Origin: Candidatus Heimdallarchaeota archaeon
GTDB lineage: Archaea; Asgardarchaeota; Heimdallarchaeia; Hodarchaeales; Hodarchaeaceae
Length of the DNA stretch: 64,000 nt
Assembly: GCA_011364965.1 (NCBI GenBank)
Contig: RDOB01000004.1
Coordinates: forward strand, 461,508 to 525,507
Direction: 5' to 3'
Part shown: in pieces, positions 1-64,000 of the stretch
Numbering within the stretch: the first letter of the stretch is position 1
How the letters are laid out: each line of letters starts with the position of its first letter
The notes under the pieces: generated by a model
Database searches by the model: none
What the model saw: the letters and a program-made list of their open reading frames with translations, nothing else
Told to the model about the DNA's origin: nothing
Program-made: the position numbers and the translations under genes

Positions 1-96
1 CCGTGAAAGACTGCTTTACGGAGAACGGGGAAGAATTCAGAATTAGAATTGGTTAAGGGTGTTTAAAGCATGATTTCTATTGCTGATTGCAAAGGA

Positions 97-624
97 TTAA
101 AAAAGCTTCCTACCCCTAAGCGCTTTTTGAGTAATATCCTCAAAAATTTTCATTAATTTGGGTCTTTCCATATGTCCTATAATATAATAGTCTACCTTAA
201 GTTCATTTGCTAGCTTAATGGCATTAAATTGATTACAATCATCCTTTTTTCGCGTTTGAACTCCAACGATCGCTATAGGGTAGGATAAATCGCCAGAAAT
301 CTCGCGAAACCTCTGAATCCATGTGGAAATCGCGTCAAAATCGGATTGATTGGCACATTCATATATAACAAGACACCCAGACGAATTAAGGATGGTTTGA
401 TACCAAACTTTTTCGTTAGAGATCGTTTCTGGACTAATAGCGGGGATCATGATCTTGATTTTCATCTTTTCTAAATAATCATACTGTCTGGACTGAAAAA
501 CAGGCGGAAGAATGCCTAAAGGGGTATCACCACTAACTCCTCCAATCGCTCTACTGATATACAGATTCAGCTTAGGGTTGCTTCCAAGAAGACAGATCTT
601 CAATACGAATTTTTTCTTTGACAA
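97..624 (-). CDS. Degenerate Ras/Rab-like small GTPase-fold protein
   Basis: KICLLG beta1, SGCLVIYE...FDAISTWIQRF, PIAIVG; no GxxxxGK[ST] or NKxD motif. Confidence 0.7.
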   Translation of the reverse strand: MSKKKFVLKICLLGSNPKLNLYISRAIGGVSGDTPLGILPPVFQSRQYDYLEKMKIKIMIPAISPETISNEKVWYQTILNSSGCLVIYECANQSDFDAISTWIQRFREISGDLSYPIAIVGVQTRKKDDCNQFNAIKLANELKVDYYIIGHMERPKLMKIFEDITQKALRGRKLF

Positions 625-1192
625 CCTCTTCGTTTCCTTTTGTAATTCGCTTTTATATGAACGTTTTAATACTTTAATCGCGATTTCATATTAGCTTTAT
701 ATATAAATAAAGAATTGATCCTGAAGAAGATTCTATCTTCAGTTCTATTCCTTTGTAAGCCTTTGTAATGCATTTCTTTTCCAAAAGGAGGTTCCTATTA
801 TAGCTATTCCACTCATAATGACCCCACCAAGGAAAAATATTCTACCTACAAGGATAAATATGATAAACCAAATGAAACCATAAATTATTTCTTGGAGTAA
901 TAAACAAGTTTATATGAAAATTCTTTAGTGATATTAGCCTTATTCTCTCCATGCCGGACAAAATACACTGTTCCCATGCTTAAGTCTCCTGTGACCCACC
1001 TTTATCTTACTTAAATAATATTGATATCTTTTTTTTGTTTCCAAATAATATTAATTACTTTTGTGTTCGATCATTGCTCCTTACTTCCGTAATGAAGAAG
1101 AAATCCTTAATAAGAGTACCACCATTACACATCTAATCCAATACTAGAGATAAAGAAAGGTTTTCTGTTGGGATTCAAATGAGCTGAAGTCT

Positions 1193-2212
1193 TTGCCAAA
1201 TTATTTTTGGACGCGAAAACGATTTGGGAGATGGCGTTATGACATTATTGTCATTTTTATCACTGCATTGTTTAATTTTGGCAGTATTACTCCAATTATA
1301 CTGTGGGGGATAGATGTATTACGACCTAATCAACCCCCTGAAGCTCATATAATGGATGCAATTGTTGCATTCATCGGATCAACGTTTATGCTACTTTTAA
1401 CAGAATATTTATGCAATATTAGTTACACTATGCTGAAAAATATAATCAATCGTGAAATAGTGAGAGGGAAACCTAAAGAGGAACGCGAGGCGGAAGCAAT
1501 TAATTTCATTTGGAATTCAAAGATTTATTATTTGTGTATTTTACTCATTATAGCACAACTGGGATTTGGAGTGATAGGGGTTGCTTTAGGAGCAACTACT
1601 ATACTTGATGGGATTTTTGGATCACCAGTGATGGTTTTATCTTCTATAATATATGTTGAATTCTTTTGGATTGCATTTGCCCCAACAATGTTAATTTTTT
1701 ATCTTCCTCGCCTCCCAATTCAATTAAATGTATTTGAAAGCGATTCTGCTGGTGGATTAGGAGCCATCGCGAATTATTTATTGAAAGGGTCATTAATACT
1801 AACAGCTTTTGGAACCTTTGCCTTATATTGGGTTATTTCTACGTCTGCGATTGTGTTTGAAATTGGAGTAATGATGCTTGCAGTGATCCTTGCTATTCCA
1901 TTAATATATTTCATCGTACCGACTATTGGGCTACGTTCAATAATGATAAAAGAAAAGTATCGTGTTTTGGATGCTATAAACTATCAAATAGGGGAGGTTT
2001 ATCTCAAACTACATGCAAATGACCAAATCTCCCAAGAAACCTTTATTCAGGTACAAGGTCTAAGCACTCTTAGACAACAAGTTATGTCAATGCACGAATG
2101 GCCATTCAGCTTTACAGGATTGAGGAATTTATTAACATCGTTTCTAATTCCAATAGGAGTTTTTCTCCTAAACAATCTTGATTCTTTACAAACTATTATT
2201 AGTGGCAGCTGA
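1193..2212 (+). CDS. Multi-pass membrane protein, unknown function
   Basis: 339 aa with several hydrophobic helices; DSAGGLG and C-terminal WPF motifs. Confidence 0.7.
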   Translation: MPNYFWTRKRFGRWRYDIIVIFITALFNFGSITPIILWGIDVLRPNQPPEAHIMDAIVAFIGSTFMLLLTEYLCNISYTMLKNIINREIVRGKPKEEREAEAINFIWNSKIYYLCILLIIAQLGFGVIGVALGATTILDGIFGSPVMVLSSIIYVEFFWIAFAPTMLIFYLPRLPIQLNVFESDSAGGLGAIANYLLKGSLILTAFGTFALYWVISTSAIVFEIGVMMLAVILAIPLIYFIVPTIGLRSIMIKEKYRVLDAINYQIGEVYLKLHANDQISQETFIQVQGLSTLRQQVMSMHEWPFSFTGLRNLLTSFLIPIGVFLLNNLDSLQTIISGS

Positions 2213-2310
2213 AAAAATAGGCGAATTTCAAATTGCTATTTGGAAAATCAAAATGTAAGGTTCATTCAATATCCTCTGTAATTCCGTAAAAAAAAGTACT
2301 GAAGAATCCT

Positions 2311-2411
2311 CAACAAACGTATAGACATCAGATCCAATTTGTATGAACATCTTTCCTGCTGCTTTTATTGCTCTCTATCGAGGGAAGTTGGTAAAAAACT
2401 CACTTTCCACA
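2311..2411 (-). repeat. 23S-3'-end/trailer repeat copy (degenerate, lacks the rRNA tip)
   Basis: caacaaacgtatagacatcagatc-caatttgtatgaacatctttcctgctgctttt...gaggga...actcactttccac. Confidence 0.8.
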
Positions 2412-2516
2412 TGCGTCTGCAAATAGTAGTTATTCTGTGAACAGGTTTTAGAGTATTTCTATACTTCCACAAGGGTGGTGGCAGATATACTTAATATAAC
2501 TTTGTAATTTCTATAA

Positions 2517-3314
2517 TTATGCTTTTGGGATGAGAGGATGTCCACAGCTAGAGCAATATTGGACAAGCGTGAGGTTTGAAGCAGAACAATCCGAACAGAA
2601 CGTAGCATATTGCTGCAACGGAGCATTCCCAATGATCTTCCCATCCCGCATTTCAAGAGCAATATCTCCTATTCTTGCTACGACAGGATTATGAGTGACT
2701 AAAAGGATTGTCTTACCAAATTCGATTTTTAGCTGCTTAAATAAATCAATAATTATCTGTGTATTTTCCGAATCTAGCTCCCCTGTAGGTTCATCAGCCA
2801 AGATGATCTCTGCGTCATTAGCGAGCGCAACTAGAACTGCAATTCGCTGCCGTTCTCCCCCTGAGAGGGCGTGAGGAGCATGGGTAGCGCGGCTATTCAT
2901 ACCCATGCGTGTGAGCAATTCAGTGACTCTTCGTTTTCGTTGTTCTCGAGCCATGCCTAGAATTTTCAAAGGTAACTCAATATTTTCCTCAGCAGTTAAA
3001 ATAGGACTCAAATTCTCGAACTGGAACACAAATCCAACTTTCTCTCGTCGATACTTCGCCAATTCCTTTTCATTCAATCCATTAAGAGAAAGACAACAGC
3101 TAATGATAGTTCCATCTGTCGGAGAATCAATCCCACCAATGAGGTGCAGCAAAGTCGATTTCCCACTCCCAGAGACCCCCATGATAGATACAATTTGGTT
3201 GGACTTAACAGTAAGATTTACTTCGTTTAACGCGTGAATCTCAGAAGTGCCATGCTCAAAGACTTTCTTAAGGTTATGTGTTTGCACAATTGTCTCTTGG
3301 GTCATTTTAATCAC
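2517..3314 (-). CDS. ABC transporter ATP-binding protein (LolD/MacB-like) with C-terminal double Zn ribbon
   Basis: GVSGSGKST, LSGGERQR, ILADEPTG, H-loop; CSDC/CSSC tail. Confidence 0.93.
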   Translation of the reverse strand: MIKMTQETIVQTHNLKKVFEHGTSEIHALNEVNLTVKSNQIVSIMGVSGSGKSTLLHLIGGIDSPTDGTIISCCLSLNGLNEKELAKYRREKVGFVFQFENLSPILTAEENIELPLKILGMAREQRKRRVTELLTRMGMNSRATHAPHALSGGERQRIAVLVALANDAEIILADEPTGELDSENTQIIIDLFKQLKIEFGKTILLVTHNPVVARIGDIALEMRDGKIIGNAPLQQYATFCSDCSASNLTLVQYCSSCGHPLIPKA

Positions 3315-6267
3315 GTAATTGTAAGAAAGAAAGGAAAAATTTCTTCCTAATCAAATATGAGAACGTTATTATAATTGTAAAGTGAGAGAGGATTAATAAG
3401 GTTAAAAACAATAGGATTTTTGGCCAAGGAATTAGAAGTTTCACGGGAATTGGGGGATAAGGAGTAATAAAAAAGTCCATATAGATAGAGGAGGATAAAA
3501 TACCAATCAATATTCCGAAAAAAGCCCCTAATAAGTCAATAGAAAGGAATTCCAAATGAAAAATCCATCTTAGATCTGCAGTTGTCATTCCTCGAGAAAA
3601 ATAAATACCTACTTCATTCTTTCGATCCTTATAGCTTTGGAAGAACAATACTCCCAGACCTGAAGTTACAAGGAGGAAAGTCATAAAAAAGAAAGTATCC
3701 ATAATTGTGATGATACTCCCTGAAGGAGTCATACGAAATTTCTGTTTTAGATCATCAAGAAATTTAATATCTGAATCCCAGAAGGAATTCTGAAATGCTT
3801 CAAAAACAGTCACACGTTCAGCATAACTAGCAGTTGGAGTGATTTTAATGAGCCATGTGATTATTGGTTCTGTTGTAAAAAAATGAGAGGAAAAATTCAC
3901 ATAAGAGAGGAGGAAATCCCTCGAGCAGATCAGTGGGAGAGGAGGGTTGAAGTTCGGTTGGGCAAAGCCAGGAATAAGATAAAAAAAATCCACCACAGTG
4001 AAATTCAGGAGAACTTGGCTCCTAGAAGGGGTGTACAAATCAATCTTAGTGGGGACTATTGTACCCACTTGATTGTCTGCATATTCTCCCTCTCCAAGTT
4101 CCCAGTGTTTAAAGCTAATTGGGGCTAAAGCAGAGGAGTTATGAATGCTGAGTTTCAAGAAAGCCTCTCTTGAAAGACTATCGGGCATAAAATTCTCTTC
4201 AAAATATGTAACTGCCGTAAATGACTCAGGATCAATTGCCAGTATACCACTAGGAAGAATAGAGGCATAAATAGTGCTATTCAAGGGAATATAGATGGAT
4301 GCGCTAATCCAGATCATCTGAGTGACACTCTCAACATAGGAAGACAGATTCAAGAGGTCCTCTGCAGAATAACTCCACAGCTTTCCAAGGTCTCCTGAAA
4401 TACTGATATCTGCCCCTATATCGCGCTTAATTTCACGCAAGGACACACTATATGCTGATTGAGAAAGAATTAACGGGGTGATAGCCATAGAAACAGCCAA
4501 CGCTGTGAGAAAGGCAATATTAGAGAAACGACTACCTCTTCTCAGATAATTCATAGAAACAATACTCCTCAAGCTAGTTTTCACCCCTTTACCCATGAGA
4601 GAGAGATATCGAACGATGAGATCTCTTCGGCCCGTTAAAAGTCGGACGAAAAACAATGAAAAAACTAGAGGGAGAAATGGCAAGAGAGGAGACACAAGTT
4701 TATCAAAAAGTACCGCTAAATCCTGAATGAAGGTAATTGAATCGAATATGTCGAGAATTTCTCTCGCTATCCATAAAGAGAAGAGAATAAGAGTAAAGTA
4801 AAGAATTCGCCTTAAATCTTTTTTTGTGGCAGAAATCCACGATTCAGAAGAATTCATGGGTTTGTGAAGGAGACTGATAGGAACTTTTGCATTGATATTT
4901 CTAGAGGCAAAGAGATTCAGAATATTTCCAAGAATAACTCCTGTTAGCAAGGTTTCCCAGATTAAGGAATCACCTTCAGAAATCAATGGAGTTAACCAAT
5001 CATTGAGAGTCTGTTGATCGGGGATGATGGAATACAAAACAATTATAATAATGAAGGAGAGCACAAGTGAAATCAACGCTGCAGCTAATCCAATTAATGA
5101 CCCCTCTACTACTAGCCAAGATCTAATTTGCATTTTAGAAATACCACGAAATACCCAGATGCCAATGAAGCGTTTATTATTCTCAAATCGGAGAACCTGA
5201 CTGGCAAGCGCTATTAACAAAGCGAAAAGAATAATCGGAAGCATGAGTAAGGTTAATGAATTATGAAGTTGAACTAAATCTTCTGTGAGAAGAGTTAATT
5301 CCTCTAAAAGGGGATTTTGGATAGAAAAAGTGACATCAGTTGGGAGAGCTGCTTCCAAAAAAGCACTAAGGTCTGCTTCAAGGGCTTTCAACAGCCTAGG
5401 TTCTCGGAACCTGTTGAATGACTCAATAATAGCTTCCCTCCTTAAAAATATTGAAAATCCAACATCTTGAAACAGTATATCGCGATTCCCACCCCCAAGC
5501 TTCTCAGAGAGATCAGAATAGGTATCCATATTGACAATTAAGAGTGTCTGGATAGAATTTTGCCTTGAAGTGGCTGGACATAGTAAATCTTTCGCAATAT
5601 TACTCTCACTTGAGAAAGAAAATATTTCAGTTACACGAAGGGGAGAAGAGAGGTTGGAAATAAAGTCAAATTCAATAGATCCATTATACTCGAAGTAATG
5701 GATGTAGAACGTGTCATTGATGGAAACCTGCAGTTTTCTAGCCAGAAAAGAAGAAAGATAAACCTCATTTAAATTCAATGACGCGTTACCAAGTGCGAAG
5801 GGGTGAATACTCGACGAATCAACGAATGAACGAAAGTTTTCTTTATGGATACCCATTCCATATTCGTCGAAAATAGCAAAATTCGCATAGAGACACGAGG
5901 CGTTTTTTGCTAAAGCAAATTGGGAAACCTTTTCATCCTCTCCAAAATAAATAGGTCTGAACCCTCGCTTGACAAAAGTCCGCTCAATAAGCAGAAAATC
6001 CTCTAACTGCTTAGTAAGAGAACGAAGATTGAAATCATCGATAGATTGGGGAAAGTGAAGAGTTAAACGGAGGTCAGAAGCGTCTTGCGATATATCCGCA
6101 ATCATAATAGCATCTTGTAAATATTTTACACCAAAAGTAACACTAAGAGATGCAGTGAGAGTAAAAACTAGCGTAAAAAGAAAAATGAACGAATTCACTC
6201 GCTCTCGACGAAATCGCTGGAAAGCAAGAGGAAATCCCCAAATATATGATGTGAATGAAGCCATCAA
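3307..6267 (-). CDS. FtsX/MacB-type ABC permease
   Basis: 986 aa with two TM clusters carrying R..E.G....RG-like motifs; overlaps the ATPase gene. Confidence 0.85.
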   Translation of the reverse strand: MMASFTSYIWGFPLAFQRFRRERVNSFIFLFTLVFTLTASLSVTFGVKYLQDAIMIADISQDASDLRLTLHFPQSIDDFNLRSLTKQLEDFLLIERTFVKRGFRPIYFGEDEKVSQFALAKNASCLYANFAIFDEYGMGIHKENFRSFVDSSSIHPFALGNASLNLNEVYLSSFLARKLQVSINDTFYIHYFEYNGSIEFDFISNLSSPLRVTEIFSFSSESNIAKDLLCPATSRQNSIQTLLIVNMDTYSDLSEKLGGGNRDILFQDVGFSIFLRREAIIESFNRFREPRLLKALEADLSAFLEAALPTDVTFSIQNPLLEELTLLTEDLVQLHNSLTLLMLPIILFALLIALASQVLRFENNKRFIGIWVFRGISKMQIRSWLVVEGSLIGLAAALISLVLSFIIIIVLYSIIPDQQTLNDWLTPLISEGDSLIWETLLTGVILGNILNLFASRNINAKVPISLLHKPMNSSESWISATKKDLRRILYFTLILFSLWIAREILDIFDSITFIQDLAVLFDKLVSPLLPFLPLVFSLFFVRLLTGRRDLIVRYLSLMGKGVKTSLRSIVSMNYLRRGSRFSNIAFLTALAVSMAITPLILSQSAYSVSLREIKRDIGADISISGDLGKLWSYSAEDLLNLSSYVESVTQMIWISASIYIPLNSTIYASILPSGILAIDPESFTAVTYFEENFMPDSLSREAFLKLSIHNSSALAPISFKHWELGEGEYADNQVGTIVPTKIDLYTPSRSQVLLNFTVVDFFYLIPGFAQPNFNPPLPLICSRDFLLSYVNFSSHFFTTEPIITWLIKITPTASYAERVTVFEAFQNSFWDSDIKFLDDLKQKFRMTPSGSIITIMDTFFFMTFLLVTSGLGVLFFQSYKDRKNEVGIYFSRGMTTADLRWIFHLEFLSIDLLGAFFGILIGILSSSIYMDFFITPYPPIPVKLLIPWPKILLFLTLLILSHFTIIITFSYLIRKKFFLSFLQLRD

Positions 6268-6392
6268 ACGATCACTTGGAAGCTAAAGGTTTAATAAATT
6301 TTGGTACAGTTCTTGAATGAAAAGAATTCTCCAAAAAAAAAGAAACAGGGGATTAAAGCGTTCAAACATCAAACCAAGGACCAAACATTCAA

Positions 6393-6785
6393 CTAGACCC
6401 CATCTGAATCCGGCGGTCGAGGGACATTCTCAAGTTCCCGAATTAACCTCCTCCTTCGCCCTGCCACCGAGCTGTGGTACGCACAATAGAAAAAAAGGCC
6501 CGCATTTATCAAACAGCCAAACCCAATGAGAACAAATCCAAAAAAGAGCAAGGGTAACTTGGGATACTCATATGAAAAATCAATAGCTCCTACGCCAATC
6601 ATAGCTATAGCAACACCGCTCAGAAAGAATAAAAAACTAGGAATCGTTTGCGCCCAGCACTTGTACGAACAGTAGTAACGTTCATCATATGAAATCTTTT
6701 TCCAGAATGTTTGGCGAAATTTACGGTCACAGTAACTGCAGACGAGGAGTTCTTTCTTTTGAGTAGGTGTTTCCAGATTACACAC
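6393..6785 (-). CDS. Small membrane protein with TRASH/MYM-like Zn finger
   Basis: CSYC...YYCSYKC followed by 2 TM helices; paralog of 33779..34117. Confidence 0.65.
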   Translation of the reverse strand: MCNLETPTQKKELLVCSYCDRKFRQTFWKKISYDERYYCSYKCWAQTIPSFLFFLSGVAIAMIGVGAIDFSYEYPKLPLLFFGFVLIGFGCLINAGLFFYCAYHSSVAGRRRRLIRELENVPRPPDSDGV

Positions 6786-7154
6786 CTCCAGATTCCTAGG
6801 ACTGCATTAATCTCAGTCAAACTCAAAAAAACTAAAAGGAATCAGTATTAATCCTTTTCTATTTACACGGAATTTCTTGATCAGTAAGGATTATAGAACA
6901 TTATATATTTATTTCCATATTTTTCTCATCTCTATTTTATATTTTAGATAGTAATTTAAACTCCATGCAAAGTTTTAAGTGATTTAGTTGAATATCTCAA
7001 TTGCAAATTTTTGCGTTATTATAGAATCTTCCGAATACTCACTAAATTAGTATATTAAGTTCATTTCGAAGAACTACACAGAATGTATATTTTATAAGGA
7101 ATGAAATTCCATAAGACTTCTTGACTTGTTAGTAACGTTTCAGGTGGGATAGAT

Positions 7155-7814
7155 TTGCTAAAAAATGAAGAAGGGAATCACCAAGGTTTCTATTTAATTC
7201 AATTCAAGAAAGCACTGTATTGGATGGTAATTGTCTTAAGCGGGTATCTCTTGTATTACCTGAGTTGGGCGTTCTGGATCGCAATTAATGCTATCATTAG
7301 CTCTGGATTTCAATTTGAAGCTATTATCATAAGTCTAGCTTGGATTCCAGCGTTGGCCTTGGGATGGGCTATAGTCTCAGCTGGGATGACCTACCTCTTT
7401 CCAACGACCTTTCGGTTAATTCCGACCCTAGCTTGGATGTTGGGATGGATTGGAGGTGTAGGGGTGTTATACAAAAAAAAAACCACACCTGATGCTAAGC
7501 TTACATTAGGAACACTGCTATTCTTTCTTGGTGCTATTGTAGTGCTTGTCTTTGGAAAAGAGATCTTTAGCTTCTATACTTCGACTCTGATGCTTTTACA
7601 TCTGGATCCTCTTATTTATCTTGGGACAGTGGATAGGATAGGGTTTTACTGGCTTCTACCTCTCTGGCTTCTGAGCTGGAGTTTTTTCTGGTTGAAGCGG
7701 ATTCCCCAAATCAGATTAGAGGATAAAATCCTCTATAACTCTACGCTACTTTGGGTGGTATGGTTTATTATTCTCAACCTCTTTCTGTGGATGTATGCCC
7801 CGATTACTATCTAG
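7155..7814 (+). CDS. Membrane protein, 'MLKNEE' paralog family
   Basis: Clear similarity to 21528..22196 and 54121..54798 (YWLLPLWLLSWSFFWLK). Confidence 0.8.
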   Translation: MLKNEEGNHQGFYLIQFKKALYWMVIVLSGYLLYYLSWAFWIAINAIISSGFQFEAIIISLAWIPALALGWAIVSAGMTYLFPTTFRLIPTLAWMLGWIGGVGVLYKKKTTPDAKLTLGTLLFFLGAIVVLVFGKEIFSFYTSTLMLLHLDPLIYLGTVDRIGFYWLLPLWLLSWSFFWLKRIPQIRLEDKILYNSTLLWVVWFIILNLFLWMYAPITI

Positions 7815-8352
7815 AATTCAAAACAAAATAATTATTTGATGTTGTTGTATGACATTATTTTTTCAGCTTGTTTTTTACGTAAAAGGGAGTCATTCCTATC
7901 GTATTTCTTCTATTCTTAAGTAAAAAGCTTATACATATCTTTTCTGAAGGTCTCAAGATGGTTTTAATTAAATCTAAAACTAAGAGGGTTTAAAATGAAT
8001 AAAGGATTCAATTTTATAAAAACCAATAGTTCATTTACGAAGAAAAAAAACTAATAGTTTATCTAAAGCTAAAACCTTTAGATTAAGCCAGATACTGATC
8101 ATATTTATGAATTTGATCAAGATTTAGATTCCTCTATATGAACTCTTGAATCTTAGATCATATAATGACAGTTACAGAGATTTATTCCTGCTAACTTTGT
8201 TATTTCTACAGATGCAGATTTAGTGACAAATCTCTTCTAAAGAAAATTTGTCCTGAAAGAAGTCCTTAAGAAGTTCTAAAACTCCTTTATGAAAATTCTT
8301 AAAGTTACCTTCATTATCAAAGAAAAAAGTCAGGGACTGCTAGGTAAACCAA

Positions 8353-9738
8353 TTGGATGGCCATAATGAGATGAATAAGAACGTAAATGAACTCAATTCG
8401 AATTCAAAGATTCACAGCTTTTTTGGACACTTTTTTTATTCCCTTGGTGCTATTCCATCAGCTCTTCCTTATAATGTAGTTGGTTCTTATCTTGCTTTCT
8501 TTTATGAAACGAAACAAGGATTGTCAATAGAGCTCTTCGGACTTTTAATGGTACTCTATGGCTTATGGAATGCGATAAATGACCCTCTAATAGGCTTTTT
8601 AATGGATCGGAAAAAAACCCGATATGGCCGCCGAGTTCCGTGGATTGTGACAGGGGGGATACCTTTGGCAGTGGGATTTGCTCTTCTATGGTGGGTACCT
8701 TGGGATAATTCCATTTTTATCTTTCTACATGCTTTAATAATGTTATTTTTATTTGATCTAGGATTTACATTTGCAATTTCAGCTTGGGTTGCTCTATATA
8801 CGGAAATGTATCAAAGTGAGCAGGAAAGAGCTTCGGTTGTGGCTTTAAAAGATACAATCGCGTTTTCATCATCGATGATTGGCGTAATTTTACCACCAAT
8901 AATTGCAGCAAATCTAGGGTGGGAAGCAGTAGGGATAATATTTGGATTAATTACGTTAATTACAATGTATCTGTCTCTCTTAGGGACAAAAGAACGTACT
9001 GAATATCAAATTGATGATCCATTACCACTTCTGACTTCAATCAAGTCTACCTTAAAGAATAAACCCTTTATCTGGATTTCATTGACCTATGCTATGATCG
9101 ATTTTAGCTTTGGTATAACAATGCTCGTTTTTCCCCTCTATGCGCGATTTACCCTCCATTTAGAAGAAGAAATGATAAGTTTGGCCATGGTTGGGATTGT
9201 TATTGGGATTTTTGTAAGTATCCTGTTCTGGCAAAGAATGTATTCCAGAAGTGGACCAAAGGAGGGATTAATGCTCGCAATAGCTATTTTTGCAATTGGA
9301 ATTCTTCCATTTTTCCTTGTTAGTGATATTACTCAGATGATTATTATTTCTTTAATACCTGGATTTGGAGTGGGAGGCATGTTAATGACAGAACCTGCTA
9401 TTTCAGCAGCTATTGATTTTGATGAGATTTCTACAGGAAAAAGACAAGAAGGAGCATATTCAGGCATCTTAACGTTCATTGCGCGTTTGAGTATTGTGTT
9501 AACTAGCATTGTATTAGTTATAGTTCAACTTCTTACAGGATTTAAAACTGGAAGTGAAATTCAACCAGAAACTGCACAGGTCGGATTATCATTGTTAGTC
9601 TCAATAATTCCCAGTGTAGGGGCCTTCATTGGATTAATTTTCATTTTCTTATACCCCTTAAACTTCAAACGTTTTAAAGAGCAGCAAATGAAATTAAAGG
9701 AACTACATGAAAAAAGAAAAGACACTTTAGGATTCTAA
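8353..9738 (+). CDS. MFS sugar transporter (GPH/MelB family)
   Basis: WNAINDPLIG..MDR..TRYGRR.PW and G.RQEG.Y.G motifs; about 12 TM. Confidence 0.9.
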   Translation: MDGHNEMNKNVNELNSNSKIHSFFGHFFYSLGAIPSALPYNVVGSYLAFFYETKQGLSIELFGLLMVLYGLWNAINDPLIGFLMDRKKTRYGRRVPWIVTGGIPLAVGFALLWWVPWDNSIFIFLHALIMLFLFDLGFTFAISAWVALYTEMYQSEQERASVVALKDTIAFSSSMIGVILPPIIAANLGWEAVGIIFGLITLITMYLSLLGTKERTEYQIDDPLPLLTSIKSTLKNKPFIWISLTYAMIDFSFGITMLVFPLYARFTLHLEEEMISLAMVGIVIGIFVSILFWQRMYSRSGPKEGLMLAIAIFAIGILPFFLVSDITQMIIISLIPGFGVGGMLMTEPAISAAIDFDEISTGKRQEGAYSGILTFIARLSIVLTSIVLVIVQLLTGFKTGSEIQPETAQVGLSLLVSIIPSVGAFIGLIFIFLYPLNFKRFKEQQMKLKELHEKRKDTLGF

Positions 9739-9769
9739 TTCTTAATCTCCAAGATATCTAGGTGAAAAA

Positions 9770-12586
9770 ATGAATCTAAAACCTGCAAAAAACGTATTTA
9801 TCGTTCCTCATACTCATTGGGATCGTGAGTGGTATCTTCCATTCCAACAATTTCGGTACAAATTAGTACAATTAGTGGATATTCTATTAACGATCTTGGA
9901 TAGCGAAGAATCCTTTAGATTTACCTTTGATGGTCAAACTAGCATCCTAGAAGATTACTTGGAAATCCGACCTGAAAATGAATCCCGATTATTAGGATAT
10001 ATTAGAGAGAAAAAAATCGCTGTAGGACCATGGTATGTCCTTCCTGATGTTTGGTTAGCGAATCAAGAAAGTTTAATCCGTAACTTGGAGTACAGTCAGG
10101 ATTTAGCTAATAGATATGGTATAAAACAAATGAAAATTGGCTATTTACCTGATACTTTTGGCTTTACTAGAGGAATTCCTCAAATAATTGGAGATTTAAC
10201 CGATTTCAGAGCAATAGTTGTATGGCGAGGGGTTCCACCAGAAATAAAGACTGTTCCCTTTTTATGGCGGAGTAGTCCAGCTTCCGAGAAACCTGTATTC
10301 ACAAATTATCTCCCATTTGGATATGGTAATGCTGCATTACTTCCAGAGAGTACAGAAGAATTAGAAACGGAATTAAAATCTTTGGTAAGTCAATTAGAAC
10401 CTTTCTCACCAATACCAATCTATCTCTTACTACATGGGACGGATCATCAAGTTCCCTCACTTAAGCTAAGTAAGACACTCCCTCAAATAAAAGTACCAAA
10501 CATGGCCTTTCAAATATCACTGCTTGAAGATTATATAGAATCGCTTCTTAAGTTGATTAAAGAAGTAGACTTCCCTCCCCCAGAATATAGTGGGGAATTA
10601 CGATCTGCAGCTCGGGCGCATATTTTAGTAGATACCTATTCAGCGAGAATGTGGATTAAATTATGGAATCAGAAGGTTGAAGACCTTTTAACTCATTATG
10701 CCGAACCTTTATGTTGCTATAGTTGGCTTTACTTCCATAAAGAGTACCCTTCCTCATTTTTAACAGAGGCATGGAAACACCATTTGCAAAATCAAGCACA
10801 TGATTCAATTTGTGGGTGTTCTATTGATCAGACTCATGAAGAAATGAAAGCTCGCTATTCTTGGACTCAAACCATTGCAGAAACCATAATAGAAGATGAG
10901 CTACAATCCCTGGAGGCACAAGCACAGACAACAGATCACGACTCGATTATTGTATATAATCCTACAAATTGCTCTGATCTTCCACTCCTTGTAGAATTTA
11001 CTATTTCTGGGGAAAATAAATATCATAGTGTTATCTCTTCAAAAGGAGAGGTCTATAAGTTACAACCTTTTCAAGATTCAAGGGAAAAACTTTGGGAAAT
11101 GACTGTTGGATCGTTAAAATTACGGGCATTGATGCGACTGCTTCCTGGAAGAAAAATAATGACCTTTTATATCAATGAGGTCTCCATTTTCGATAATAGC
11201 ACCAATCCGAAGATATGTGAAGCTCAGTTGATTGTTGGAGACAAACCACTTGGAGAGTTTGATCTAGATCAAATGAAGAAGAGCATCAATTCCCGAATCC
11301 AAAGTGGCAAATACACGCATTTTCACATGATCGTTACAAAAGAGATGAAGATGAATTATATTGCTCTTATCCCGCTCCAAGCCTGGAGCTTTTCGCAATT
11401 AAAACTTATGGAAGAGGGTAATATTCCTGACAATAGACCCAGAACACAAATTTCTAAGGATTGGGTCATACATCCCTCCTATGAAGTAAGGTTTCAGAAG
11501 GATGGATCATTTAATTTATTTGAAAAAGAATTAAACCTTCAATTCAGAAACTTACACTTCTTTGAGGATTGGGGCGATCGGGGAGATGAATATACCTTTG
11601 GGAGAATCGGCCCCGAATCTGTCAAAATATTCGATATTAAAAGGGAAGTGACACTCAAAGGACCACTTGTGTATGAGATTCAACAATCTATGACTCTCAA
11701 GCTCTTTCAAGAGGTTGATGATGCACGGGAAAAACGAATCGGATCAGTTAAAATTCCGGTGACGACTAAATTTAAATTTTATAGTAATATCAATCGAATA
11801 GATATCCAAACAACATTGATCAATACAGCCAAAGATCATCGCCTTAGAATTTGCTTTCTTTTGCCTTTTAAGACCCAGTACACACATACTTCAACTCATT
11901 TTGGAATTATTAAACGTTTTGCAGGCCCGATTGGAGATGATAGTTATTTAGAAAGGCCCTCAGGGATTCAATCCCAAAAACGATTTATTAGGGTTAATGA
12001 TCCGTCAAGTGAAGCTGCGTTCACTTTAATGAATTGGGGCATTCCAGAAGTAGAATTACGGGATGAATCGGTGTTAGCGATGACATTAATTCGCTCCATC
12101 GGTTGGTTGGCCCAATCAAACTTTCCTGAAAGACCTGAATTAGCTGGACCCGCTATAGCTACCCCGAATGCCCAAGAATTAAATAGAGAATATAGATTTT
12201 TATATAGTATTCGAACTCATACCAAAAAAGAACCACTTTTCAAAACTGCAGACCATTCTGAAGCTTTTTCATTATTACCTAAAGCACTATATTTAGCAAA
12301 GAAAATTTTACCTGCTAAATTAGTTGAACCGATGTTTAAAATCTCTGATGCTAGAATAAGGGTCTCTTCGATGCGAATACGGAACAAGAATATCCTTTTA
12401 ACGTTATTTAATCTTGATGAAGCTGAAGTTACGGTTACAATCGAATATGAAAAGAAGATTACACGCCTAAGTCAAATCCTTATAGATAGCTCATTAAAAG
12501 GAGCCCCCCGTAATGGAGAGCTGATATCGAACTTAACGTTTCACCCTCATGAGATTAAACTACTCTCACTTGGATTGAAAGAATAA
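9770..12586 (+). CDS. Glycoside hydrolase family 38 alpha-mannosidase
   Basis: HTHWDREWY, FDGQ, GPWY, YLPDTFG, HDSICGCSID. Confidence 0.93.
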   Translation: MNLKPAKNVFIVPHTHWDREWYLPFQQFRYKLVQLVDILLTILDSEESFRFTFDGQTSILEDYLEIRPENESRLLGYIREKKIAVGPWYVLPDVWLANQESLIRNLEYSQDLANRYGIKQMKIGYLPDTFGFTRGIPQIIGDLTDFRAIVVWRGVPPEIKTVPFLWRSSPASEKPVFTNYLPFGYGNAALLPESTEELETELKSLVSQLEPFSPIPIYLLLHGTDHQVPSLKLSKTLPQIKVPNMAFQISLLEDYIESLLKLIKEVDFPPPEYSGELRSAARAHILVDTYSARMWIKLWNQKVEDLLTHYAEPLCCYSWLYFHKEYPSSFLTEAWKHHLQNQAHDSICGCSIDQTHEEMKARYSWTQTIAETIIEDELQSLEAQAQTTDHDSIIVYNPTNCSDLPLLVEFTISGENKYHSVISSKGEVYKLQPFQDSREKLWEMTVGSLKLRALMRLLPGRKIMTFYINEVSIFDNSTNPKICEAQLIVGDKPLGEFDLDQMKKSINSRIQSGKYTHFHMIVTKEMKMNYIALIPLQAWSFSQLKLMEEGNIPDNRPRTQISKDWVIHPSYEVRFQKDGSFNLFEKELNLQFRNLHFFEDWGDRGDEYTFGRIGPESVKIFDIKREVTLKGPLVYEIQQSMTLKLFQEVDDAREKRIGSVKIPVTTKFKFYSNINRIDIQTTLINTAKDHRLRICFLLPFKTQYTHTSTHFGIIKRFAGPIGDDSYLERPSGIQSQKRFIRVNDPSSEAAFTLMNWGIPEVELRDESVLAMTLIRSIGWLAQSNFPERPELAGPAIATPNAQELNREYRFLYSIRTHTKKEPLFKTADHSEAFSLLPKALYLAKKILPAKLVEPMFKISDARIRVSSMRIRNKNILLTLFNLDEAEVTVTIEYEKKITRLSQILIDSSLKGAPRNGELISNLTFHPHEIKLLSLGLKE

Positions 12587-12948
12587 TTGGTTCCAACTAT
12601 AACATGGATTCTCCCAATCACTTCGCACAGAAGGAGAGCTACAGGTGGTGGCAAGCACCGATTTTGGAGGAAAACCTAAGAAAGGATGACACGTTTATTA
12701 TCAAAGGCATACATTCCCTGAACAAACCCCATCTATCCAGGTCTGGGGATTTTTTTCTTTTTATCCAATAAATAAAGGTGAAATTTGTGTACTTATTAGC
12801 TTTTTATATCTAAATCCAAATTAAAAAATAATTTCACTTAATAAAGAAAATTAAACCAATAATTACCTGAAGTAACAAAAAATGAAATGTGCCAATTCGT
12901 GGTTAATAACTAAATAGGATAGATACTCTCAACGTACGGAGGAGATTA

Positions 12949-13815
12949 TTATACATTTAACGCCATATAATATGTATAGAATGCTTGTTTGAGGTCATCG
13001 AGATATTTATCTAGCCATTTTTTCCAGCTTTGCGCCTTTTTTCCTTCTTCATCACATCTAACATAAGCAAGTTGAACTAACTTAAGATCATTCAGACAGA
13101 TGTCTTCCATACTTTCATTATTTCTTACAACTTCAAGAGTAGCTACTTTTACAGAATTTATAAATACCAATTGTTGTTGAATAAACTCCTTGGGATTTTT
13201 TATTATCGGTCCATGACCTGGCACAATCACATCGATATCCATGTTCAAAATGTTCTCAAAAGCAACAATATACTCTTCAGGATTTCCCGTCTTTTTTGAC
13301 ATATTATCAAATGATTTATTCTGATAAAATGTAAGAAATGGAATGCTGAAATTAAAGCGATGAAAGATTAGGTCTCCTGAAAATAAGGTTCTGTCATCGG
13401 GGAAATATGCTCCACTTGATCCGATCGTATGACCACCAAACCAATGAAATTCAACTGTACTAAGACCGTCTTCAATAGTGGTTGATTTTTGAAATGAATT
13501 AATTATAAAATCAGTTGAACTTAGTTTTTTTGGCATATTTTGGATACAATTTTTACTTGCTACAAGTGGGACATCTTTAAAGGCTTGTAATCCATTTCTA
13601 TGATCACTATGAGTATGAGTCAGAAATAGATATTTCACTGGAAGATTAAATGTCTCTTCTAACTGCTTTCTAAACTGCCTGCTCAAGTCTAATGAACTAG
13701 TCGCATCTATTGCTATCACAAAAGTTTGTAATGCTATTCCCCCAAAATTACCAGATCGCTTTATACCCGAGGTACAAGCTATTGTACGAGAAGTAACAGC
13801 TTCTAATTCTATCAT
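12949..13815 (-). CDS. MBL-fold metallo-hydrolase
   Basis: THTHSDH, GHT, FSGD, VPGHG. Confidence 0.9.
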   Translation of the reverse strand: MIELEAVTSRTIACTSGIKRSGNFGGIALQTFVIAIDATSSLDLSRQFRKQLEETFNLPVKYLFLTHTHSDHRNGLQAFKDVPLVASKNCIQNMPKKLSSTDFIINSFQKSTTIEDGLSTVEFHWFGGHTIGSSGAYFPDDRTLFSGDLIFHRFNFSIPFLTFYQNKSFDNMSKKTGNPEEYIVAFENILNMDIDVIVPGHGPIIKNPKEFIQQQLVFINSVKVATLEVVRNNESMEDICLNDLKLVQLAYVRCDEEGKKAQSWKKWLDKYLDDLKQAFYTYYMALNV

Positions 13816-14409
13816 ATGAACACCTGATTATTTTATGTAATATAAAATGAATTTGAAGGATTATTCTATTATAAACTCCTGTACGGGATAATTCTATATT
13901 TTTGATAGCGATATTACGATATTATAATACTTTAAACAAAGTACCTGTAAATTAAGCAAATATAATTAAAGGTATTAGTAGTACAGTATCACTGATTCTT
14001 ACAATATAGTCAATCTAATATTATTATTTAAAAGGATTTCCAAAGAGGTCATTGTTTAGAATTTTAGAGTATTTACATTAGCAAAGATGTTTTTACAAAC
14101 ACGAGAAGAAAAATCAGTTAAATCGAGAAATTTTTTTCAGAATAATTATTTCTTAATTACTATTCAGTTAAAAATAACGCATTTTATAGAGCTTTTGTAA
14201 TTATCACAAAAAAATTTTAAGTAAAAAAACGTGGTAGACAAGACTTGGATCAAATTAATTTACATGGATACAGAAACTGATATTTTCTTCAAAGGTTATA
14301 CTTGAATGGAAGAATAGGAAGGCATATGACCGACTCAGAGGAAGATGAACGAGGATAACTTATACGCACCCAAATTTCACCTAGCTTTTACGAAATCTCT
14401 GAAAATAAG

Positions 14410-14520
14410 GAGAGAAAAGAAATATTACAGTCAATTAATGTCCTATCTAAGCTACTTTCATAGTCCCGAATGATATTCTGAGAAAGCTCATCCAAATCGA
14501 AGTTCCACACCTTACCTCAT
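14410..14520 (-). pseudogene. Remnant of the 5' end of the 36404..36622 gene
   Basis: taatgtcctatctaagctactttcatag is shared with ~36548; translates DLDELSQNIIRDYESSLDRTL. Confidence 0.65.
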
Positions 14521-14596
14521 CTGTGGATTTCGCTGCTTGAGGTTCGTTAGCTAGTCAGAAAAATCGAACTCGCTGTTTGTAGAATTTCTTTTGAAG

Positions 14597-15538
14597 TTAT
14601 TTGTTTAGTTGTAACAAAGAGTAGCTTATAGCTGGGTGACTTTGAATATTCGGATGAAGAAGTCCAGTTTCATTTAGTAATCTTGGATCAAAGGTTTTGT
14701 TATTATAAAAGCGCTTTAAACACTCTATTTCAGATTCAGTTATTTTTAATTGGATGGATCTTATGAATTCAATTGCTAAATTTTTCCAAGTATCAAACAT
14801 TTTATCGTTCTGTTGATTCTTTCGGGGAAGTACTTGGCGTAAATGTTCATCAAGTCTGATATTCGATAAATGAGAGTCAGGATCTACTTTTGGTAAGTAG
14901 AAACGACTATCTGTAAGGTTTTTCAGTATCAAACACTTCCTAAAGACGTGTTGGTTAAATTTGGCTGTGCTAATTGCTGCTACATCAAACAAATCTCTAG
15001 CAGATTTTCGACCTAAGAGGGTTCCACACTTTGAACTAAAAAGTTCCTCTCTTTGTGGTAATTGAATTTCTGACTCGTCTCCAGTCTTAGGATGGCGAAA
15101 AACACAGTTTATATCTTCAGTTAAGAATGGAATTCTATTCATATATCCTATTTCGACTTTGAAACTAGAACTTCGGACGGATCCGTATTTCACATCAAAA
15201 CGAGTGAGAGGATAACTGGCATTTATCTTAATATCAGTTTTATTATATCCTAATCGCACCAGGACTTCTTTGACAATAGAATCGATTTGATCTCGTTCTA
15301 TTCCCCAATCATTTGTACTATCCATTATTCTGAAATCAAAATCAAGATCTACTGATAAGCGTCTATATTGGCCTAATTCGATTAAATTAAGAGCTGTACC
15401 CCCTACAAGACGAAGGTATTTCTGAATATAAGGAATATCATACAATCGGTCAAGTACATCGGAAATTCGATAGACTTTTTCAACAGTTCCAAAATTATAC
15501 TCCTTTTCGATCGTTACTGACGATAATCCATTTGTCAA
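14597..15538 (-). CDS. AbiEii-family nucleotidyltransferase toxin (type IV TA)
   Basis: LVGGTAL...RLSVDLDF, K...L.R..ARDLFD. Confidence 0.88.
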   Translation of the reverse strand: MTNGLSSVTIEKEYNFGTVEKVYRISDVLDRLYDIPYIQKYLRLVGGTALNLIELGQYRRLSVDLDFDFRIMDSTNDWGIERDQIDSIVKEVLVRLGYNKTDIKINASYPLTRFDVKYGSVRSSSFKVEIGYMNRIPFLTEDINCVFRHPKTGDESEIQLPQREELFSSKCGTLLGRKSARDLFDVAAISTAKFNQHVFRKCLILKNLTDSRFYLPKVDPDSHLSNIRLDEHLRQVLPRKNQQNDKMFDTWKNLAIEFIRSIQLKITESEIECLKRFYNNKTFDPRLLNETGLLHPNIQSHPAISYSLLQLNK

Positions 15539-15617
15539 GAATGCATCCTTTCCTAATTCATAATCTATTCAATTACTATCCAGTTATCGAGTTTGTAAAA
15601 TCATTAAATATTTCTTT

Positions 15618-16541
15618 TTAGACTCCTCGTAAGTTATTTTCAATAAAATCTTTAGATACAAGTAGCTTCCAGCGTGAAATAGAAGTAGTCTTTTCTTGTT
15701 GAAAAGATCTATCAATGTAAAGCCAACTATTCGATAACCGTTCTTCTAGTGCTCTGAAAACCTTGTCAGGAAGATGCTCATAATAAACTGATTTGTACGT
15801 TGGATGATTCCGAAGGATTTCTAATACAAATCCTACTTTTCTAATCAGAATCTGTTTTGGTTCTAACAACCACAAAACTTCTAGTAATTTGTCAAAATCT
15901 AATCCACTTAAGTTTTCTAGGCTTTTCAGGGCTTCCTCCCACCCTCCTGCATACCTCACCCGATCAAGACTGTCGATAAAAGTTCGTTCTTTGGATGTCA
16001 CTTTCACTTGACTTTTTTCTGTTGCTTTCCTAAATACAATTCCTACACTTGGATGTTTTAAAGCTACTGACCGAAAAACAGCATTTCCTACCGTGAATGG
16101 CCTAAAAAAAGATTCACTACCCAAATATACATCATTAAATTCGTTATATGCTACACCATAATATTCTAAAGCTGTATGATAACAGATTACCTCTTTTCCA
16201 TTATGAAATTTACTTGCTACTAAAAATTTGTTTAAATTCTGATCTAGATTGTCTTGAAATGGCAATAATGCATGATAAAGTCCTCTGTAAATTCTTAATA
16301 GTTTTTTCTGTTCAACTAATGGCCCCACGTGAGCCTGATGAATGACTTTCCTAGATAAGGACGGGTTATTCAGTCGATAAAATTCTACAATCTCATTAAA
16401 AGTGATTACTTGTTCTTTTAGGGCTTTTTCATACAATAAACTACGTTCTGATTTCATTTGCAATATCATCCTAATAGGATTTCTTGCATTGTTCTTATAC
16501 TTATCCACCCTTATAAGTAGGATAACTCGAGTAGAATGCAA
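15618..16541 (-). CDS. AbiEi-family antitoxin / transcriptional regulator
   Basis: RIYRGLY, CYHTALEYYG, VTSKERTFIDSLDR; directly upstream of the AbiEii gene. Confidence 0.85.
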   Translation of the reverse strand: MHSTRVILLIRVDKYKNNARNPIRMILQMKSERSLLYEKALKEQVITFNEIVEFYRLNNPSLSRKVIHQAHVGPLVEQKKLLRIYRGLYHALLPFQDNLDQNLNKFLVASKFHNGKEVICYHTALEYYGVAYNEFNDVYLGSESFFRPFTVGNAVFRSVALKHPSVGIVFRKATEKSQVKVTSKERTFIDSLDRVRYAGGWEEALKSLENLSGLDFDKLLEVLWLLEPKQILIRKVGFVLEILRNHPTYKSVYYEHLPDKVFRALEERLSNSWLYIDRSFQQEKTTSISRWKLLVSKDFIENNLRGV

Positions 16542-16875
16542 AAATTCCTAGTTCAAGTAATTTGATTTTTTCTCATATTTATCCACCGTTTTAGGTATGA
16601 TTATTCAAGTAAAATGCAACTGAGTAGTCTACGGCGCACGAGTATATAATATTTTGCTTGATGGATATTTACATTCGAAATTCATTATTTTAATTCATTA
16701 AATAAAAAATAACAGTAGGTAAAAATATTTATTTTTATAAAAATCCATTTGGAGGAGCTTTACAGAGTATAGCTTTATAATTATTAAACTATCTAAGGAA
16801 AAAATTGGTTATCAAGGGATTTTTCTTACTAATTCCTATATACCGAATAACTTCGTCCTTCTTTTGTCTTTCTTT

Positions 16876-16980
16876 TTATTTTTCGATGAAAACTTGTATC
16901 GAAGCAGATTCTTCCTGAGAAATGCCTTCGCAAACACACAATTCACTTGATAATCCGCAAGTACGACATTTTTCACCCAT
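16876..16980 (-). pseudogene. N-terminal fragment of an archaeal SUI1/aIF1-like protein
   Basis: Manual translation MGEKCRTCGLSSELCVCEGISQEESASIQVFIEK* resembles the archaeal SUI1 N-terminus (CGLP.ELCVCE.I..E). Confidence 0.55.
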
Positions 16981-17130
16981 TTTGGAATTTTAACCTCTCA
17001 AGTTTGTGTCTCATTAAGATGTGAATTGATAGATCTGAACTTTTTCTAGTGTTGGATTTAATACAATTATTTTTGCATATTAACATCGTAGAAAGCAGGT
17101 TTAGAAATAAAAATATTAAATATTGACAGA

Positions 17131-17820
17131 TTAATAAATAAAAGGAATTATTCGCTTTGTCCGCTTCATATAATTACGATATTCATCCCCAAAAGTATCA
17201 ATCAATAATTTTTCTTCTAACTGTATTCTTTGATTTAACCATAACACGAGAACTAACAAAATAATCATCGAACAAATCATACTAGAAAAGGAAAGTGCAT
17301 ACCCAAGGAAAAGAAATGCTGATCCAGTATAAATAGGATGTCGAATAATGTGATATGGTCCTTTGGTAACTAATTTATGGTCTTTTTCAATCCCTATTAC
17401 AATTGAGCTCTCTCTTCCAAGAATAATCCGACTTGTACACATTGTACTCCCCCCAATTATAATCATTAGGATACCAAGCGCCCAGAATGCTCGAATTAAC
17501 TCTGGAGAGAGTATCTTCAGTTGAATTAAGGAATATTCAAGATAAGGAACTGAAGCGATAAAGGGAATCATAAAAAGAAGAAGGAACATTGAGAGAGCTT
17601 TATAGAGCTCTATTTTTGCTTTTTTCTCTTTTTGGCCGTAAACAAGGAATGGTTGAGCAGCTTTGTCAACAGCAAGAAAGATATTAAATAATATTAGAGG
17701 AATCGAGAAATTTGATGTATAAACTTCAGGAAAGAACAAAATAAATACTACATTGATGAAAGCAAGAACTGCAACCACGGTAAATATTTTTAGTAAAACG
17801 AAGGTTACCTTATTTGGCAT
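17131..17820 (-). CDS. Isoprenylcysteine carboxyl methyltransferase (ICMT/PEMT) family membrane protein
   Basis: HKLVTKGPYHIIRHPIY, EEKLL..FGDEY..Y. Confidence 0.88.
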   Translation of the reverse strand: MPNKVTFVLLKIFTVVAVLAFINVVFILFFPEVYTSNFSIPLILFNIFLAVDKAAQPFLVYGQKEKKAKIELYKALSMFLLLFMIPFIASVPYLEYSLIQLKILSPELIRAFWALGILMIIIGGSTMCTSRIILGRESSIVIGIEKDHKLVTKGPYHIIRHPIYTGSAFLFLGYALSFSSMICSMIILLVLVLWLNQRIQLEEKLLIDTFGDEYRNYMKRTKRIIPFIY

Positions 17821-18142
17821 AATTTTTCGTCATCTCAATGATAATAATATTAATAATAAGAAGAAGTCTTATTTTCATTTTTAATAAGGCTTTTTATTGC
17901 ATATACTATTCTTAATTAGTTCACAAAAGAAAACTTCAAATGATTCTAAGAGGATTGAATAATTCAAAAAAGAAAACTTCTAAGCAAAAGTAAACTCTTA
18001 CTTGTAACAATAAATTGGAGTATTATAATGCTATATCACATATATTAGGATTTACTTAGTTAAAATTTCTAATTGCTTTTTTTTTAAGGATTCTTGATAT
18101 AATAGAAAAATTGAATAGAACAAATAATCATTAGTAAACCAA

Positions 18143-19387
18143 TCAAAAATCATCTCTTGGGAGATTATTCAAAGGTGGAAATACATGATTAGGAAAAGTT
18201 GAATTAGAATAGTTTTGGATCTTACCTTGTTTAACTAAAGTATTAAAATTAAAATAACCAGAAACTAATTGGGTAAAGGAGCCAATATCTGACTTAAAAT
18301 CAAGATCAACTTCACTAGTAACATCATGGGTAAGTAGAGATGCCTTTCCATTTTCAACAGTCAAAGTAAAGATTTTGTTGTTCCAATCACAATAGTCATC
18401 CATAATTTGAAAGGTCATGGTACCATTAATTTGGGGATATTCAATCAATTTTAAGACTTCTTCAACATTGATGATTCGCACCATCATACCAGGATATGTT
18501 TTTCTTTCTAATGTATAGAGATTAGTAATATAGTGCTCAATATCATCAGAAATTTCTCGACACTGAACATATTTGCGTTGAGAGTCATGATCCTTTAAGA
18601 ATTTAAATATGGCAATTTTGGCATCTTCAGTCAACCAAAAATATTCTATAAGATTCATTCTATTTGTCCTATCATTGTCGACTGTTGGCAGTTCAAGATC
18701 CTCATCCTCAAAACTTGGTTTCTTAAACTTGATTCCTACATACCCCACTGGACTAGCATTTTTATCGTAAAATACAAATTTAAATCCCTTCCATTGAAAC
18801 CAACTACCAACGGTCTCTTTTTTCTTCCACATATCGTCATTTCTTACAAAAATTAAATTAAAATCTTGACTAGCTTTATCATATACTCTTCGGATGTCTT
18901 TGAAATCATCAACCAATTTAATAGTTATATTATTTTCCTTCTGATCTGTTACTGGTAATTTAATTTCAGAAAGTGGAAAGAATAGCATTTTTAAGTCTGA
19001 ACAATTTGTATAGCCAAACTGTTCATAATAAGAATAACTAAATGGGTAAAGGACAGAGAGATATTGAGAATCATCATTCATTGTTTTAAAAAATACCCGA
19101 AAGAGAGTCTTTATTAACCCAGAACGTCTATATTGAGGAAAGGTTGCCACCGCAATAACCGCAGCAGCTTGGAGATTTTTCCCCCGAAATCTTAAGGTCC
19201 AATTCAATTTGGTCATCGAGGAGCATAGTTCATGATTATTAAAGGCTCCAATTGTCATTGGAAGATATTCTTCTTTTCCTTCAATTTTTAAATCATTAAA
19301 ATTATTTATATGCGGATCAAAAGCATAACGCCAGAGTTTAGATACTTGTTCCAAATCCAATTCAGTGAGTCGTCTTATTTGAATCAT
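18143..19387 (-). CDS. Eis-like GNAT acetyltransferase with SCP2-like C-terminus
   Basis: VATFPQYRRSG, SVLYPFSYSYYEQFGY, MMVRIINVE, DDYCDWN. Confidence 0.88.
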   Translation of the reverse strand: MIQIRRLTELDLEQVSKLWRYAFDPHINNFNDLKIEGKEEYLPMTIGAFNNHELCSSMTKLNWTLRFRGKNLQAAAVIAVATFPQYRRSGLIKTLFRVFFKTMNDDSQYLSVLYPFSYSYYEQFGYTNCSDLKMLFFPLSEIKLPVTDQKENNITIKLVDDFKDIRRVYDKASQDFNLIFVRNDDMWKKKETVGSWFQWKGFKFVFYDKNASPVGYVGIKFKKPSFEDEDLELPTVDNDRTNRMNLIEYFWLTEDAKIAIFKFLKDHDSQRKYVQCREISDDIEHYITNLYTLERKTYPGMMVRIINVEEVLKLIEYPQINGTMTFQIMDDYCDWNNKIFTLTVENGKASLLTHDVTSEVDLDFKSDIGSFTQLVSGYFNFNTLVKQGKIQNYSNSTFPNHVFPPLNNLPRDDF

Positions 19388-19443
19388 CTTAGTCAGTCTA
19401 TTAATTTTCAGGTCCTTTTTTATAATTACAGACTATGACTAAA

Positions 19444-20873
19444 TTTGTCAGACAACTGCTAAAAAGGTTAGCTGTTCTGAACAGGATGAGTCACGCATCC
19501 GCTATCCGGAAAGACCCCTTTCTTCAAAGAAAGAGGGTCTCGAGGGATTACTTTTGTCGAAGCTAGGTGGTGCTGATAGTTCTGGATCAGGTTTCGAGCT
19601 GCATTCAGGTCAGCGTTAAGGCGAAGTAAGCAGACCTTGCACTGATACAATCCCCGGCTTTGGCGATTCGCTTTCCGTACTACCCCACACTGACTGCATC
19701 GCTGAGACGTATACGCCTCAGGAAGCTGCACGACGTGTATCCCCGCTTGAGCGGCTTTATACTCTAGCATCTGCAGGAAGTTCAGGAAGGGGATCTGAAC
19801 GAAGTTCTGGTTGCTCCGTTTTCCGAGCTCACACCCCTGTTTCCAATGAGGGTTATACCCGACCACAAGGGTGTCAATCTGCTGCGCTTGGCAATGCTTA
19901 ATGAGCTTTCGAGACGATTGGTGCAAGATATTTGTTATTTGGTTACTTCGACGGCGGAACAACCGTAACAGCCGATGGGTCGGTTCTGATTGCTTCTGGT
20001 GCGCTGCGTGAGCGCGGTACTTTGCGAGTTGTTTGTTAAACCATTGATTAATTGTTTTGATAACCCCGCCTTTGATGAGAAACCCATCTGACGTAGCTAC
20101 GAGGTTATTCACGCCCAGATCTACCCCCAGGAGTCGAGGAGGAGGAAAAGCTGAGGCTAGTGTTGCAGGGGTGATTGGGACTTCATAAATCAGCTCCAAC
20201 ACATACCGGTCGTAGAACGGTAGGAAACGGGCACTGAGGTGGGTTTGGGGCGTAAAGGGGAACTTTCCCAGCGGAATAGCAGGGAATCCCCGCTTAAGCA
20301 TGTTTTGAGGGAAGAGGAGCTGTGAACCCCGGACGCGTACCCGGGGGTGGGGGAAGGTGAGGTGGTACCGCCCATTCTTTGGCTTATACCCCGGAAAGCG
20401 GGGCTTAGCCTGGAACTGCGTAGGATCGATCCGCCAGGCCTTCTTCGCCTGAAAATAGCTCCGCCATGTCTGTTCGACCTGGCGTAAGACTTGCTGGGGA
20501 ATGTAGCTATCGGTGAGCTCTTTGAGCGCCAAATAGGCCGGGTGGGTTTTGATCTGTCGATACAGGGCGATATACTGCAACCACTGTTTTGTAGCAAAAT
20601 ACTCCTGACGCACGAGGTAAAGGGCCATATTATACAGGTTTTTCGCCCGAATGCAGAGGTTTTCGAAGTAAGGCGTAGGTGTTAGCTGGATTCGATAGGC
20701 CCGCTGCTGGTGCGGGGTGCGTCTTCCTCTCATCCTAGGCTTCTTGGGAGCAGAGAAGTTTAAAAGGATAGGCGAGAGAGGTTACCGAAAATGCCGGAAA
20801 TGGGTGAAGATGGGGAGTGGATTGTTGTTCTTTCCCTAGTTGGTTCTCCGTTCTTCTGCAGCTGTCAGACAAA
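19444..20873 (-). mobile_element. TnpB-only (IS1341-like) element with apparent imperfect terminal inverted repeats
   Basis: Visibly GC-richer than its flanks; tttgtcagacaactgc (19444) vs gcagctgtcagacaaa (20858-20873), 14/16 inverted match; acagactatg direct repeat at 19428 and 20874. Confidence 0.7.
19468..20733 (-). CDS. tnpB: RNA-guided endonuclease TnpB (IS200/IS605 family)
   Basis: NLYN, GVDLGVNNL, VGYN..WKQ, EAYTSQRCSQC...CKVC, NADLNAARN. Confidence 0.93.
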   Translation of the reverse strand: MRGRRTPHQQRAYRIQLTPTPYFENLCIRAKNLYNMALYLVRQEYFATKQWLQYIALYRQIKTHPAYLALKELTDSYIPQQVLRQVEQTWRSYFQAKKAWRIDPTQFQAKPRFPGYKPKNGRYHLTFPHPRVRVRGSQLLFPQNMLKRGFPAIPLGKFPFTPQTHLSARFLPFYDRYVLELIYEVPITPATLASAFPPPRLLGVDLGVNNLVATSDGFLIKGGVIKTINQWFNKQLAKYRAHAAHQKQSEPTHRLLRLFRRRSNQITNILHQSSRKLIKHCQAQQIDTLVVGYNPHWKQGCELGKRSNQNFVQIPFLNFLQMLEYKAAQAGIHVVQLPEAYTSQRCSQCGVVRKANRQSRGLYQCKVCLLRLNADLNAARNLIQNYQHHLASTKVIPRDPLSLKKGVFPDSGCVTHPVQNS

Positions 20874-21042
20874 ACAGACTATGGTAAGAATGCGAATCAC
20901 GATAAATAAAACTTGCATTTCGGAAGCGAAGAATCAGGAGAGACAATCTGATCATTATTATCGTCTTCAATCCCCTGAAGTTTTCATTATTAGTATTCAG
21001 GATAAAAACTTACCAAACTTGTAAATGAATAATATAATTTGT

Positions 21043-21146
21043 CCAACGAAGATTACTGCTTCTATTGCTATCAGTCGAGGGAGTTTCTTCAAGAAATCAA
21101 TTTCCACCCTATTGTCCAATAGTAGCCCTCCTGCAGTTAGGAACAG
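21043..21146 (-). repeat. 23S-3'-end/trailer repeat copy (internal deletion)
   Basis: ccaacgaa..actgcttctattgctatc..gaggga..aatcaatttccac..agtagccctcctgcagttaggaacag. Confidence 0.88.
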
Positions 21147-21527
21147 GAATACCTAGAAGTACGAAAGGGGCGTTTTTAGGGGTTGAATTTTTCCCTCTAC
21201 CCTGTTAACACGTCTAGGAAGGTCCAACACGTCCAATGGAGAAAGTTTGATATATGATCAGTTAGAGATCCCGATCATTATTTAATTTATTCGCACCGAG
21301 AATACTATTTTATATTTTAGAAATTAAAAAGATCATAATTCAGAGATGTAAGTGAATAATTTGCATATTGTTAATGCAGATCTAATAGTTAACTTTGAAT
21401 CTTCCAAATACTCATTAAATTAATATTTAAGGTTCTTTTCCAAGAATTACACAGATAAAATATTTTATAAGAAATGAAATCCCATTAGACTTCTTGATTT
21501 TTTAGTAACGTTTTAGGTGGGATAGAT

Positions 21528-22196
21528 TTGCTGAAAAATGAAGAAGATAATCGCCAAGGTTTCTATTTAATTCAATTCAAGAAAGCACTGTATTGGATTG
21601 TAATTGTCTTAAGCGGGTATTTATTGTACTATCTCAGCTTGGGACTCTGGACAGTAATTCATTATATTGCTAATTCTGGATTTCAACTTGAGTCTATTAT
21701 TACAAGTCTAGTTTGGTTCCCTGCAGTAATCTTTGGGTGGGTAATGGTCTCAACTGTGATGGTATATTTCTCCCCTATTTACTTTCCAGTAATTCCGACC
21801 TTAGTATGGGAAGTAGGATGGCTAGGAGGTTTAGGGGCAATTTATTACAAAAAGAAAAACCCTCCTGATGCAAAATTGGCCGTTGGGACTCTTCTATTAT
21901 TCCTAAGCGCCATTTTTTTCCTGAACTTTGGGAAAGAGATCTTTAGTTTCTATACTTCATTCCTGATGACTTGGGACTTGGATCCGATTTTTTATCCTGC
22001 GATCTTCGATTATTTAGGGTACTACTGGCTTCTGCCTCTCTGGCTTCTGAGCTGGAGCTTTTTCTGGCTGAAAAAAATTACCCAATTTCGCTCAGAGGAT
22101 AAATCTCTCTTTCTTCTCTGGATTGCATGGCTTATTCTTCTTCAGTTCTTTCTGTGGATGTATACTATACCGTATTTAAACCCAAGTAGCTGGTAG
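21528..22196 (+). CDS. Membrane protein, 'MLKNEE' paralog family
   Basis: Paralog of 7155 and 54121, including a conserved ~300 bp upstream region. Confidence 0.8.
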   Translation: MLKNEEDNRQGFYLIQFKKALYWIVIVLSGYLLYYLSLGLWTVIHYIANSGFQLESIITSLVWFPAVIFGWVMVSTVMVYFSPIYFPVIPTLVWEVGWLGGLGAIYYKKKNPPDAKLAVGTLLLFLSAIFFLNFGKEIFSFYTSFLMTWDLDPIFYPAIFDYLGYYWLLPLWLLSWSFFWLKKITQFRSEDKSLFLLWIAWLILLQFFLWMYTIPYLNPSSW

Positions 22197-22277
22197 AGTT
22201 CAACCTCATACGATTATTGATGGTTTTGTGCCATAGCACACTTAAAGTATTTTTACATGAAAGAAAACCATAATATC

Positions 22278-22396
22278 CATCAGATCACGCGTTAATCTCT
22301 TTGAATATCTGTCCTTCTGCTTCTATCGTTATCTCCCAAGGGATTTTCTTCAAGAAATCAATTTCCACCCTCTTTGCTGAAGAGTAGCCCTCCTGC
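22278..22396 (-). repeat. 23S-3'-end/trailer repeat copy
   Basis: catcagatcacgcg...tgcttctatcg...agggattttcttcaagaaatcaatttccac...agtagccctcctgc. Confidence 0.88.
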
Positions 22397-22630
22397 TATT
22401 TAAAAAATTTAGGGAGTTTTACTTTAATTTGAATATTAATAATCAAAAAGATTAAGAATTCAGCTAAAAAAAAATACCAGCGTTCTATTCTGGTTAGCAA
22501 TAGACTCCTTTCTTCTACCATTTCGGTTAATTGGCTGGAATGAACTACTATCATCAAGAAAATAAAGTCGACCTAGCTAAAGAAGAGATTTAGGAAATCG
22601 TGAGATCAAGCATTATACGAGGATCAATAA

Positions 22631-22966
22631 ATGAAGGAAAAAAGTGATTTACAACTCATTTTTGATTACCAACAAAAATTTGACAGAAAACTTGGCTGGA
22701 ACACCTATGAAAACCTCACTAATGAACAAGAAATAATCAATTATTTACAGCTCACTGTCTTAAAATTTACGGAAGAAGTCGGAGAAATTGCCCAAGAAGT
22801 AAGAAAAATATTGAGGGACAAGAAATCATTTGATCCTGAAGCCTTTAAACACGAATTAATAGATATATTCGTTTACTTAATTCAAGCATCAATAGCACTG
22901 AAAATGGATCTGGCAGAGGAATACTACAAAAAAATGGAAATAAATAAACAAAGATTTCTAAGGTGA
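22631..22966 (+). CDS. MazG-like nucleotide pyrophosphohydrolase
   Basis: EEVGEIAQ...ELIDIFVY...KMEINKQRF. Confidence 0.85.
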   Translation: MKEKSDLQLIFDYQQKFDRKLGWNTYENLTNEQEIINYLQLTVLKFTEEVGEIAQEVRKILRDKKSFDPEAFKHELIDIFVYLIQASIALKMDLAEEYYKKMEINKQRFLR

Positions 22967-23224
22967 TTACAGTTGAGTATGGCAATTTTTCCTTATTAAG
23001 CTTACTAAGCTTAGATTCTACTTCATATAAGTGTATCCCTTTTACAAGGAACCATAGTTTTTTTCGAGAATTTATCTGTCGTTAAAAAATGATTAGAGTG
23101 AAAGAATTGAGTTTTTTTAAATTTAAGGAATGACCATCGCTATCGAATTCAAAGCTAAAGTCTATACCACGATTTTTCTCCAGTATCAAGATATTTTGTT
23201 AAAAAATCAAAGCTTAGTTGGTTT

Positions 23225-23386
23225 GGTATTGGTGAGTTATTTGCTCCCGATCTTTCCACTTCCTCCCCCCTAACAAAATATGCTGGAGAGATTAAAGAAC
23301 CACAATAAGAGATGGTTTATGTGAAACTGAGCAAAATGATTTTACTTTTACTTTTTTTAACTTTCTATCTAGTTATTTCAACAAAC
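23225..23386 (+). pseudogene. Remnant of the 37301/37971 gene junction
   Basis: ggtgagttatttgctccc...taa...atggtttatgtgaaactgagcaa matches ~37909-38040. Confidence 0.65.
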
Positions 23387-23410
23387 TTGTAAAATACCAT
23401 AAATACTTCC

Positions 23411-23470
23411 CAACGAATGTACAGACCTCAGATCAAGCGCCAATTCGCATGAACAGATCTCCTGCAGCTT
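23411..23470 (-). repeat. 23S-trailer repeat copy (partial)
   Basis: caacgaatgtacagacctcagatcaagcgccaattcgcatgaaca. Confidence 0.85.
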
Positions 23471-23502
23471 TTAAAAGAAAAACTTTAGCATTGAGAAAAT
23501 AC

Positions 23503-24264
23503 TTAGGAATCAGAGAAACCAAGGGGATGAGCCTCGCAATAATGGATTAACTTCCCTGTACGCCTTGTAACATAAGATTGGATTGATACTTCTCCGTCCT
23601 CTACCCAAGTCGGGGATAAATCCCATATCCAGTGGGACTGATTCATACAACTACGAGACGCCAGGTGAGCAAGCTCAGCGAGACCCAGCTGAAGTAAAAA
23701 AGTTTTGAGCTGGAGAACCTCTTTATAACGAAGATTCACTTGTAGATGTTTCGTCTCAGACTCAATGGTCAGGGGCAACAGGAAAGAAGAAGAGGACGTA
23801 CGAACCTTTTCTAGGAATTTAGCGTCCACAAAAAAGCCAGTGGCAGAATATAAGGGGAAGAGGATTTCCAACCCATCTTTTCGGTGGATCATCCACTTCT
23901 TAGTGAGAAGAAGTTGGTTTCTGTGTTTAGGAAAAAAAAAGCGCCGTATGAAAAAGCCAACCACAAGCTCAGAAAACAAGAACGCAATAAGTAAGGAAGT
24001 GGTGAACTCAGCAATGAGCTCCAGAATAAAGTAGCAGCTCATCAAGGCAACAGATAGCAGTATTATTTCGGACACAAAATAGGATTTCACCCAGGTAGGA
24101 AATTCAACTTGAGACACAAATTCCCCGTGGGTGAATTTAGAATTTAATTTGGCAGAGGAAACGAAATAGGTTCGGTAAAGAGCACTAAGAGATTCTCCAC
24201 GAAAAAGGAAGAAATACCAGATAATGAAAAAGATAATGGGAAATATAATAACTTCAGAAACCAC
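23503..24264 (-). CDS. Hypothetical membrane protein
   Basis: 253 aa with about 3 TM segments. Confidence 0.6.
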   Translation of the reverse strand: MVSEVIIFPIIFFIIWYFFLFRGESLSALYRTYFVSSAKLNSKFTHGEFVSQVEFPTWVKSYFVSEIILLSVALMSCYFILELIAEFTTSLLIAFLFSELVVGFFIRRFFFPKHRNQLLLTKKWMIHRKDGLEILFPLYSATGFFVDAKFLEKVRTSSSSFLLPLTIESETKHLQVNLRYKEVLQLKTFLLQLGLAELAHLASRSCMNQSHWIWDLSPTWVEDGEVSIQSYVTRRTGKLIHYCEAHPLGFSDS

Positions 24265-24410
24265 TCAAATCCACCGACTCGGAAACTAGACAGCAAGTTG
24301 AATTAATAATATTCCTGTAGCAGTTAGTATTAAATGTTTACACCCCAAGCCCAAACCACGATTGCTAGCTTACGAAAAAGAAATGATAGAAATCAAACAA
24401 AAATTAGCCT

Positions 24411-24563
24411 CAACCACCGTACAGGCATCAGACAAAGAGCCCACTCAACTAAATTACTACCTCTCTGAAACACTGCTTCTATAACTACCTGACGAAAGAT
24501 ATTTTTCAAAAACTCAATTTCCACATTTTTTTCAAAGAGTAGCCCTCCTGCAGTGAGGGACAG
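24411..24563 (-). repeat. 23S-3'-end/trailer repeat copy
   Basis: caaccaccgtacaggcatcagac...cactgcttctataactacctgacga...ctcaatttccac...agtagccctcctgcagtgagggacag. Confidence 0.88.
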
Positions 24564-24638
24564 AAAGCGAATAAGAAAACTAGAACGAAAGTTATCACAT
24601 TTTCAAGTTAATTCTTAAATCTCCTTCCCCAATGCTCT

Positions 24639-24693
24639 CAACTAACGAATTGAGATTAGATCCAGCGTCAACTTAACTAAATATCTATCCTGA
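24639..24693 (-). repeat. Highly degenerate partial repeat copy
   Basis: caactaacgaattgagattagatccagcgtcaa...aatatctatcctg. Confidence 0.5.
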
Positions 24694-24789
24694 ACACCTT
24701 GGCATCCTCTGTTATCATCGAAAATATGATAAATTAAATCATACTTTTAAACCACCATCCCTAGAATATATCACTGAGGGTGAAATCTG

Positions 24790-25467
24790 ATGGATATGAA
24801 GCACAAGCTAGATATGATGAATTTATTTCTCCATGTAGCTCAAGTGGTGAACACGGAGTATAATCAAGAAAAGATCCTGCATATCATCCCTCAATTAGAA
24901 TCCAGTGAAACACATGGAATTTTCTCCGAAGGTTGGGAGGTATCATTCCAAAAAACCACTGAAGAAGTGACTAAAGCACTCATACTTAGGTCTCTACACA
25001 AAAAAAGAGTATTTATTTTCCCTGTTAAAAATAAAATCTTAAACATAACCGTTGTTGGGGAAGGAGGATTCAAAAAAGGAAAGGATAAAGGTTACCAAAT
25101 ATTAAAAAATAAAATCCAGGAATTCTGTGAAAAAGAGAACATCCGATTTGTTTATTCCAGTGATTACGGAGGATTCTTAGGTGCTGAATATAGTATAGGG
25201 GAAATCTACCTAGATATTCCTCCTAAAGGTTCTAAGGGTAAAACGCTCAAAAAAAAACTAAATACACCAATTAAGGGGGTGAGAGGGATAATTTTAAGGG
25301 ACGTTCCCATAGTTAAATATTCAACGAAGCCTCAACTGGAGAATAAAAGATTTTCTCCGAAAACTACTCCTCAGAGGCCTTATGGAAAGAAAGTTTGTCC
25401 CAAATGTGGGATTGTATATGAACCTAGTGCAACCTTTTGTCCAGATTGCCTCATAAAATTAGACTAG
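24790..25467 (+). CDS. Hypothetical protein with C-terminal double Zn ribbon
   Basis: CPKCG...FCPDC. Confidence 0.65.
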   Translation: MDMKHKLDMMNLFLHVAQVVNTEYNQEKILHIIPQLESSETHGIFSEGWEVSFQKTTEEVTKALILRSLHKKRVFIFPVKNKILNITVVGEGGFKKGKDKGYQILKNKIQEFCEKENIRFVYSSDYGGFLGAEYSIGEIYLDIPPKGSKGKTLKKKLNTPIKGVRGIILRDVPIVKYSTKPQLENKRFSPKTTPQRPYGKKVCPKCGIVYEPSATFCPDCLIKLD

Positions 25468-25524
25468 CACATCCGAGGGGATGTACCTTATGCAAATCCC
25501 CTCCTAACCTCATATGAGAATATT

Positions 25525-28227
25525 TTACGATTTAAACTGAATCAACCCCAGTACTAGGCCTTTCACATGATTTGGAAAAAGCTTATTCATCTTAGCAATA
25601 GTTTCCAAGGCGGATTTTTTATCGAGCATAATTTCACTTAATACTTTGATCAGATAATCCTCATATGCGGGGGGATAATCTGGATCGGATAAAGCCTCAT
25701 TCATGGCTTTTAATGCCTCCTCATACTTATGAAGCATAGTAAAAAGAGTATTAGCTTGGTTTAAATTGTCAATAGTGCGACCCTGAAACCTATACTCTTT
25801 TCCAGCAACATTGGTGATGCCAAATTTAGGGATAGGGGGAGCGTTCGGCTTTGTGTAGTAGTTAATCATATACTCTTTTCCACGCTTGGCAATATGCTCT
25901 GGAATTAATTGAACGATCATAAAATTACGACTCTTAAAGAAAAAGTTCACTGCCCCCATAAATTCAACGTGAGGATCAGGAGGTTTATCCGAAGGCCAGA
26001 AATCCTTAATGAGGCTTTCATATCTCATTTTTACCTCCTTGAGGAAATTTTTCTGCGAAATGGGCTTACTCATCAATCGCTTCCACTTCTGAGAAGTTAG
26101 GGTAAGAAAGACACGAGCTTCTCCACGGAGCGGATTTGCTTTCTTAGGATCAATTTGAGAAGCCTGTCTTAACGCGTTGAGAGCTTTATCATGTTCTTGC
26201 TTCTTTCCATAAGCATAACTGAGCCCTATATACGCGTCAACAGAATTCGAGTGATTTTGGATAACAGAATCAAAACACAGGATGGCTGAATCAATAAGCA
26301 TAGAATTTAAGAATTTTGAACCCAGGTCATTCAGTGTCTCGGGATCATTTGTGTGTTTTTGGATTAAAACATGAACATGCTTTTCCACTTCCTCTTCCCG
26401 ACCTAATTTTTTCAAAAGAGCAAGCAAATTTGCCCAAGCTAAAAAATAATTAGCTTGTAAATCTATAGATCTCTTCAGTGTACTTTCTGCCTCACGAAAA
26501 CGCCCCATCTGGATTAAACAATCCCCTAGATTCATCCAACCCTGAGCAGAGGTCTCATCTATCTCCAGAACTTTGCGATAGCTCTTTTCTGCTTCTTCAA
26601 ACCTCTCAGTGAATCGATAGATTAACCCAAAATTCATCCAGGTTTGCAAATCACCCGGATTAAGGTCGAGTGCTTTTTGCGCGTAAGTTTCTGCGTCAGT
26701 GAATCTGGCCATTTGGATGTACAAATTACTTAAGGAAACCAACGGGGAGAATAAGGTTGGATCTAATTTATGGGCTTGCTTATATCCGTTTTCCGCTCCA
26801 AGGAAGTTTTGGGTCTGAAAATAAACCTCACCTAACCGAAGCCACGCTTTCGCTTCAATCGAAGGTTGGGGGATTTCCAAACGTTGAAGCTTGTCTATAC
26901 TCGCTTTTGTTAACACCTCCGCCTCGGAATATTGCTTTAAAGAAATCTGTATATTTACAAGGTTTCCAATAGCGTCAAAATCGTTTGGATCGCGTTTTAA
27001 TACCTCTTCAAAAGCCTTTCTCGCCTCTTCAAATTGCTGAGCATAAAGTAATGCAATTCCGAGTTGATTCCAAGCAATAATCGATTCAGTATCTGTAGCT
27101 AAAATTTGCCGATAAATCTTGATAGCAGGGAGAAAATTACCCCGCAAGACATAAAACTCGCCAAGCAGGAACCAAAACGAAGAACTATCAGAATCTCCCG
27201 ATAGTATACGCTTTAGAAGGTCATCAATCTGAGACAATTGATTTTGCTCAAAATAAATCGCACTTAATGCAACAATGTTTTCCATACTTGGAGCTAACTT
27301 GACTGCTTCGGTTAAAGCGAGTCTTGCATTCTCAAATAAACTTAATTCATATAAAAGAACCCCATAGTGATACCAAACCTGTGGGTTCGCCGGATCAGAG
27401 CGACTAAGGTCGTAGAACACTTTCTTAGCTTTATCGAAAAGACCTAGTCTCCGATAAGCAGTAGCAAGTAAGAAATGAGTGGGTAAAAAGGAAGGATGTA
27501 AGGAGAGTGCCTTTTCTAACGTCTTACGAGCAGCTGGTAATCGATTCCTAGCAAGAAGGAATTTACCATAATTAAAGAAGGTAGTGGCATTATTATCTTC
27601 TAGTGAAATAGCACGGTGGTACGCAGTCTCAGCTTCTTCAAAACGCTTCCGTTCAAAATAAAAATTCGCTAGGTTCATCCAACATCCAGAATCGTCTTCC
27701 TGTAAGGAGAGGGCTTTATTAAAAGCGGATTCGGCTTTATCATATGATTGAACTCGTTTATAGACTATCCCTAAATTATTCCAAAGGTTAAATTCATTCG
27801 CTTTACTTGCTGATAAGAGTGCAGTCTCAAACGCTTGCAATGCTCTGTCAAATTGCTGGTTATTGTAATACAATTGCCCAAGAAATCCCCAAATCTCGTC
27901 CGTTTTTTCAGGTTTAATCTTCAAGGCCTGCTTGATACATTCTTCCGCCTCATTTAATAATGAGGATTCGACCAGTACCGTGCAAAAAGAAAGCCAGCTT
28001 TGATATTGCTCTGCAGAAAGGTTAAGAAGAAGTGAATTTTGAAGTGAATACTCTTTCATGGCAGTTTCAATCGATAATTGCGAAGGAAACTTCTCAAGAA
28101 CTTTTAACCACTCTTTTCGCATCTTCTTAGTCAATTTAATCGGAGTATGAATACTTTTTAAAAGAGGAGATTGGAACTCTGTCGCCTCTAAATCCCCTCG
28201 AGAATTTTTGTGAGTTTCCTGGTTCAT
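25525..28227 (-). CDS. Tetratricopeptide repeat protein
   Basis: Many W.NLG..Y......A..A...AL...P repeats over ~700 aa. Confidence 0.92.
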   Translation of the reverse strand: MNQETHKNSRGDLEATEFQSPLLKSIHTPIKLTKKMRKEWLKVLEKFPSQLSIETAMKEYSLQNSLLLNLSAEQYQSWLSFCTVLVESSLLNEAEECIKQALKIKPEKTDEIWGFLGQLYYNNQQFDRALQAFETALLSASKANEFNLWNNLGIVYKRVQSYDKAESAFNKALSLQEDDSGCWMNLANFYFERKRFEEAETAYHRAISLEDNNATTFFNYGKFLLARNRLPAARKTLEKALSLHPSFLPTHFLLATAYRRLGLFDKAKKVFYDLSRSDPANPQVWYHYGVLLYELSLFENARLALTEAVKLAPSMENIVALSAIYFEQNQLSQIDDLLKRILSGDSDSSSFWFLLGEFYVLRGNFLPAIKIYRQILATDTESIIAWNQLGIALLYAQQFEEARKAFEEVLKRDPNDFDAIGNLVNIQISLKQYSEAEVLTKASIDKLQRLEIPQPSIEAKAWLRLGEVYFQTQNFLGAENGYKQAHKLDPTLFSPLVSLSNLYIQMARFTDAETYAQKALDLNPGDLQTWMNFGLIYRFTERFEEAEKSYRKVLEIDETSAQGWMNLGDCLIQMGRFREAESTLKRSIDLQANYFLAWANLLALLKKLGREEEVEKHVHVLIQKHTNDPETLNDLGSKFLNSMLIDSAILCFDSVIQNHSNSVDAYIGLSYAYGKKQEHDKALNALRQASQIDPKKANPLRGEARVFLTLTSQKWKRLMSKPISQKNFLKEVKMRYESLIKDFWPSDKPPDPHVEFMGAVNFFFKSRNFMIVQLIPEHIAKRGKEYMINYYTKPNAPPIPKFGITNVAGKEYRFQGRTIDNLNQANTLFTMLHKYEEALKAMNEALSDPDYPPAYEDYLIKVLSEIMLDKKSALETIAKMNKLFPNHVKGLVLGLIQFKS

Positions 28228-28410
28228 TACAACGACTCCTTAAATATTAGAGAACCGTAAATCTGTTAGGAATGAACTTTATCTAAAAATTTCTTTGACT
28301 TTGTTGGGAACATTAATACTGAAGTTCGTTGAAAAGATTTTTGCCTTCGCAAACTTGATAGCTGAAGAATTTTGTTATCTCTCTAGACTCTAATAGGGGA
28401 AAAATGTAAG

Positions 28411-28567
28411 CATGAATTGTCATTCCTCTGAGTAAGAGCTCGAAACAAATTCCATTTGGAAGTAGCCTAATGACAGTTGAAAGTGCTAACCATTTACCAT
28501 GAAGAAGAATGCGAGAAACAACCCAATAGAAATCAATAAAACACAAAAAACAAGTGTATTTTTCGTC
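28411..28567 (-). repeat. Second conserved non-coding element (extension of the trailer)
   Basis: tgacagttgaaagtgctaaccatttaccat; related to 38296, 45165 and 47595. Confidence 0.7.
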
Positions 28568-28706
28568 CAACAAACGTGCAGACATCAGATCAGGCGCCAA
28601 ATTGTATGAACATCTATCCTGCAACTTCTGTAACTATCTACAAGGGAATTTTTTCAAAAAATTCAATTTCCACACTCTTCTCAAAGAGTAGCCCTCCTGC
28701 TGTAAG
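28568..28706 (-). repeat. 23S-3'-end/trailer repeat copy
   Basis: caacaaacgtgcagacatcagatcaggcgccaaattgtatgaac...tcaatttccacac...agtagccctcctgc. Confidence 0.9.
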
Positions 28707-28775
28707 TAATTGATATGAAAAGTTTTTTCGTTGAGGAATGATATATATCTGTCAAAGCATGTTGAGAGAAAGTAG

Positions 28776-29903
28776 ATGGCGGAGAATGAGATTTCGTACA
28801 AAATTAACATTATAGGAACTCCCGTGAGACATATTACAGAATTAATAGCCCAGAGTACAATATTAACACCTTTAATAGATACAAATGCCCAACAGAAGTA
28901 TAATACGGTTATTCAAATAATAAAAGAGTGGACAACGGACATTAAAGTATATTATACATATTGGAAAACTCTCCAGACACAGCAAGAAGCCACTCCTCAA
29001 GATAAGCAGGAATTCTACCAGGATAGTGATGGGGTCATGCTGGTATATGATTATGGGGTCAGAAAATCATTCGAGGATATCCCAGATTGGATAGAGGAGC
29101 AAAAGAAATATACTCCATCTACTACTAGTGTAATATTACTTGGAATAAAAGCAGAGGCGGCTGAATTCTCAAACCAAATGGTAAGAGAGCAAATAGAAGA
29201 ACTAAAGCTAAAACAACCATATGAAACCTCCCTCTCCAATCCCGAAATACTTCTGAAGTTGGGAAAGATTTTCATTTCTGAAATGTTCAGGACATGGGCG
29301 TACTCGCTGCTGATCTGCATCATTGGCAAAAATACGGAGCACAATTGTACATTTGGCAGATTGACAGCAGATACGAAATTTGATGTGAGTTATCTCCCAT
29401 CACTAGGGGTGGATATTCCAACCAAGAGGATCGCGATTGGGAAGGCACCAATAAAATTGATTATAATGATTACTGCAGGCCAAGAATCCTTTGGAAAACT
29501 CAGGCCAAGCTATTATCGCGGAGCAAGTGCGTGCTTGATCACATTCGACTTTAATGATCGGAATACAGTCGATGCTGTTCCAACCTTGCTAGCAGAGTTT
29601 CGAAAGCATATTCCAGAGGCTACTATTCCGATTGCATTGGTAGGGATCAAAACCGAGGACTCGATCGAGGATCACATCACCCCCGAGGAAGGCCAACGAC
29701 TCGCTGAAAAATTGCAGCTCAGATATTATGAGACTCAGTTAACTGATAAACAGCAAGTCGAGTGGATCCTCAAAGATATTGCATCAGCTAGTGTAGCTGC
29801 GATTCCTATAATTCTCAATGTCTGTCCCCATTGCGGGGTACCTAATCCCCAATACAAACACTTCTGTCCGAAATGTGAGGCAAATTTACTCAAAAAAGGG
29901 TAG
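28776..29903 (+). CDS. Tandem Rab-like (pseudo)GTPase domains plus C-terminal Zn ribbon
   Basis: Two GTPase-fold units (FYQDSDGVMLVYD; SLGVD..TAGQESFGKLRPSYYRGA); CPHC..FCPKC; P-loops degenerate. Confidence 0.82.
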   Translation: MAENEISYKINIIGTPVRHITELIAQSTILTPLIDTNAQQKYNTVIQIIKEWTTDIKVYYTYWKTLQTQQEATPQDKQEFYQDSDGVMLVYDYGVRKSFEDIPDWIEEQKKYTPSTTSVILLGIKAEAAEFSNQMVREQIEELKLKQPYETSLSNPEILLKLGKIFISEMFRTWAYSLLICIIGKNTEHNCTFGRLTADTKFDVSYLPSLGVDIPTKRIAIGKAPIKLIIMITAGQESFGKLRPSYYRGASACLITFDFNDRNTVDAVPTLLAEFRKHIPEATIPIALVGIKTEDSIEDHITPEEGQRLAEKLQLRYYETQLTDKQQVEWILKDIASASVAAIPIILNVCPHCGVPNPQYKHFCPKCEANLLKKG

Positions 29904-30163
29904 AAAACCAATAAGAGTTACTTAAAAACAATTGAAATATAAAGAAGGTTGACATTTCAACATAGAGGGGAAATCAGTTAAATCCTCAATAACCCGCTTA
30001 TCACTCTTCACGAAGAAAGAAATGAACTCTTTCTTAAAAGTGGAAAAAACCCTATAAAAACCCCTTGGAACACGTCTGTCCACTGAACCAGTAATGATTT
30101 AGGTTTGTTTTTCTTGGTGAACCGATAAATTGTGACAGGAAAAATCTTAATTAATAATATAAG

Positions 30164-30766
30164 ATGATTCTACTGGAAATATATAGTATTAAATCATGGA
30201 CCGTGGGTGCGAAAATGACAGAAGAATATCCATTACCGAAACGGGAATTTGTGAATTGCTTTGCCTGTTCCCCAGTAAACGAAAAAGGACTAAAACTAGA
30301 GTTTTGGTATACAACCGAGAGCTGTATTAGCTATTATACGATTCCGCCTGAATATTGTGGATTTGAAGGGCTGGCTCATGGAGGGGTTATTGCCACCATA
30401 CTAGATGAAGTAGCCGCGTGGACAGTGATTACACAGCTATCAAAGATAGGAGTGACAACCCAAGCGACCATCCGCTACTTAAAACCCATTCCCACGGGAA
30501 ATGAAATCAAAATAGTGGGAAGAATTAGAGAGAAGACAGAACATAAGGCAAAAGTCTTCACAAAGATCACAGAAAAAAGTGAAGAGATCTTGGCTGAATC
30601 CGAAAGTACTTGGTTCCTCCCGGATCTGCCTACGCTAGAAAAAATTACGGGAGTGAACGCGACAGCGATTAAAACAATGGTGGCCAGAACTCTGGAGCCA
30701 ATCAACGCGCTTAAACGAATTTTAGACAAGATCGGTCAGTGGGTGCCCCCAACTCAGGAGGGATGA
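30164..30766 (+). CDS. PaaI-family thioesterase
   Basis: CFAC..N..GL, AHGGVIATILDE, IRYLKPIP. Confidence 0.88.
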   Translation: MILLEIYSIKSWTVGAKMTEEYPLPKREFVNCFACSPVNEKGLKLEFWYTTESCISYYTIPPEYCGFEGLAHGGVIATILDEVAAWTVITQLSKIGVTTQATIRYLKPIPTGNEIKIVGRIREKTEHKAKVFTKITEKSEEILAESESTWFLPDLPTLEKITGVNATAIKTMVARTLEPINALKRILDKIGQWVPPTQEG

Positions 30767-31030
30767 AAGGACATGACTGAAAGATACCACCTAGGTCACC
30801 CCATTGTTTTATCTAACTAAAACGAGAGAAAGAGAATATTTTATATAAGGAAAGAAAGAGTCTAACCTAGGTAAGTTCCTAATCTGGCCTTCACAAAACG
30901 AAAAATAGCATTCGATATATTACCTGCCTAACTTGTATACTATTAAGCATAGTGATATTAATAAATTACTTGGGATTTCATTTTATGATAGCTCATTAGT
31001 AACAGGAGATGGAATCTCAGGTCGGAGTTA

Positions 31031-31804
31031 CTACCGAGTTCCTCTTTTTAATCTTGCACGAGTTAAGAAGATAGCTATGATAATGAGGAGGAGTAAAACT
31101 GCCGGCCCTATAAGCCTTAAAATAGAGTCAAGATAATCAAGTGGCTCGAGAAGATCAGCGCGTTTTATATGGATAATTATGTGCTCCTCAAAAGACTCAC
31201 GATAATATCGCAATACCCCAGTGGATTTATCAAACGCCCATTCGATCCTACGTAGAGACTCATACAAATGATACCCTAAGGAGAATGTATTCTCATCGTT
31301 ATGGACTTCCCCATTCTCAGGTAAGCAAGCACTATAATTCTTCTCAAGTTCATCCCAGAAGCTAGGAGAGGAAGGAGCAAAAAAAGTTGTTTTCCCTAAG
31401 TCTAAATTAATAAATGAAGTATTAGAAGGCAATATTTCCTTTAAGTTGACGATACAATTGATTGGTTGAGAAGAAGCAGTAGAAACATTGAAAACAAATG
31501 TGAAAGGGAAATCTGGCAAGTCAAAAAACAGCATTGAGGCATCAATTCTGTCATTCTCTTGAATAACAAAAGCAGAATCAATCCAAGGACTCGATATCAA
31601 ATGAAATTCTGTATTCCTCAACTGGAGAACTTTCCATGAGAATTTTTGGTGAACTGCAATCCCCCACTCCCAGTCGTTATCCTCTATCGTTCCTTCGGCG
31701 AAAACGGGTGGTACAACCATGAATAAAAGGAAAAGAAGGAGGAATGATATTCCTTTACGTTTATGACAAAAAAGCATTGTGTCCCTCCCAGTTAAATGGT
31801 TCAA
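31031..31804 (-). CDS. Secreted / membrane-anchored hypothetical protein
   Basis: Signal peptide, C-terminal TM and basic tail. Confidence 0.65.
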   Translation of the reverse strand: MNHLTGRDTMLFCHKRKGISFLLLFLLFMVVPPVFAEGTIEDNDWEWGIAVHQKFSWKVLQLRNTEFHLISSPWIDSAFVIQENDRIDASMLFFDLPDFPFTFVFNVSTASSQPINCIVNLKEILPSNTSFINLDLGKTTFFAPSSPSFWDELEKNYSACLPENGEVHNDENTFSLGYHLYESLRRIEWAFDKSTGVLRYYRESFEEHIIIHIKRADLLEPLDYLDSILRLIGPAVLLLLIIIAIFLTRARLKRGTR

Positions 31805-31847
31805 CTATGATAATTGTAGTAATACACCCATTCATCATTATCAATCG

Positions 31848-31960
31848 TAGCTGCCAGTGCAGAAGCGATTCCTATAATTTTAAATGTTTGTCCCCATTGT
31901 GAGGAACTAAATCCCCAGTGCGCTTCTGTCCAAAATGTGGCAGGGATGAAAGGAGATGAT
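31848..31960 (+). pseudogene. Chimeric remnant: 3' end of the 28776 gene joined to the 3' end of the 30164 gene
   Basis: gcgattcctataattttaaatgtttgtccccattg...cttctgtccaaaatgtg (cf. ~29799-29878), then agggatgaaagga (cf. 30759). Confidence 0.6.
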
Positions 31961-32364
31961 CCATTAATTTGTAGCTAAAAAATTAAAATATGATCAAAAA
32001 GAGCTTTCGGAAGGTTTACTCATTTTTATTATATCCTAGAGCACTTACAAGTAACTCAATAAGCAACCAACCATACAGAAGAAGCAAAATACATCGTGCT
32101 ATTTGGTCTTTCCAGATTACGGATCAAAAGTTTCCATGAATTGTTCCCATTTTTCACTCACCTGAGTATAGAACGTAGCAATATCAGGATTAAACTCCAC
32201 CGAAGCATAGAGACAGGTAATAATATCCTGACGCTCAAGAGAGAGTTAGCTCAGTCCTTTAATTAATCCCCAAAATTAAATAGGATAAAACTCCCCAGTA
32301 ATGGAGATAGGGGATTATGAAGGGAAATCAATCAAGTTATACTTTCATCGAAGAGCATCATATA

Positions 32365-33423
32365 TCATATATCAACTTGTTCTACTGCAGCGGAGGCGTT
32401 AAGAAGACCGAATCCAAAAAACTTGTCCCATCCACTTGCGCCTAGGTCAATAGCCGTGGAATGAAGAATTTCACGAATACGATTTATTGAGAGATTTGAA
32501 TTGACAGATTTCATCAGAGCAATAACTGCTGCAACCTGTGGCGCAGCAAAAGACGTTCCTGGACATCCTGAATATTTTCCATTTAAAACGGTACTAATTA
32601 GCAGCTCCCCTTTGGGAGCTTTTCCATCTCCTACTGGTGCCATTAACTCGCTTTGAGTGCCATAATTTGAATAATCAGCCTTCTCCAGATCATAATTCGT
32701 CGCTCCTACAGCAATCACTTCAGTTAAAGCTGCAGGATTCCTATATTCTTCTTTTCCTTCGCTCTCTGTATTACTAATAGACCCAACCACAGAGATATTT
32801 GAGTTCAAGGCATCTATGATAGCATTCTGCCAAGAGCTATCATCATTTAAAACTGAATAACTGATACTTATTATATCAGCCCCATTAGCTATCGCATACC
32901 GAATAGCTTGAGTCATATCTAAACTAATCCTCCCGTCATTAGAAACCTCCTCATTTAAAACACGAAGATCCATCAGTTTAACATTGTAAGCAATCCCGTA
33001 GATATATTTCCTTTCACTCACTCGTTTCGCAGCGATTATTCCCGCAATGGCAGTCCCATGCCAATGGATAGGATCAGATGGTTGAGGACCAGGAGTATTA
33101 TCTCCAGATAAGAAATCCCACCCCGCTATGTCGTCAATATACCCATTTTCGTCATCGTCGAGACCGTTATCTGGAATTTCATCTGGGTTAACCCACTGCG
33201 CATGAACCAAATCAGGATGGCTAAAATCAATCCCAGAATCCAAAATCTCGACAGTAATGTTCGAATTTCCTCCACCAGATACGGCCCAAGCCCCCTCCAC
33301 TTCAATCTGCGTCAAGTGCCACGGAAAAGGGATAGGATTTGGTTTGTAGAGAATACCAAAAATAAGTAACAGGATACAAAGACCCATGAGAATTTGACGA
33401 ACTCCTAAAACGGATAATTTCAA
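32365..33423 (-). CDS. Subtilisin-like S8 serine protease
   Basis: ILDSG, HGTAIAG, GTSFAAPQVAA catalytic triad motifs; N-terminal signal. Confidence 0.93.
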   Translation of the reverse strand: MKLSVLGVRQILMGLCILLLIFGILYKPNPIPFPWHLTQIEVEGAWAVSGGGNSNITVEILDSGIDFSHPDLVHAQWVNPDEIPDNGLDDDENGYIDDIAGWDFLSGDNTPGPQPSDPIHWHGTAIAGIIAAKRVSERKYIYGIAYNVKLMDLRVLNEEVSNDGRISLDMTQAIRYAIANGADIISISYSVLNDDSSWQNAIIDALNSNISVVGSISNTESEGKEEYRNPAALTEVIAVGATNYDLEKADYSNYGTQSELMAPVGDGKAPKGELLISTVLNGKYSGCPGTSFAAPQVAAVIALMKSVNSNLSINRIREILHSTAIDLGASGWDKFFGFGLLNASAAVEQVDI

Positions 33424-33778
33424 TTAATTATTCTCCGATTGAATGAAAATCTGCTTAGCAAATGGCTGGGTAAATTTTCGTGCTTAAAAACAATTTCATT
33501 TTTATTTTTACAGATTTTTTCTTTTAAGAATCCAAATATTTTTGGTTTGCCTCTATTATTTTTTTTATATATGATTTAGAGTGAACTTAAGGTTTTAAGA
33601 AATCTTCTATAATTATACAGGTAATTAGAGAAGGTTTGAGCGAAAAGCAGAGAAGAAATCGAAAAAAGTAAACATATGAGTATACAGAAATCAGATTAAA
33701 ACTAAAATGGATTAAAATTATCTTAGTTAATAGAATTTCTCAAGAACATTTTTTTGTGTTACTCTTTGCGATTGCTTC

Positions 33779-34117
33779 TCAATTTTGTAATAAATCCAAA
33801 AAGAGTAGAAAAATGAAATAAATACCAAATCCAAGGGCTAGCCAGCCAGTAATGTACAGAATGAGATCGAACATATCAACAACTGATTGATTAAGGTATT
33901 TATTAGCGAAATAGAGACAAATACCTCCTCCGAATAAAAGCCAACCCCAGTGTTGTTGTGTCCAACAGATGTATGAGCAGTAGTGCCGCTCTCCAGTGGA
34001 GAAGAGTATTTTATTCAACACGCTTCCAGGAAATTTACGTTTACAATGAGTACAGAGGAGTAAATCGAGTGAGGGGGTGGATTCTTCAAGATTAGACATC
34101 AGAGTTCGCCAACGCAT
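33779..34117 (-). CDS. Small membrane protein with TRASH/MYM-like Zn finger
   Basis: CTHC...HYCSYIC plus 2 TM; paralog of 6393. Confidence 0.65.
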   Translation of the reverse strand: MRWRTLMSNLEESTPSLDLLLCTHCKRKFPGSVLNKILFSTGERHYCSYICWTQQHWGWLLFGGGICLYFANKYLNQSVVDMFDLILYITGWLALGFGIYFIFLLFLDLLQN

Positions 34118-34437
34118 ACAGAGATGTTTCTTTCTTCATAATACCTTTATGATTTATCTCTCGAAAGTTAGTTATATATCTGGTGTTTGTTTCAGTTTAT
34201 AATCCGTGAATTTCTTTACATACTATGCGTGATTGACACTTAGTTTATAAAAACATTATTAATAGAGTGACAGGTAACAAGTTGGGAGTGCTAGAAAAAT
34301 CATCCCAGCTCTTTAATTCAATATCAGTATACTCACATGGAGAGATAATCCTAAGTCTAAATAAGATGAATTTTCTCGTTAATGAGGAAAAGAGGAGTTG
34401 GAGGAGAGAATAACCCAAATAAAGCCTAATACGAGCT

Positions 34438-34592
34438 CAACCAACAGACAGATATCAAACCAAGCGCCAACACTGAACTAGACCATCCAGGCTGGAACAC
34501 TGCTTCTGCAGCTATCTGACGAGGGATCTTTCAAAAAACTCAATCTCTGCACTCTTCTGTAAAGAGAAGCCCTCCTGCGGTGAGGAACAGCT
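34438..34592 (-). repeat. 23S-3'-end/trailer repeat copy
   Basis: caaccaacagacagatatcaaaccaagcgccaa...cactgcttct..gacgaggga...gccctcctgcggtgaggaacagct. Confidence 0.85.
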
Positions 34593-34645
34593 AAAGCTAA
34601 AATAATAATATTAAACCAGATATTGATAATATTTTTATTGAATAT

Positions 34646-35563
34646 TCAGCCATTTAGGATCGAAAGAACATATTCCGTGAAAAGAGCAAAATCTGTCTCT
34701 CTGAGAGTCAAAAGGGAGAACCCATGCTGCTCTGCAAATTCTTGGGCTTGCTGAGGTGATATGATACTAGCATTATTAGAGTCGAATATTCCTAAAATGA
34801 AGAACTTTGGATTTCTGTATATTTCATGGATCGTTAGGGATGGCCCTATACGATGGAGCTCCTTAATCGATTTTACATAGGACTCTAAGGCATCAAAAGA
34901 GTCTTGATCAGAATAGCAAAAGAAGAGAAAATAATATTCAGCGAGAAGCGTAGATGGGAAATTTGGATATTTCTCTCTATCAGGTCTCAGAGAGGCTAAT
35001 TCACGTCTGAATTGACGCATTGCGTCCTTATTTCTTCCGATTTCCTTTTTCGGTTTAATCACATACATTTCGTAGTCAATATTTTCTTGAGAAAGACAGG
35101 CGATATAAACATGAGTCGGAATATCATAAAGGGAAATCCTCTTGATTGACTCACGATCTTCTAGGGTTCTATAAGCAATATTCTCTCTTTTCCCTTTTCC
35201 ATCGAGATATCCATGTCTGGCATGAAATTCGTTGACCCGGTGAAAGCATTCAAGGTGGTTTCGGATTCCCTCCCGCGCCAATACCTCCTCATCGCTGATA
35301 ATCTGTTCTGGTGGTTTCATCACAAAATTACGGATCAATTCCGATTTTACTTGGTCACACTGCCCTAAACAGACTATTTTGACTGCCTCGACTTGATTCT
35401 GTGGATCCCTGTTTCGACGCTTTGCCATTCGTCGCCTAATCTCCCACCGGACTTGTTCCGTAATCGGGATATCCATTAAGGAGGGAGAGATTCCATTGAT
35501 TGGATGGAGAAGAATTCCATTGTTTGGCGAGAGAATATGTTTCTCAGTTTTTTTGCTTCCCAC
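34646..35563 (-). CDS. Divergent GTPase-fold-like protein
   Basis: VKIVCLG; FCYSDQDSFDALESY; FFILGI...ISPQQAQEFAEQHG, with large insertions. Confidence 0.55.
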   Translation of the reverse strand: MGSKKTEKHILSPNNGILLHPINGISPSLMDIPITEQVRWEIRRRMAKRRNRDPQNQVEAVKIVCLGQCDQVKSELIRNFVMKPPEQIISDEEVLAREGIRNHLECFHRVNEFHARHGYLDGKGKRENIAYRTLEDRESIKRISLYDIPTHVYIACLSQENIDYEMYVIKPKKEIGRNKDAMRQFRRELASLRPDREKYPNFPSTLLAEYYFLFFCYSDQDSFDALESYVKSIKELHRIGPSLTIHEIYRNPKFFILGIFDSNNASIISPQQAQEFAEQHGFSLLTLRETDFALFTEYVLSILNG

Positions 35564-35605
35564 ACATTTTCACCTAATTACAAAAAGCCTTCTAAATACT
35601 TAATT

Positions 35606-36622
35606 TCATTTATTTGTGAATAATAGTCTATCAGCCTTCCTTAAGTACGATTTCAACATAAAAAGGTAGATAATTCCCAAGGAAAATGGAATAATTACCA
35701 GAATTAATGCAATGAAGTAATAAAAATGCTCTAATATGCTGCTAATATCACTAAATGCTATTAAGACGGTTAAAATGGCAAATAGAGGCAGAGAAATAAG
35801 GCCTAATGTTTCCAATGTATAATCTAAAGTACTAATTTGGATTTGACATTTTTTATATGCTGTAATATGATCGAAAATGATCCAATCAGGGAAGAGTATG
35901 AACCTGTGGATTAAGAAATAATTGGTCACAATAGTGACAGCTATTATGATTATAATCTTTGTGACAATATTAGAGTAAGAAAAGAAAAACATATCGGAGA
36001 AATAGCAAGCTAAAGCTATAGAAAGCGCTACCAAAAAAAGCCCTCTAGTAAGTTTGAGCTCGAAAAATTCAGAATAGCGTTCTTCTGTTGTCATAAGCTC
36101 TCTTTTTTTATACGATAGTACCGAATAAAAGCCTATGAGCAATAAAGGAATTAGAATATTAATCAGTGAGGTTATTCCTAAGAAACTCCCAATCAGAAGA
36201 AAACTGCATATTGCTGTCAAAGGATGAGCTTTCGACCAGGTTTCCCCCCAAAATAAGATATATTTTTTCAAATCCAAGGTATTTACTGATTTAATGGTAG
36301 ATCCTCCACAGGAATTACACCTTTCTTGATTAAGCATATTGTGTGACCCACAAAATGTGCATAGATTGAGGATATTCAGAGATACCAATAACTCTAGCGG
36401 GGTTCATAGCTCAGTAATCAACGTATTCAATTCGTTTGTGAGATTAGATTCGTCCCTTCTCTTAATAAGTTGAATCTGAGCTTCTAGAAATGAGAATAGT
36501 CTCTTTTTTACCAAGTCTTGACTTTTTAAAGAAATATTATATTCGTTTAATGTCCTATCTAAGCTACTTTCATAGTTTTGAATGAAATTCTGAGAATACT
36601 CATCCAAATCATATATCCACAT
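35606..36622 (-). pseudogene. Membrane protein with HAAS-like N-domain and Zn ribbon, split by one in-frame TGA
   Basis: ORFs 36404..36622 and 35606..36388 are in the same frame; the junction reads ITEL*TPLELL. Confidence 0.7.
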
Positions 36623-36782
36623 GCCACCTCATCCTAATCTTTTTAGGAGTAATACCGTTCATTGTCAATAGATATTCCCCTTCCTTTTCAAGAAGTAAGT
36701 ATGCATATATATGCTTATAAGATATCCAGATGTAAAAAATTGCGGGCATTTTGAGTAATGTACAAATCCTCCTAAATCCCTC

Positions 36783-36920
36783 CAACCAACGTACAGACAT
36801 CAAATCACGCGCCAATTTGTATGAATATCTCTCTTGCTGCTTCTATCGCTATCTCCCGAGGGATTTTCTTAAAGAAATCAATTTCCACACGGTTAGTCAT
36901 CCTGTAGTGAGGGACAGCTA
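36783..36920 (-). repeat. 23S-3'-end/trailer repeat copy
   Basis: caaccaacgtacagacatcaaatcacgcgccaatttgtatgaatatctctcttgctgcttctatcg...atttccacacggttag..cctgtagtgagggacagcta. Confidence 0.92.
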
Positions 36921-37300
36921 GAGCTAAAAACCATAGGATTAGGGTGAAATGAACGAAAGGTCTCCTCCCATAACAAATTTCCCATGTTTTTCCCAATGGA
37001 TGGAATTCAGGAGATATAGCAGCCTTATATTCCCAAAATCTAGCTTGTAAATGAATGAGTATTATTCTCGACATTCTTGAATAGCGATTCTTTAACTGAA
37101 CAACATTTAGTGGATTATTTGGGACAATCAAGGTCATTGACATATTTTCATCCTATCATATTCGTATCGAAATTTTGATTTGGTTTCTTCATCACATAAT
37201 AACTAAAGAAGTTTTAGATGAAAAAAGTTAAATATTCTGACGTTTTTTATAAAAGTGAGCTTCAGTTATGCATTTATTTCTGAAGCTGGAGATATAAAGT

Positions 37301-37951
37301 GTGCAGAATGAAAAACCTGGTTGGATAAAGATCAAACTACTATTTAAATGGATCCTCATTCTCGTGAGCGGGATGACAGTCCATCTCTTGTGCTATACTC
37401 CTTATCTCTTTCAGTATATTGGCCTTCCAGACGAATTGGAGGTATTAATTCCAATATTATTGGTTAATTGGATACTATGGTTCTTTTTAACCTATGCCCC
37501 TTTCATATTCTATCTCCTACATCCAATTGCATTATTCCCTTACCTCCTCTGTTTTCCTGTCCTAGTTGGCTGGCCACTAATTTGGGTCTTTATGATGATA
37601 AAGATGGACCAACTGTTTAGAACCACACCTGACTTAAAATCAGTTCTACTCTACGTTGGAAGTTTTCCTCTCGCTTTTATCCCTCTGATCATTATACCAA
37701 CACTTTTCCCCTCTTTAAACACAATGATGTTTGAGGCACGCCCCTATATTTCGATGACTCAATTTTTGGTGGGATACTGGATGCTTTTCTTGTGGTTAAT
37801 TAGCTGGTGTGGTCTTTGGCATCTCAAACTTCCCCAAACGCTTTTCCAGGAAAAAAAACAGTCTAATATCTTTTTCTTATGGATTGGCTGGCTTTTGCTA
37901 CTGACCTTGGTGAGTTATCTGCTTCCCCTTTTTCCTCCTCCTCTCCCCTAA
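37301..37951 (+). CDS. Membrane protein, distant member of the 'MLKNEE' family
   Basis: WILILVSG, TTPDLK, GYWMLFLWLISW. Confidence 0.7.
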   Translation: MQNEKPGWIKIKLLFKWILILVSGMTVHLLCYTPYLFQYIGLPDELEVLIPILLVNWILWFFLTYAPFIFYLLHPIALFPYLLCFPVLVGWPLIWVFMMIKMDQLFRTTPDLKSVLLYVGSFPLAFIPLIIIPTLFPSLNTMMFEARPYISMTQFLVGYWMLFLWLISWCGLWHLKLPQTLFQEKKQSNIFFLWIGWLLLLTLVSYLLPLFPPPLP

Positions 37952-38175
37952 TATACAATAGCGATTTGAGATGATTTATGTGAAACTGAGCAAGAACATT
38001 TTCCTTTTACTTCTTCTAACTTTCTACCTGATTATTTCAACCAATAATTTCAACAGCACATTCAGTGAGCAAAGTAATCCCGAGGATCCCGAATTGTTTT
38101 TGATTACCTGCGCAGATGATTCAGTAATACGAACTTTTACGACCATTTTTATTGGGACGGAATTATGAAAAACGT

Positions 38176-38248
38176 GTAAGTAGTAAGTTACATTCCTGTG
38201 TCTCTGATCTAAGACGAGAACTTGATCACCAATTTCATTATGAATGAG
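38176..38248 (+). pseudogene. 3' remnant of a nucleotidyltransferase gene (56885 family)
   Basis: agttacattcctgtgtctctgatctaagacgaga...tatgaatgag matches ~57549-57611. Confidence 0.6.
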
Positions 38249-38295
38249 AGAGGGCCAAACCCTGAATCATAATTTTTAGGGGATTTTCAACTAAA

Positions 38296-38428
38296 AAAAG
38301 TGAGAAACATTCCATTTAGGTGATATCTTGCTGAGAGTTGAAAGAGTTAACCATTTCCCACGAAGAAAAATGTGAGAGAAAACGAAATAGAAATTACTTA
38401 AACACAAAAACAAATTGCATTTTTCGTC
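38296..38428 (-). repeat. Second conserved non-coding element (trailer extension)
   Basis: tgagagttgaaagagttaaccatttcccacgaaga; contiguous with the main repeat. Confidence 0.7.
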
Positions 38429-38494
38429 TAACGAACGTACAGACATCAGATCACGCGCCAAATTTGTATGAACATCTCTCCTGCAACTTCTATC
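38429..38494 (-). repeat. 23S-trailer repeat copy (partial)
   Basis: taacgaacgtacagacatcagatcacgcgccaaatttgtatgaacatctctcctgcaacttctatc. Confidence 0.88.
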
Positions 38495-38576
38495 ACTCAT
38501 GCTCTGTTCCTCATGTATTTAGAATGCGTACCTCTCAGCCATCCAACATGGGAGGGGATAGCATAAAGTAGTTGCT

Positions 38577-39011
38577 TTAACATTTGACTTTATCCTCAAA
38601 CCACGCAATTACTTCCGTTATTTCTGGGCATGTTGTTCCATCAGCAATTTTCAATGCTAAATCCACAATCTCATCCTGAGAAGTTATAATGGTACATCCA
38701 TTAATATAAAGAAAACTTAGCATGATAGAAACACTTGTCCTCTTATTAGCATCATTAAATACATGCCAAGCATTAGGCCAATATAGATATGCTGCTGCTT
38801 TCGCTGCTATTGATAGATATGAATCCATGTTAAAATAGGACTCTTGTGGTTTATCTAGACTAGCTCTAAGCTTATCATCATCAAGTATCCCCCAATCACT
38901 GACATCTTCCCCAGTTGAGGCATAGTAAGTTTTTATCCAATTATAAATATAAACAGCAGTATTGTAATCGATGTATTCACAGGTTTGCGAGTTTGTCGAG
39001 TGCTTCCCCAT
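38577..39011 (-). CDS. Doc/Fic-family toxin
   Basis: HVFNDANKRT Fic/Doc motif; L.ASLDKP. Confidence 0.88.
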   Translation of the reverse strand: MGKHSTNSQTCEYIDYNTAVYIYNWIKTYYASTGEDVSDWGILDDDKLRASLDKPQESYFNMDSYLSIAAKAAAYLYWPNAWHVFNDANKRTSVSIMLSFLYINGCTIITSQDEIVDLALKIADGTTCPEITEVIAWFEDKVKC

Positions 39012-39090
39012 AATTCTTCCTTACCAATTCAAGAACCTCATCTAATTCGAGGTTATGAGGAGGTGTTTCTTGCATTGGAATTTCAGACAT
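38977..39090 (-). CDS. Putative 37-aa antitoxin peptide overlapping doc
   Basis: Manual translation MSEIPMQETPPHNLELDEVLELVRKNYGEALDKLANL*. Confidence 0.55.
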   Translation of the reverse strand: MSEIPMQETPPHNLELDEVLELVRKNYGEALDKLANL

Positions 39091-39439
39091 GTTTATTAAT
39101 TTTCTATCTTCCAATTTTGTTCGACAACCTTATGTTCTTAGTATATTTAATTATAATGACTTATTCTTATCTTGCTATGTAATGTGAATTCCCTAAATAC
39201 AGGAGACTAAAATACCTTTATAAAATCATCGATTTGAATCTAGTAGATTTTCTTCAGATGCTGAATTGTTAAATAGGTTAATTTGTGTGATTATGGATTA
39301 ATTCTCTTATAAGAACTGAATTTTTTTTTGTACATGAGAACAAGGATTGACTAATGGTAGATAAGTTAATAGAAGTCAAATAGTGGTATCAAAGTAAGCT
39401 TTATATTAATTTATGTCTTAGTTGTTTTACTTCTCGTGA

Positions 39440-39584
39440 AACAAACGTACAGACATCAGATCAAGCGCCAATTCTATAGTTTCTCCAGAATACTGCTTCT
39501 ATCGCTCTCTCCGCGGGAGTTTCTTAAGGAAATCAATTTCCACACTATTTATTGAATAGTAGCCCTCCTGCAGTGAGGGACAGC
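39440..39584 (-). repeat. 23S-3'-end/trailer repeat copy
   Basis: aacaaacgtacagacatcagatcaagcgccaatt...aatcaatttccacac...agtagccctcctgcagtgagggacagc. Confidence 0.92.
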
Positions 39585-39655
39585 CAACGAATAAGAAGAC
39601 CACTATGATTAGGAAGATTTATGAACAAGCACTGCTTTAAAAAACGAGAAATCCG

Positions 39656-40189
39656 ATGAGTGCGGAAAACGAGTATTTACTGAAGATCCCTATAATAGGA
39701 GAAAATACCTTACTTAATGCCAAGTTCGGTAGATTAACAGCAGAGGGGAAATTTAATGAGAATTCATTCCCATCATATGGAGTCGAAATCGTTACCAAGA
39801 AGATCAGAGTTGAGGAAGACAACGTAAAATTGATTCTAGTGATTGTTGCAGGAAGCTGCCCAAATTATTATCGAGGGGCATCTGGGTGCGTAATTCTATT
39901 TGATAAAGGAACAGTAAAGACCTTTACACAAGTAACCCGCTGGTTAGCAGAGTTTCGAAAATCTATTCCAGAGGTTACTATACCGATCGCTATAGTAGGG
40001 GTCAAAACCGAGGACCAAGAGGAGTTGATCACCCCCGAGGAAGGGCAGCAACTTGCTGAAAAATTGCAGATTGCATATTATGAAACCACCCTCACAGATA
40101 AAGCTCATGTAGAATATATCCTCACCGAAATATCGAAGAAAGCTCTAGCTACCAAAGAGTGGTTCGTCATTCAGGACGAAAAACCGTGA
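39656..40189 (+). CDS. Rab-like pseudo-GTPase
   Basis: PSYGVEIVTKKI, YYRGASG, PIAIVG, YYET; P-loop and G3 motif missing. Confidence 0.8.
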   Translation: MSAENEYLLKIPIIGENTLLNAKFGRLTAEGKFNENSFPSYGVEIVTKKIRVEEDNVKLILVIVAGSCPNYYRGASGCVILFDKGTVKTFTQVTRWLAEFRKSIPEVTIPIAIVGVKTEDQEELITPEEGQQLAEKLQIAYYETTLTDKAHVEYILTEISKKALATKEWFVIQDEKP

Positions 40190-40416
40190 AAGAGAGTGAT
40201 ATACGCCCAGCAGCGAGGAAATAAGATCTAACTTTGTAAAATATACCTGCGATCAAGGAAGGCAAGACACAAATCCAAATGATCGATATTATACGTATTC
40301 TCGGCAGAATGATAAATATGGTTATGGAATAATCGATGTTTGGGAAACATTGATGGATCTCTCATAAATGGCAAAGGAATTCATTATGGGTAGGAAATAA
40401 AAGAAAGGAAAAATCA

Positions 40417-41571
40417 ATGGAAGACATCACATTGAAGCAAAGTACATCTGAGATATCACGAATAGCTTTGATAAGACTAGGATTGGTAGTGCTCTTCTTC
40501 CTGACATGTATAATTGTCCCAGTATTCAAAATATTACCATTTCTCGAGCGAACTAGTGGAGTACTAGAGCAGTCACCCCAAACGACATTTTATTTTCATG
40601 ATGCTATTGTTAATGCCGTCGATTGGTCTTTTTTCGGGATAGGAAAGGTTTTTGTCCTTTTTCCCGGAATGATCATCAGCTTGTTGGTATGGATGATGCC
40701 TTTATTTGGATTATTGACGATTTTAATAGCCTTTCGAGTTTTCTTTGACGAAATACGTGGGATTCCTAGTCATTTGCTGTGCTATTATCAAAAGGTCGCG
40801 ATTCTCACTCTTGGCATTATCTGGATAGAATGGAGTGCGTTTTTATGTCTAATCCTAGGGGAAGAATGGGGACATATGATCCCAGAAGTTATCAGTCTTC
40901 CCCCAATTCCCAACACATTCCTATTGTCATTGACGCTTTTCGGAACACTTGCGCTGTTAGGGAGTACTTCTACCGTCCCAATCAAATTAGATTCCTTATT
41001 GAAAGTATTTTGCATTTCAGATTCTACTAATTCTAAAAGCACTAACCAAAAGAATTACTATAGGAAAATAATTATAGAAATCACTCTTCTCTGTGTTTTT
41101 TTTCTTACATGTGTCCTCTTTCCGTTCTTACGAGTTCTCCCTTTTCTACAATCACCTCTTACTTCTGATTACGAGGGGCCTACTTTTTTCTTCGATCATT
41201 ATATTCAGAATGGATATAAACATCCCTATGTGAGTGCACCTTTCCAACCAAATCTATTGACATTATTTGGAATCGTCGGTTGGTTCATGGTTGGTCTCGG
41301 ATTGAGTACCGTGATTCTTTTCCTGTTCTCTTTATACCAGAACGGAAAGATTCACCCTTCCTCTTTCTCAGTTTTATTCCGTTGTTTATCAGGTGTAACT
41401 CTTGGTTTCATCTTATTTGAATGGATTATGATCTTTTCTGCAACAGATAATGATTGGATTATTCAAAAGTTCGGAACTAGTCTCCAACCTGACTTATTGT
41501 TGTTTGGACTCATGGTTTGTGGTGTAATTAGCTTGATTGGTATCAATCTCATTGTTGATGATAGCGCTTGA
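40417..41571 (+). CDS. Membrane protein with an internal duplication
   Basis: LFFLTCIIVPVFKILPFL and VFFLTCVLFPFLRVLPFL open the two halves. Confidence 0.72.
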   Translation: MEDITLKQSTSEISRIALIRLGLVVLFFLTCIIVPVFKILPFLERTSGVLEQSPQTTFYFHDAIVNAVDWSFFGIGKVFVLFPGMIISLLVWMMPLFGLLTILIAFRVFFDEIRGIPSHLLCYYQKVAILTLGIIWIEWSAFLCLILGEEWGHMIPEVISLPPIPNTFLLSLTLFGTLALLGSTSTVPIKLDSLLKVFCISDSTNSKSTNQKNYYRKIIIEITLLCVFFLTCVLFPFLRVLPFLQSPLTSDYEGPTFFFDHYIQNGYKHPYVSAPFQPNLLTLFGIVGWFMVGLGLSTVILFLFSLYQNGKIHPSSFSVLFRCLSGVTLGFILFEWIMIFSATDNDWIIQKFGTSLQPDLLLFGLMVCGVISLIGINLIVDDSA

Positions 41572-41801
41572 TTGTAAGAATGATCGTCGAATGTGCAGAG
41601 AAGTTTGATCCTGATAGTACCATATACTTAGTAGGATCACAAGCAATCGATCAAACCTCGTTGACCAGTGACATTGATATTCTAATAATATCAAATATTA
41701 AAGAAAAATTAGCCAAGAATTTAAGAAAAAATCTCAGATGTGTAAATAGTAAGTTACACTCCTACATCTCTGTATTCAAGGACATTTCCACACCATTATA
41801 A
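41568..41801 (+). pseudogene. Internally deleted nucleotidyltransferase (56885 paralog)
   Basis: IYLVGS...SDIDILI joined directly to the C-terminal KLHSYIS. Confidence 0.7.
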
Positions 41802-42080
41802 AGTTTAGCTGGTGTTAGGGAAGCGGCCTTGAACAGACTCAACGCAAAAATCCTGAGCAAATGAACAGTCCAAATTATTACTAAAGAAGTTGGAGTATTA
41901 GAAAAATGTCCAAACGCGATAGAAGACTTAATTGGAAATAAATTACCAATAAATTCTCATAACTCAAAATCGAAGGATGAAAGCTTGGAAGACGAAAAGG
42001 TGTGCCATTATTTCCACGGATTTGTGTAGGGGTAAAAAAGCAAATACATTAAGAATACGAAAGGAAGAATAAAAGCAACT

Positions 42081-42225
42081 CAACGAACGTACAGACCTCA
42101 GATCACGCGCCAATTTGTATGAATATCTCTCTTGCTGCTTCTATTGCTATCTCCGAGGGATTTTTTAAAAAAACTCAATTTCCACACTATCTACTAAATA
42201 GTAGCCCTCCTGCGGTTAGGAACAG
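42081..42225 (-). repeat. 23S-3'-end/trailer repeat copy (near consensus)
   Basis: caacgaacgtacagacctcagatcacgcgccaatttgtatgaatatc...ctcaatttccacac...gtagccctcctgcggttaggaacag. Confidence 0.94.
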
Positions 42226-42349
42226 ATAACTAAGGAGGAAAGATCCCAAAGGTAGGATTGGTAGTAACTACATATTTTATTTTCTAGGAAAATATTCGGT
42301 GACCGAACATTTTTATATCTCACTCTAGAAGATAAACCTATCCCTGTTT

Positions 42350-42724
42350 ATGAAGGAGTCACTCAGAATCGCACCTTATGACTTTATGAGTCGCTCGTTA
42401 ATGATTTATTTAGCATTAAGTACTATTAACCAAGAACCACAAAGCTCAGGTTATTCATTAATAAAGATCATAAAAACACGAACTAAAGGATTAATTGAGT
42501 TGAAAGTAGGTACCATCTATGCCCTGCTAGATGTGTTAGTTGATCAACGGCACCTCATACGAGATGAAATAGAAATTAAGAAGAAAACCAAAAAGGGATT
42601 CAAACGAATAACCGTTTTTACCATTACAGAAACGGGATTAAAAGAACTAGAGGCCTTAACGAAAGAATGGGGAAAATTTATTTTAAAAATAAAGAAATTT
42701 AGTGAGGAAAAGCATAATGATTGA
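42350..42724 (+). CDS. PadR-family transcriptional regulator
   Basis: SGYSLIK, GTIYALL, FTITETG...L...W..F. Confidence 0.85.
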   Translation: MKESLRIAPYDFMSRSLMIYLALSTINQEPQSSGYSLIKIIKTRTKGLIELKVGTIYALLDVLVDQRHLIRDEIEIKKKTKKGFKRITVFTITETGLKELEALTKEWGKFILKIKKFSEEKHND

Positions 42725-44396
42725 CGTTGAGTCCTTTTCAACACAGTTTTCGGATGATGCTTGGCCATTGTTCCAAGATTTCTTACACAACCTCTCTGTT
42801 TTACTGGAAAATAGCAATATTGAACTAAAAAAACGAGACAGAATATTAAAATCGCTACACGAATATGTGAGGGAATATCTCGATGAACAAGATGAACCAA
42901 AAGCCAATATCCAGTTAACAGAATCAATGCTACTAGAAATTGGGTCTCCAATGGATATTATCAACATTATAGAAGGAATTCCAAGGGATCAGGCTGGCTA
43001 TCAAGTTGAGATCACTCTAAAAAGGTCAGTTAAGCGATTATTCAAAGCTAGAGCTGTAATATTTGTATTTTTATTTTTCTATCTACTTTTCGGAATAGTT
43101 CAATATTTCCTTAATTTTCATGGAATATCAGCCCTAAATCAAGAAAGCTTCAGTTCTATCCTTTTTTATACGTTCATCAATCTCCGTGTGGTTTTAGCAG
43201 CTCTTTCTGCAGCTGGATTAATAGAATTGTTTATATTAATGCCATTTAAACAATCATTATCCGTACCAACACCATCTAGGATAAAATTACAACTTTTTCA
43301 AACCGAACTAGTTTTTCTATATCCCCTTAGCCTTCTGGGGTTATTATGGATGGTAGCTGGACTATTCAGTGTCTCTCTCCTTTTTGAACGGAACGAGGAA
43401 CTCAATAACAAGTTTAATACTCTATTATTATTACTTTTTGTCTTGCTAGTCCTTTTAGCCTTCACTTTTTACCTTTGGAATTATTCTAATCGACCCCATT
43501 CAATTACTTACTTTCAACTAATAGGTCTCGCAGAAGTCATTCAAAACTACACAAAAACAAGGTGGAAAAAGCGTCTCTTAACATTCATTGGGCTAATAAT
43601 GTTAATTTTCCTAGATGGGATGTATTATGGCTGGAATGATCTTTTTGGCATTTCTACTCCCCCTGAACGGGAATACGTCTCATGGATACTTGTACTGATT
43701 GCCCTAATCGTGGGTACATACCCCTTAATTAGAGATATGTACTATTATTCATGGGTGAACCTTTCAAAATTTCTTTTAACCATGAATTACGGACCGTTAG
43801 AAGTAAAGAAGATCGAAAAAGCGTATTATTACCATCCAGTAGATATTCTCATAGACACCTTTTCCTCTCTCAGCCTAATATTCCACTGGTTTCTAATGAA
43901 CCTCACTGTGTTTGTCAGGGAACAAATTTATCAAATTACCAGCTTAATGATTTTAGGGTGGTTGGTAGGTTATATAATCTTGGCTATTCTTATTACTACA
44001 TTGATTCAACCCAATCTTAACATAAAAAAGCCATTGAAAGAATATTTCCTTAGATTTTTAATGATCACATCTACTGCAGGTTGTTCCACGATAATGTTAC
44101 TTATCCAAACTGACTTTTTCATGAAATCTCTTCTGCAGTTTTTGTTGATAGTAGGTCTTACATTTTTAATTATTCTTTATCATAAACGACCAGTCATTAA
44201 GAGTTATCCCAAATCCTATAGAATAATTTCTTTCTTCTATATGATGTATTTTATGGCAGGATTTTACAAGGAGTCCATTTTTTATCATGAACTGCTGTTT
44301 GGAATCTTTCCCCTCTTCATTATTCCATTCTTCTTCTTGGTTCTGACCTTTATATTTTTGAACAAGAAGTATCCTGAAAAATTTCAGAGAGATTAA
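42702..44396 (+). CDS. Multi-pass membrane protein with HAAS-like N-domain (PadR partner)
   Basis: LLEIGSPMDI motif followed by many TM helices; overlaps the padR stop. Confidence 0.72.
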   Translation: MRKSIMIDVESFSTQFSDDAWPLFQDFLHNLSVLLENSNIELKKRDRILKSLHEYVREYLDEQDEPKANIQLTESMLLEIGSPMDIINIIEGIPRDQAGYQVEITLKRSVKRLFKARAVIFVFLFFYLLFGIVQYFLNFHGISALNQESFSSILFYTFINLRVVLAALSAAGLIELFILMPFKQSLSVPTPSRIKLQLFQTELVFLYPLSLLGLLWMVAGLFSVSLLFERNEELNNKFNTLLLLLFVLLVLLAFTFYLWNYSNRPHSITYFQLIGLAEVIQNYTKTRWKKRLLTFIGLIMLIFLDGMYYGWNDLFGISTPPEREYVSWILVLIALIVGTYPLIRDMYYYSWVNLSKFLLTMNYGPLEVKKIEKAYYYHPVDILIDTFSSLSLIFHWFLMNLTVFVREQIYQITSLMILGWLVGYIILAILITTLIQPNLNIKKPLKEYFLRFLMITSTAGCSTIMLLIQTDFFMKSLLQFLLIVGLTFLIILYHKRPVIKSYPKSYRIISFFYMMYFMAGFYKESIFYHELLFGIFPLFIIPFFFLVLTFIFLNKKYPEKFQRD

Positions 44397-44454
44397 GTGA
44401 AACTAAAAAAGTCTAATAAAGCTCTAAAAACAAAAAAATACGATTTTTCTGCTC

Positions 44455-44595
44455 CAACGAACGTGCAGACATCAGACCATGAACCATTTTTGTAACCTAT
44501 CCAGAATACTGCTTCTATAAGTATCTCCCGAGGGATTTTCTCATCTAACTCAATTTCCACACTCTTTCCAAGAGTAGCCCTTCTGTGGTTAGAAA
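44455..44595 (-). repeat. 23S-3'-end/trailer repeat copy
   Basis: caacgaacgtgcagacatcagac...actgcttctat...cgagggattttc...tcaatttccacac...agtagcccttctgtggttag. Confidence 0.9.
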
Positions 44596-44624
44596 CTATC
44601 GTCAGAAAGATACCTTTAACAAGC

Positions 44625-45152
44625 TTATCGCGAAGGTAGCGCTTTTCGGGCGAGGGTAGAAAGAATGTCCTCGAAAATAACGGAATCTGTTTGAGGCAGT
44701 TCATAGTAAGCCATACCACTCGAATCCGCAAAAGCTTGGCCAGATTCAGTAGGAACAGCATCAGAGTCAGAAAGGATCCCAATCAATGCTTTAGGAATCT
44801 GAGGGTTAGAAGTATAGGTAAGAAAGGTATGAAAAAGACTCTGACTCTGCATAAATGATTCAGGACTGGCTTTATTAAAAAGAAAGAGAACTCCATAAGA
44901 AGATCCTTTCAAATGCTGTAAAGAATTCGGGAGTAAAGGAACCCAAAGATGCACTAGCATCAATTTAACATGAGTACGATCGAGGAGAATCTTTCGGGTG
45001 TCTATATCGATTTGGAAAGTCCTAAATCGATTCATTTTGGCTTTTGTAACTTTATACTGCATAAAAGACGAAATAAGGCCAAAAGTAATCTCAAGCTCCC
45101 CTAGCAGGACGATCTTCATTAAATACTCTTTTTCAGACATGAGAAGGCACAA
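44625..45152 (-). CDS. Rab-like pseudo-GTPase
   Basis: MKIVLLG, GVLFLFNK..PESF, IPKALIG, GQAFAD..GMAYYE. Confidence 0.75.
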   Translation of the reverse strand: MCLLMSEKEYLMKIVLLGELEITFGLISSFMQYKVTKAKMNRFRTFQIDIDTRKILLDRTHVKLMLVHLWVPLLPNSLQHLKGSSYGVLFLFNKASPESFMQSQSLFHTFLTYTSNPQIPKALIGILSDSDAVPTESGQAFADSSGMAYYELPQTDSVIFEDILSTLARKALPSR

Positions 45153-45164
45153 CTTCTCCTATTG

Positions 45165-45253
45165 AAAAAGTGAGAAGTATTCCAGTGAGGCTATATCTGG
45201 ATGAGAGTTGAAAGAGCTAGCCATTTCCCATAAGAACAATATGAGAGAAAACC
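45165..45253 (-). repeat. Second conserved non-coding element
   Basis: tgagagttgaaagagctagccatttcccataaga, directly upstream of the 45152 start. Confidence 0.65.
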
Positions 45254-45369
45254 TCATACTAGCAATATCTAGGCTATGTGGCCGCATAGCTTAGGTCTCG
45301 GGATATGGAAGGATGGCAAGAACTATATATCCCAGAGGTAGAAGAAAGCATAATCGATGAAGACTGCTT

Positions 45370-45984
45370 CTAGCATGAATCTAAAGCTTTTTCATGTAAT
45401 TTCTTAAATGATTCAGTTAGTGAGTCTTCATTCTTAATCAAGACTGCTTTAATCTTCTGTGCACATATTTCGGGAGTGTCTGTCGAAGTATCTACCGAAA
45501 GGTGGTAGCAAGTGTGTGTATGAACCACATGGTATTGAGCTTCCCCCATACCTGATTTTCTATCGTTTCGAAGTGTCTCTCTTCTTCTTAATTCAGCAAG
45601 ATTACATTGAACGCCCACAAAAAGGACTGGAAATCCACATAGAGTATTAAGACAATGAGCTACCATAAAACTTGATTCAAGGACATGCTCTACTATAACA
45701 TTAATTTCTGAATTCGATAACGCCACAATACAATTATGAAATCCAGTTAGTAATTTTAGCCACTGGATTTCTTTGTCCCGTAATTCTAGACCTTCGGGAA
45801 AAGAAATATTTTTCCGTACAGGAGGAGGAAAGAATCGTTTTGGGAGGGAAGTAAGATAAAAATTAAGAAAACAATCAATAGGAAATAATATGTAAGGCTC
45901 AGCCAGTATTTCCTGTAATTCTTTAGCAATTGTGCTTTTACCAGAACTAGAGGGACCATTTAAAAGAATAATTTTACCAGTCAA
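45370..45984 (-). CDS. Chloramphenicol phosphotransferase-like (CPT family) kinase
   Basis: IILLNGPSSSGKST, RRETLRNDRKSG, VDTS..TPEICA. Confidence 0.88.
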   Translation of the reverse strand: MTGKIILLNGPSSSGKSTIAKELQEILAEPYILFPIDCFLNFYLTSLPKRFFPPPVRKNISFPEGLELRDKEIQWLKLLTGFHNCIVALSNSEINVIVEHVLESSFMVAHCLNTLCGFPVLFVGVQCNLAELRRRETLRNDRKSGMGEAQYHVVHTHTCYHLSVDTSTDTPEICAQKIKAVLIKNEDSLTESFKKLHEKALDSC

Positions 45985-46081
45985 CCGATTTTAGCCTCCA
46001 CTAATAGAATTGGAAGATAAATTACACCGAGTTATAAGATAGTTTTAAAAAGACCTTCCCCCAGAGAATCTCGATTTCACC

Positions 46082-46600
46082 ATGACCATAGAGAATAAAA
46101 AAGGATATATCTTGAAGATCTGTGTGCTAGGGGAAAATACCGAACACAATCGGAGATTTAGTCGGTTAACAGCTACAGACACATTCGAGACCGATTATAT
46201 GTTAGAATTTGGAGTAGATATACCTACGAAGAAAATAACCATTGAGAAGAGGGCGGTAAAACTCATACTGGCAACAATTATGGGAGATGAATGGGATATT
46301 GAGTCACCTAGAGCTGCCTATTATCAGGAAGCCAGTGGTTGCTTGATATTATACGAAACCAAAAATCCTACGAGCTTAAAGCGCGCTGAAGACTATTATA
46401 GGGACTTCACTATGCATTCAAAAGGACCCCCCATACCGATTGCGTTGGTAGGAATCAGAACTTCCGAAAAGCAAAACGAATTAAATGCAGGGAAGCAACT
46501 CGCGGATCAATTAGGCGTGGGGTACTATGAAACCACCCTTTCGGATAAGCAGCAGGTAGAATTCATCCTCACCAACATGGCAGAGAAAGTCATCGCATAG
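46082..46600 (+). CDS. Rab-like pseudo-GTPase
   Basis: LKICVLGENTEHN, FGVDIPTKKI, YYQEASG, PIALVG. Confidence 0.8.
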   Translation: MTIENKKGYILKICVLGENTEHNRRFSRLTATDTFETDYMLEFGVDIPTKKITIEKRAVKLILATIMGDEWDIESPRAAYYQEASGCLILYETKNPTSLKRAEDYYRDFTMHSKGPPIPIALVGIRTSEKQNELNAGKQLADQLGVGYYETTLSDKQQVEFILTNMAEKVIA

Positions 46601-46953
46601 GAGCATTAATTTCAAAAAAAAGCTAACTGGTTATAATGAGATTAATGGAAAAAATCCTGTTTCCTGGAAGTAGACGAGAATAGCGATGTAAACTCCAAAA
46701 GTAATAATGACCAAAAGGAAGAGAGGCAAGTAATAATAAGCTGTAGGAATCACTTTCACTTCAATATGCAGATCTCCTCTGACCTTCTGACGTAAGCTAT
46801 TACGGGTCTTAAAGGCCCCCTCAAAACGGAAAATCTCATTATTCTTTGCGTTAAAAGGGATAAATATTCTGAAAGAATTCACCTAATATTAAGATTGTGA
46901 GAATTGAAACAAGTTATATTATCAGGTTTCCCTGCAAAAAACAAGAAATATCT

Positions 46954-47022
46954 CAACCAACGTACAGACATCAGATCAAGCGCCAATTATATAGCTTCTC
47001 CAAAATACTACTTCTATCGCTA
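46954..47022 (-). repeat. 23S-trailer repeat copy (partial)
   Basis: caaccaacgtacagacatcagatcaagcgccaatt...cttctatcgcta. Confidence 0.88.
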
Positions 47023-47067
47023 GATAGGTATTTCCTCTCGTAATATTTTCGATCATGCTTTTTTGTC

Positions 47068-47568
47068 TCACTTGTTCAGATATTTTCTCAATAAATGTTT
47101 AACCACAGTATCAAGCTCATTTCTATTCGTTAAAGTGCAATCAAAATAGGAACAATTGAGGAGTTGTTCAGTAAGTACTTGTGCCTCTTCCGTAGAGACC
47201 TCTTCAGAATCGGAAGTGATACCAACCAATACCATAGGAATAGCAGGCTCTGGAATATGTTTTCGGAATTCCTCGTACCGTTTGGAAATATTATTAAATG
47301 AAGTACGATCCTTTTTCTCAAAAAATATAATACAGGCTTTTGATCCTCTAAAATAACTTGCCATAGTTCTAGAAAATCTTGCTTGAGCTGAAATTCGGGT
47401 AAAAATTAACGAAATATTATGATTATCAAACCTGATCTTCATGGTATCCGTATCTAAACCTAATGTATCAAAAGAATCTTGAGACGACTTAGAATAAGTA
47501 TAAATGGCTACGAACTTTTTAGATACTTCAGAACTCCCAATTAAAGCAATTTTGAATGTGTTTTCCAT
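47068..47568 (-). CDS. Rab-like pseudo-GTPase
   Basis: FKIALIG, DTLGLD, SAQARFSRTMASYFRGSKA, PMVLVG. Confidence 0.8.
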   Translation of the reverse strand: MENTFKIALIGSSEVSKKFVAIYTYSKSSQDSFDTLGLDTDTMKIRFDNHNISLIFTRISAQARFSRTMASYFRGSKACIIFFEKKDRTSFNNISKRYEEFRKHIPEPAIPMVLVGITSDSEEVSTEEAQVLTEQLLNCSYFDCTLTNRNELDTVVKHLLRKYLNK

Positions 47569-47594
47569 TCACTAATCCCATTTTTATTTTGCTG

Positions 47595-47672
47595 TATGAA
47601 CAGTCATTCCTTAGAGTAAAAGCTCGAAATACAGATCATTTGGGAATATCCGAATGACAGTTGAAAGAGCTA
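47595..47672 (-). repeat. Second conserved non-coding element
   Basis: gtcattccttagagtaaaagctcgaaa...aatgacagttgaaagagcta; similar to 28411-28490. Confidence 0.65.
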
Positions 47673-48009
47673 GGAATACTCAATGCAGATGCAATAAGAA
47701 GGATTCCCCATACGCTCAGGAACAAAACTTTAATTGAAACCTTTATCAACCTTTAGATGTTGAATTTGGGTGGTATGAAAACACCAAAAAAGTACTAGAC
47801 TTTATGAAAATTCATAAATTAACTCGCATCTTAATTTTATCTGAAGGGATTATTTATTTTCAGCTTCTTTCATTAATCGAGAAATCTAGATAAGGACGAT
47901 GAATATTTGTAAATGTGAGACCAAATAACACAAGAGAAGTTACTCAACTAACCATTAATCCCCAGACACAACAAAATGTAATTGAGCTAGAATTCTGAAT
48001 AGGAGAAAT

Positions 48010-48666
48010 TCAAGAAAGGATAGCTTCAACGTGATAAGTCGGATGTATTTTTACCATAATTCCTGGAGCTAAAAGATCCCGAGGTATGTCTGGAGGAATT
48101 TGGGCGATAAAACTGCTTTCTTCTTTCTCAACCTTTACAATGGCACGATTTTCATCCACTAAACTTTGAATCACAGCGATAGGGGTTGGATAAGGGATTG
48201 ACGATTTGAAACGATTACGTTCCTTCTCCAATATTTGAAATTGTCTATGAAGTAACTGGTATTCAACTTCAAGAGCTCGAATCTTTCTTTCCAACGAGTG
48301 AAGAAACTCATCTTTCGAAGGAGTTTTCGACGGGGAAGGCATGGGGTTTCTAGGAAGACTTTGAAGAAGAGAATCGATTTTTCTGACTACTGGAATACAC
48401 TCCAAGAAATTATTTTTGGTAGCTTCCTGCATGAGAAAATTAAGCCAGATTTTCGAAAGGTCTACTGAGGTTTCATATTCGCTACTAAAATTCTCACCTT
48501 CTATAAACGTACTAAATTCTCGACAATTGGAGTAAAATTCAAAAAGCGGAGGTAAATTCTCCTTGGGAAGAGAAGGATAAAGAGCTATAGTTGTTGTAAG
48601 AAGTAAATTGACTTCAGCTGTAATTCGTTTGATATAAGCTGCTTGACTCACCATACTTATCAACAC
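48010..48666 (-). CDS. Protein with a PAN-like coiled-coil plus OB domain, no AAA+ module
   Basis: Coiled coil followed by P.PIAVIQSLVDENRAIVK...LLAPG..V.I....VEAIL. Confidence 0.65.
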   Translation of the reverse strand: MLISMVSQAAYIKRITAEVNLLLTTTIALYPSLPKENLPPLFEFYSNCREFSTFIEGENFSSEYETSVDLSKIWLNFLMQEATKNNFLECIPVVRKIDSLLQSLPRNPMPSPSKTPSKDEFLHSLERKIRALEVEYQLLHRQFQILEKERNRFKSSIPYPTPIAVIQSLVDENRAIVKVEKEESSFIAQIPPDIPRDLLAPGIMVKIHPTYHVEAILS

Positions 48667-48880
48667 AAAGATAATATGTTTTAAGACCCTGAAATTTATT
48701 ATGACTACGTTGTCTTTGGAGATTTCGTCTAAATCGTAGTTCTTGAGAAGAGGGGAGGAAGGGGGGATGAATCGAAAGGAAAAAGGCTAGAGAGATCGAT
48801 AGAATACTCTGGGGCTGAGAAAAGGTCATTCAAAGCAGTAAAAAAGTTTAAATAGGATAATATTCAATCTCTTAACTACA

Positions 48881-49153
48881 ATGTCATGTACAGCAAAGTT
48901 ACATATGCAATTAGAGCCACAGTTGCTTTCGACAAAATATGGATGGCCACAAGAAGAGCTCAAACTGGAAATTCCGGTTGAATGTCCAGATTATAAAGGA
49001 AATTGTGAATCATCAGGTATTTGGGGATATTTTAAAACCTCTATGGGAGAGGTTCGCTGTTATTAATGCTATATTTGTGGAAGAGCCTTTAATCCTGCAA
49101 AAATTCCTTTTTGGAATAAAAAAATACAGAACAAAATCACTAAAATATTTAGC
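48881..49153 (+). pseudogene. Transposase-like N-terminal Zn-ribbon fragment
   Basis: CP....CES.GIWGYFKT..GEVRCY*CYICGRAFNP; runs into the repeat copy at 49154. Confidence 0.5.
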
Positions 49154-49259
49154 CAACCAACGTACAGACATCAGATCACGCGCCAATTCTATTGTTTCTC
49201 CAGAACACTGCTTCTACCGCTACCTGACGAGGAACCATCTCAATTTCCACACAGTTAGC
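49154..49259 (-). repeat. 23S-trailer repeat copy
   Basis: caaccaacgtacagacatcagatcacgcgccaatt...cactgcttctaccgctacctgacgaggaaccatctcaatttccacacagttagc. Confidence 0.9.
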
Positions 49260-49333
49260 TTACTTTAGTTAGGATGAAGTCATAAGTGATATTAGTTCTC
49301 ATTTTAATATTGATTAATTTCCTCTTTACAATA

Positions 49334-50650
49334 TTAAAAGGTATAAATCATCCATTTATCTATAAAATCCTGCTCAGTATACCAAAGGCTTATATCACGG
49401 GCTTCATGTTCGATTTTCTCTCTAATTGTTACAAAATCGGAAGTTTGATATAGAATTTCCAGTGTATTTCTAAAAAATAGATATTCCTGCTGAGATAAAG
49501 CACGGTAAAGCTTATACGCAGAATCATATTGGGAAAATAGATTGATTAGTTCCTCAGATTCGGAATCTTGAATAATTTGAGATACTCTTGAAAAATCGGT
49601 GTTTTTTATCACTAGTGATTCGATATGGAAAATTCTAGGATCAAGCTGGCAAGTAAAAAAGTCATGAATTAGATTCCAATCAGGAACAGGAAGCTGAGTT
49701 GATTGAAACTGATTCTTAATATTATCAAGACGTTTACGGATTTCATTTACATAATATTGGTACTTACCGTCTATTTTCCAAAATTCAGTGGAATGAAGGG
49801 AAATCATCGGCCCAAATTCTGGATGAGTAAAGTCTAATCCTAAAATGAGTGCTTTATCATATTTTTTTCTTAAAGATACATATCTACTCTTGAAATCATT
49901 GTATCTATCAAGTAAAGAATGATCACCAAGTAAAAACCTTAAAGCTAGAGCCATATGATGTAGATATTGGGCTATTTCATTTGCATTAAGCTTAAACTGA
50001 GCATCAAGATCTTTGATTTGATATCTCGCTTTGAACCACAATCTAAGCTTGATTGACTCCTCAAGAGAACCAATTTCAGCTTGAAAGTGATTTTTCCACT
50101 GATCATGAGAAATGATTGAGAAAAATCTCCATACAATCTCTATATGTTCTCTTAATTGCTTTTTTTTCGAAGAAAAAAGATCATAAAAGATATAACTTGA
50201 AACTAAGAGGAATAAGAGGAATTTCAAGATATCAATTAATAATATCAATTCCGTTTGATAGATGATATTTAGAGGAATAAACATTGCAATAAAAAAGCCT
50301 ACTCCGATTAAAAAATTTCCCCAAAATTCGTCTTTATCCTTAGCTAAATACGAGGACTGAAAGACAGTTTGAATTGACAAATCTTTTGATGCAGTGAAGA
50401 AAGGAGGGACTTTTTCAGAACCAATAATCCATCTACTCACCCACTTCTCCGGACGAACGGTAAGAAAGGCCAGTGAAAGAAAAGATGATATCGTAAGGAG
50501 AAAAGAAATAAAAGAAGCAACAGCTGAAAGATCATCAAAACTTGGTTTAAAAACAAGAGTGGATATTAGTCCAGAGAAGAGAAACATCACAAAAAGATAT
50601 CCACCCATAGTCTTTCTGCTTTCATTTTGAAGAATTAGAGAAACAGACAT
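49334..50650 (-). CDS. Hypothetical protein with N-terminal TM helices
   Basis: 438 aa; about 4 TM followed by a helical soluble region. Confidence 0.65.
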   Translation of the reverse strand: MSVSLILQNESRKTMGGYLFVMFLFSGLISTLVFKPSFDDLSAVASFISFLLTISSFLSLAFLTVRPEKWVSRWIIGSEKVPPFFTASKDLSIQTVFQSSYLAKDKDEFWGNFLIGVGFFIAMFIPLNIIYQTELILLIDILKFLLFLLVSSYIFYDLFSSKKKQLREHIEIVWRFFSIISHDQWKNHFQAEIGSLEESIKLRLWFKARYQIKDLDAQFKLNANEIAQYLHHMALALRFLLGDHSLLDRYNDFKSRYVSLRKKYDKALILGLDFTHPEFGPMISLHSTEFWKIDGKYQYYVNEIRKRLDNIKNQFQSTQLPVPDWNLIHDFFTCQLDPRIFHIESLVIKNTDFSRVSQIIQDSESEELINLFSQYDSAYKLYRALSQQEYLFFRNTLEILYQTSDFVTIREKIEHEARDISLWYTEQDFIDKWMIYTF

Positions 50651-50851
50651 TAAATAATCCCTCTAACAATTCCTAGAGATTTATTCAAAAGTTTTATAGG
50701 ACTCATCATCTCCAAAGATGTTCTACTGAAAATCCTTTAATTAAACACGAAATGAAAAAAAATACGAGTGGGATTTTGAAACATCAGAACACAGAAAAAA
50801 GATTGTAGTTAGGAGTAATTACTCAAATTATGAAGAAATAAAGTTCTCAAA

Positions 50852-52150
50852 TTAAAGAAAACTAAACCAAATTGCTAAAATTTGACTAACGAAAGGAATA
50901 GCAAATAACAGGGTAATTAGAGATTTATTGAAAGGAAGAACATTTTCACTTTTTATTCGATTCAGACAATCAGTTAGAAAAATCAATTCAATAGTATTGA
51001 AATCTTCCTCTTCCTCACTTATATCTTTGTAGTAAAGATCTACACTTTGTATTATTCTTTTCAAAAGTAATTTTCTTAATCTATGATACTTAATCAACGG
51101 ATCTAATCCCAATTCCTTTGTATTGAAGAATAATAACACGAATAAAACCATAATAATTATTATGATTATAATTGATGCATAATTGGTAAATCCCTGGGCC
51201 TTGTATAGCAAATCAAATCCGAATGCTAAGAAAATACTATCTGTTAGGAGAACCCAATATAATTGAGGAAAATAATAAGGAAACAAGAAGTTCCAAATTT
51301 TCTTGATATCAGAATTATAAGGAATTGAAGAAATCTTGACTTCACTTCGTTTTATAATTCCTTTGAGAAGACTTCTCGATATAACCGGAATACCCAAATA
51401 CATTTTCCTTGTAAGAATCCAAGAGATATGAAAAGGATTTCGAACCTCGCTAGATTTGTGTAGAAAAATTAATTCTTTTCCAGAACAATATTCAACCAAC
51501 TTTTGCCTTTTCTCTGGAGGGTTGATCCAGATTATATATTGAATTACGATGATTTGGCCAAGGAAAGCTAAAGATGCAATTAATGTAATAACTCCAATCA
51601 GATTTGGCGTACTACCTTGTAAAAAAGCTTCAACTGATGATATGTTAATATTTATTATAAATGTACTAAAATTAAAGATCTGCATCTCCTCTAATGAAGC
51701 GATAATAAACGTAAAATATATAACTAGCGGAATTATATCAGATAAGCTAAATGATTGAGTAATACGGTTGATTTTTTCAACAAATTTGGATGATTGAGGA
51801 CCTTCTCTCTGTTTAGAATGGTACCTTACGAGAAATACGCTAGATATCCATACAATATAGAAAGAAAAGAATACGATAGAGATATAGACTAGCATTGATG
51901 GATATCGCCTTTCGAGCTCGGTTACTGTCCCATATATCGGGAAAAAGGATAAGATGAAGAAAACAAAGACAAAAATAAGGAATAGTCCTAGAACTCGGAA
52001 GGATCTATCATTTTTCTTGTCCTTATAGCGATCTGGATCGATTCTATCTAATTCATTCTCAGAGAATAAAATATCCAACTCGTTTTCCTCCCATTCTAGT
52101 TTAAGATCAAGCTCTGATACATCCATTCGGTATTTTTCCCATCGGTTCAT
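50852..52150 (-). CDS. Hypothetical multi-pass membrane protein
   Basis: 432 aa with about 7 TM. Confidence 0.65.
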   Translation of the reverse strand: MNRWEKYRMDVSELDLKLEWEENELDILFSENELDRIDPDRYKDKKNDRSFRVLGLFLIFVFVFFILSFFPIYGTVTELERRYPSMLVYISIVFFSFYIVWISSVFLVRYHSKQREGPQSSKFVEKINRITQSFSLSDIIPLVIYFTFIIASLEEMQIFNFSTFIININISSVEAFLQGSTPNLIGVITLIASLAFLGQIIVIQYIIWINPPEKRQKLVEYCSGKELIFLHKSSEVRNPFHISWILTRKMYLGIPVISRSLLKGIIKRSEVKISSIPYNSDIKKIWNFLFPYYFPQLYWVLLTDSIFLAFGFDLLYKAQGFTNYASIIIIIIIMVLFVLLFFNTKELGLDPLIKYHRLRKLLLKRIIQSVDLYYKDISEEEEDFNTIELIFLTDCLNRIKSENVLPFNKSLITLLFAIPFVSQILAIWFSFL

Positions 52151-52488
52151 TTTCTATCCTCCTAAAAATCATTAATTTTCTACATCATACTTATCTAGTC
52201 AGGTTTTCTTGATTTTCGCATTTTATATTATATTATTATTAGGGCGAAGATGTTGGTATTGGGCACAAATCATGACTTTTCTAACATGCTATAGGCATCA
52301 AATAATAATGAAAATATCTCATTTTTAAAAATAAAATTTGACATTATATGGTTATCTATTTCGGATAAGAAGAGGCAAATGAACAACCTATCACGTTAAG
52401 ATTCGATCTTTTAGGATAATATAAAAGGAAAAAGGTTTGAAATATTTTAGAAAATGATTCCAAGAAAGAAACAGTAATTTTTTTTTCC

Positions 52489-52618
52489 CAACGAACGTAC
52501 AGACATCAGAGTAATAACCAAAACTAGACTAGACCAACCAAGCTGGAACACCGCTTCTACAGCTACCTGATGAGGGACCATCTCAATTTCCAAACAGGCA
52601 ACATTCCCGCGCTGAGGT
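52489..52618 (-). repeat. 23S-3'-end/trailer repeat copy (degenerate tip)
   Basis: caacgaacgtacagacatcagag...ccgcttctacagctacctgatgagggaccatctcaatttcca. Confidence 0.88.
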
Positions 52619-52659
52619 AGAAAACAAAAATTTTTTTTTAAAATCTTGAAGCAATAAAA

Positions 52660-53223
52660 ATGCGAGACTTGATGACTATGGAAGAGTATTTCAGAACCAT
52701 CTGTATAGTGGGAACCTCAGAAAAAGCTACAAAAGGGGTAATCCAATGGAATGAGGTCTGGGGAAACGTTGCTTCAACAAAAGTGGGGGTGAATATCGCC
52801 ACTCAGCGTATCCAAATTGATGATAAGTCCGTGATAATATTTCTTTTCGCATTTGAAAAAAACTGGATGCCAGTAGCTCGAACTCAGCGATATGCTTTAA
52901 CAAGTGCTGTTGTGATTGCATTTGATAAGGGAGATAGCAAGGCACTTGATTCAATCCAGAATGTAATAGAAGAAATAAAGCAAAGTCAGAAGAAGCGAAC
53001 AGAATATGTGGAAGCACGAGCTTTCCCCAGTGCTTTCCCCCCTCGAGAGCATCCACCTATGGCATTGATGGGATTTCGCACCGAAAGAGAAGAAATATCA
53101 ACCTACAAGGGAGAACAATTAGCAGAAACACACGGGATAGCATATTATGAAGGCAAACTAGCAGAGAAAGAAATGCTTAATACCATCATCAGGGATATGA
53201 TACGGGAATCATTCCGCCAATAG
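52660..53223 (+). CDS. Rab-like pseudo-GTPase
   Basis: TICIVG, STKVGVNI, AVVIAFD, PMALMG, GEQLAE.HGIAYYE. Confidence 0.75.
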   Translation: MRDLMTMEEYFRTICIVGTSEKATKGVIQWNEVWGNVASTKVGVNIATQRIQIDDKSVIIFLFAFEKNWMPVARTQRYALTSAVVIAFDKGDSKALDSIQNVIEEIKQSQKKRTEYVEARAFPSAFPPREHPPMALMGFRTEREEISTYKGEQLAETHGIAYYEGKLAEKEMLNTIIRDMIRESFRQ

Positions 53224-53401
53224 AATTTTGATTAGTACACATGGAAAGGATAAACGAAATTCGACTTCTGAAAAAGAATCTACAGCGTACCTGCTGAAGA
53301 TTAGTATCATTGGCGAGAATTCTGATTAAAGAAACAAGGGAGAGAAAATCCAATAGAGATCGTTTACATTCAAAAAACAAAAAATAAGTTGAATATGCGT
53401 C

Positions 53402-53530
53402 CAACGAACGTACAGACATCAGAGCAAGAGCCAAAACAAGAACTAATCTGAAATACCGCTTCTACAGCTACCTGACGAGGGATCATCTCAATTTCCACAC
53501 GGTTAGCCCTCCTGCGGTTAGGGACAGCTA
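53402..53530 (-). repeat. 23S-3'-end/trailer repeat copy contiguous with the 23S fragment
   Basis: caacgaacgtacagacatcagag...ctcaatttccacacggttagccctcctgcggttagggacagcta. Confidence 0.94.
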
Positions 53531-53830
53531 GCTAAGCATGTCGGCCGAAGCCTCCACGCGTACACTACTGTTCTATCAACGAGGTCTTCTACCTCAGCAG
53601 TCGTCTACTCGCACATAGTTGTCGTCGCTGACCCCACTGGCCATTTGGCTACGAGCAGAGTGGATGGCTCTTTTCGAGGGGCGTTTCGCGCTTAGATGCA
53701 TTCAGCGCCTATCGCGTAGCGCGTGGCGGCCGGGCAGTGCCCTTCCGGACAACCCGTAGACTAGAGGCGCCCATGCCCTGTTCCTCTCGTACTAAGAGCA
53801 CGTTCCTCTCAACCATCCGACACGTCCAAC
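53501..53830 (-). rRNA. 23S rRNA 3' fragment (domain VI only, ~330 nt)
   Basis: Minus strand has AGTACGAGAGGAAC (sarcin-ricin loop, 53780-53793), GCTGAATGCATCTAAGC, GTAGAAGAC..GTTGATAG and the H94 pairing GGATGGTT/AGCCATCC; sequence upstream is not rRNA. Confidence 0.93.
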
Positions 53831-54120
53831 GAAGAAAGTTTGAGATATGATCAGTAAATCTTTCTGATCATCAGGTAATTTATTCACAAGAAGAACGCTA
53901 TTTTAAATTTTGGCAACTAGAAAGGTCATAATTCAGCACTTTAAGTGATTTAATCACATATTGCTAGTGCAAATTTATTACTTAACTTTGAATATCCCAA
54001 ATACTCACTTATTTGATATTTTACGTTCTTCTCTAAGAATTACACAGATACAATATTTTATAAGGAATGAAATCCCATTAGACTTCTTGATTTATTAGCG
54101 ACTTATTAGGCGGGATAGAA

Positions 54121-54798
54121 TTGCTAAAAAATGAAGAAGAAGTTCATCAAGAGGTTCCCTCAATCCAATTCAAGAAAGTACTGTATTGGATTGTAATTAT
54201 TTTAAGCGGGTATCTATTGTACTATCTCAGCCTGGGACTCTGGTCAGTAATTCATTATATAGTTAATTCTGGATTTCAACTTGAAGCTGTTTTTACAGGT
54301 CTAGTTTGGTTCCCAGCAGTAATCTTTGGGTGGATAATGATATCAAGTGGATGGTATATCTCCCCCACTTACTTTTCGTTGATCACGACTCTTTTATGGG
54401 AGATAGGTTGGTTTGGAGGGTTATGGCTTATATATCGTAAGAAGGAAAACCTTCCTGATGCAAAGTTAGCCATAGGTACTATTTTATTCTTTCTGAGTGC
54501 TATTATTGTAGTCGTTTTTGGAAAAGAGTTCTTTGGTTTATATACTTCATTCCTGATGCTTTTACACCTAGATCCGCTAATTTATACTGGGGCAGTGGAT
54601 AGAATAGGGTTTTACTGGCTTCTCCCGCTCTGGCTTCTGAGTTGGAGTTTTTTCTGGTTGAAGATATTTCCTCAATTCAACTCAGAGGAGAAATTACTCC
54701 ATAAAAAATCATTTCTTCTCTGGGTAGCATGGTTCCTTCTTCTTCACCTTATTTTATGGATATATACTATACCGTATTTCAACCTGAGCAGCTGGTAG
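54121..54798 (+). CDS. Membrane protein, 'MLKNEE' paralog family
   Basis: Paralog of 7155 and 21528. Confidence 0.8.
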   Translation: MLKNEEEVHQEVPSIQFKKVLYWIVIILSGYLLYYLSLGLWSVIHYIVNSGFQLEAVFTGLVWFPAVIFGWIMISSGWYISPTYFSLITTLLWEIGWFGGLWLIYRKKENLPDAKLAIGTILFFLSAIIVVVFGKEFFGLYTSFLMLLHLDPLIYTGAVDRIGFYWLLPLWLLSWSFFWLKIFPQFNSEEKLLHKKSFLLWVAWFLLLHLILWIYTIPYFNLSSW

Positions 54799-54977
54799 AG
54801 TTCAAATTCATACCATTACGAATGTTATTGAGCAATATCACACATGAGGTCTTTTAGGCATGAAAAAGGTTCTCTATCGCCTTCATTTTGATTTCTGTTG
54901 ATAGAAAACTTTATATATTTGTTTTCTTAAGTATTTTGAATGAATTTGGGTGAACCCAAATCCCAGAGGGTTATAAA

Positions 54978-56714
54978 ATGGAAATAAAAAATCTCAAGAA
55001 CAAAACCAATATATTATCTCTCATATTGGCGTTTAGCTTATTTTATGGCAGTTTTGTCAATGAAACGGAAGTTACGGGAGATATAGAGCCGACAGAAAAG
55101 ATTGTGTTAATCGATGGAGCAAATGACCAAGCAAGTGGACTTTATCAAGAAATTTTAGCCTTGGAGATTTCATTCTCCCGATTGGTTATAAATGAGAAAA
55201 ACGATCTGCCTAAAATAGCACTGAAAACTGGAAGTATTGTAATTCTAATCTCTCATGGTACAGAAGAAGGACTTCTTGTAGGCAAAGATATTATTTATTG
55301 GAAGGATGATTTAGCGCTAAACCTAGCAAACTTTTCTCCTAGTTGTCTTTTTGTGGTTTCCTGTTATTCTTGGTATTTTGAAGACTATTTTCCATATGAA
55401 TACAGTTTATACACAGTTCCTTACAACATGGATGCCGGGATAGCAGCTTCCTGGACATTAATTAATTTATTAGAGGAGCAATATGTGAATAACAATATCG
55501 ATTGTTTTTCTAATGTACAGGATCTCCTCAAACATCAAGAATATCTTATGAACAAGAGTAATCAACGTTTTAAAGTAATCTCTCAGGATCCTAGAAAGTT
55601 TCTTCCTCTTAGCAATGAATTATCTACCGCTTACTCTCATCTTGATGATGTTCTTGGATCTGATTCTAATGGTTATCCCATAGACTATTGGGTATATGAT
55701 AATACTCAATACAAGGGATATAATCAATATGGAACTTATGTTGATGATGGGGTTTGGGAGAATGAAGGAAATAATGCTATAAATATCATTTGGTATAACT
55801 TCACGAGTGCAGAAGTTTATTACGGATTTGGAAAATTTCAATGGGTAGATGGATGGGGTCTAATACCTTCTCCTCCTTTTTGTAGTATTAATTATATGCG
55901 GGGTAGTTCAAGTTATATTGCTAATAATCATGATGTAGCAGCAATGACTCTCAATTATTATTGGCATTGTCGACTTTTTGATTTATCAGATGAAAATTTG
56001 AATATAATTGTAGGTCAATGTCACAAGTCTATTTTCACCATCGAATATCCTTATCATGCTTGGGGTTACTATGAGGAGGTAGAAGACTATCTAGTTGATA
56101 AATGGGATGGGTTGACCCATAATGGATGTGGATATACTGCATACGCAATCGAGACTTATCCTCAGACGTGGAGGCACAGAGGGGACACAAACCATCCCTC
56201 TCCACCTGATGGCGATTGGGATGCGTACGATTTTCAAGATGGAATCTGCGTATTTATCACGAAATTTGATATGAGCGCAGATAATGATGTGGATGATGAT
56301 GGATATTCGAATTTAGATGAACTTACTTCTTATAAAAGTGATCCATGGGATGCGTATGATAGATTTTGGGATGTTAAAGGCGTAGCCCCTCCTATTGCAT
56401 TTGGGACATACATTCAAGATTATATTGAATCTGGAGATGTTGATTGGTATAAGTTTAGTCAAGCTAGTGCAGATGAATTCACTTTATATGTAATGGTAGA
56501 AACTTACGCTACTATTGTTATCAGACTTTATTCGGGAACAGGACCAAGTTTAACTTTACGAAAAACCTGGACCAAAGCTCCCGGGACAGGTTTAATATAT
56601 TCTTGGGATCCTCAAAGCACAGGCTGGGGTAATAGTTACTTCGTGAAAATCACCTATTCTAGCGGGTCCTGGCAAGGGGAATATCAGACCAAGGTGACCT
56701 ATTCCGCTTCTTAG
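54978..56714 (+). CDS. Secreted multidomain protein (possible caspase/CHAT-like N-domain, Ca-binding DxDxDG repeat, PPC-like C-domain)
   Basis: Signal peptide; ILISHG...VVSCYS; DVDDDGYSNLDE...SDP; GDVDWYKF. Confidence 0.65.
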   Translation: MEIKNLKNKTNILSLILAFSLFYGSFVNETEVTGDIEPTEKIVLIDGANDQASGLYQEILALEISFSRLVINEKNDLPKIALKTGSIVILISHGTEEGLLVGKDIIYWKDDLALNLANFSPSCLFVVSCYSWYFEDYFPYEYSLYTVPYNMDAGIAASWTLINLLEEQYVNNNIDCFSNVQDLLKHQEYLMNKSNQRFKVISQDPRKFLPLSNELSTAYSHLDDVLGSDSNGYPIDYWVYDNTQYKGYNQYGTYVDDGVWENEGNNAINIIWYNFTSAEVYYGFGKFQWVDGWGLIPSPPFCSINYMRGSSSYIANNHDVAAMTLNYYWHCRLFDLSDENLNIIVGQCHKSIFTIEYPYHAWGYYEEVEDYLVDKWDGLTHNGCGYTAYAIETYPQTWRHRGDTNHPSPPDGDWDAYDFQDGICVFITKFDMSADNDVDDDGYSNLDELTSYKSDPWDAYDRFWDVKGVAPPIAFGTYIQDYIESGDVDWYKFSQASADEFTLYVMVETYATIVIRLYSGTGPSLTLRKTWTKAPGTGLIYSWDPQSTGWGNSYFVKITYSSGSWQGEYQTKVTYSAS

Positions 56715-56884
56715 CTGATTATTCATGCGAAAGATTTTCCTCTTCTTCCCTTTCTTTTTTTCCTTGATCAAAAAAGCAAATTTCGAGAAAAAAATAGCTT
56801 AAAACAGAGTGTCTTAACAAGAAGATACGCTTCACTTCCTTCATTTAGAGAAAAATAGAGGAAGGCGTGCAAAAGGTGTGAAAA

Positions 56885-57610
56885 TTGGTGTTTCAGCAGG
56901 AAATTGATTTACTCGTTGAAGAAACAAAGCAAATCGATCCCAAAACAATTATTTACCTAGCTGGATCTTATGCTCGTGGATCACCGAAAAGAAATTCAGA
57001 TATTGATCTCCTTATCATCCATGCTGAAATAGAACAGCTCAAAAAACGATTGTTTGAACTATTCAAAGATAATTATCCGATTTTTTGGAATAAATTGGAT
57101 ATAAAACTTTTTACAGAAAAGGGTTTGAGAAAAGCTACACAGACCGAATATTTCATGATTTATTGTAATATTACTTATGGTAAATGCTTAGTCGGAACTC
57201 CTCTAAAACTCAAATTGATACCCGAATTGATAATGCAGGAGATAAACACTTGGGAAGCCAAATTAAATGAGATAGATGACTACCTTGAAGCTCAAATTGA
57301 TTATGAGGCTTTAGCTGGCTTACTATTCGCAATAGGTAAACAACTAAGCTTTATCGAGACAGTTTTGACAGGAAAACGACAATCAATGAAAGACATTTTT
57401 CAGGCTGATACAAGAATGCTGGGACGGAGTTATGAAAAACGGTTAACAGCTAAAAAGCAATTTCAATCATCCTTTTCAGATGAAATAACCCTTAATCCTC
57501 GGGTCAGTAAAGCTGGCGATTTTACACGGTTGAAAGCGGTAAGCACCCAGTTACACTCCTACATTTCTGATCTAAGGAGAGATTTCGACCTCCAATGGCA
57601 ATATGAATGA
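56885..57610 (+). CDS. Pol-beta-like nucleotidyltransferase domain protein
   Basis: IYLAGSYARG...SDIDLLII, LDIK. Confidence 0.85.
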   Translation: MVFQQEIDLLVEETKQIDPKTIIYLAGSYARGSPKRNSDIDLLIIHAEIEQLKKRLFELFKDNYPIFWNKLDIKLFTEKGLRKATQTEYFMIYCNITYGKCLVGTPLKLKLIPELIMQEINTWEAKLNEIDDYLEAQIDYEALAGLLFAIGKQLSFIETVLTGKRQSMKDIFQADTRMLGRSYEKRLTAKKQFQSSFSDEITLNPRVSKAGDFTRLKAVSTQLHSYISDLRRDFDLQWQYE

Positions 57611-57688
57611 GGAAAGCAAACCTAAACCTCGACAATTCTAACGAGTCCAGAAGACATAAAGACATACCAAAAAGGAATAAAGAATCCT

Positions 57689-57835
57689 CAACGCACGTAC
57701 AGACATCAAATCACGCGCCAAATTGTATGAATATCTCTCTTGCTGCTTCTATCGCTATCTCTCGAGGGATTTTCCCATAGAACTCAATTTCCCCACTATT
57801 TACTAAATAGTTACCCTCCTGCGGTTTAGGACAGC
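57689..57835 (-). repeat. 23S-3'-end/trailer repeat copy
   Basis: caacgcacgtacagacatcaaatcacgcgcca...ctcaatttcc...ccctcctgcggtttaggacagc. Confidence 0.92.
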
Positions 57836-57919
57836 TGCTATCATATACAAAGAATGTATTAATCCCAGTCAAATTCGAAAGAGAAATAAAAGGAATCAGC
57901 ATAAACACTCTGCTATTTG

Positions 57920-58258
57920 CACGGAAATACCTGATCAGTAAGGATTAAAGAGTATTATGTGGAATTTTCTAATAATAAACTCTATTTTGTACTTTAAATT
58001 CTAATTTAAAGTCCATTTAAAGTTTTAAGTGATCTAGTTAAATATTTTAATTGCATATTTTATTCCTTTTTTGAATCTTGCAAAGAATCACTAAATTGGT
58101 ATTTTACGTTCTTTTCTAAGAATTACATAGATGGTATATTTTATAAGGAATAAAATTTCATTAGGCTTCTTGATTTGTTAGTAACGTTTTAGGTGGGATA
58201 GATTTGCTGAAAAATAAGGAAGGAGATCGCTAAAGCTTCTATTCGATCCAATTCCAAA
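57920..58258 (+). pseudogene. Upstream region plus truncated 5' end of a 'MLKNEE' paralog
   Basis: Matches ~6866-7200; ttgctgaaaaataaggaaggagatcgctaa stops after 9 codons. Confidence 0.75.
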
Positions 58259-58335
58259 CAGAAAATGTGATCTTAGACTTGAATTTTTTTCATCAAAATT
58301 GAGAATCAAATATAAAAAAGAGTGAGGATGATCAA

Positions 58336-58632
58336 ATGGAGGATGAAATCACTCAAAACTGCGTCTATGAGAAACTATCAATTCTTCTAAGTGGTAAGAA
58401 TAGAAAAAGGGTATTCTTAGTATTAAATGGGAAAATTATGACAGCTAGTGAAATTGCAGAGGCAATTGGTGTAAAATTGCCTTCTATCTGTCGAACTCTA
58501 AAATTTCTTGTAGAAAAGAATATTCTTGAGTGTTTTATATCCAAACATGGAAATGTGAAGTTGTATAAAATTCCTAGTGAAAGCACTGTCCTAATGCAGT
58601 ATCTTATCCAGTCAAGCAACGGAACACAATAA
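58336..58632 (+). CDS. Winged-HTH transcriptional regulator
   Basis: R.RV...L....MTASEIAEAIG...SICRTLKFL. Confidence 0.8.
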   Translation: MEDEITQNCVYEKLSILLSGKNRKRVFLVLNGKIMTASEIAEAIGVKLPSICRTLKFLVEKNILECFISKHGNVKLYKIPSESTVLMQYLIQSSNGTQ

Positions 58633-58657
58633 TCTATATTTGAATCTAAAACATTAC

Positions 58658-59347
58658 TTAACTAATCATCCGAAGGTTACCATATTCTAGAAGATACAGA
58701 TCAGCAGAACTCTGACTTAGATCTATTCGTGTTTCATGTGTAAAGATTACTAGGATGTGTTTTGTATCATTAATTAGTTGGGTCAATAGATTCCAAATTT
58801 CTGTTGCATTCTCAAAATCTAAACGTCCTGTAGGTTCATCTACAAGAGTGATCTGAGGATCAGTGATCAAAGCTCGAGCTATTGCTATTCGTTGTTTTTC
58901 TCCTCCCGATAACTCTTTAGGGAAATACCTTGATCTATTTGTTAGATTTATTGTCTCTAAAATAGTGCTAATTTTCTTTCGACGGGTCTTAAGATCCTTT
59001 ATCCCATGAATTAACAGCATGTGATCTAAATTTTCTTCAACCGTGAGGTTTTTGATTAAAGCAAAGTTCTGAAAAACAAATCCTATATATTTTCTTCGTA
59101 GAAGATACCTATCTTGAACGGACATATTTGAAAGACTTTGATCATTGAAATATATCTCACCTTGACTAGGAATATCAATTGCCCCTATAAGTGAAAGTAG
59201 AGTACTTTTACCGCTTCCAGAAGGCCCCACGATTATTATTTGATCCCCTTGCTTGATTTTAAGATTAATTCCATGGAGAGCATAGATTAGATTCCCTCCA
59301 GGGTTGAAAGTTTTTGATATATTTCTCAATTCTATTGTGTGAATCAT
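58658..59347 (-). CDS. ABC transporter ATP-binding protein (LolD-like)
   Basis: GPSGSGKST, LSGGEKQR, VDEPTG. Confidence 0.93.
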   Translation of the reverse strand: MIHTIELRNISKTFNPGGNLIYALHGINLKIKQGDQIIIVGPSGSGKSTLLSLIGAIDIPSQGEIYFNDQSLSNMSVQDRYLLRRKYIGFVFQNFALIKNLTVEENLDHMLLIHGIKDLKTRRKKISTILETINLTNRSRYFPKELSGGEKQRIAIARALITDPQITLVDEPTGRLDFENATEIWNLLTQLINDTKHILVIFTHETRIDLSQSSADLYLLEYGNLRMIS

Positions 59348-59354
59348 TTCACTA

Positions 59355-60431
59355 TTATTCCTTATTACCCTTTAGAATTAGGGTGTTTTTAAGTGGTGAT
59401 TTTTGAGCTGTATAGTTTTCATAGGAAATTAGCTTACGTAAGCGTTTGGGAATCAAAAGCTTTCCATCAGGATTAAGATAACAAATATATTTTTTACGGT
59501 GACTTATCTCTTGTGTTTTGTACTCATTAAGTTCAATTAAGTCCTCTTTAATGTCCATTTGGACAAGATTTACGGATTTAAGGAATACATTAGGAGGGAG
59601 AGTAAGATGAGTTTTTTTATTTATAATAGTACATTTTTCACCTAAGCTATTCTTTTTATTTGGATTTATTGGAAAAATTAGTCCTTTCGTCAAATGATAA
59701 AATCGGTCTGCAAAATCGGCAATAAAAGGATTATGACTCGATATGAATATTGTCATCCGTGTAGCATCTTGAATCTTCTTCAATACTTCTAAAATCCGCC
59801 TTGTGGAAGTAAAATCTTGATCAGCGAAAGGTTCATCTAAAAATAGTATAGAAGGCTGCGCTGCAATTGCAATAGCTATTCCTAGCCGTTGTAATTCTCC
59901 TCCAGAAAGAAGTAAAGGGGGGATATTGTGTCTATGCGTTAGATTAAAGCTATTTAATAATTCATGAATTTTTCTCCTTTTTTGTGTTTGAGTTAGATCC
60001 AATCCTTTCAAGGGGATTAGGAGATTCCTAGAAATTGACCTAGAAAATATAATATTATCTGCTGGATACTGAAATACAATCCCAATTTGTTTGTACAAAC
60101 TTACTTTCTCATTCACAGTAAATTCTGTTACTTCCTTTTGATTGATCTTGTAACTTCCTGTTGTAATCTCTTTCTGAAGTGTTAAAATGTCTATTAACGT
60201 GGTTTTACCGCTTCCACTCGCACCATATAATATAATAGTTTCTCCAGAGTTAGAATTGATATCTAGGTCTATTCCCCGTAATACTAATGTTTTTATTCCT
60301 GAAGAGGTTTCCAAATAAATTTTTGAAACATCAGTACATTTAAACTCCAACATACTACATCTTCCTAATTTCGAGATATAAATTCTGGTTTCTATATATT
60401 CCAAGCTTAAAGGGAATACTAAGTAAAGCAC
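59355..60431 (-). CDS. ABC transporter ATP-binding protein (probable start near MLEFK) with C-terminal extension
   Basis: GASGSGKTT, LSGGELQR, FLDEP, SSH. Confidence 0.88.
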   Translation of the reverse strand: MLYLVFPLSLEYIETRIYISKLGRCSMLEFKCTDVSKIYLETSSGIKTLVLRGIDLDINSNSGETIILYGASGSGKTTLIDILTLQKEITTGSYKINQKEVTEFTVNEKVSLYKQIGIVFQYPADNIIFSRSISRNLLIPLKGLDLTQTQKRRKIHELLNSFNLTHRHNIPPLLLSGGELQRLGIAIAIAAQPSILFLDEPFADQDFTSTRRILEVLKKIQDATRMTIFISSHNPFIADFADRFYHLTKGLIFPINPNKKNSLGEKCTIINKKTHLTLPPNVFLKSVNLVQMDIKEDLIELNEYKTQEISHRKKYICYLNPDGKLLIPKRLRKLISYENYTAQKSPLKNTLILKGNKE

Positions 60432-63057
60432 CGAATAAAATTAGTCCTATTGATATTAAAAGACGGTTAAAAGGAATGTATATGGGAAAAGGACCAAGAT
60501 AATGATAAGTTGGATTTATGTATATAAGACAAATAGCGGCCAATATTCCACCGATTGAGCTATAAATGAGAGTTAGTAAAAGAAGGCAAAAACCAGTCAT
60601 TTCGAGAGTAAAATACTGAAAAGTCCTTTTTACCCCTAAGATTTGTTCTAGGGAAAGCTCTTTCTGCCTAGAACTCACCCAATAATAAAAAATCGAAATC
60701 AAACTCGCGATAGCAATTATTGCTATACTTAAAAGAAATGAAAAAACCTCTATTGCTATTATATCCAAAGATAGAAGATCCATTTCATCCTGATAGTATG
60801 CTAAATTATACCCCTGAAATTCTCTTACTGAAGATTCAAACAGTTGTTCATCTAGGAGAACTAAAGATCCATCCATCATATCTTCGACATAAGCAAAGGA
60901 AATTCTATCAAGGAACGCTCTGAGATCATTAATATTCATGACTAAATGTGCATTTGTGTACCATTTCTGGAAAGTACGAATTAATGAAAAATTAATTTGT
61001 TCCAAAGGTTGAGTTTCTGCGGTTACATATGTCAATGATAGAATTGAATCAGGTGATAGATTAACCAATGTTTCCTGATAAAAAACTCCATTAGGAACTG
61101 TTTTAAGAGTATTAATTGAACGATTATCTATCTTTTGGAATTGATAAGCAATGTCGAAGTATGTTTCTGGATCAATTCCAAGTATTCTGAAATATCCTTC
61201 TTTGAAATTTACTCTAACACTAAGAATTGGTGTAGATGCAGATATATGAAAAAAGTCCTTCACTTCTTCTGGTATAATAGGTGAGTCTATAAAACCTTCA
61301 GCTCCTGTTCTGATTAAGGCCCAATTTTCCTCATTTTGCATAATAGAATACTGGTATACAATAAGAGTTTGACTATATAGAAATAAAAAAGTTAGAATTT
61401 GTAGTAACCTAATATAGTGCTTCTTTTGGCGAATTAGTATTAAGAATTGATAGATTATCAACCCGTGTCTATGATAAGTAGCTTTGGGGAGCTGCTTAGA
61501 AATCCAAACAACAATTCGTTCTATTAGCAACATAAAACCTGAAAAAATACAAAAAAACCCAATAAAATTGATTATATAGAATGACTCAAACAAAAAATTT
61601 GTTTGAAAAAGATCTGGGAGTAAGTAATGTATACAATATTCTCCAAGAATGGCGAAAATCCCAATACTTACTAGTATAACGTCAAAATAACCAAGATATT
61701 CGTTTCGAAAAGATAAGAAGTCTTGTTGTATGAGAATTCTCTGCTTAAATGTTATTCTAAGCGATCGGAACAGCCCTATCCCTAAACACAGTGCTAAAGA
61801 AAGAAAAGCCACAGAAATTAAAAGACTAGGCGCAATACGGTAGTCATTGAGTGAAAAACTCAGTTGCGTCGATTCAATAAGGAGTTTGAACACCTCAAGG
61901 CTAATAATCCCTAATGAAAGTCCTAAAATTATTGAAAAAACCGAAGTGAAAATGTAATAAACGCTTTTTTGAAGAAGAACTTTGTTAGGATGAACTCCTC
62001 TAAGAACGAGTAATTTATTTTCTTTTTCTTTTGATTTTTCCTGCAATCCCACTAGAAAATCAGAAAATAGGATCGTTCCAGCAAGTACAGGCAATCCAAA
62101 TATTAAAAAAGTAGAAATAAATGCATTATATCCCTCGGTAGCTCTATTCAATGCATTGAGAATATCTAGACTAAAAAATATTGTATGAGTTACGGCAATC
62201 ATCCCTTTAAAATAGAAATCTGTTTGCTGTAATACGGTTTCTATATATATATTGACATTATTAAAGAATGGTTTCAAATTATTATAATTCAATAATGATT
62301 TATTGATCCATAGATGTCGAAAAATGACATAATTCACACGAGGAGGGTTTTGCAAGGAGTTGTACAAAGTGTGGAAAAAATCGACACTAGTAACAAGTAC
62401 TAGTCCCCCTCCATAGGAAGCATGCATGAAAAGATCCATAGGAAGATAAGATGGGAAACCGATTGTATAGTTTATATCCGTAGAAAAATCGAACTCCAAA
62501 ATACTGCTAATAGATAATTCCTTTTTACCCCATGTTTCCGCGTGGAATGGGATTGAAGCGAACACTTGAGTTCTGTCAGCGATTTGATATTCAGTATGAA
62601 GATAGGTATCTTTTCTGTCTCGAATTAATATTACTTCCGAATCATTTTGTGGTAATCTAGCCTGAAGTTCTGTCTTCAATCGATTCAATGTCTGCTGGTC
62701 TAACCCAATTAAGACACCTGGCCAATAATCTGATGAATTTGACCACGTATACGTACCATTAACAGTTATACCCGTATAAATTCCGCGTAATTCATGAGAC
62801 AAGTAGTTTGTTATCTCATCAGTTGGTAAAGATATGTTGTCTTGAATTAAATTATAATTATATGTTGTATTGGAATAATTTCCGCTTTCAATAGTGATTT
62901 GATACCTAATATCAGGATTCAATTCTTGAATGGATTCTAATTGATGCTGGACAAATTGAGGATAAACCCCCAGTACTAGGACATTCAATTGGAAGAGAAT
63001 AATGGTTATTAATGAGAAACCAATAACTACTCCAGATATTCCCTTTATTATTCGCAT
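60355..63057 (-). CDS. FtsX/MacB-type ABC permease
   Basis: Two TM clusters (KE..LL.LRG; RQKELSL..ILG); upstream of two ATPase genes. Confidence 0.82.
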   Translation of the reverse strand: MRIIKGISGVVIGFSLITIILFQLNVLVLGVYPQFVQHQLESIQELNPDIRYQITIESGNYSNTTYNYNLIQDNISLPTDEITNYLSHELRGIYTGITVNGTYTWSNSSDYWPGVLIGLDQQTLNRLKTELQARLPQNDSEVILIRDRKDTYLHTEYQIADRTQVFASIPFHAETWGKKELSISSILEFDFSTDINYTIGFPSYLPMDLFMHASYGGGLVLVTSVDFFHTLYNSLQNPPRVNYVIFRHLWINKSLLNYNNLKPFFNNVNIYIETVLQQTDFYFKGMIAVTHTIFFSLDILNALNRATEGYNAFISTFLIFGLPVLAGTILFSDFLVGLQEKSKEKENKLLVLRGVHPNKVLLQKSVYYIFTSVFSIILGLSLGIISLEVFKLLIESTQLSFSLNDYRIAPSLLISVAFLSLALCLGIGLFRSLRITFKQRILIQQDFLSFRNEYLGYFDVILVSIGIFAILGEYCIHYLLPDLFQTNFLFESFYIINFIGFFCIFSGFMLLIERIVVWISKQLPKATYHRHGLIIYQFLILIRQKKHYIRLLQILTFLFLYSQTLIVYQYSIMQNEENWALIRTGAEGFIDSPIIPEEVKDFFHISASTPILSVRVNFKEGYFRILGIDPETYFDIAYQFQKIDNRSINTLKTVPNGVFYQETLVNLSPDSILSLTYVTAETQPLEQINFSLIRTFQKWYTNAHLVMNINDLRAFLDRISFAYVEDMMDGSLVLLDEQLFESSVREFQGYNLAYYQDEMDLLSLDIIAIEVFSFLLSIAIIAIASLISIFYYWVSSRQKELSLEQILGVKRTFQYFTLEMTGFCLLLLTLIYSSIGGILAAICLIYINPTYHYLGPFPIYIPFNRLLISIGLILFGALLSIPFKLGIYRNQNLYLEIRKM

Positions 63058-63394
63058 CTTTGTTACCCTATTTACAATTGATTATAGTATATATATGTTG
63101 TACTGATTCCTTCATTTGATAGGAGCATGTCTCAAATGTACCTGTTAAAAAGTCATATTTTCCCTCCCACAGAACATTTTTTTAAACACAAAACAGCTGG
63201 TCCTTTAGCTAATATTTCTTGTGAATTAAGGGATGAAGACTTGAAAGAAATCCATCCAATTTATATTATACAAACTCGGTATGATAAATAATTATCCTTC
63301 TAAGGGACCAGGAGAATAAGTTGAATAAACAAATTATACTCGCTAGGAATGGTGTTAAAAATCAATAATAGCAAAGAATACCATCAATACTGCT

Positions 63395-63517
63395 CAACGA
63401 ACGTACAGACCTCAGATCACGCGCCAATTTGTATGAATATCTATCCTGCTGCTTCTATAACTATCTAACTAGGGACCATCTCAATTTCCACACGGTTAGC
63501 CCTCCTGCGGTTAGGAA
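63395..63517 (-). repeat. 23S-3'-end/trailer repeat copy (near consensus)
   Basis: caacgaacgtacagacctcagatcacgcgccaatttgtatg...catctcaatttccacacggttagccctcctgcggttaggaa. Confidence 0.94.
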
Positions 63518-63578
63518 GAGAAAGACAATCCTTTTAAAAAAATTCGATAAAATCTAAAATGTTAGGATTGAACCTATT

Positions 63579-64000
63579 ATGATTGTTCTTGATCAATGGC
63601 TCATGTCTCCCTTTCATATTGGGGGAACTCTTCTCCTCTTAATGATTCTTGATTTGGGGTTAACAAGAGTTGGTTTTCGCATGAAACAACAAGAATTTGT
63701 GAAGCATTATGTCTCTGAGATCTATGAAATGAATCCCTTAATGCAGGATATGATCCATCAGACACAACCCATGAGTCTTAAGCAAATCATCGGTCGTATT
63801 GGATTAGTAATCTTGGTAATATATGTTGCAGTGGAATACACTGGTACGTGGTTCCTTGAGTTCGTAACAGGGAATTTTGTGTTAGGCTACATAAACATAG
63901 AGCTCAGGGCACTGGAAAATATCTTCATCTTCCGTGGTCTCAATAATCATCCCGAATATGTAGAGGGACAAATAAAACTCGATATCCGATATCAATATCT
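63579..64000 (+). CDS. Membrane protein, runs off the window end
   Basis: Manual translation MIVLDQWLMSPFHIGGTLLLLMILDLGLT...YEMNPLM... Confidence 0.6.
   Translation, partial: MIVLDQWLMSPFHIGGTLLLLMILDLGLTRVGFRMKQQEFVKHYVSEIYEMNPLMQDMIHQTQPMSLKQIIGRIGLVILVIYVAVEYTGTWFLEFVTGNFVLGYINIELRALENIFIFRGLNNHPEYVEGQIKLDIRYQY

Follow-up and report, generated by a model that had tools for sequence, protein, structure and literature searches.

Array-linked Rab-like proteins lacking guanine-nucleotide motifs in a Hodarchaeales (Asgard) archaeon and its relatives

INTRODUCTION

Among the "eukaryotic signature proteins" (ESPs) of Asgard archaea, small GTPases have flagship status, and surveys count these GTPases as switches. 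A canonical Asgard Rab-like example is Thor-Rab (PDB 7ezb; PMC10933270). In eukaryotes, class i pseudoGTPases include CENP-M, the pG1 and pG2 domains of p190RhoGAP, the G domain of dynein LIC, and the N-domain of AAGAB (PMC4080450, PMC5593906, PMC4359372, PMC12490416). As for gene arrays, archaeal integrons and CALINs, the latter being clusters of attC sites without an integrase, have been described in a study that makes no mention of GTPase-like cargo (Ghaly et al. 2022, PMC9668308). Our literature search found no paper on Asgard pseudoGTPases.

Here, we analyzed a 64-kb stretch of DNA (the window) of a Hodarchaeales archaeon, together with its whole genome and 21 sister genomes. In our reading, to which we assign a probability of about 0.6, seven window genes with eight domains encode Rab-fold proteins without all five guanine-nucleotide motifs, which originated in the lineage of the conserved canonical gene C12:173668-174204, are held by purifying selection, are linked to repeat arrays, and would serve as partner-binding modules.

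RESULTS

Seven of eight candidate genes belong to a Rab-like family. A first-pass annotation of the window proposed eight genes with nine domains as Rab-like proteins that lack nucleotide-binding motifs in open reading frames. Each of the eight ORFs is uninterrupted at the coordinates below (E values in parentheses).

97..624, minus strand: P0001, Rab-like pseudoGTPase, 175 aa (Pfam Ras 7.4e-07, covering the C-terminal half; profile A3 4.5e-22, hmm positions 3-169)
28776..29903, plus strand: P0002, 375 aa, two pseudo-G domains and a zinc ribbon (Pfam Ras 4.8e-37 in two stretches; zinc-ribbon matches)
34646..35563, minus strand: P0003, 305-aa ORF of the first-pass list, membership unconfirmed
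39656..40189, plus strand: P0004, pseudoGTPase, 177 aa (Pfam Ras 1.3e-18; Rab-like predicted fold)
44625..45152, minus strand: P0005, pseudoGTPase, 175 aa as listed (Pfam Ras 1.2e-06; profile A3 1.2e-25, full length)
46082..46600, plus strand: P0006, pseudoGTPase, 172 aa (Pfam Ras 1.8e-16)
47068..47568, minus strand: P0007, pseudoGTPase, 166 aa (Pfam Ras 3e-21)
52660..53223, plus strand: P0008, pseudoGTPase, 187 aa (Pfam Ras 5.7e-05; profile A3 1.8e-24)

The Pfam Ras cutoff (PF00071, 21.6 bits) is exceeded by seven of the eight ORFs, in two stretches of P0002, and the window contains 9 of the 54 Ras-profile matches of the genome in 2% of its bases. Profile A3, built without P0001, P0005, P0007, and P0008, matches all four over their full length (4.5e-22, 1.2e-25, 2.7e-40, and 1.8e-24, respectively). 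Family membership is thereby confirmed for seven genes and eight domains (P0001, both domains of P0002, and P0004 to P0008). The remaining candidate, P0003, has no match in Pfam or to A3, an hhalign probability of 1%, and no homologue among 5.8 billion proteins; a faint resemblance is confined to the last ~90 residues, and its membership is unconfirmed.

Structure prediction agrees with the profiles. The AF2 model of P0004 (pLDDT 85, pTM 0.84) matches Rab23, Rab11, Rab8, and Thor-Rab at TM 0.8 to 0.86 in Foldseek, and the modeled C-terminal half of P0002 matches Rabs with a Z of about 20 and an rmsd of 2.0 to 2.5 over about 160 residues; both are thus predicted to adopt Rab folds, with the six-stranded sheet and five helices of a G domain. 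P0002 comprises a pseudo-G domain at residues 1 to 172, a second one at 173 to 345, and a C-terminal zinc ribbon at about 347 to 371. Its model shows the strand and helix order of a G domain in both halves; for the N-terminal half the agreement is in secondary-structure order only, with an hhalign probability of 96.5 over residues 77 to 168. Tandem domains arranged in this way are also found in P0073, P0077, P0078, P0086, and P0125. P0006 falls into the same cluster of at least 90% identity as P0075, a protein of another sample, and the likely start of P0005 is the ATG at 45140.

All guanine-nucleotide motifs are replaced. Column-wise alignment to the canonical paralogue bore out the proposed motif loss in every domain: GxxxxGK[ST], DxxG, NKxD, and SAK are found in none of the nine. 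The G1 column reads GENTLLNA (P0004), GENTEHNR (P0006), GKNTEHNC, or GSSEV-SK (P0007 and its paralogue at C2:2166-2696), and GSNPKLNL in P0001, the most degenerate member. The G3 column reads IVAGS, ITAGQE, or RISAQA, its Asp being replaced in all nine domains; the G4 column reads GVKTE, GIKTE, or GITSD (pattern G[IVF]x[TAS]x; GVQTR in P0001), and ETTLT stands in place of SAK at G5. Switch II is shortened in P0004. The substituted P-loop is itself conserved, as G-[EK]-N-[TS]-x-x-N-x-x-F-G-R-L. The scaffold motifs said to persist across the family (GVD, YYRGA, PIALVG, and YYET) are clear in P0002C, P0004, and P0006 and weaker in P0001, P0005, P0007, and P0008. None of the eight translations carries a prenylatable C-terminal cysteine (CC, CXC, or CAAX); the cysteines of P0002 are part of its zinc ribbon. 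From motif loss and fold, we would assign these proteins to class i, the pseudoGTPases with neither nucleotide binding nor catalysis, most likely nucleotide-free binding modules acting as adaptors or decoys.

Some class ii and class iii pseudoGTPases and atypical GTPases bind via noncanonical residues, and the proteins could likewise be ligand-controlled switches that hold a nucleotide or another small molecule. In a basal subgroup (C8:10246, C14:194476, and relatives), DTAGQ is preserved, as is a Lys-Thr in a P-loop one residue shorter (GASKY-KT and GETKL-KT), suggesting that some members might still hold nucleotide; P0007 and its paralogue conserve their G1 sequence with the lysine retained, and pocket-lining segments are conserved within subfamilies. 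However, the window members have replaced the G1 Lys/Thr, the G3 Asp, the Asn and Asp of G4, and the SAK of G5, and in the P0004 model helix 1 begins two residues after strand 1, which would leave no phosphate-binding loop. We therefore consider ligand control quite unlikely for this family.

The motif-less clade has a single origin and is under purifying selection. A single branch, with an SH-aLRT of 86 (95 with two intermediates included), sets apart all 50 P-loop-less domains. This clade adjoins canonical GSGSVGKT orthologues, represented in the genome by C12:173668-174204, to which the window members are 31 to 48% identical and the C8 copy up to 61%. About 100 P-loop-less domains occur in the best 149 cluster representatives, the named ones being from Hodarchaeota/Hodarchaeales; P-loop-less relatives labeled Hermodarchaeota and Thorarchaeota also appeared in the first search. 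Within the genus, individual genomes have between 0 and 9 copies.

Could these genes be decaying pseudogenes, dead Rab-like duplicates drifting neutrally in a junk-rich accessory region? They evolve fast, with end branches several times longer than those of canonical orthologues, all catalytic motifs are gone, and the orphan ORF P0003 may be a far-gone relic. Yet dN/dS, which the first-pass annotation proposed to check among paralogues, lies between 0.06 and 0.62 in the 14 pairs with a defined estimate and between 0.22 and 0.62 in 13 of them (dS 0.18 to 1.24; for P0007 and its C2 paralogue, 0.50, CI 0.34 to 0.69). In all but one of the 14 pairs, the bootstrap upper limit stays below 1. Canonical orthologues show 0.02 to 0.09, meaning that selection on the pseudoGTPases is purifying but four- to ten-fold relaxed, and therefore that they are not decaying pseudogenes. 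Besides, eight ~170-codon domains remain open in a 36% G+C genome at 13 to 57% mutual identity, orthologous sublineages persist across different genomes at 76 to 80% identity, and the replacement P-loop sequence is conserved. The pseudogene explanation is thus largely refuted and, in our estimate, highly improbable.

PseudoGTPases are preferentially linked to repeat arrays. The arrays are one-directional; their cassettes carry accessory genes and are delimited by a repeat of ~150 nt, which is a copy of the 23S rRNA tip and trailer. As first noticed for several genes, many of the ORFs adjoin the repeat: six of eight lie 22 to 63 nt to the right of a copy. A second noncoding element, E2, also occurs in the window. 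The relevant elements, with repeat copies identified as nhmmer matches, are as follows.

28412-28603 and 38295-38464: E2 copies abutting repeat copies
28565..28724, plus strand: repeat copy, 52 nt ahead of P0002
39438..39593, plus strand: repeat copy left of P0004
39542..39700, plus strand: mosaic tract in which the 3' end of the repeat and a leader of ~75 nt are joined to the opening ~15 codons of P0004
44452..44603, plus strand: repeat copy, 22 nt from the P0005 stop codon
45165..45230, minus strand: E2, directly upstream of P0005
46952..47022, plus strand: half repeat, limited to the 5' part, 46 nt from the P0007 stop codon
47596-47689: E2 copy upstream of P0007
52486..52636, plus strand: repeat copy, 24 nt ahead of P0008

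P0008 is the sole gene of its cassette, bounded on the other side by the repeat at 53399-53538. The leader in the mosaic tract has a TATA-like TTTAAAAA box, and the tract is 85 to 98% identical to the copy before the C8 pseudoGTPase, while the remainder of both genes is about 50 to 60% identical at the nucleotide level.

The genome-wide association proposed earlier proved strong in the genome itself and in nine sister genomes. Eight of the 10 confirmed pseudoGTPase genes lie inside 96 kb carrying repeats, compared to no canonical gene. Across the 21 sister genomes, a repeat is found within 5 kb of 21 of 60 P-loop-less copies but of 0 of 64 canonical ones (Fisher P = 2.7e-8, which overstates independence because related genomes and paralogues enter the counts). 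The other 39 copies have no repeat detected within 5 kb, indicating that array linkage is a preference, not a rule. The suggestion that such arrays are a route for ESP family expansion accordingly holds for the dead clade only, since none of the about 30 canonical genes of the genome or the 64 of its sisters is in or near an array.

In several genomes, no gene family occurs beside the repeat more often than the pseudoGTPases, which are found there in either orientation, and no recombinase nearby accounts for the arrays; each cassette family might thus bring them along as a maintenance or recombination accessory factor of the cassette system. Against this, most cassettes in the window lack such a gene, many members are located away from any detected repeat, and we know of no DNA-transaction role for the Ras fold. 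We regard such a role as very improbable.

Conflict genes of defense, counterdefense, or addiction are another possibility: as decoys of host Rab-like GTPases, the proteins would catch effectors aimed at GTPases. Their rapid turnover and their position among toxin-antitoxin and other accessory cassettes would then be accounted for. Genes found in the array cargo are AbiEii/AbiEi, Fic/Doc, GNAT, a MazG-like protein, a nucleotidyltransferase, and TnpB; the wide range of copy number, the relaxed or diversifying selection, and the mosaic recombination tract at a cassette junction also fit. Nevertheless, no tested pair has a dN/dS above 1, no conserved neighboring gene hints at a partner, a large part of the cargo is of ordinary kinds (ABC/FtsX and MFS transporters, GH38, and subtilase), and the 39 of 60 sister copies mentioned above are away from a detected repeat. 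A conflict role therefore appears rather unlikely.

No integrase was found beside the arrays. The array had been described as mobile, a view that we keep as a presumption only: no recombinase adjoins the arrays in six genomes (the genome itself, G003, G008, G010, G011, and G017; assemblies incomplete), and the fold of the repeat appears unlike that of a classical attC. In the genome itself, PF00589, the profile for tyrosine recombinases such as IntI, matches only C9:581481 and C1:548, and no recombinase is encoded within 13 kb upstream of the first repeat. PF00589 is absent from the array-bearing contigs of G003, G008, G011, and G017 and from within 400 kb of a repeat in the single-contig G010. 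By eye, the repeat ends resemble RYYYAAC/GTTRRRY; RNAalifold gave no end-paired consensus, the conserved stems lying inside the 3' two-thirds of the repeat in an apparently branched internal fold. Movement of the cassettes may still be presumed as part of our main reading.

DISCUSSION

How would a Rab-like protein without a nucleotide switch act? In the mechanism we propose, the pseudoGTPases, preferentially the first gene of cassettes in repeat-bounded arrays, would be modules that bind proteins constitutively. By occupying or bridging the partners of Rab-like GTPases, much as exchange factors are held by nucleotide-free or dominant-negative GTPases, they would tune the GTPase network in a strain-variable way. 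A bolder version, which we hold only tentatively and think rather improbable, is that Hodarchaeales have a cassette system of an undescribed kind without an integron integrase, its arrays lying behind the 23S rRNA gene and bounded by the rRNA tip and trailer, with radiating dead Rab-like proteins, acting as decoys or exchange-factor traps against agents targeting the eukaryote-like GTPase network, as its signature cargo. If true, the cassette system and its decoys would add an arms-race layer to an "ESP" system of the archaea most closely related to eukaryotes.

Dead copies make up about one quarter of the Rab-like genes in the genome (10 confirmed versus roughly 30 canonical) and nearly half of the closest relatives in the sister genomes (60 versus 64), and therefore GTPase counts overstate switching capacity. 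PseudoGTPases, hitherto discussed mainly for eukaryotes, would already exist as a large family in archaea. The linkage of dead rather than canonical copies to arrays implies that part of an ESP family is flexible, strain-variable gene content, and the family provides specific proteins with which to assay binding and look for partners in the lineage closest to eukaryotes.

Compared with known systems, the arrays share with CALINs (PMC9668308) one-directional similar repeats around compact accessory cassettes, toxin-antitoxin and acetyltransferase genes, the lack of an adjacent integrase, and repeat ends resembling R'' (YYCAAC) and R' (GTTAGG). They differ in that the repeat, at ~150 nt, has an rRNA tip and trailer copy and an apparently branched fold instead of a single end-paired hairpin, many cassettes are multigene, and IntI was not found in six genomes. 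With canonical Rab-like GTPases, the proteins have in common the fold (TM about 0.82 to Thor-Rab 7ezb) and the beta-1, interswitch, YYRGA, and beta-5 segments of C12:173668-174204; unlike them, all nucleotide motifs are replaced and dN/dS is 4 to 10 times higher, whereas C12:173668-174204 is single copy, in a core-genome context, and never near the repeat. They resemble eukaryotic class i pseudoGTPases in a G-domain fold with G1 to G5 lost, as presumed nucleotide-free protein-interaction modules, and p190RhoGAP in the tandem dead domains of one chain. In contrast to these, they are archaeal, stand-alone proteins of 166 to 187 aa, known from sequence and models, and their paralogue family is large, turns over fast (0 to 9 per genome), and sits in an accessory cassette array.

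Rab-like domains without guanine-nucleotide motifs

The assembly analyzed here (2.97 Mb in 16 contigs, 87% complete) contains 54 Pfam Ras matches genome-wide, 9 of which lie inside the window, the terminal 64 kb of contig C12. Names carried by homologues assign it to Hodarchaeales, in the Heimdall group of Asgard archaea. In this window, the first-pass annotation had recognized eight genes with nine domains as P-loop-less Rab-like proteins. All eight ORFs are open, and seven reach the Pfam Ras cut-off, P0002 (28776-29903) with two matching stretches. Because several Pfam scores were low, we made a separate profile, A3, whose members are P0004, P0006, the C-terminal half of P0002, and five relatives found in other samples. 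It excludes P0001, P0005, P0007, and P0008, which thus provide an independent test, and all four match it end to end (4.5e-22, 1.2e-25, 2.7e-40, and 1.8e-24, respectively). The eighth ORF, P0003 (34646-35563), has no Pfam match, no A3 match, an hhalign probability of 1%, and no homologue among 5.8 billion proteins; the confirmed family therefore comprises seven genes and eight domains. Together with a 260-aa ORF that lies upstream, P0003 (305 amino acids [aa]) makes up an orphan cassette of two genes (34646-36388), neither of which has a family.

Motif columns were read from an alignment to the canonical, motif-intact paralogue of the same genome. No domain retains the Gly-Lys-Thr of the P-loop, the Asp of G3, the Asn and Asp of G4, or the Ser-Ala-Lys of G5, and the column-wise reading agrees with the earlier observation that GxxxxGK[ST], DxxG, and NKxD are absent while the ORFs stay open. 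The proposed comparison with the Ras fold likewise bore out a Rab-like fold, through both profiles and structural models. The P0004 model (pLDDT 85, pTM 0.84, from an input alignment of eight rows) has Rab23, Rab11, Rab8, and the Thorarchaeota Rab 7ezb as its top structural matches, with TM scores of 0.8 to 0.86, and its helix 1 starts two residues past strand 1, so that the phosphate-binding loop is absent. Both halves of the P0002 model (pLDDT 76) have the full strand and helix order of a G domain; the C-terminal half aligns to Rabs with a Z score of about 20, and the N-terminal half has sequence support for its second half only (hhalign probability, 96.5). The tandem architecture of two dead domains recurs in other metagenomic proteins.

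Selection, origin, and breadth of the family

Decay into pseudogenes, expected to bring dN/dS near 1, does not describe these genes. By the Nei-Gojobori method with codon bootstrapping, dN/dS was defined for 14 P-loop-less pairs, ranging from 0.06 to 0.62 (0.22 to 0.62 for the 13 pairs with dS of 0.18 to 1.24), and the bootstrap upper limit is under 1 for all but one of the 14. For instance, P0007 against C2:2166 gives 0.50 (confidence interval [CI], 0.34 to 0.69), and P0004 against the C-terminal half of P0002 gives 0.40 (CI, 0.24 to 0.61). Canonical orthologues of the same genus have values of 0.02 to 0.09; the P-loop-less genes are thus constrained, 4 to 10 times less than their canonical parent. 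Even the segment replacing the P-loop is conserved within a subfamily, as G-[EK]-N-[TS]-x-x-N-x-x-F-G-R-L.

The canonical Rab-like GTPase at C12:173668-174204 carries GSGSVGKT, DTAGQ, NKKD, and ETSAK and is nearly invariant across Heimdall and Hodarchaeales assemblies. Two copies at C8:10246 and C14:194476, with 51 to 61% identity to it, have a P-loop shorter by one residue (GASKY-KT), keep DTAGQ, and lack NKxD. The 97 domains put into a tree came from this genome, 20 sister genomes, and a further Hodarchaeota assembly. One branch (SH-aLRT, 86; 95 with two intermediates from genome G019 included) has all 50 of the P-loop-less domains on the same side, beside the canonical orthologue group. This topology is compatible with a single loss of the P-loop followed by radiation, with an inner order that is unsafe on account of long branches. 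At the canonical locus (L006:6687-8982, corresponding to G000:C12:172686-174981), a 321-aa protein without a Pfam family lies 17 nt ahead of the GTPase, and a 250-aa weak Arf/Ras-like protein comes after it; both are candidate partners.

In a search of 1.84 billion cluster representatives with A3, 140 proteins scored below 1e-30. The best 149 representatives include about 100 domains that cover the N terminus and have no P-loop: 60 are without G1, G3, and G4, and 39 have DxxG as their only remaining motif. Those P-loop-less representatives that have names are Hodarchaeota/Hodarchaeales, and in the first homologue search, P-loop-less relatives were also labelled Hermodarchaeota and Thorarchaeota. 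Other architectures occur as well. Five proteins from other metagenomes (P0011, P0014, P0017, P0019, and P0023) have an N-terminal C2H2-like finger (C..C...H....H) and belong to the same Rab-like clade, with the P-loop intact in some and dead in others. Three to five tandem Rab-like domains are found in P0074, P0079, P0082, P0080 (2322 aa), and P0156 (1706 aa), some of which are wholly canonical and some a mixture of live and dead domains.

Cassette arrays bounded by an rRNA-derived repeat

The cassettes are bounded by a noncoding repeat of about 150 nt, which has 22 copies on C12 (440878-525036), those of the array all on the same strand, and four further copies on the 11-kb contig C8; elsewhere there is one weak stray match only. 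The copy at 53399-53538 runs unbroken into a 23S rRNA fragment, and the repeat is therefore the tip of 23S plus its trailer. No full 23S gene is present in this assembly. A search of the window at Rfam gathering thresholds matched the 23S fragment alone, and the repeat accordingly matches no known RNA family. RNAalifold gave a near-absent consensus structure for the repeat owing to indels, and a sequence-only model, R1, was used instead. No attC-like end-paired fold emerged from RNAalifold. The orphan 23S tail recurs next to the repeat, with the same model limits, in two other genomes of the genus, G003 and G008, twice within one G008 array, for which reason the long repeat unit seems to consist of the terminal ~310 nt of 23S together with the trailer. 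A second noncoding element either adjoins the repeat or sits immediately upstream of P0005 and P0007, and its long copies contain a 10-bp inverted repeat (AACTGTCATT / AATGACAGTT).

Noncoding elements of the arrays
Window 53512-53822: orphan 23S rRNA tail, model limits 2721-2973
G003:C184:257-566: orphan 23S rRNA tail, same limits
G008:C8:27759-28068 and 46367-46669: orphan 23S rRNA tails, same limits
Window 28412-28603, 38295-38464, 45165-45230, and 47596-47689: second noncoding element

The cargo between repeats is a mixture of accessory genes: ABC/FtsX modules, MFS, GH38, a metallo-beta-lactamase-fold protein, AbiEii/AbiEi, a methyltransferase, GNAT-SCP2, TnpB, a MazG-like protein, a 900-aa TPR protein, a thioesterase, a subtilase, Fic/Doc, PadR, a CPT-like kinase, and a nucleotidyltransferase.

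Selected cargo genes of the window
14597-16541: AbiEii/AbiEi pair
19468-20733: TnpB (OrfB_IS605 plus Cas12f-like TNB)
38577-39011: Fic/Doc-family gene

Several of the Rab-like genes had been described as lying right next to a repeat copy. Of about 17 window cassettes, 6 indeed open with one of these eight ORFs, the unconfirmed P0003 included, but most cassettes of any gene family start or end 20 to 80 nt off the right end of the repeat, which rules out adjacency as a GTPase-specific trait. Adjacency as such belongs to the array; the distinctive feature is the frequency with which a pseudoGTPase takes first place. Across the genome, the 96 kb that bear repeats (3.2% of the assembly) contain 8 of the 10 confirmed pseudoGTPase genes but none of about 30 canonical GTPases.

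The same association is found in sister genomes. Of 21 other genomes belonging to this genus, 15 have clustered repeat copies according to R1. All 130 close relatives matched by A3 in the sister genomes were classed by motifs: 60 lack the P-loop, 64 are canonical, and 6 are mixed. A repeat match occurs within 5 kb of 21 of the 60 P-loop-less genes but of 0 of the 64 canonical ones (Fisher p 2.7e-8, an upper bound on the strength of evidence, since related genomes and paralogues are not independent). In a further Hodarchaeota assembly, three dead copies stand in tandem 0.8 kb from a repeat. The association with the repeat suggested by the first-pass annotation thus extends beyond this genome.

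Might the cassettes be exchanged? A classical integron was rejected, as neither IntI nor any other tyrosine recombinase was found beside the arrays in six genomes. Mobility of the cassettes is plausible. A tract of ~160 nt (39542-39700), which runs from the end of the repeat through the leader to about codon 15 of P0004, is 85 to 98% identical to the tract ahead of the C8 copy (L003, about 10880-11040), whereas outside it the two genes are only ~50 to 60% identical at the nucleotide level. This sharp mosaic at a cassette junction suggests gene conversion or recombination, a probable sign of ongoing exchange. Elsewhere in the array, two paralogous modules of an ABC-ATPase and a ~900-aa FtsX permease (2517-6267 and 58658-63057) are each the first genes right of a repeat copy, and a 219- to 225-aa gene with its upstream region occurs in three paralogous copies (6850-7814, 21223-22253, and 53816-54855); both are signs of in-array duplication.

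Possible roles and comparison with known systems

What the data establish is a conserved Rab-shaped protein without nucleotide motifs. Its role can be approached by analogy. Nucleotide-free or dominant-negative GTPases hold exchange factors. Known pseudoGTPases include CENP-M, the pG domains of p190RhoGAP, and AAGAB (PMC4080450, PMC5593906, PMC12490416). Given both precedents, the P-loop-less Rab-like proteins are most likely constitutive binding modules, which would occupy or bridge partners of a Rab-like network. A conflict-related role as decoys is possible too, because copy number is variable, selection is relaxed, and toxin-antitoxin cassettes keep them company, but none of the tests in this analysis favors it. 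No conserved neighbor hints at a partner. A/T-rich TATA-like boxes, read by eye, stand 20 to 35 nt ahead of several start codons.

Our literature search found no paper joining Asgard archaea with pseudoGTPases, and the papers it found on archaea and pseudoGTPases describe no archaeal case. The paper on archaeal integrons does not mention GTPase cargo. The novelty lies in how large the dead clade is, in its single origin, and in the exclusive link that ties it to arrays bounded by an rRNA trailer.

Follow-up and report, generated by a model that had tools for sequence, protein, structure and literature searches.

What has set copies of a ribosomal RNA gene end, all facing one way, between unrelated genes in a member of the Hodarchaeales? 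An earlier note on the window (the whole 64,000-nt stretch analysed here, which on its right side extends to where contig C12 stops) had described 19 same-direction copies of a repeat matching the 3′ end of 23S rRNA plus its trailer, and attributed them to small integrase-less cassettes inserted serially at the rRNA gene end, building an integron-like array. Our analysis revealed a hypervariable island of accessory genes immediately 3′ of the single 23S rRNA gene, split by co-oriented orphan copies of that gene's end, hereafter termed tails.

Using an nhmmer profile built from the 19 original start positions, we recovered all 19 copies in the window, each as a plus-strand match (the tails themselves are listed on the minus strand; the first coordinate of every tail range below is its nhmmer start). 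The note had left confinement to be checked. The same search returned three further copies upstream of the window on the same contig (C12:440879, 445256 and 460938) and four, on one strand, on the 11-kb contig C8, giving at least 26 tails at one locus and on one strand, and none elsewhere in the 16-contig, 2.97-Mb assembly, which is a metagenome-assembled genome (MAG) of 87 % completeness. A 24-nt motif from the right end of the repeat occurred seven times (0.00 expected). The tails at 34438 and 38429 (34431..34600 and 38421..38500) were spanned without mismatch by contigs from the run of an independent study, and the junctions there are therefore not artefacts of this one assembly.

In its short form, the repeat comprises the last ~31–43 nt of 23S rRNA and ~95–125 nt of trailer, and comparisons with rRNA agree with the identity first proposed. 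Positions 53512–53822 (minus strand) of the window correspond to archaeal LSU positions 2721–2973 of 2987 (Rfam LSU_rRNA_archaea, 222 bits), indicating that the copy at 53402, already taken to display the terminal region of 23S, continues into a ~330-nt 23S 3′ fragment; from 53829 onward, it has 79 % identity to the real 23S of the relative G005. In G005, the real 23S is followed by a trailer carrying the blocks of the tail (GTGTGGAAATT.AG, TCGTCAG.TAG and CTGATCTG.TGTCTGTACG), while in G016 a sequence complementary to the distal block of the tail, CGTACAGACATCAGATCG, stands in the 23S leader ~75–90 nt before the gene. These relatives, together with the G008 array described below, show that the tail reaches the base of the pre-23S processing stem and finishes with its 3′ strand; it is the portion of the pre-23S which an insertion near the gene end would need to replace.

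The tails fall into two length classes, each with its own 23S-side boundary and both boundaries recurring in several species, a pattern that is new here. The edge of the short class lies in the H101 3′ strand (ACAG..GCTAA); the long class holds ~330 nt of 23S instead of ~31–43 nt, plus the trailer up to the 3′ strand of the processing stem, and starts where TATCTAT meets TGGACGTGTTGG, a boundary common to seven genomes. The 23S-side boundaries vary within ~10 nt and are in this sense ragged. The long tail of the window (53393..53829) consists of ~95 nt of trailer (53402–53497) and the last ~330 nt of 23S (to 53829), beginning at TTGGACGTGTCGG, 36 nt 5′ of the sarcin-ricin loop motif. In a long-tail remnant (21051..21240, the right part of a copy initially placed at 21043), internal deletions have spared the right part of its trailer and the terminal ~30 nt of 23S, together with ~20 nt from the 5′ boundary of the 23S fragment (ACACGTCCAA).

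Among the remaining copies, 42078..42228 is the best-preserved short tail (nhmmer E value 3e-45), 24403..24566 and 57683..57838 also belong to the short class and 2306..2445 is a diverged member of it (nhmmer E value 5e-31, with alignment). Orphan tails also occupy 39434..39586, whose right flank matches the flank beside the C8 copy at 11153 (96 % identity across 116 nt), 44450..44600, 34431..34600, where the 23S homology is ~12 nt longer than in most copies (ACAGCTAAAGCTAA), and 28560..28710, which is homologous in its left flank and left third to the copy at 38421. Three half tails keep only the distal, processing-stem part, i.e. the left half (23403..23480, 38421..38500 and 46947..47021, initially placed at 23411, 38429 and 46954); the tail at 22277..22400 is truncated at both ends and that at 24632..24793 (initially 24639) is degenerate (nhmmer E value 6e-16). 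The tail at 36775..36925 lacks hairpin 1, those at 49146..49285 and 52481..52625 lack hairpins and have a decayed 23S part, and 63387..63523, the last before the contig end, is likewise without hairpins. RNAalifold found no global hairpin in the tails; their secondary structure is limited to two short hairpins, both optional.

The full minus-strand 23S gene predicted to the right of the array is not visible in this genome because contig C12 ends there; however, it is present in two relatives. In G008, 29 co-oriented tails on its contig C8 form an array leading into the real 23S at its end, and in G005 (contig C44), the real 23S and its tail are followed by a 3.7-kb cassette and a second tail 89–94 % identical to the first. 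As the note had anticipated, cassette content differs between related genomes: the arrays of six species have almost no orthologous cassettes in common, and the close species G002 and G013 share a single cassette (95 % identity), with synteny ending exactly at the 23S-side edge of a tail.

Cassettes of one to five genes, assigned using Pfam, lie between the tails in both orientations from 21528 to 63057, and array genes occur on both strands throughout. Ras-family GTPases are found in the cassettes at 28776, 39656, 44625, 46082, 47068 and 52660, alongside a TPR protein, a subtilase, a thioesterase, Fic, PadR, a CPT-like kinase, a nucleotidyltransferase and ABC/FtsX proteins. Approximately 12 cassette proteins returned no family match in Pfam, PADLOC or NCBIfam; most of these are multi-pass membrane proteins according to their TM count. 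The tail-poor stretch at 2517..20733 is the older part of the island and encodes ABC/FtsX, a membrane-protein paralogue, MFS, GH38, MBL, AbiEi/AbiEii, ICMT, GNAT-SCP2 and one TnpB (Pfam). Paralogues within the array comprise three membrane-protein copies, two ABC/FtsX sets and eight Ras-like genes. With a search profile trained on array copies, Ras-family GTPase genes were ~sixfold enriched: this 3.3 % of the genome holds 8 of the 37 such genes detected.

Recombinant mosaicism of the tails, seen in two genomes, is also new here. In pairwise-homoplasy tests, the observed value was 0.496 for this genome (0.619±0.023 under permutation) and 0.42 for G008 (0.645±0.024), with 0 of 5000 permutations as low in either case. 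Where a shared flank reaches the tail edge (three of three pairs), only the flank-side third of the tails is alike, with similarities by thirds of 0.86/0.54/0.39, 0.63/0.76/0.84 and 0.69/0.81/0.84. Neighbouring tails resemble each other no more than tails far apart do, and identity does not fall along the array; this lack of likeness between neighbours and the flank-side-only similarity are both new here. Decay rises modestly with distance from the 23S end in this genome (rho 0.55, P=0.008), where tail spacing also grows distally, and shows no significant gradient in G008. On these data, serial insertion at the gene end stays a proposal; mosaic tails, absence of neighbour likeness and only modest decay mean that homologous recombination between tails fits at least as well as ordered site-specific integration. 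All 26 tails best match tails of their own genome rather than the sampled tails of five other species, leaving no trace of cross-species import, and a search of public contigs for circles or cassette-deletion alleles returned only joints due to cross-mapping tails and gave no instance of exchange between cells.

The description of the cassettes as integrase-less held up, since neither Pfam searches nor genome scans located a recombinase or reverse transcriptase in or near the array. No recombinase was detected by Pfam among the 60 ORFs of the window and 10 upstream ORFs; PF00589 matches in the genome are confined to contigs C9 and C1, with none on array contigs, and the C1 integrase had no tblastn match in the arrays of six relatives. 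No integrase or remnant was present in the seven arrays examined (this genome, G008, G002, G013, G003, G001 and G005), and the arrays are not accompanied by an integrase, serine recombinase, reverse transcriptase or transposase. Genome-wide, no serine recombinase or reverse transcriptase was found, nor was an SSV-type integrase found in the genus. Close homologues of the only non-Xer tyrosine recombinase of this genome, encoded on C1, were limited to 4 of 21 relatives, and arrays occur in many more; 20 of the 22 genomes in the genus carry a Xer-like recombinase gene. No tail was found on virus or plasmid contigs. As the genome is only 87 % complete, a recombinase gene may sit in its unassembled part.

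We favour, with about an even chance of being right, homology-driven recombination from tail to tail, in which the tails are the recombination sites and the host RadA machinery acts without a dedicated integrase. Crossover between two direct tails would release the intervening genes as a circle with one hybrid tail, while unequal exchange would duplicate or delete cassettes. Tail-bearing DNA from another cell of the population could enter by a single crossover into any tail, including that of the live gene, and such integration would always leave both the 23S end and the processing stem intact; successive rounds would yield a species-specific, quickly changing stack of small cassettes. In this scheme, the enzyme at work, a circle as intermediate and DNA transfer from cell to cell are inferences, as are the ways in which the first tail duplicates and wholly new genes come in. 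Several considerations weigh against this homology model. A site-specific enzyme would give two defined, cross-species 23S-side boundaries, which under pure homology must stem from inheritance of a few founder tails; gene conversion following site-specific insertion could likewise make tails mosaic; and the first entry of tail-less genes into the array is not explained by homology alone. The best matches of all 26 tails within their own genome, the failure to detect circles or deletion alleles in public contigs and the incomplete assembly, which might hide a recombinase gene, count against it too.

The serial site-specific integration of the earlier note is, to our mind, a possible but rather unlikely origin. 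Small elements whose att site is the 23S end plus trailer, with a core in the 23S 3′ region, would be inserted by a tyrosine-type or other recombinase acting in trans, be it the Xer-like enzyme of the host, one supplied by a helper element or a member of an unrecognised family. Every insertion would restore the gene and displace the previous tail outward. The two sharp boundaries common to several species, the G002/G013 synteny break exactly at a tail edge and a repeat spanning exactly what restores the 23S end and processing stem are in keeping with this, as are the more decayed and more widely spaced distal tails of this genome and the prevalence of the Xer-like gene. However, the seven arrays examined lack an integrase, the C1-type integrase is patchy in the genus and the SSV type absent, the tails are mosaics with crossovers inside them, the decay gradient in G008 is not significant, the boundaries are ragged within ~10 nt and the tail lies on no virus or plasmid contig.

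An origin in place without mobility seems improbable. Here, an ancestral duplication of the rRNA tail would have been followed by unequal crossing-over, segmental duplication (particularly of GTPase genes), ordinary insertions and decay, so that the tails would be passive scars within a stretch prone to recombination, downstream of a strongly transcribed gene. That all tails are genome-specific, that paralogous cassettes recur within the array (the membrane-protein, ABC/FtsX and Ras-like sets) and that half and internally deleted tails exist would suit such a history; the same layout with almost wholly different cassette sets among species of one genus, functionally unrelated cassettes tight against tails at 26–29 places and the near-identical G002/G013 cassettes with synteny breaking exactly at a tail edge would not. 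It is very improbable that the copies represent an assembly artefact or a dispersed mobile repeat, whether a MITE or a SINE-like retrocopy derived from the rRNA 3′ end. The copies do share their RNA-sense 3′ end and vary at the 5′ end (long, short or half), as 5′-truncated retrocopies do, yet the genome has no reverse transcriptase, the same layout recurs in independently assembled MAGs of other species and independent contigs bridge junctions. That 26 of 26 copies sit at one locus, all on the same strand, and that the other parts of the 2.97-Mb assembly have none refutes this reading for practical purposes.

Returning to tail-to-tail homologous recombination, the rRNA gene end seems to be a site of gene capture and gene shuffling. 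We tentatively propose that Hodarchaeales possess an integrase-free cassette platform in which copies of the 23S tail serve as portable homology sites. Through these sites, small gene blocks would leave by looping out, be duplicated, pass between members of the population and return to the region behind the rRNA gene, and the platform would perhaps be a nursery for expanding Ras-family GTPases and envelope proteins. Hodarchaeales are among the closest archaeal relatives of eukaryotes, and the Ras-family enrichment of the array may bear on the expansion of small-GTPase families near eukaryote origin. As the arrays end contigs and carry rRNA fragments, they also affect how Asgard MAGs are binned and annotated and how rRNA genes are called in them.

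The ends of stable-RNA genes are well-known places for mobile DNA to land, and at tRNA and tmRNA 3′ ends, integrated elements and islands accrete in tandem, as in archaeal 'gene capture' and the 'additive' flexible genomic islands of marine bacteria. As in those arrays, co-oriented direct repeats of a stable-RNA gene 3′ end bound the inserted DNA, the live gene is intact at one end (seen here in G008 and G005) and repeated events build an array of strain-variable content. The anchor here, however, is the 23S rRNA gene, the repeat is 130–460 nt including a processing-stem trailer rather than the ~15–60 nt of tRNA, the 26–29 cassettes are very small with mosaic tails and no integrase or integrase fragment lies in the arrays. 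With regard to crossover in a short core, boundaries are sharp and shared, yet exchange points lie inside the tails. Small integrase-less modules able to stack in arrays, moved by a housekeeping recombinase of the host, are also known from Xer-dependent systems, namely IMEX elements at dif and the pdif modules of Acinetobacter plasmids with 28-bp XerC/XerD sites; action of a Xer-like protein on the present tails is only a possibility.

The label 'integron-like' applies to the layout only. Integrons reportedly occur in Archaea, as Ghaly and colleagues are said to have described in 2022. The island resembles sedentary chromosomal integrons and CALINs in its long array of one- to three-gene cassettes with co-oriented ~100–150-nt repeats and in its species-variable content, rich in unknown and toxin–antitoxin genes. 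However, there is no IntI next to the array, the repeat is a copy of the host rRNA tail and not an attC with R′′-L′′/L′-R′ symmetry, the array starts at an rRNA gene and not at attI, and its genes point both ways, so that there is no common promoter logic.

A precedent for rRNA genes as homology anchors is bacterial. HVR2 of SAR11, which lies between the only 23S and 5S genes, is likewise a large hypervariable island directly behind 23S, with abundant envelope genes, and the rRNA genes were proposed to act as homologous-recombination anchors letting variants spread (Wilhelm et al. 2007, PMC2217521). It was described as one block exchanged whole between two conserved flanks, with no internal tail repeats or cassettes reported (PMC2217521), whereas the present island is divided into cassettes by tail repeats. 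We found no published description of a 23S-tail cassette array, and the stable-RNA-end cases described, as far as we found, concern tRNA and tmRNA genes with an integrase; here, a single 23S gene is the anchor, pre-rRNA processing signals lie in the repeat and dozens of cassettes are stacked without an integrase. If the tails work as homology sites, they would offer a simple means of assembling and sharing a pool of cassettes without a recombinase, with an outcome comparable to that of integrons.

The window is the terminal 64 kb of the 525-kb contig C12 (C12:461508–525507) in a 2.97-Mb MAG of short-read origin (G000; 16 contigs, 87 % complete, G+C ~35 %), from which the real 23S gene and the proximal end of the array are absent. 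A profile built from the positions of the 19 repeat copies claimed in the earlier note recovered all 19 and detected seven others: three on C12, upstream of the window, and four on C8, a contig of 11 kb. When the whole assembly was searched with this profile, the copies of any one contig shared a strand and none were found in the rest of the assembly, bearing out the proposal that the repeat is confined to one locus and one strand. The right-end 24-mer occurs seven times, against zero expected, and the window edge coincides with the contig end, 480 nt past the last copy. C8 may either extend the array or represent its counterpart in a variant strain. The only public genomes sharing a 20-nt motif of the repeat were Hodarchaeota/Heimdallarchaeota (Asgard) MAGs, an affiliation with which the abundance of Ras-family GTPases agrees. 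That the copies arose as a MITE, by retrocopying or through faulty assembly can in practice be ruled out.

Window 53512–53822 (minus strand) matches positions 2721–2973 of the 2987-position archaeal LSU model (Rfam), confirming that the copy at 53402 is 23S rRNA 3′ terminal sequence. This is the sole LSU sequence in the whole assembly, and no SSU was found in its contigs. We therefore refer to the copies as orphan tails, i.e. spare copies of the 23S 3′ end and trailer, and to the genes between them as cassettes. Contig C44 of the relative G005 bears a genuine 23S gene (model 1019–2987) whose 3′ end and trailer aligned with the 53402 copy at 79 %, contain the conserved blocks of the repeat (GTGTGGAAATT.AG, TCGTCAG.TAG and CTGATCTG.TGTCTGTACG) and place the 23S end at ~window 53497; according to this alignment, a short tail consists of the last ~31–43 nt of 23S and ~95–125 nt of trailer. 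In a second relative, G016, the sequence CGTACAGACATCAGATCG lies in the 23S leader, ~75–90 nt before the gene, and is the complement of the distal block of the tail (17/18 nt; 0.01 chance matches expected). The tail thus stops at the base of the pre-23S leader–trailer helix, the processing stem of archaeal rRNA maturation, an assignment resting on the 17/18-nt complement; leader/tail duplex energies were not distinct from those of shuffles. The tail is thus exactly the piece needed to keep 23S functional after an insertion near the gene end. Conserved columns of the orphan tails compared with those of tails across species gave a rho of 0.15 (p 0.13).

In G016, the 10 kb preceding the 23S gene whose leader carries the tail's complement (C9, locus L023, 60000–72465) contain no 16S. 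In G008, the 5′ part of 23S on contig C9 (locus L065, 1–4000) is preceded by a ~290-nt spacer and a 16S 3′ end, so that either two rRNA gene layouts exist in the genus or one of the two contigs stems from contamination (8 % in G008). G001 contig C57 holds a full 23S whose end is unlike that genome's own orphan tails.

Tails fall into two length classes. The 23S-side ends of most copies lie within ~12 nt of each other (ACAG to GCTAA, in the H101 3′ strand), and apart from the 53402 copy only that at 21043, an internally deleted long copy, retains further 23S remnants. The 53402 copy comprises ~330 nt of 23S beginning with TTGGACGTGTCGG (window 53829), a point 36 nt to the 5′ side of the sarcin-ricin loop motif. 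Long copies of this kind, ten in all, were identified in seven genomes (G000, G001, G002, G003, G008, G012 and G013), all starting at LSU model position 2721; across the nine copies aligned from six genomes (G012 left out), the starts coincide on 23S within ~10 nt. Changes at otherwise invariant rRNA positions mark the long copies as pseudogene pieces. A public contig from sequencing run X19 is ~85–90 % identical to the orphan 23S fragment at window 53534–53829 and runs on past 53829 into genuine 23S (TAGATAAAGTCCGACCTGTCT, plus strand). This contig probably represents the genuine 23S of the G000 organism or of a close relative, from which, as the comparison shows, the orphan fragment has diverged.

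The earlier note had predicted a 23S gene to the right of the array on the minus strand, and such a gene is seen in G008. There, the 54.7-kb contig C8 carries 29 co-oriented tails (mean spacing ~1.8 kb), and closes with 820 nt from the 3′ portion of 23S (model 2545–2987), running off the contig end on the minus strand. On G005 C44, the real 23S and its tail are followed by three genes, a second tail 89–94 % identical to the first and then weaker remnants. Most species of the genus possess an array or more than one tail, these relatives being kin and not independent samples. G010, listed as one contig, is an N-gapped scaffold with tails at three separate places and is therefore of no use for defining array borders. 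Within 20 kb behind 23S, no tail repeat was found in 11 Asgard genomes of other families, except for a 31-nt duplicate in G077, possibly a lone orphan tail; within the sample examined, arrays are thus particular to this genus. In G077 (locus L073, C5:340000–359900), the 31-nt piece of 23S trailer at 302–332 recurs at 2455–2485, 2.15 kb downstream, with 90 % identity.

Cassettes comprise one to five genes, which occur on both strands and closely abut the tails. Pfam families represented include Ras-family GTPases, TPR, subtilase, thioesterase, Fic, PadR, a chloramphenicol-phosphotransferase-like kinase, nucleotidyltransferase, ABC/FtsX, AbiEi/AbiEii, MFS and GH38, among others. About a dozen cassette proteins had no match in Pfam, NCBIfam or PADLOC (PADLOC and NCBIfam returned nothing for 10 proteins lacking an assignment), and most of those unmatched are multi-pass membrane proteins. 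As the earlier note had anticipated, cassette content differs across relatives: a comparison of all array ORFs of G000, G008, G002, G013, G003, G001 and G005 revealed almost no orthologues, the only cross-array matches being paralogous GTPases, ABC ATPases and one AbiEii pair. One cassette is clearly shared, between the close species G002 and G013 (95 % identity over 1.9 kb); similarity falls within the tail to its right and is gone exactly at the 23S-side edge of that tail, indicating that tails are the breakpoints of gain and loss.

Eight of the 37 Ras-family GTPase genes detected genome-wide lie in the array, which makes up 3.3 % of genome length, a rough proportion since the GTPase profile was trained on array copies. 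They are located at window 97–624, 28776–29903, 39656–40189, 44625–45152, 46082–46600, 47068–47568 and 52660–53223 and at C8:10249–10941; the G008 array is likewise rich in these genes. The ORF at 34646–35563 has a P-loop-like motif (KIVCLGQCD). A conserved ~65–95-nt element (28412–28505, 38295–38360, 45165–45230 and 47596–47689) lies immediately upstream of the minus-strand GTPase genes at 44625–45152 and 47068–47568, and its remnants adjoin two tails (28568 and 38429); one type of GTPase cassette may thus have a 5′ leader or an N-terminal extension in common. A multi-pass membrane-protein gene is present three times (219–225 aa, 62–67 % identity), each with a conserved ~300-nt upstream region (6850–7814, 21223–22253 and 53816–54855). 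Two copies stand directly beside long-tail remnants, whereas no tail is left beside the third, at 6850. An AbiEii/AbiEi toxin–antitoxin pair is found in the island's older part (14597–16541, minus strand), with an AbiEii homologue in the G008 array (43 % identity).

Tails within one genome are very diverse, at a mean pairwise identity of ~0.62, and form interleaved variants that either have or lack two short hairpins. The hairpin stems show compensatory changes at two pairs (CG five times and AU four times; UA four times and CG three times), and their cells are paired in 85 % of cases overall vs 50–71 % with partners slid. Pairwise-homoplasy tests, which presuppose a sound alignment of these divergent tails, gave 0.496 vs 0.619 ± 0.023 in G000 and 0.42 vs 0.645 ± 0.024 in G008, with 0/5000 site permutations as low in each; judged from these sequence tests, the tails are recombinant mosaics in both genomes. 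In the three pairs of tails with flank homology up to the tail edge, only the flank-side third is alike (left/middle/right thirds 0.86/0.54/0.39 for the pair sharing a left flank, 0.63/0.76/0.84 and 0.69/0.81/0.84 for those sharing a right flank). On either side, a cassette is thus linked to the portion of the tail nearest to it, which is the trace expected of a crossover inside the tail. Compared with tails sampled from five other species, the best match of each G000 tail (26/26) was another G000 tail. Distal tails in G000 are more decayed (rho 0.55, p 0.008) and spacing widens distally; the decay trend in G008 was not significant. The stretch is present in 20 public runs from six studies, with no RNA run among those listed. 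Logan contigs of four runs aligned to window 34000–53999 were short and mostly ended at tails; four apparent skips and a back-joint were rejected as proof of excision or deletion because other tail sequence lay between their sides, indicating cross-mapping copies.

The cassettes had been described as integrase-less, and indeed no recombinase, transposase (save one TnpB) or reverse transcriptase was found in the window, in the 36 kb preceding it or in the arrays from six relatives. G000 has neither a serine recombinase nor a reverse transcriptase, and no SSV-type integrase was found in the genus. Its two tyrosine recombinases are an Xer-like protein on C9, whose gene is present in 20/22 genomes of the genus, and one at the very start of C1 (locus L027, C1:218–1216), followed by a Ras-like GTPase and housekeeping-looking genes. 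The latter was rejected as the array integrase, as close homologues occur in only 4/21 relatives (54–65 % identity; G002, G019, G017, broken, and G003, a fragment) and none on array contigs. The 222–225-aa protein beside the long tail (54121; paralogues 21528 and 7155) was examined as a possible cryptic recombinase and dismissed, being a multi-pass membrane protein absent beside long tails in other genomes. TnpB (19468–20733, minus strand, 421 aa, OrfB_IS605 and Cas12f1-like TNB) lies within the array, immediately to the left of the truncated 21043 tail, with no TnpA seen near it; as a single copy in the assembly, it was discounted as a general agent. In viral contigs, the proximal tail motif returned 0 hits and the six hits to the distal motif were all unrelated phage coding sequence (43–60 % G+C), leaving no viral contig that carries a tail.

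In its layout, the array corresponds to tandem accretion at the end of a stable-RNA gene. Homologous recombination from tail to tail fits best and has, in our estimation, about an even chance of being correct; it is favoured by the exchange points inside tails, the linkage between a flank and the adjacent tail part, the missing integrase and the lack of order among tails. Such recombination would include single-crossover integration of tail-bearing DNA, unequal exchange and excision of cassettes as circles. The absence of order also bears on CRISPR-like duplication of a resident tail at each insertion, which predicts that neighbours are most alike: they are not (0.62 vs 0.62 in G000, 0.585 vs 0.62 in G008), nor does identity drop with distance along the array, which argues against simple copying of this kind, and we rejected it. 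The boundaries are sharp and recurrent, as would be expected of a site-specific recombinase acting in trans, and the mosaics could have arisen later by gene conversion; we consider this explanation possible, though less likely than tail-to-tail recombination. A purely in-place history of the array is improbable, the turnover of cassettes from species to species making such an origin less likely. We accordingly prefer tail-to-tail exchange as a working reading.

We found no description of rRNA-anchored cassette arrays in the literature, of which our coverage was incomplete. The nearest known systems include the arrays of integrated elements at tRNA and tmRNA genes, from which this locus differs in lacking the integrase of tRNA-type islands, and chromosomal integrons and CALINs. 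The earlier likening to an integron holds for the layout of co-oriented repeats and small cassettes and fails on the defining features, there being no IntI, no attC and a mixed gene orientation. As a homology-anchored island behind the 23S gene, the nearest known counterpart is HVR2 of SAR11 (PMC2217521).

Follow-up and report, generated by a model that had tools for sequence, protein, structure and literature searches.

An orphan 23S rRNA domain VI in an array of rRNA-tail repeats and gene cassettes of a Hodarchaeales archaeon

The orphan domain VI and its surroundings

The stretch of 64,000 nucleotides analyzed here (the window) makes up the last 64 kb of a 525-kb contig in the metagenome-assembled genome (MAG) of a Candidatus Heimdallarchaeota archaeon from the Hodarchaeales (G000; 2.97 Mb, 16 contigs, 87% complete). 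Its gene content, with TPR proteins and many Ras-family GTPases, agrees with an Asgard archaeon of the Hodarchaeales type. On the minus strand, the window contains the 3' part of a 23S rRNA gene, i.e. domain VI with helices H94 to H101, located at 53498-53836 and ending at the mature 3' end. Rfam returned a single match for large-subunit (LSU) rRNA in the window, and also in the complete 2.97-Mb MAG, at 53512-53822 (-), which covers positions 2721-2973 of RF02540 with 222.4 bits (E 2.3e-66). The longer model alignment spans about 53836 to 53498, where the 23S 3' end is reached (model positions of about 2707-2987). With the RF02540 structure mapped onto the sequence, 70 of the 73 pairs are standard. 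The sarcin-ricin loop (SRL, H95) AGUACGAGAGGAAC is intact at 53779-53794 (-), as evident from the model alignment and from the comparison of orphans, and a 56-nt insert in H98 (53605-53660, -), recognizable by its insert columns in the alignment, folds as a closed stem. It is an expansion of the ES39 type, and an insert here is what one expects from Asgard archaea with their enlarged ES39. One private change, a G at 53709, affects the otherwise invariant motif GAUAAG.

A BLAST search with two full 23S genes found no domain V upstream of the orphan, nor does it come with the rest of domains I-VI, and it is not a functional LSU rRNA gene. In the rRNA sense it passes uninterrupted into a tail repeat (53402-53530, -) that comprises the last ~35 nt of 23S plus trailer and represents a short form devoid of two inserted hairpins. 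The trailer copy itself occupies 53402-53497 (-), is homologous to the native trailers of the related genomes G008 and G005 and corresponds to the 3' half of the pre-23S processing helix. The orphan is genuine, an additional copy of the terminal 330 bases of 23S with the trailer, separated from the gene. The preliminary description of this DNA had already noted some 330 nt of well-pairing domain VI with its SRL and helices H94-H101, the lack of rRNA upstream and the direct fusion to a repeat copy, all of which we confirm. It had placed the 5' limit at 53830; the vicinity to the domain V/VI boundary holds, whereas the exact edge does not, as 23S homology fades only ~5-10 nt further on.

The 5' edge of the orphan is directly abutted by a flank (53837-54120) followed by a gene for a 225-aa multi-pass membrane protein (54121-54798, +) that travels with the orphan and is without match in Pfam or NCBIfam. 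Paralogues of this gene with 62-67% amino acid identity are present at 21528-22196 and 7155-7814. The flank is paralogous to 21224-21527, and 78% identity exists between 21223-22262 and 53816-54865. At 21003-21223 (-), a decayed paralogue of the orphan unit still exhibits the first ~20 nt of domain VI, interior scraps and a truncated tail, and the copies at 21.1 and 53.8 kb have the junction ...CAAACTTTCTCCATTGGACGTGTTGGA in common. There is a third domain VI relic at 38425-38548 (-), in which a deletion of ~270 nt has fused a decayed H94-SRL stem-loop to the trailer end (BLAST query 24-74 and 411-448). A fourth copy of the region upstream of the 225-aa gene resides at 57852-58254, is 78% identical to 6800-7205, and directly abuts the tail at 57688-57850; the 225-aa gene proper is apparently truncated at this site. 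Either the 225-aa gene family or this upstream relic is always situated just upstream of a tail. Flank and following tail (in rRNA sense) are inherited jointly, as seen for C8 2680-3155 versus window 34924-34436, for C8 10881-11144 versus 39701-39440 and for the units at 53.8 and 21.1 kb. The tails next to the orphan, both found by repeat search and BLAST, are located at 52488-52617 (-; downstream in rRNA sense and with a decayed 23S end) and 57688-57850 (-; upstream). A cassette for a Ras-like small GTPase (52660-53223, +; PF00071) is placed between the tails at 52488 and 53402.

There are three exact occurrences of the 10-mer TTCGTTGGAC in the window, two of them framing the orphan unit and one located at the 3' edge of its decayed paralogue. 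Where the 10-mer occurs on the 5' side, the bases just upstream of TTGGAC are similar to native 23S; the actual 5' edge of the orphan is therefore probably not located there. Its recurrence may be a coincidence of native sequence; alternatively, it could represent a crossover core or microhomology.

Public sequencing runs contain the stretch 53100-54300 in 20 cases from 7 studies. Logan contigs with zero differences cover 52541-53513 (runs X1 and X5), 53493-53780 (X5), 53751-55000 (X1) and 53751-54188 (X3 and X5). Both junctions of the orphan are thus bridged by error-free contigs that were assembled independently, from runs of three different studies. One contig from X1 aligns to domain VI and then enters domain V sequence at 53823. 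In three DNA runs, a second version of 53495-53780 (285 nt) was detected, which is ~90% identical to the orphan with 27 differences and 1 gap in 286 nt. This variant reaches a depth of ~31 compared with 9-18 for the orphan's own contigs (2-3 times), at a ratio that is unequal between runs, and it matches the orphan exactly at both termini, over 63 nt on the 5' side and over 39 nt on the 3' side. Two pairs are exchanged in a fully compensatory manner (53714/53682, C-G to U-A, and 53594/53582, A-U to G-C) and most of the remaining listed differences (22 are listed) rework the stems of ES39 with pairing kept. This mostly compensatory pattern indicates that the orphan came from a working rRNA lineage and that both versions descend from functional rRNA shaped by selection on rRNA structure. 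The variant may be the true 23S of G000 or that of a co-resident relative. In the RNA run X20, only foreign-like 23S contigs mapped to the rRNA part and none to the flanks; one 95-nt contig (depth 4, single difference) is not assignable to the orphan. The contig-level read data yielded neither a circular form nor a clean excision joint. One joint from 52577 to 53487, skipping 909 nt with 15 extra letters at a depth of 2.6, was considered as an excision product, but the most convincing explanation is a further tail copy that was split into two parts in the alignment (80% likeness). With an orphan-specific 24-mer from ES39 as query, no exact match was obtained among JGI metagenome contigs.

The tail array and its position behind the 23S rRNA gene

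Approximately 19 tail repeats, all in one orientation, are spread between gene cassettes over the last 62 kb of the contig. Three more are found on an 11-kb contig and elsewhere in the G000 genome there is only one further tail copy. The sequence behind the true 23S gene of G008 belongs to the same family and the trailer of G005 is likewise homologous. The G008 trailer pairs with leader/ITS sequence upstream of the 23S gene of this genome and thus constitutes the 3' half of the pre-23S processing helix. As the repeat equals the native trailer, the unit of the family consists of the complete trailer preceded by ~35 nt from the 23S terminus; the orphan is merely longer in the 5' direction. The tails combine a few 5' types with a few 3' types in mosaic fashion. 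When 14 of them were folded with RNAalifold, an attC-like fold was not obtained (-1.9 kcal/mol, ends unpaired).

Some tails deserve separate mention. AT-rich palindromic hairpins of the type TTTCTT-loop-AAGAAA are present at two places in many of them (e.g. 42134-42228 and 39492-39586) and hairpins of the same type occur in three rRNA loops of orphans from G002, G004 and G020 (L035:3491-3832, L046:6012-6362 and L043:69-331); their stems covary between copies. A solitary tail copy of the G008 type (CACTAATCGCACAAGGGCTAACCGTGTGGAAATT...) resides at G000:C12:200814-200890 (L067:8815-8891, +), 260 kb from the array and in opposite orientation, just downstream of a 493-aa ORF (L067:7288-8769) whose end is leucine-rich-repeat-like by eye. 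On contig C8 of G000, 90 nt behind a complete tail, a partial tail (L030:3244-3318) contains only the 5' part, from the 23S end to GGAAATTGAG, suggestive of breakage or recombination inside tails.

Between the tails, one to few genes are encoded on either strand. The cargo includes ABC transporters with FtsX permeases, a GH38 mannosidase, an MFS transporter, a GNAT acetyltransferase, a subtilase, a chloramphenicol-phosphotransferase-like kinase, a nucleotidyltransferase, an AbiEii/AbiEi pair, a GC-rich TnpB, six or seven Ras-like GTPases and many proteins without family match. The genes for Ras-family GTPases are located at 28776-29903, 39656-40189, 44625-45152, 46082-46600, 47068-47568 and 52660-53223. 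Across genomes (window plus the arrays of nine other contigs), Ras-family small GTPases are the commonest recurring cargo, and part of the Asgard GTPase expansion therefore sits in mobile-looking cassettes. The tnpB gene (19468-20733, -; OrfB_IS605 plus Cas12f1-like TNB domain) forms an island of 50% GC in an array of 35% GC and looks like a recently acquired element of the IS200/605 type adjoining the decayed tail at 21003. The AbiEii toxin/AbiEi-like antitoxin pair (14597-16541, -) is encoded in a repeat-poor stretch between the tails at 2312 and 21003.

Integrases of families PF00589 or PF00239 had no match on the array contigs, the arrays contain no reverse transcriptase, and neither the ORFs of the window nor G008:C8 encode a tyrosine recombinase, a resolvase or another recognizable recombinase. 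Comparison of ten unassigned cargo proteins each with PHROGs and NCBIfam gave no matches, and a hidden recombinase was not recognized among them. An integrase gene near the start of contig C1 (G000:C1:230-1219) was considered and dismissed, the product being a generic Xer-like recombinase below every curated cut-off that has no link to the array; tRNA genes follow ~5.4 and 6.2 kb past its end (6583-6667 and 7372-7446). The second tyrosine recombinase of G000 scored 55 bits against a cut-off of 265 for integron integrases.

Related genomes reveal where such arrays reside. In G008, a 54.7-kb contig (C8) ends in the true 23S gene (Rfam 2545-2987, cut by the contig end), behind which ~25 tails follow on the same strand and orphan domain VI copies are situated 8 and 26 kb away. 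On contig C44 of G005, the true 23S gene is followed by a further tail. Domains V and VI are contiguous in both true genes, and on both contigs the direct repeats of the 23S 3' end are co-oriented with and downstream of the true gene. For G000, orientation and contig end fit an array behind 23S; as its own true 23S gene is not assembled, we infer this adjacency from the relatives and the contig end. A segment of G008:C9 (L016:1436-1800) features the 16S 3' end, a spacer of ~250 nt and the 23S 5' end in contiguity, from which it follows that the rRNA operon of the genus is a linked 16S-23S arrangement with the array behind it. Three one-contig genomes of the genus (G010, G015 and G007) gave no 23S match and no tail array was found behind the 23S genes of other families of the class (G038, G028, G024 and G034). 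In an exact-pattern scan of one genome per prokaryotic species, the tail was seen only in Hodarchaeota-type MAGs, besides three chance bacterial matches. The true 23S gene of G008 features an insert of ~320 nt in domain V when compared with G038 (G008:C8:54309-54628; L028:14309-14628, -). It is bounded by the inverted repeat GACTTAGC/GCTAAGTC, is probably a small archaeal rRNA intron and precedes the 5' edge common to the orphans by 31 nt.

Orphan copies of domain VI exist in most same-genus genomes searched, with up to three per genome and 71-82% identity to the one described here. Long-class orphans of at least nine genomes start within ~20 nt of one and the same 23S position. Of the two orphans in G008, which branch with the true tail of this genome in a tree, one is 95% and the other 92% identical to it; they have suffered two SRL hits, a 7-nt deletion and 5-7 broken pairs. 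Out of the 73 pairs of the model, the true tails of G008 and G005 retain 70 and 69 standard ones and the orphans 63-70. The SRL loop is kept in 11 of the 13 orphans compared, and in the orphans of G002, G004 and G020 the AT-rich hairpins interrupt rRNA loops. Given this decay, together with that of the window relics, orphans as a class have not been under lasting selection. The divergence of the short tails in G008 is not steady with distance from the gene and a simple rule of 'older means further' thus fails for them. Private changes at invariant columns were discarded as a measure of decay, being confounded by branch length; the true G005 tail scores 10.

Origin of the orphan

Several explanations for the orphan have to be weighed. 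Assemblies of MAGs frequently break at rRNA genes, and that of G000 lacks the true 23S gene, both of which would be in line with an assembly chimera at an rRNA repeat. Its probability is nevertheless close to nil in the light of the error-free contigs across both junctions, the 20 runs holding the stretch, the ~22% diverged paralogue that keeps the junction (with the shared flank at ~21224 invoked in the preliminary description against a chimera) and the same architecture in many relatives. Equally negligible is the chance that the orphan represents a separately encoded piece of a split 23S rRNA. While a well-paired domain VI starting near the V/VI boundary in a MAG without full 23S would match such an arrangement, the uninterrupted passage through domains V and VI in the true genes of G008 and G005, the continuation from domain VI into domain V on the X1 contig, the occurrence of several diverged, decaying orphans in a single genome and the second domain VI variant at higher depth all contradict it. 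Reverse transcription from the 3' end of pre-rRNA with variable stops would generate 5'-truncated retrocopies with a common 3' edge and differing 5' extents, as indeed observed (query ~17-24, 205-284 and 295-346). We judge this very improbable. No RVT_1 match was found in G000, G008, G001 and G013, out of five genomes with arrays that were searched; the copies are not dispersed but share one orientation at a single locus behind 23S; the long class has one common 5' edge across genomes; and copies of intermediate length can result from deletion, as seen at 38.5 and 21.1 kb. Considering the bridged junctions, the contiguous true 23S genes of relatives and the setting in an array, we reject misassembly, split rRNA and retrocopy, the latter two having been among the options offered earlier.

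It is also conceivable that the orphan is a stand-alone functional RNA, for example an SRL-bearing decoy or regulator transcribed from the divergent intergenic region and kept by selection. The 70 intact pairs and the SRL, preserved next to a flank that has diverged by ~20% from its paralogue, and the widespread retention of the SRL loop would agree with such a function, to which we assign a small chance, however, as other orphans decay (63-67 of 73 pairs, SRL hits, deletions, insertions of AT-rich hairpins), the two window relics are nearly destroyed, the orphan itself has its private change within GAUAAG and its vicinity is devoid of PIN genes. Local origin by tandem or segmental duplication of the 23S end, e.g. 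through unequal exchange via the microhomology of TTCGTTGGAC present at the V/VI boundary and the trailer end, with later separation by insertions and no circle that contained domain VI, is unlikely as well. The three occurrences of the 10-mer at unit edges and the closeness of the G008 orphans to G008's own gene speak in favor of this scenario, but the flank of the 225-aa gene abuts the orphan directly with no short tail in between, the same junction recurs in the diverged paralogue, the bases in front of TTGGAC are native-like, putting the 5' edge probably elsewhere than at the 10-mer, and the trailers of other genomes do not end in TTGGAC.

We consider it probable that circular cassettes have inserted into the 23S tail in the Campbell manner and that the orphan is the 23S end duplicated or displaced in this process. 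The preliminary description had named this option, which is supported by the array behind complete 23S genes in relatives, by their decaying orphans with resemblance to their own true tails and by the two decayed long copies in the window, while a circle was not seen and an integrase not found. Circular DNA composed of cargo genes and a copy of the 23S tail would recombine with the chromosomal 23S tail in a single crossover, possibly catalyzed by host homologous recombination or by a recombinase provided in trans. This would duplicate the tail: one copy would continue the live 23S gene, whereas its counterpart behind the cargo would become an orphan. Most circles would carry only ~35 nt of 23S plus trailer and a minority class, to which the orphan and the adjacent 225-aa gene may belong, would carry all of domain VI. 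As part of a cassette array situated immediately behind the true 23S gene, the orphan would then act as one long boundary repeat. If the DNA between two tails were excised, a circle would form again, and over repeated rounds segments would be exchanged with the live 23S gene. Being a conserved sequence, the rRNA tail could anchor homology between species. Repeated recombination within tails predicts both the joint inheritance of flanks with tails and the mosaic structure of the latter. The constant position of the 225-aa gene family, or of its upstream relic, next to a tail and the lack of an array-encoded recombinase fit this mechanism as well. The integrity of the orphan despite a flank diverged by ~20-22% needs recent arrival, refreshment by recombination or selection. 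Segment exchange with the live gene would explain why the orphan is intact while old copies decay; recent arrival is the simpler alternative to such refreshment. Most likely, the orphan itself is non-functional and a by-product of cassette insertion at the 23S tail.

On a more speculative note, mobile cassettes might carry replacement rRNA tails, i.e. an incoming domain VI with trailer would join the working 23S and displace the previous tail without the aid of an element-encoded integrase. Cassette traffic would then be coupled to the exchange of rRNA segments between Hodarchaeales lineages and the orphan would be a former or potentially working tail. We regard this as possible though rather doubtful. 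Should it be true, the 23S tail would be the anchor of a gene-capture system undescribed in the literature searched.

In essence, the large-subunit rRNA of this Asgard archaeon is not split. Rather, in Hodarchaeales such orphan 23S ends are the marks of a large array of cassettes with its anchor behind the rRNA operon, and the interest of the locus rests in this array system more than in the orphan that revealed it. The Hodarchaeales are placed near the origin of eukaryotes. With many Ras-like small GTPases, ABC transporters and toxin-antitoxin genes among its cargo, the array may be one route by which accessory and 'eukaryote-like' genes are gained or shuffled. In practice, assemblies of MAGs fall apart at the rRNA operon because of these tails, and annotation can mistake them for partial rRNA genes.

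Comparison with known systems

Our literature search for Asgard archaea with rRNA-tail arrays or with integration at 23S 3' ends found nothing, and we compared the array with systems known from other contexts. In archaea, the pre-rRNA processing helix is a leader-trailer stem cut by the tRNA-splicing endonuclease. The tail repeat carries the 3' half of this helix, and the native G008 trailer has its pairing partner in the leader/ITS. In contrast, orphans and short tails are without a leader partner nearby and cannot form the helix in cis; only seven pairs of inverted repeats of 30-62 nt were listed for the window and none of them contains tail sequence. A gene island directly behind the 23S gene is reminiscent of HVR2 of SAR11, a strain-variable hypervariable island between the 23S and 5S genes; to our knowledge, neither an rRNA-tail repeat array nor orphan rRNA domains have been described there.

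Integron cassette arrays and CALINs are reported to be enriched in Asgard archaea, and a Hodarchaeum MAG with one IntI and a cluster of three attC sites has been noted (Ghaly et al., 2022, PMC9668308). The array described here shares with them cassettes of mostly one to three genes without their own recombinase, co-oriented repeats of ~130 nt and a single chromosomal site. It differs in that the repeats are copies of an rRNA tail and not attC hairpins, that gene orientation is mixed and that no IntI is adjacent. Assignment to integrons or CALINs was dismissed on these grounds, the missing attC-like fold included, even if the contig ends leave some room for an intI gene.

The closest parallel is offered by partial 3' ends of tRNA or other genes that flank integrated elements as attL and attR after Campbell integration, for example in Sulfolobus elements or in the case of e14 in icd of E. 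coli. There as here, a direct repeat of the target 3' end brackets the insert, the live gene is completed by one of the copies while the second remains as an orphan, and old copies decay. Unlike in those elements, the inserted units are devoid of an integrase, the target is the 3' region of 23S rRNA together with its processing trailer, the duplicated tract reaches ~430 nt and ~20 insertions are stacked at one site.
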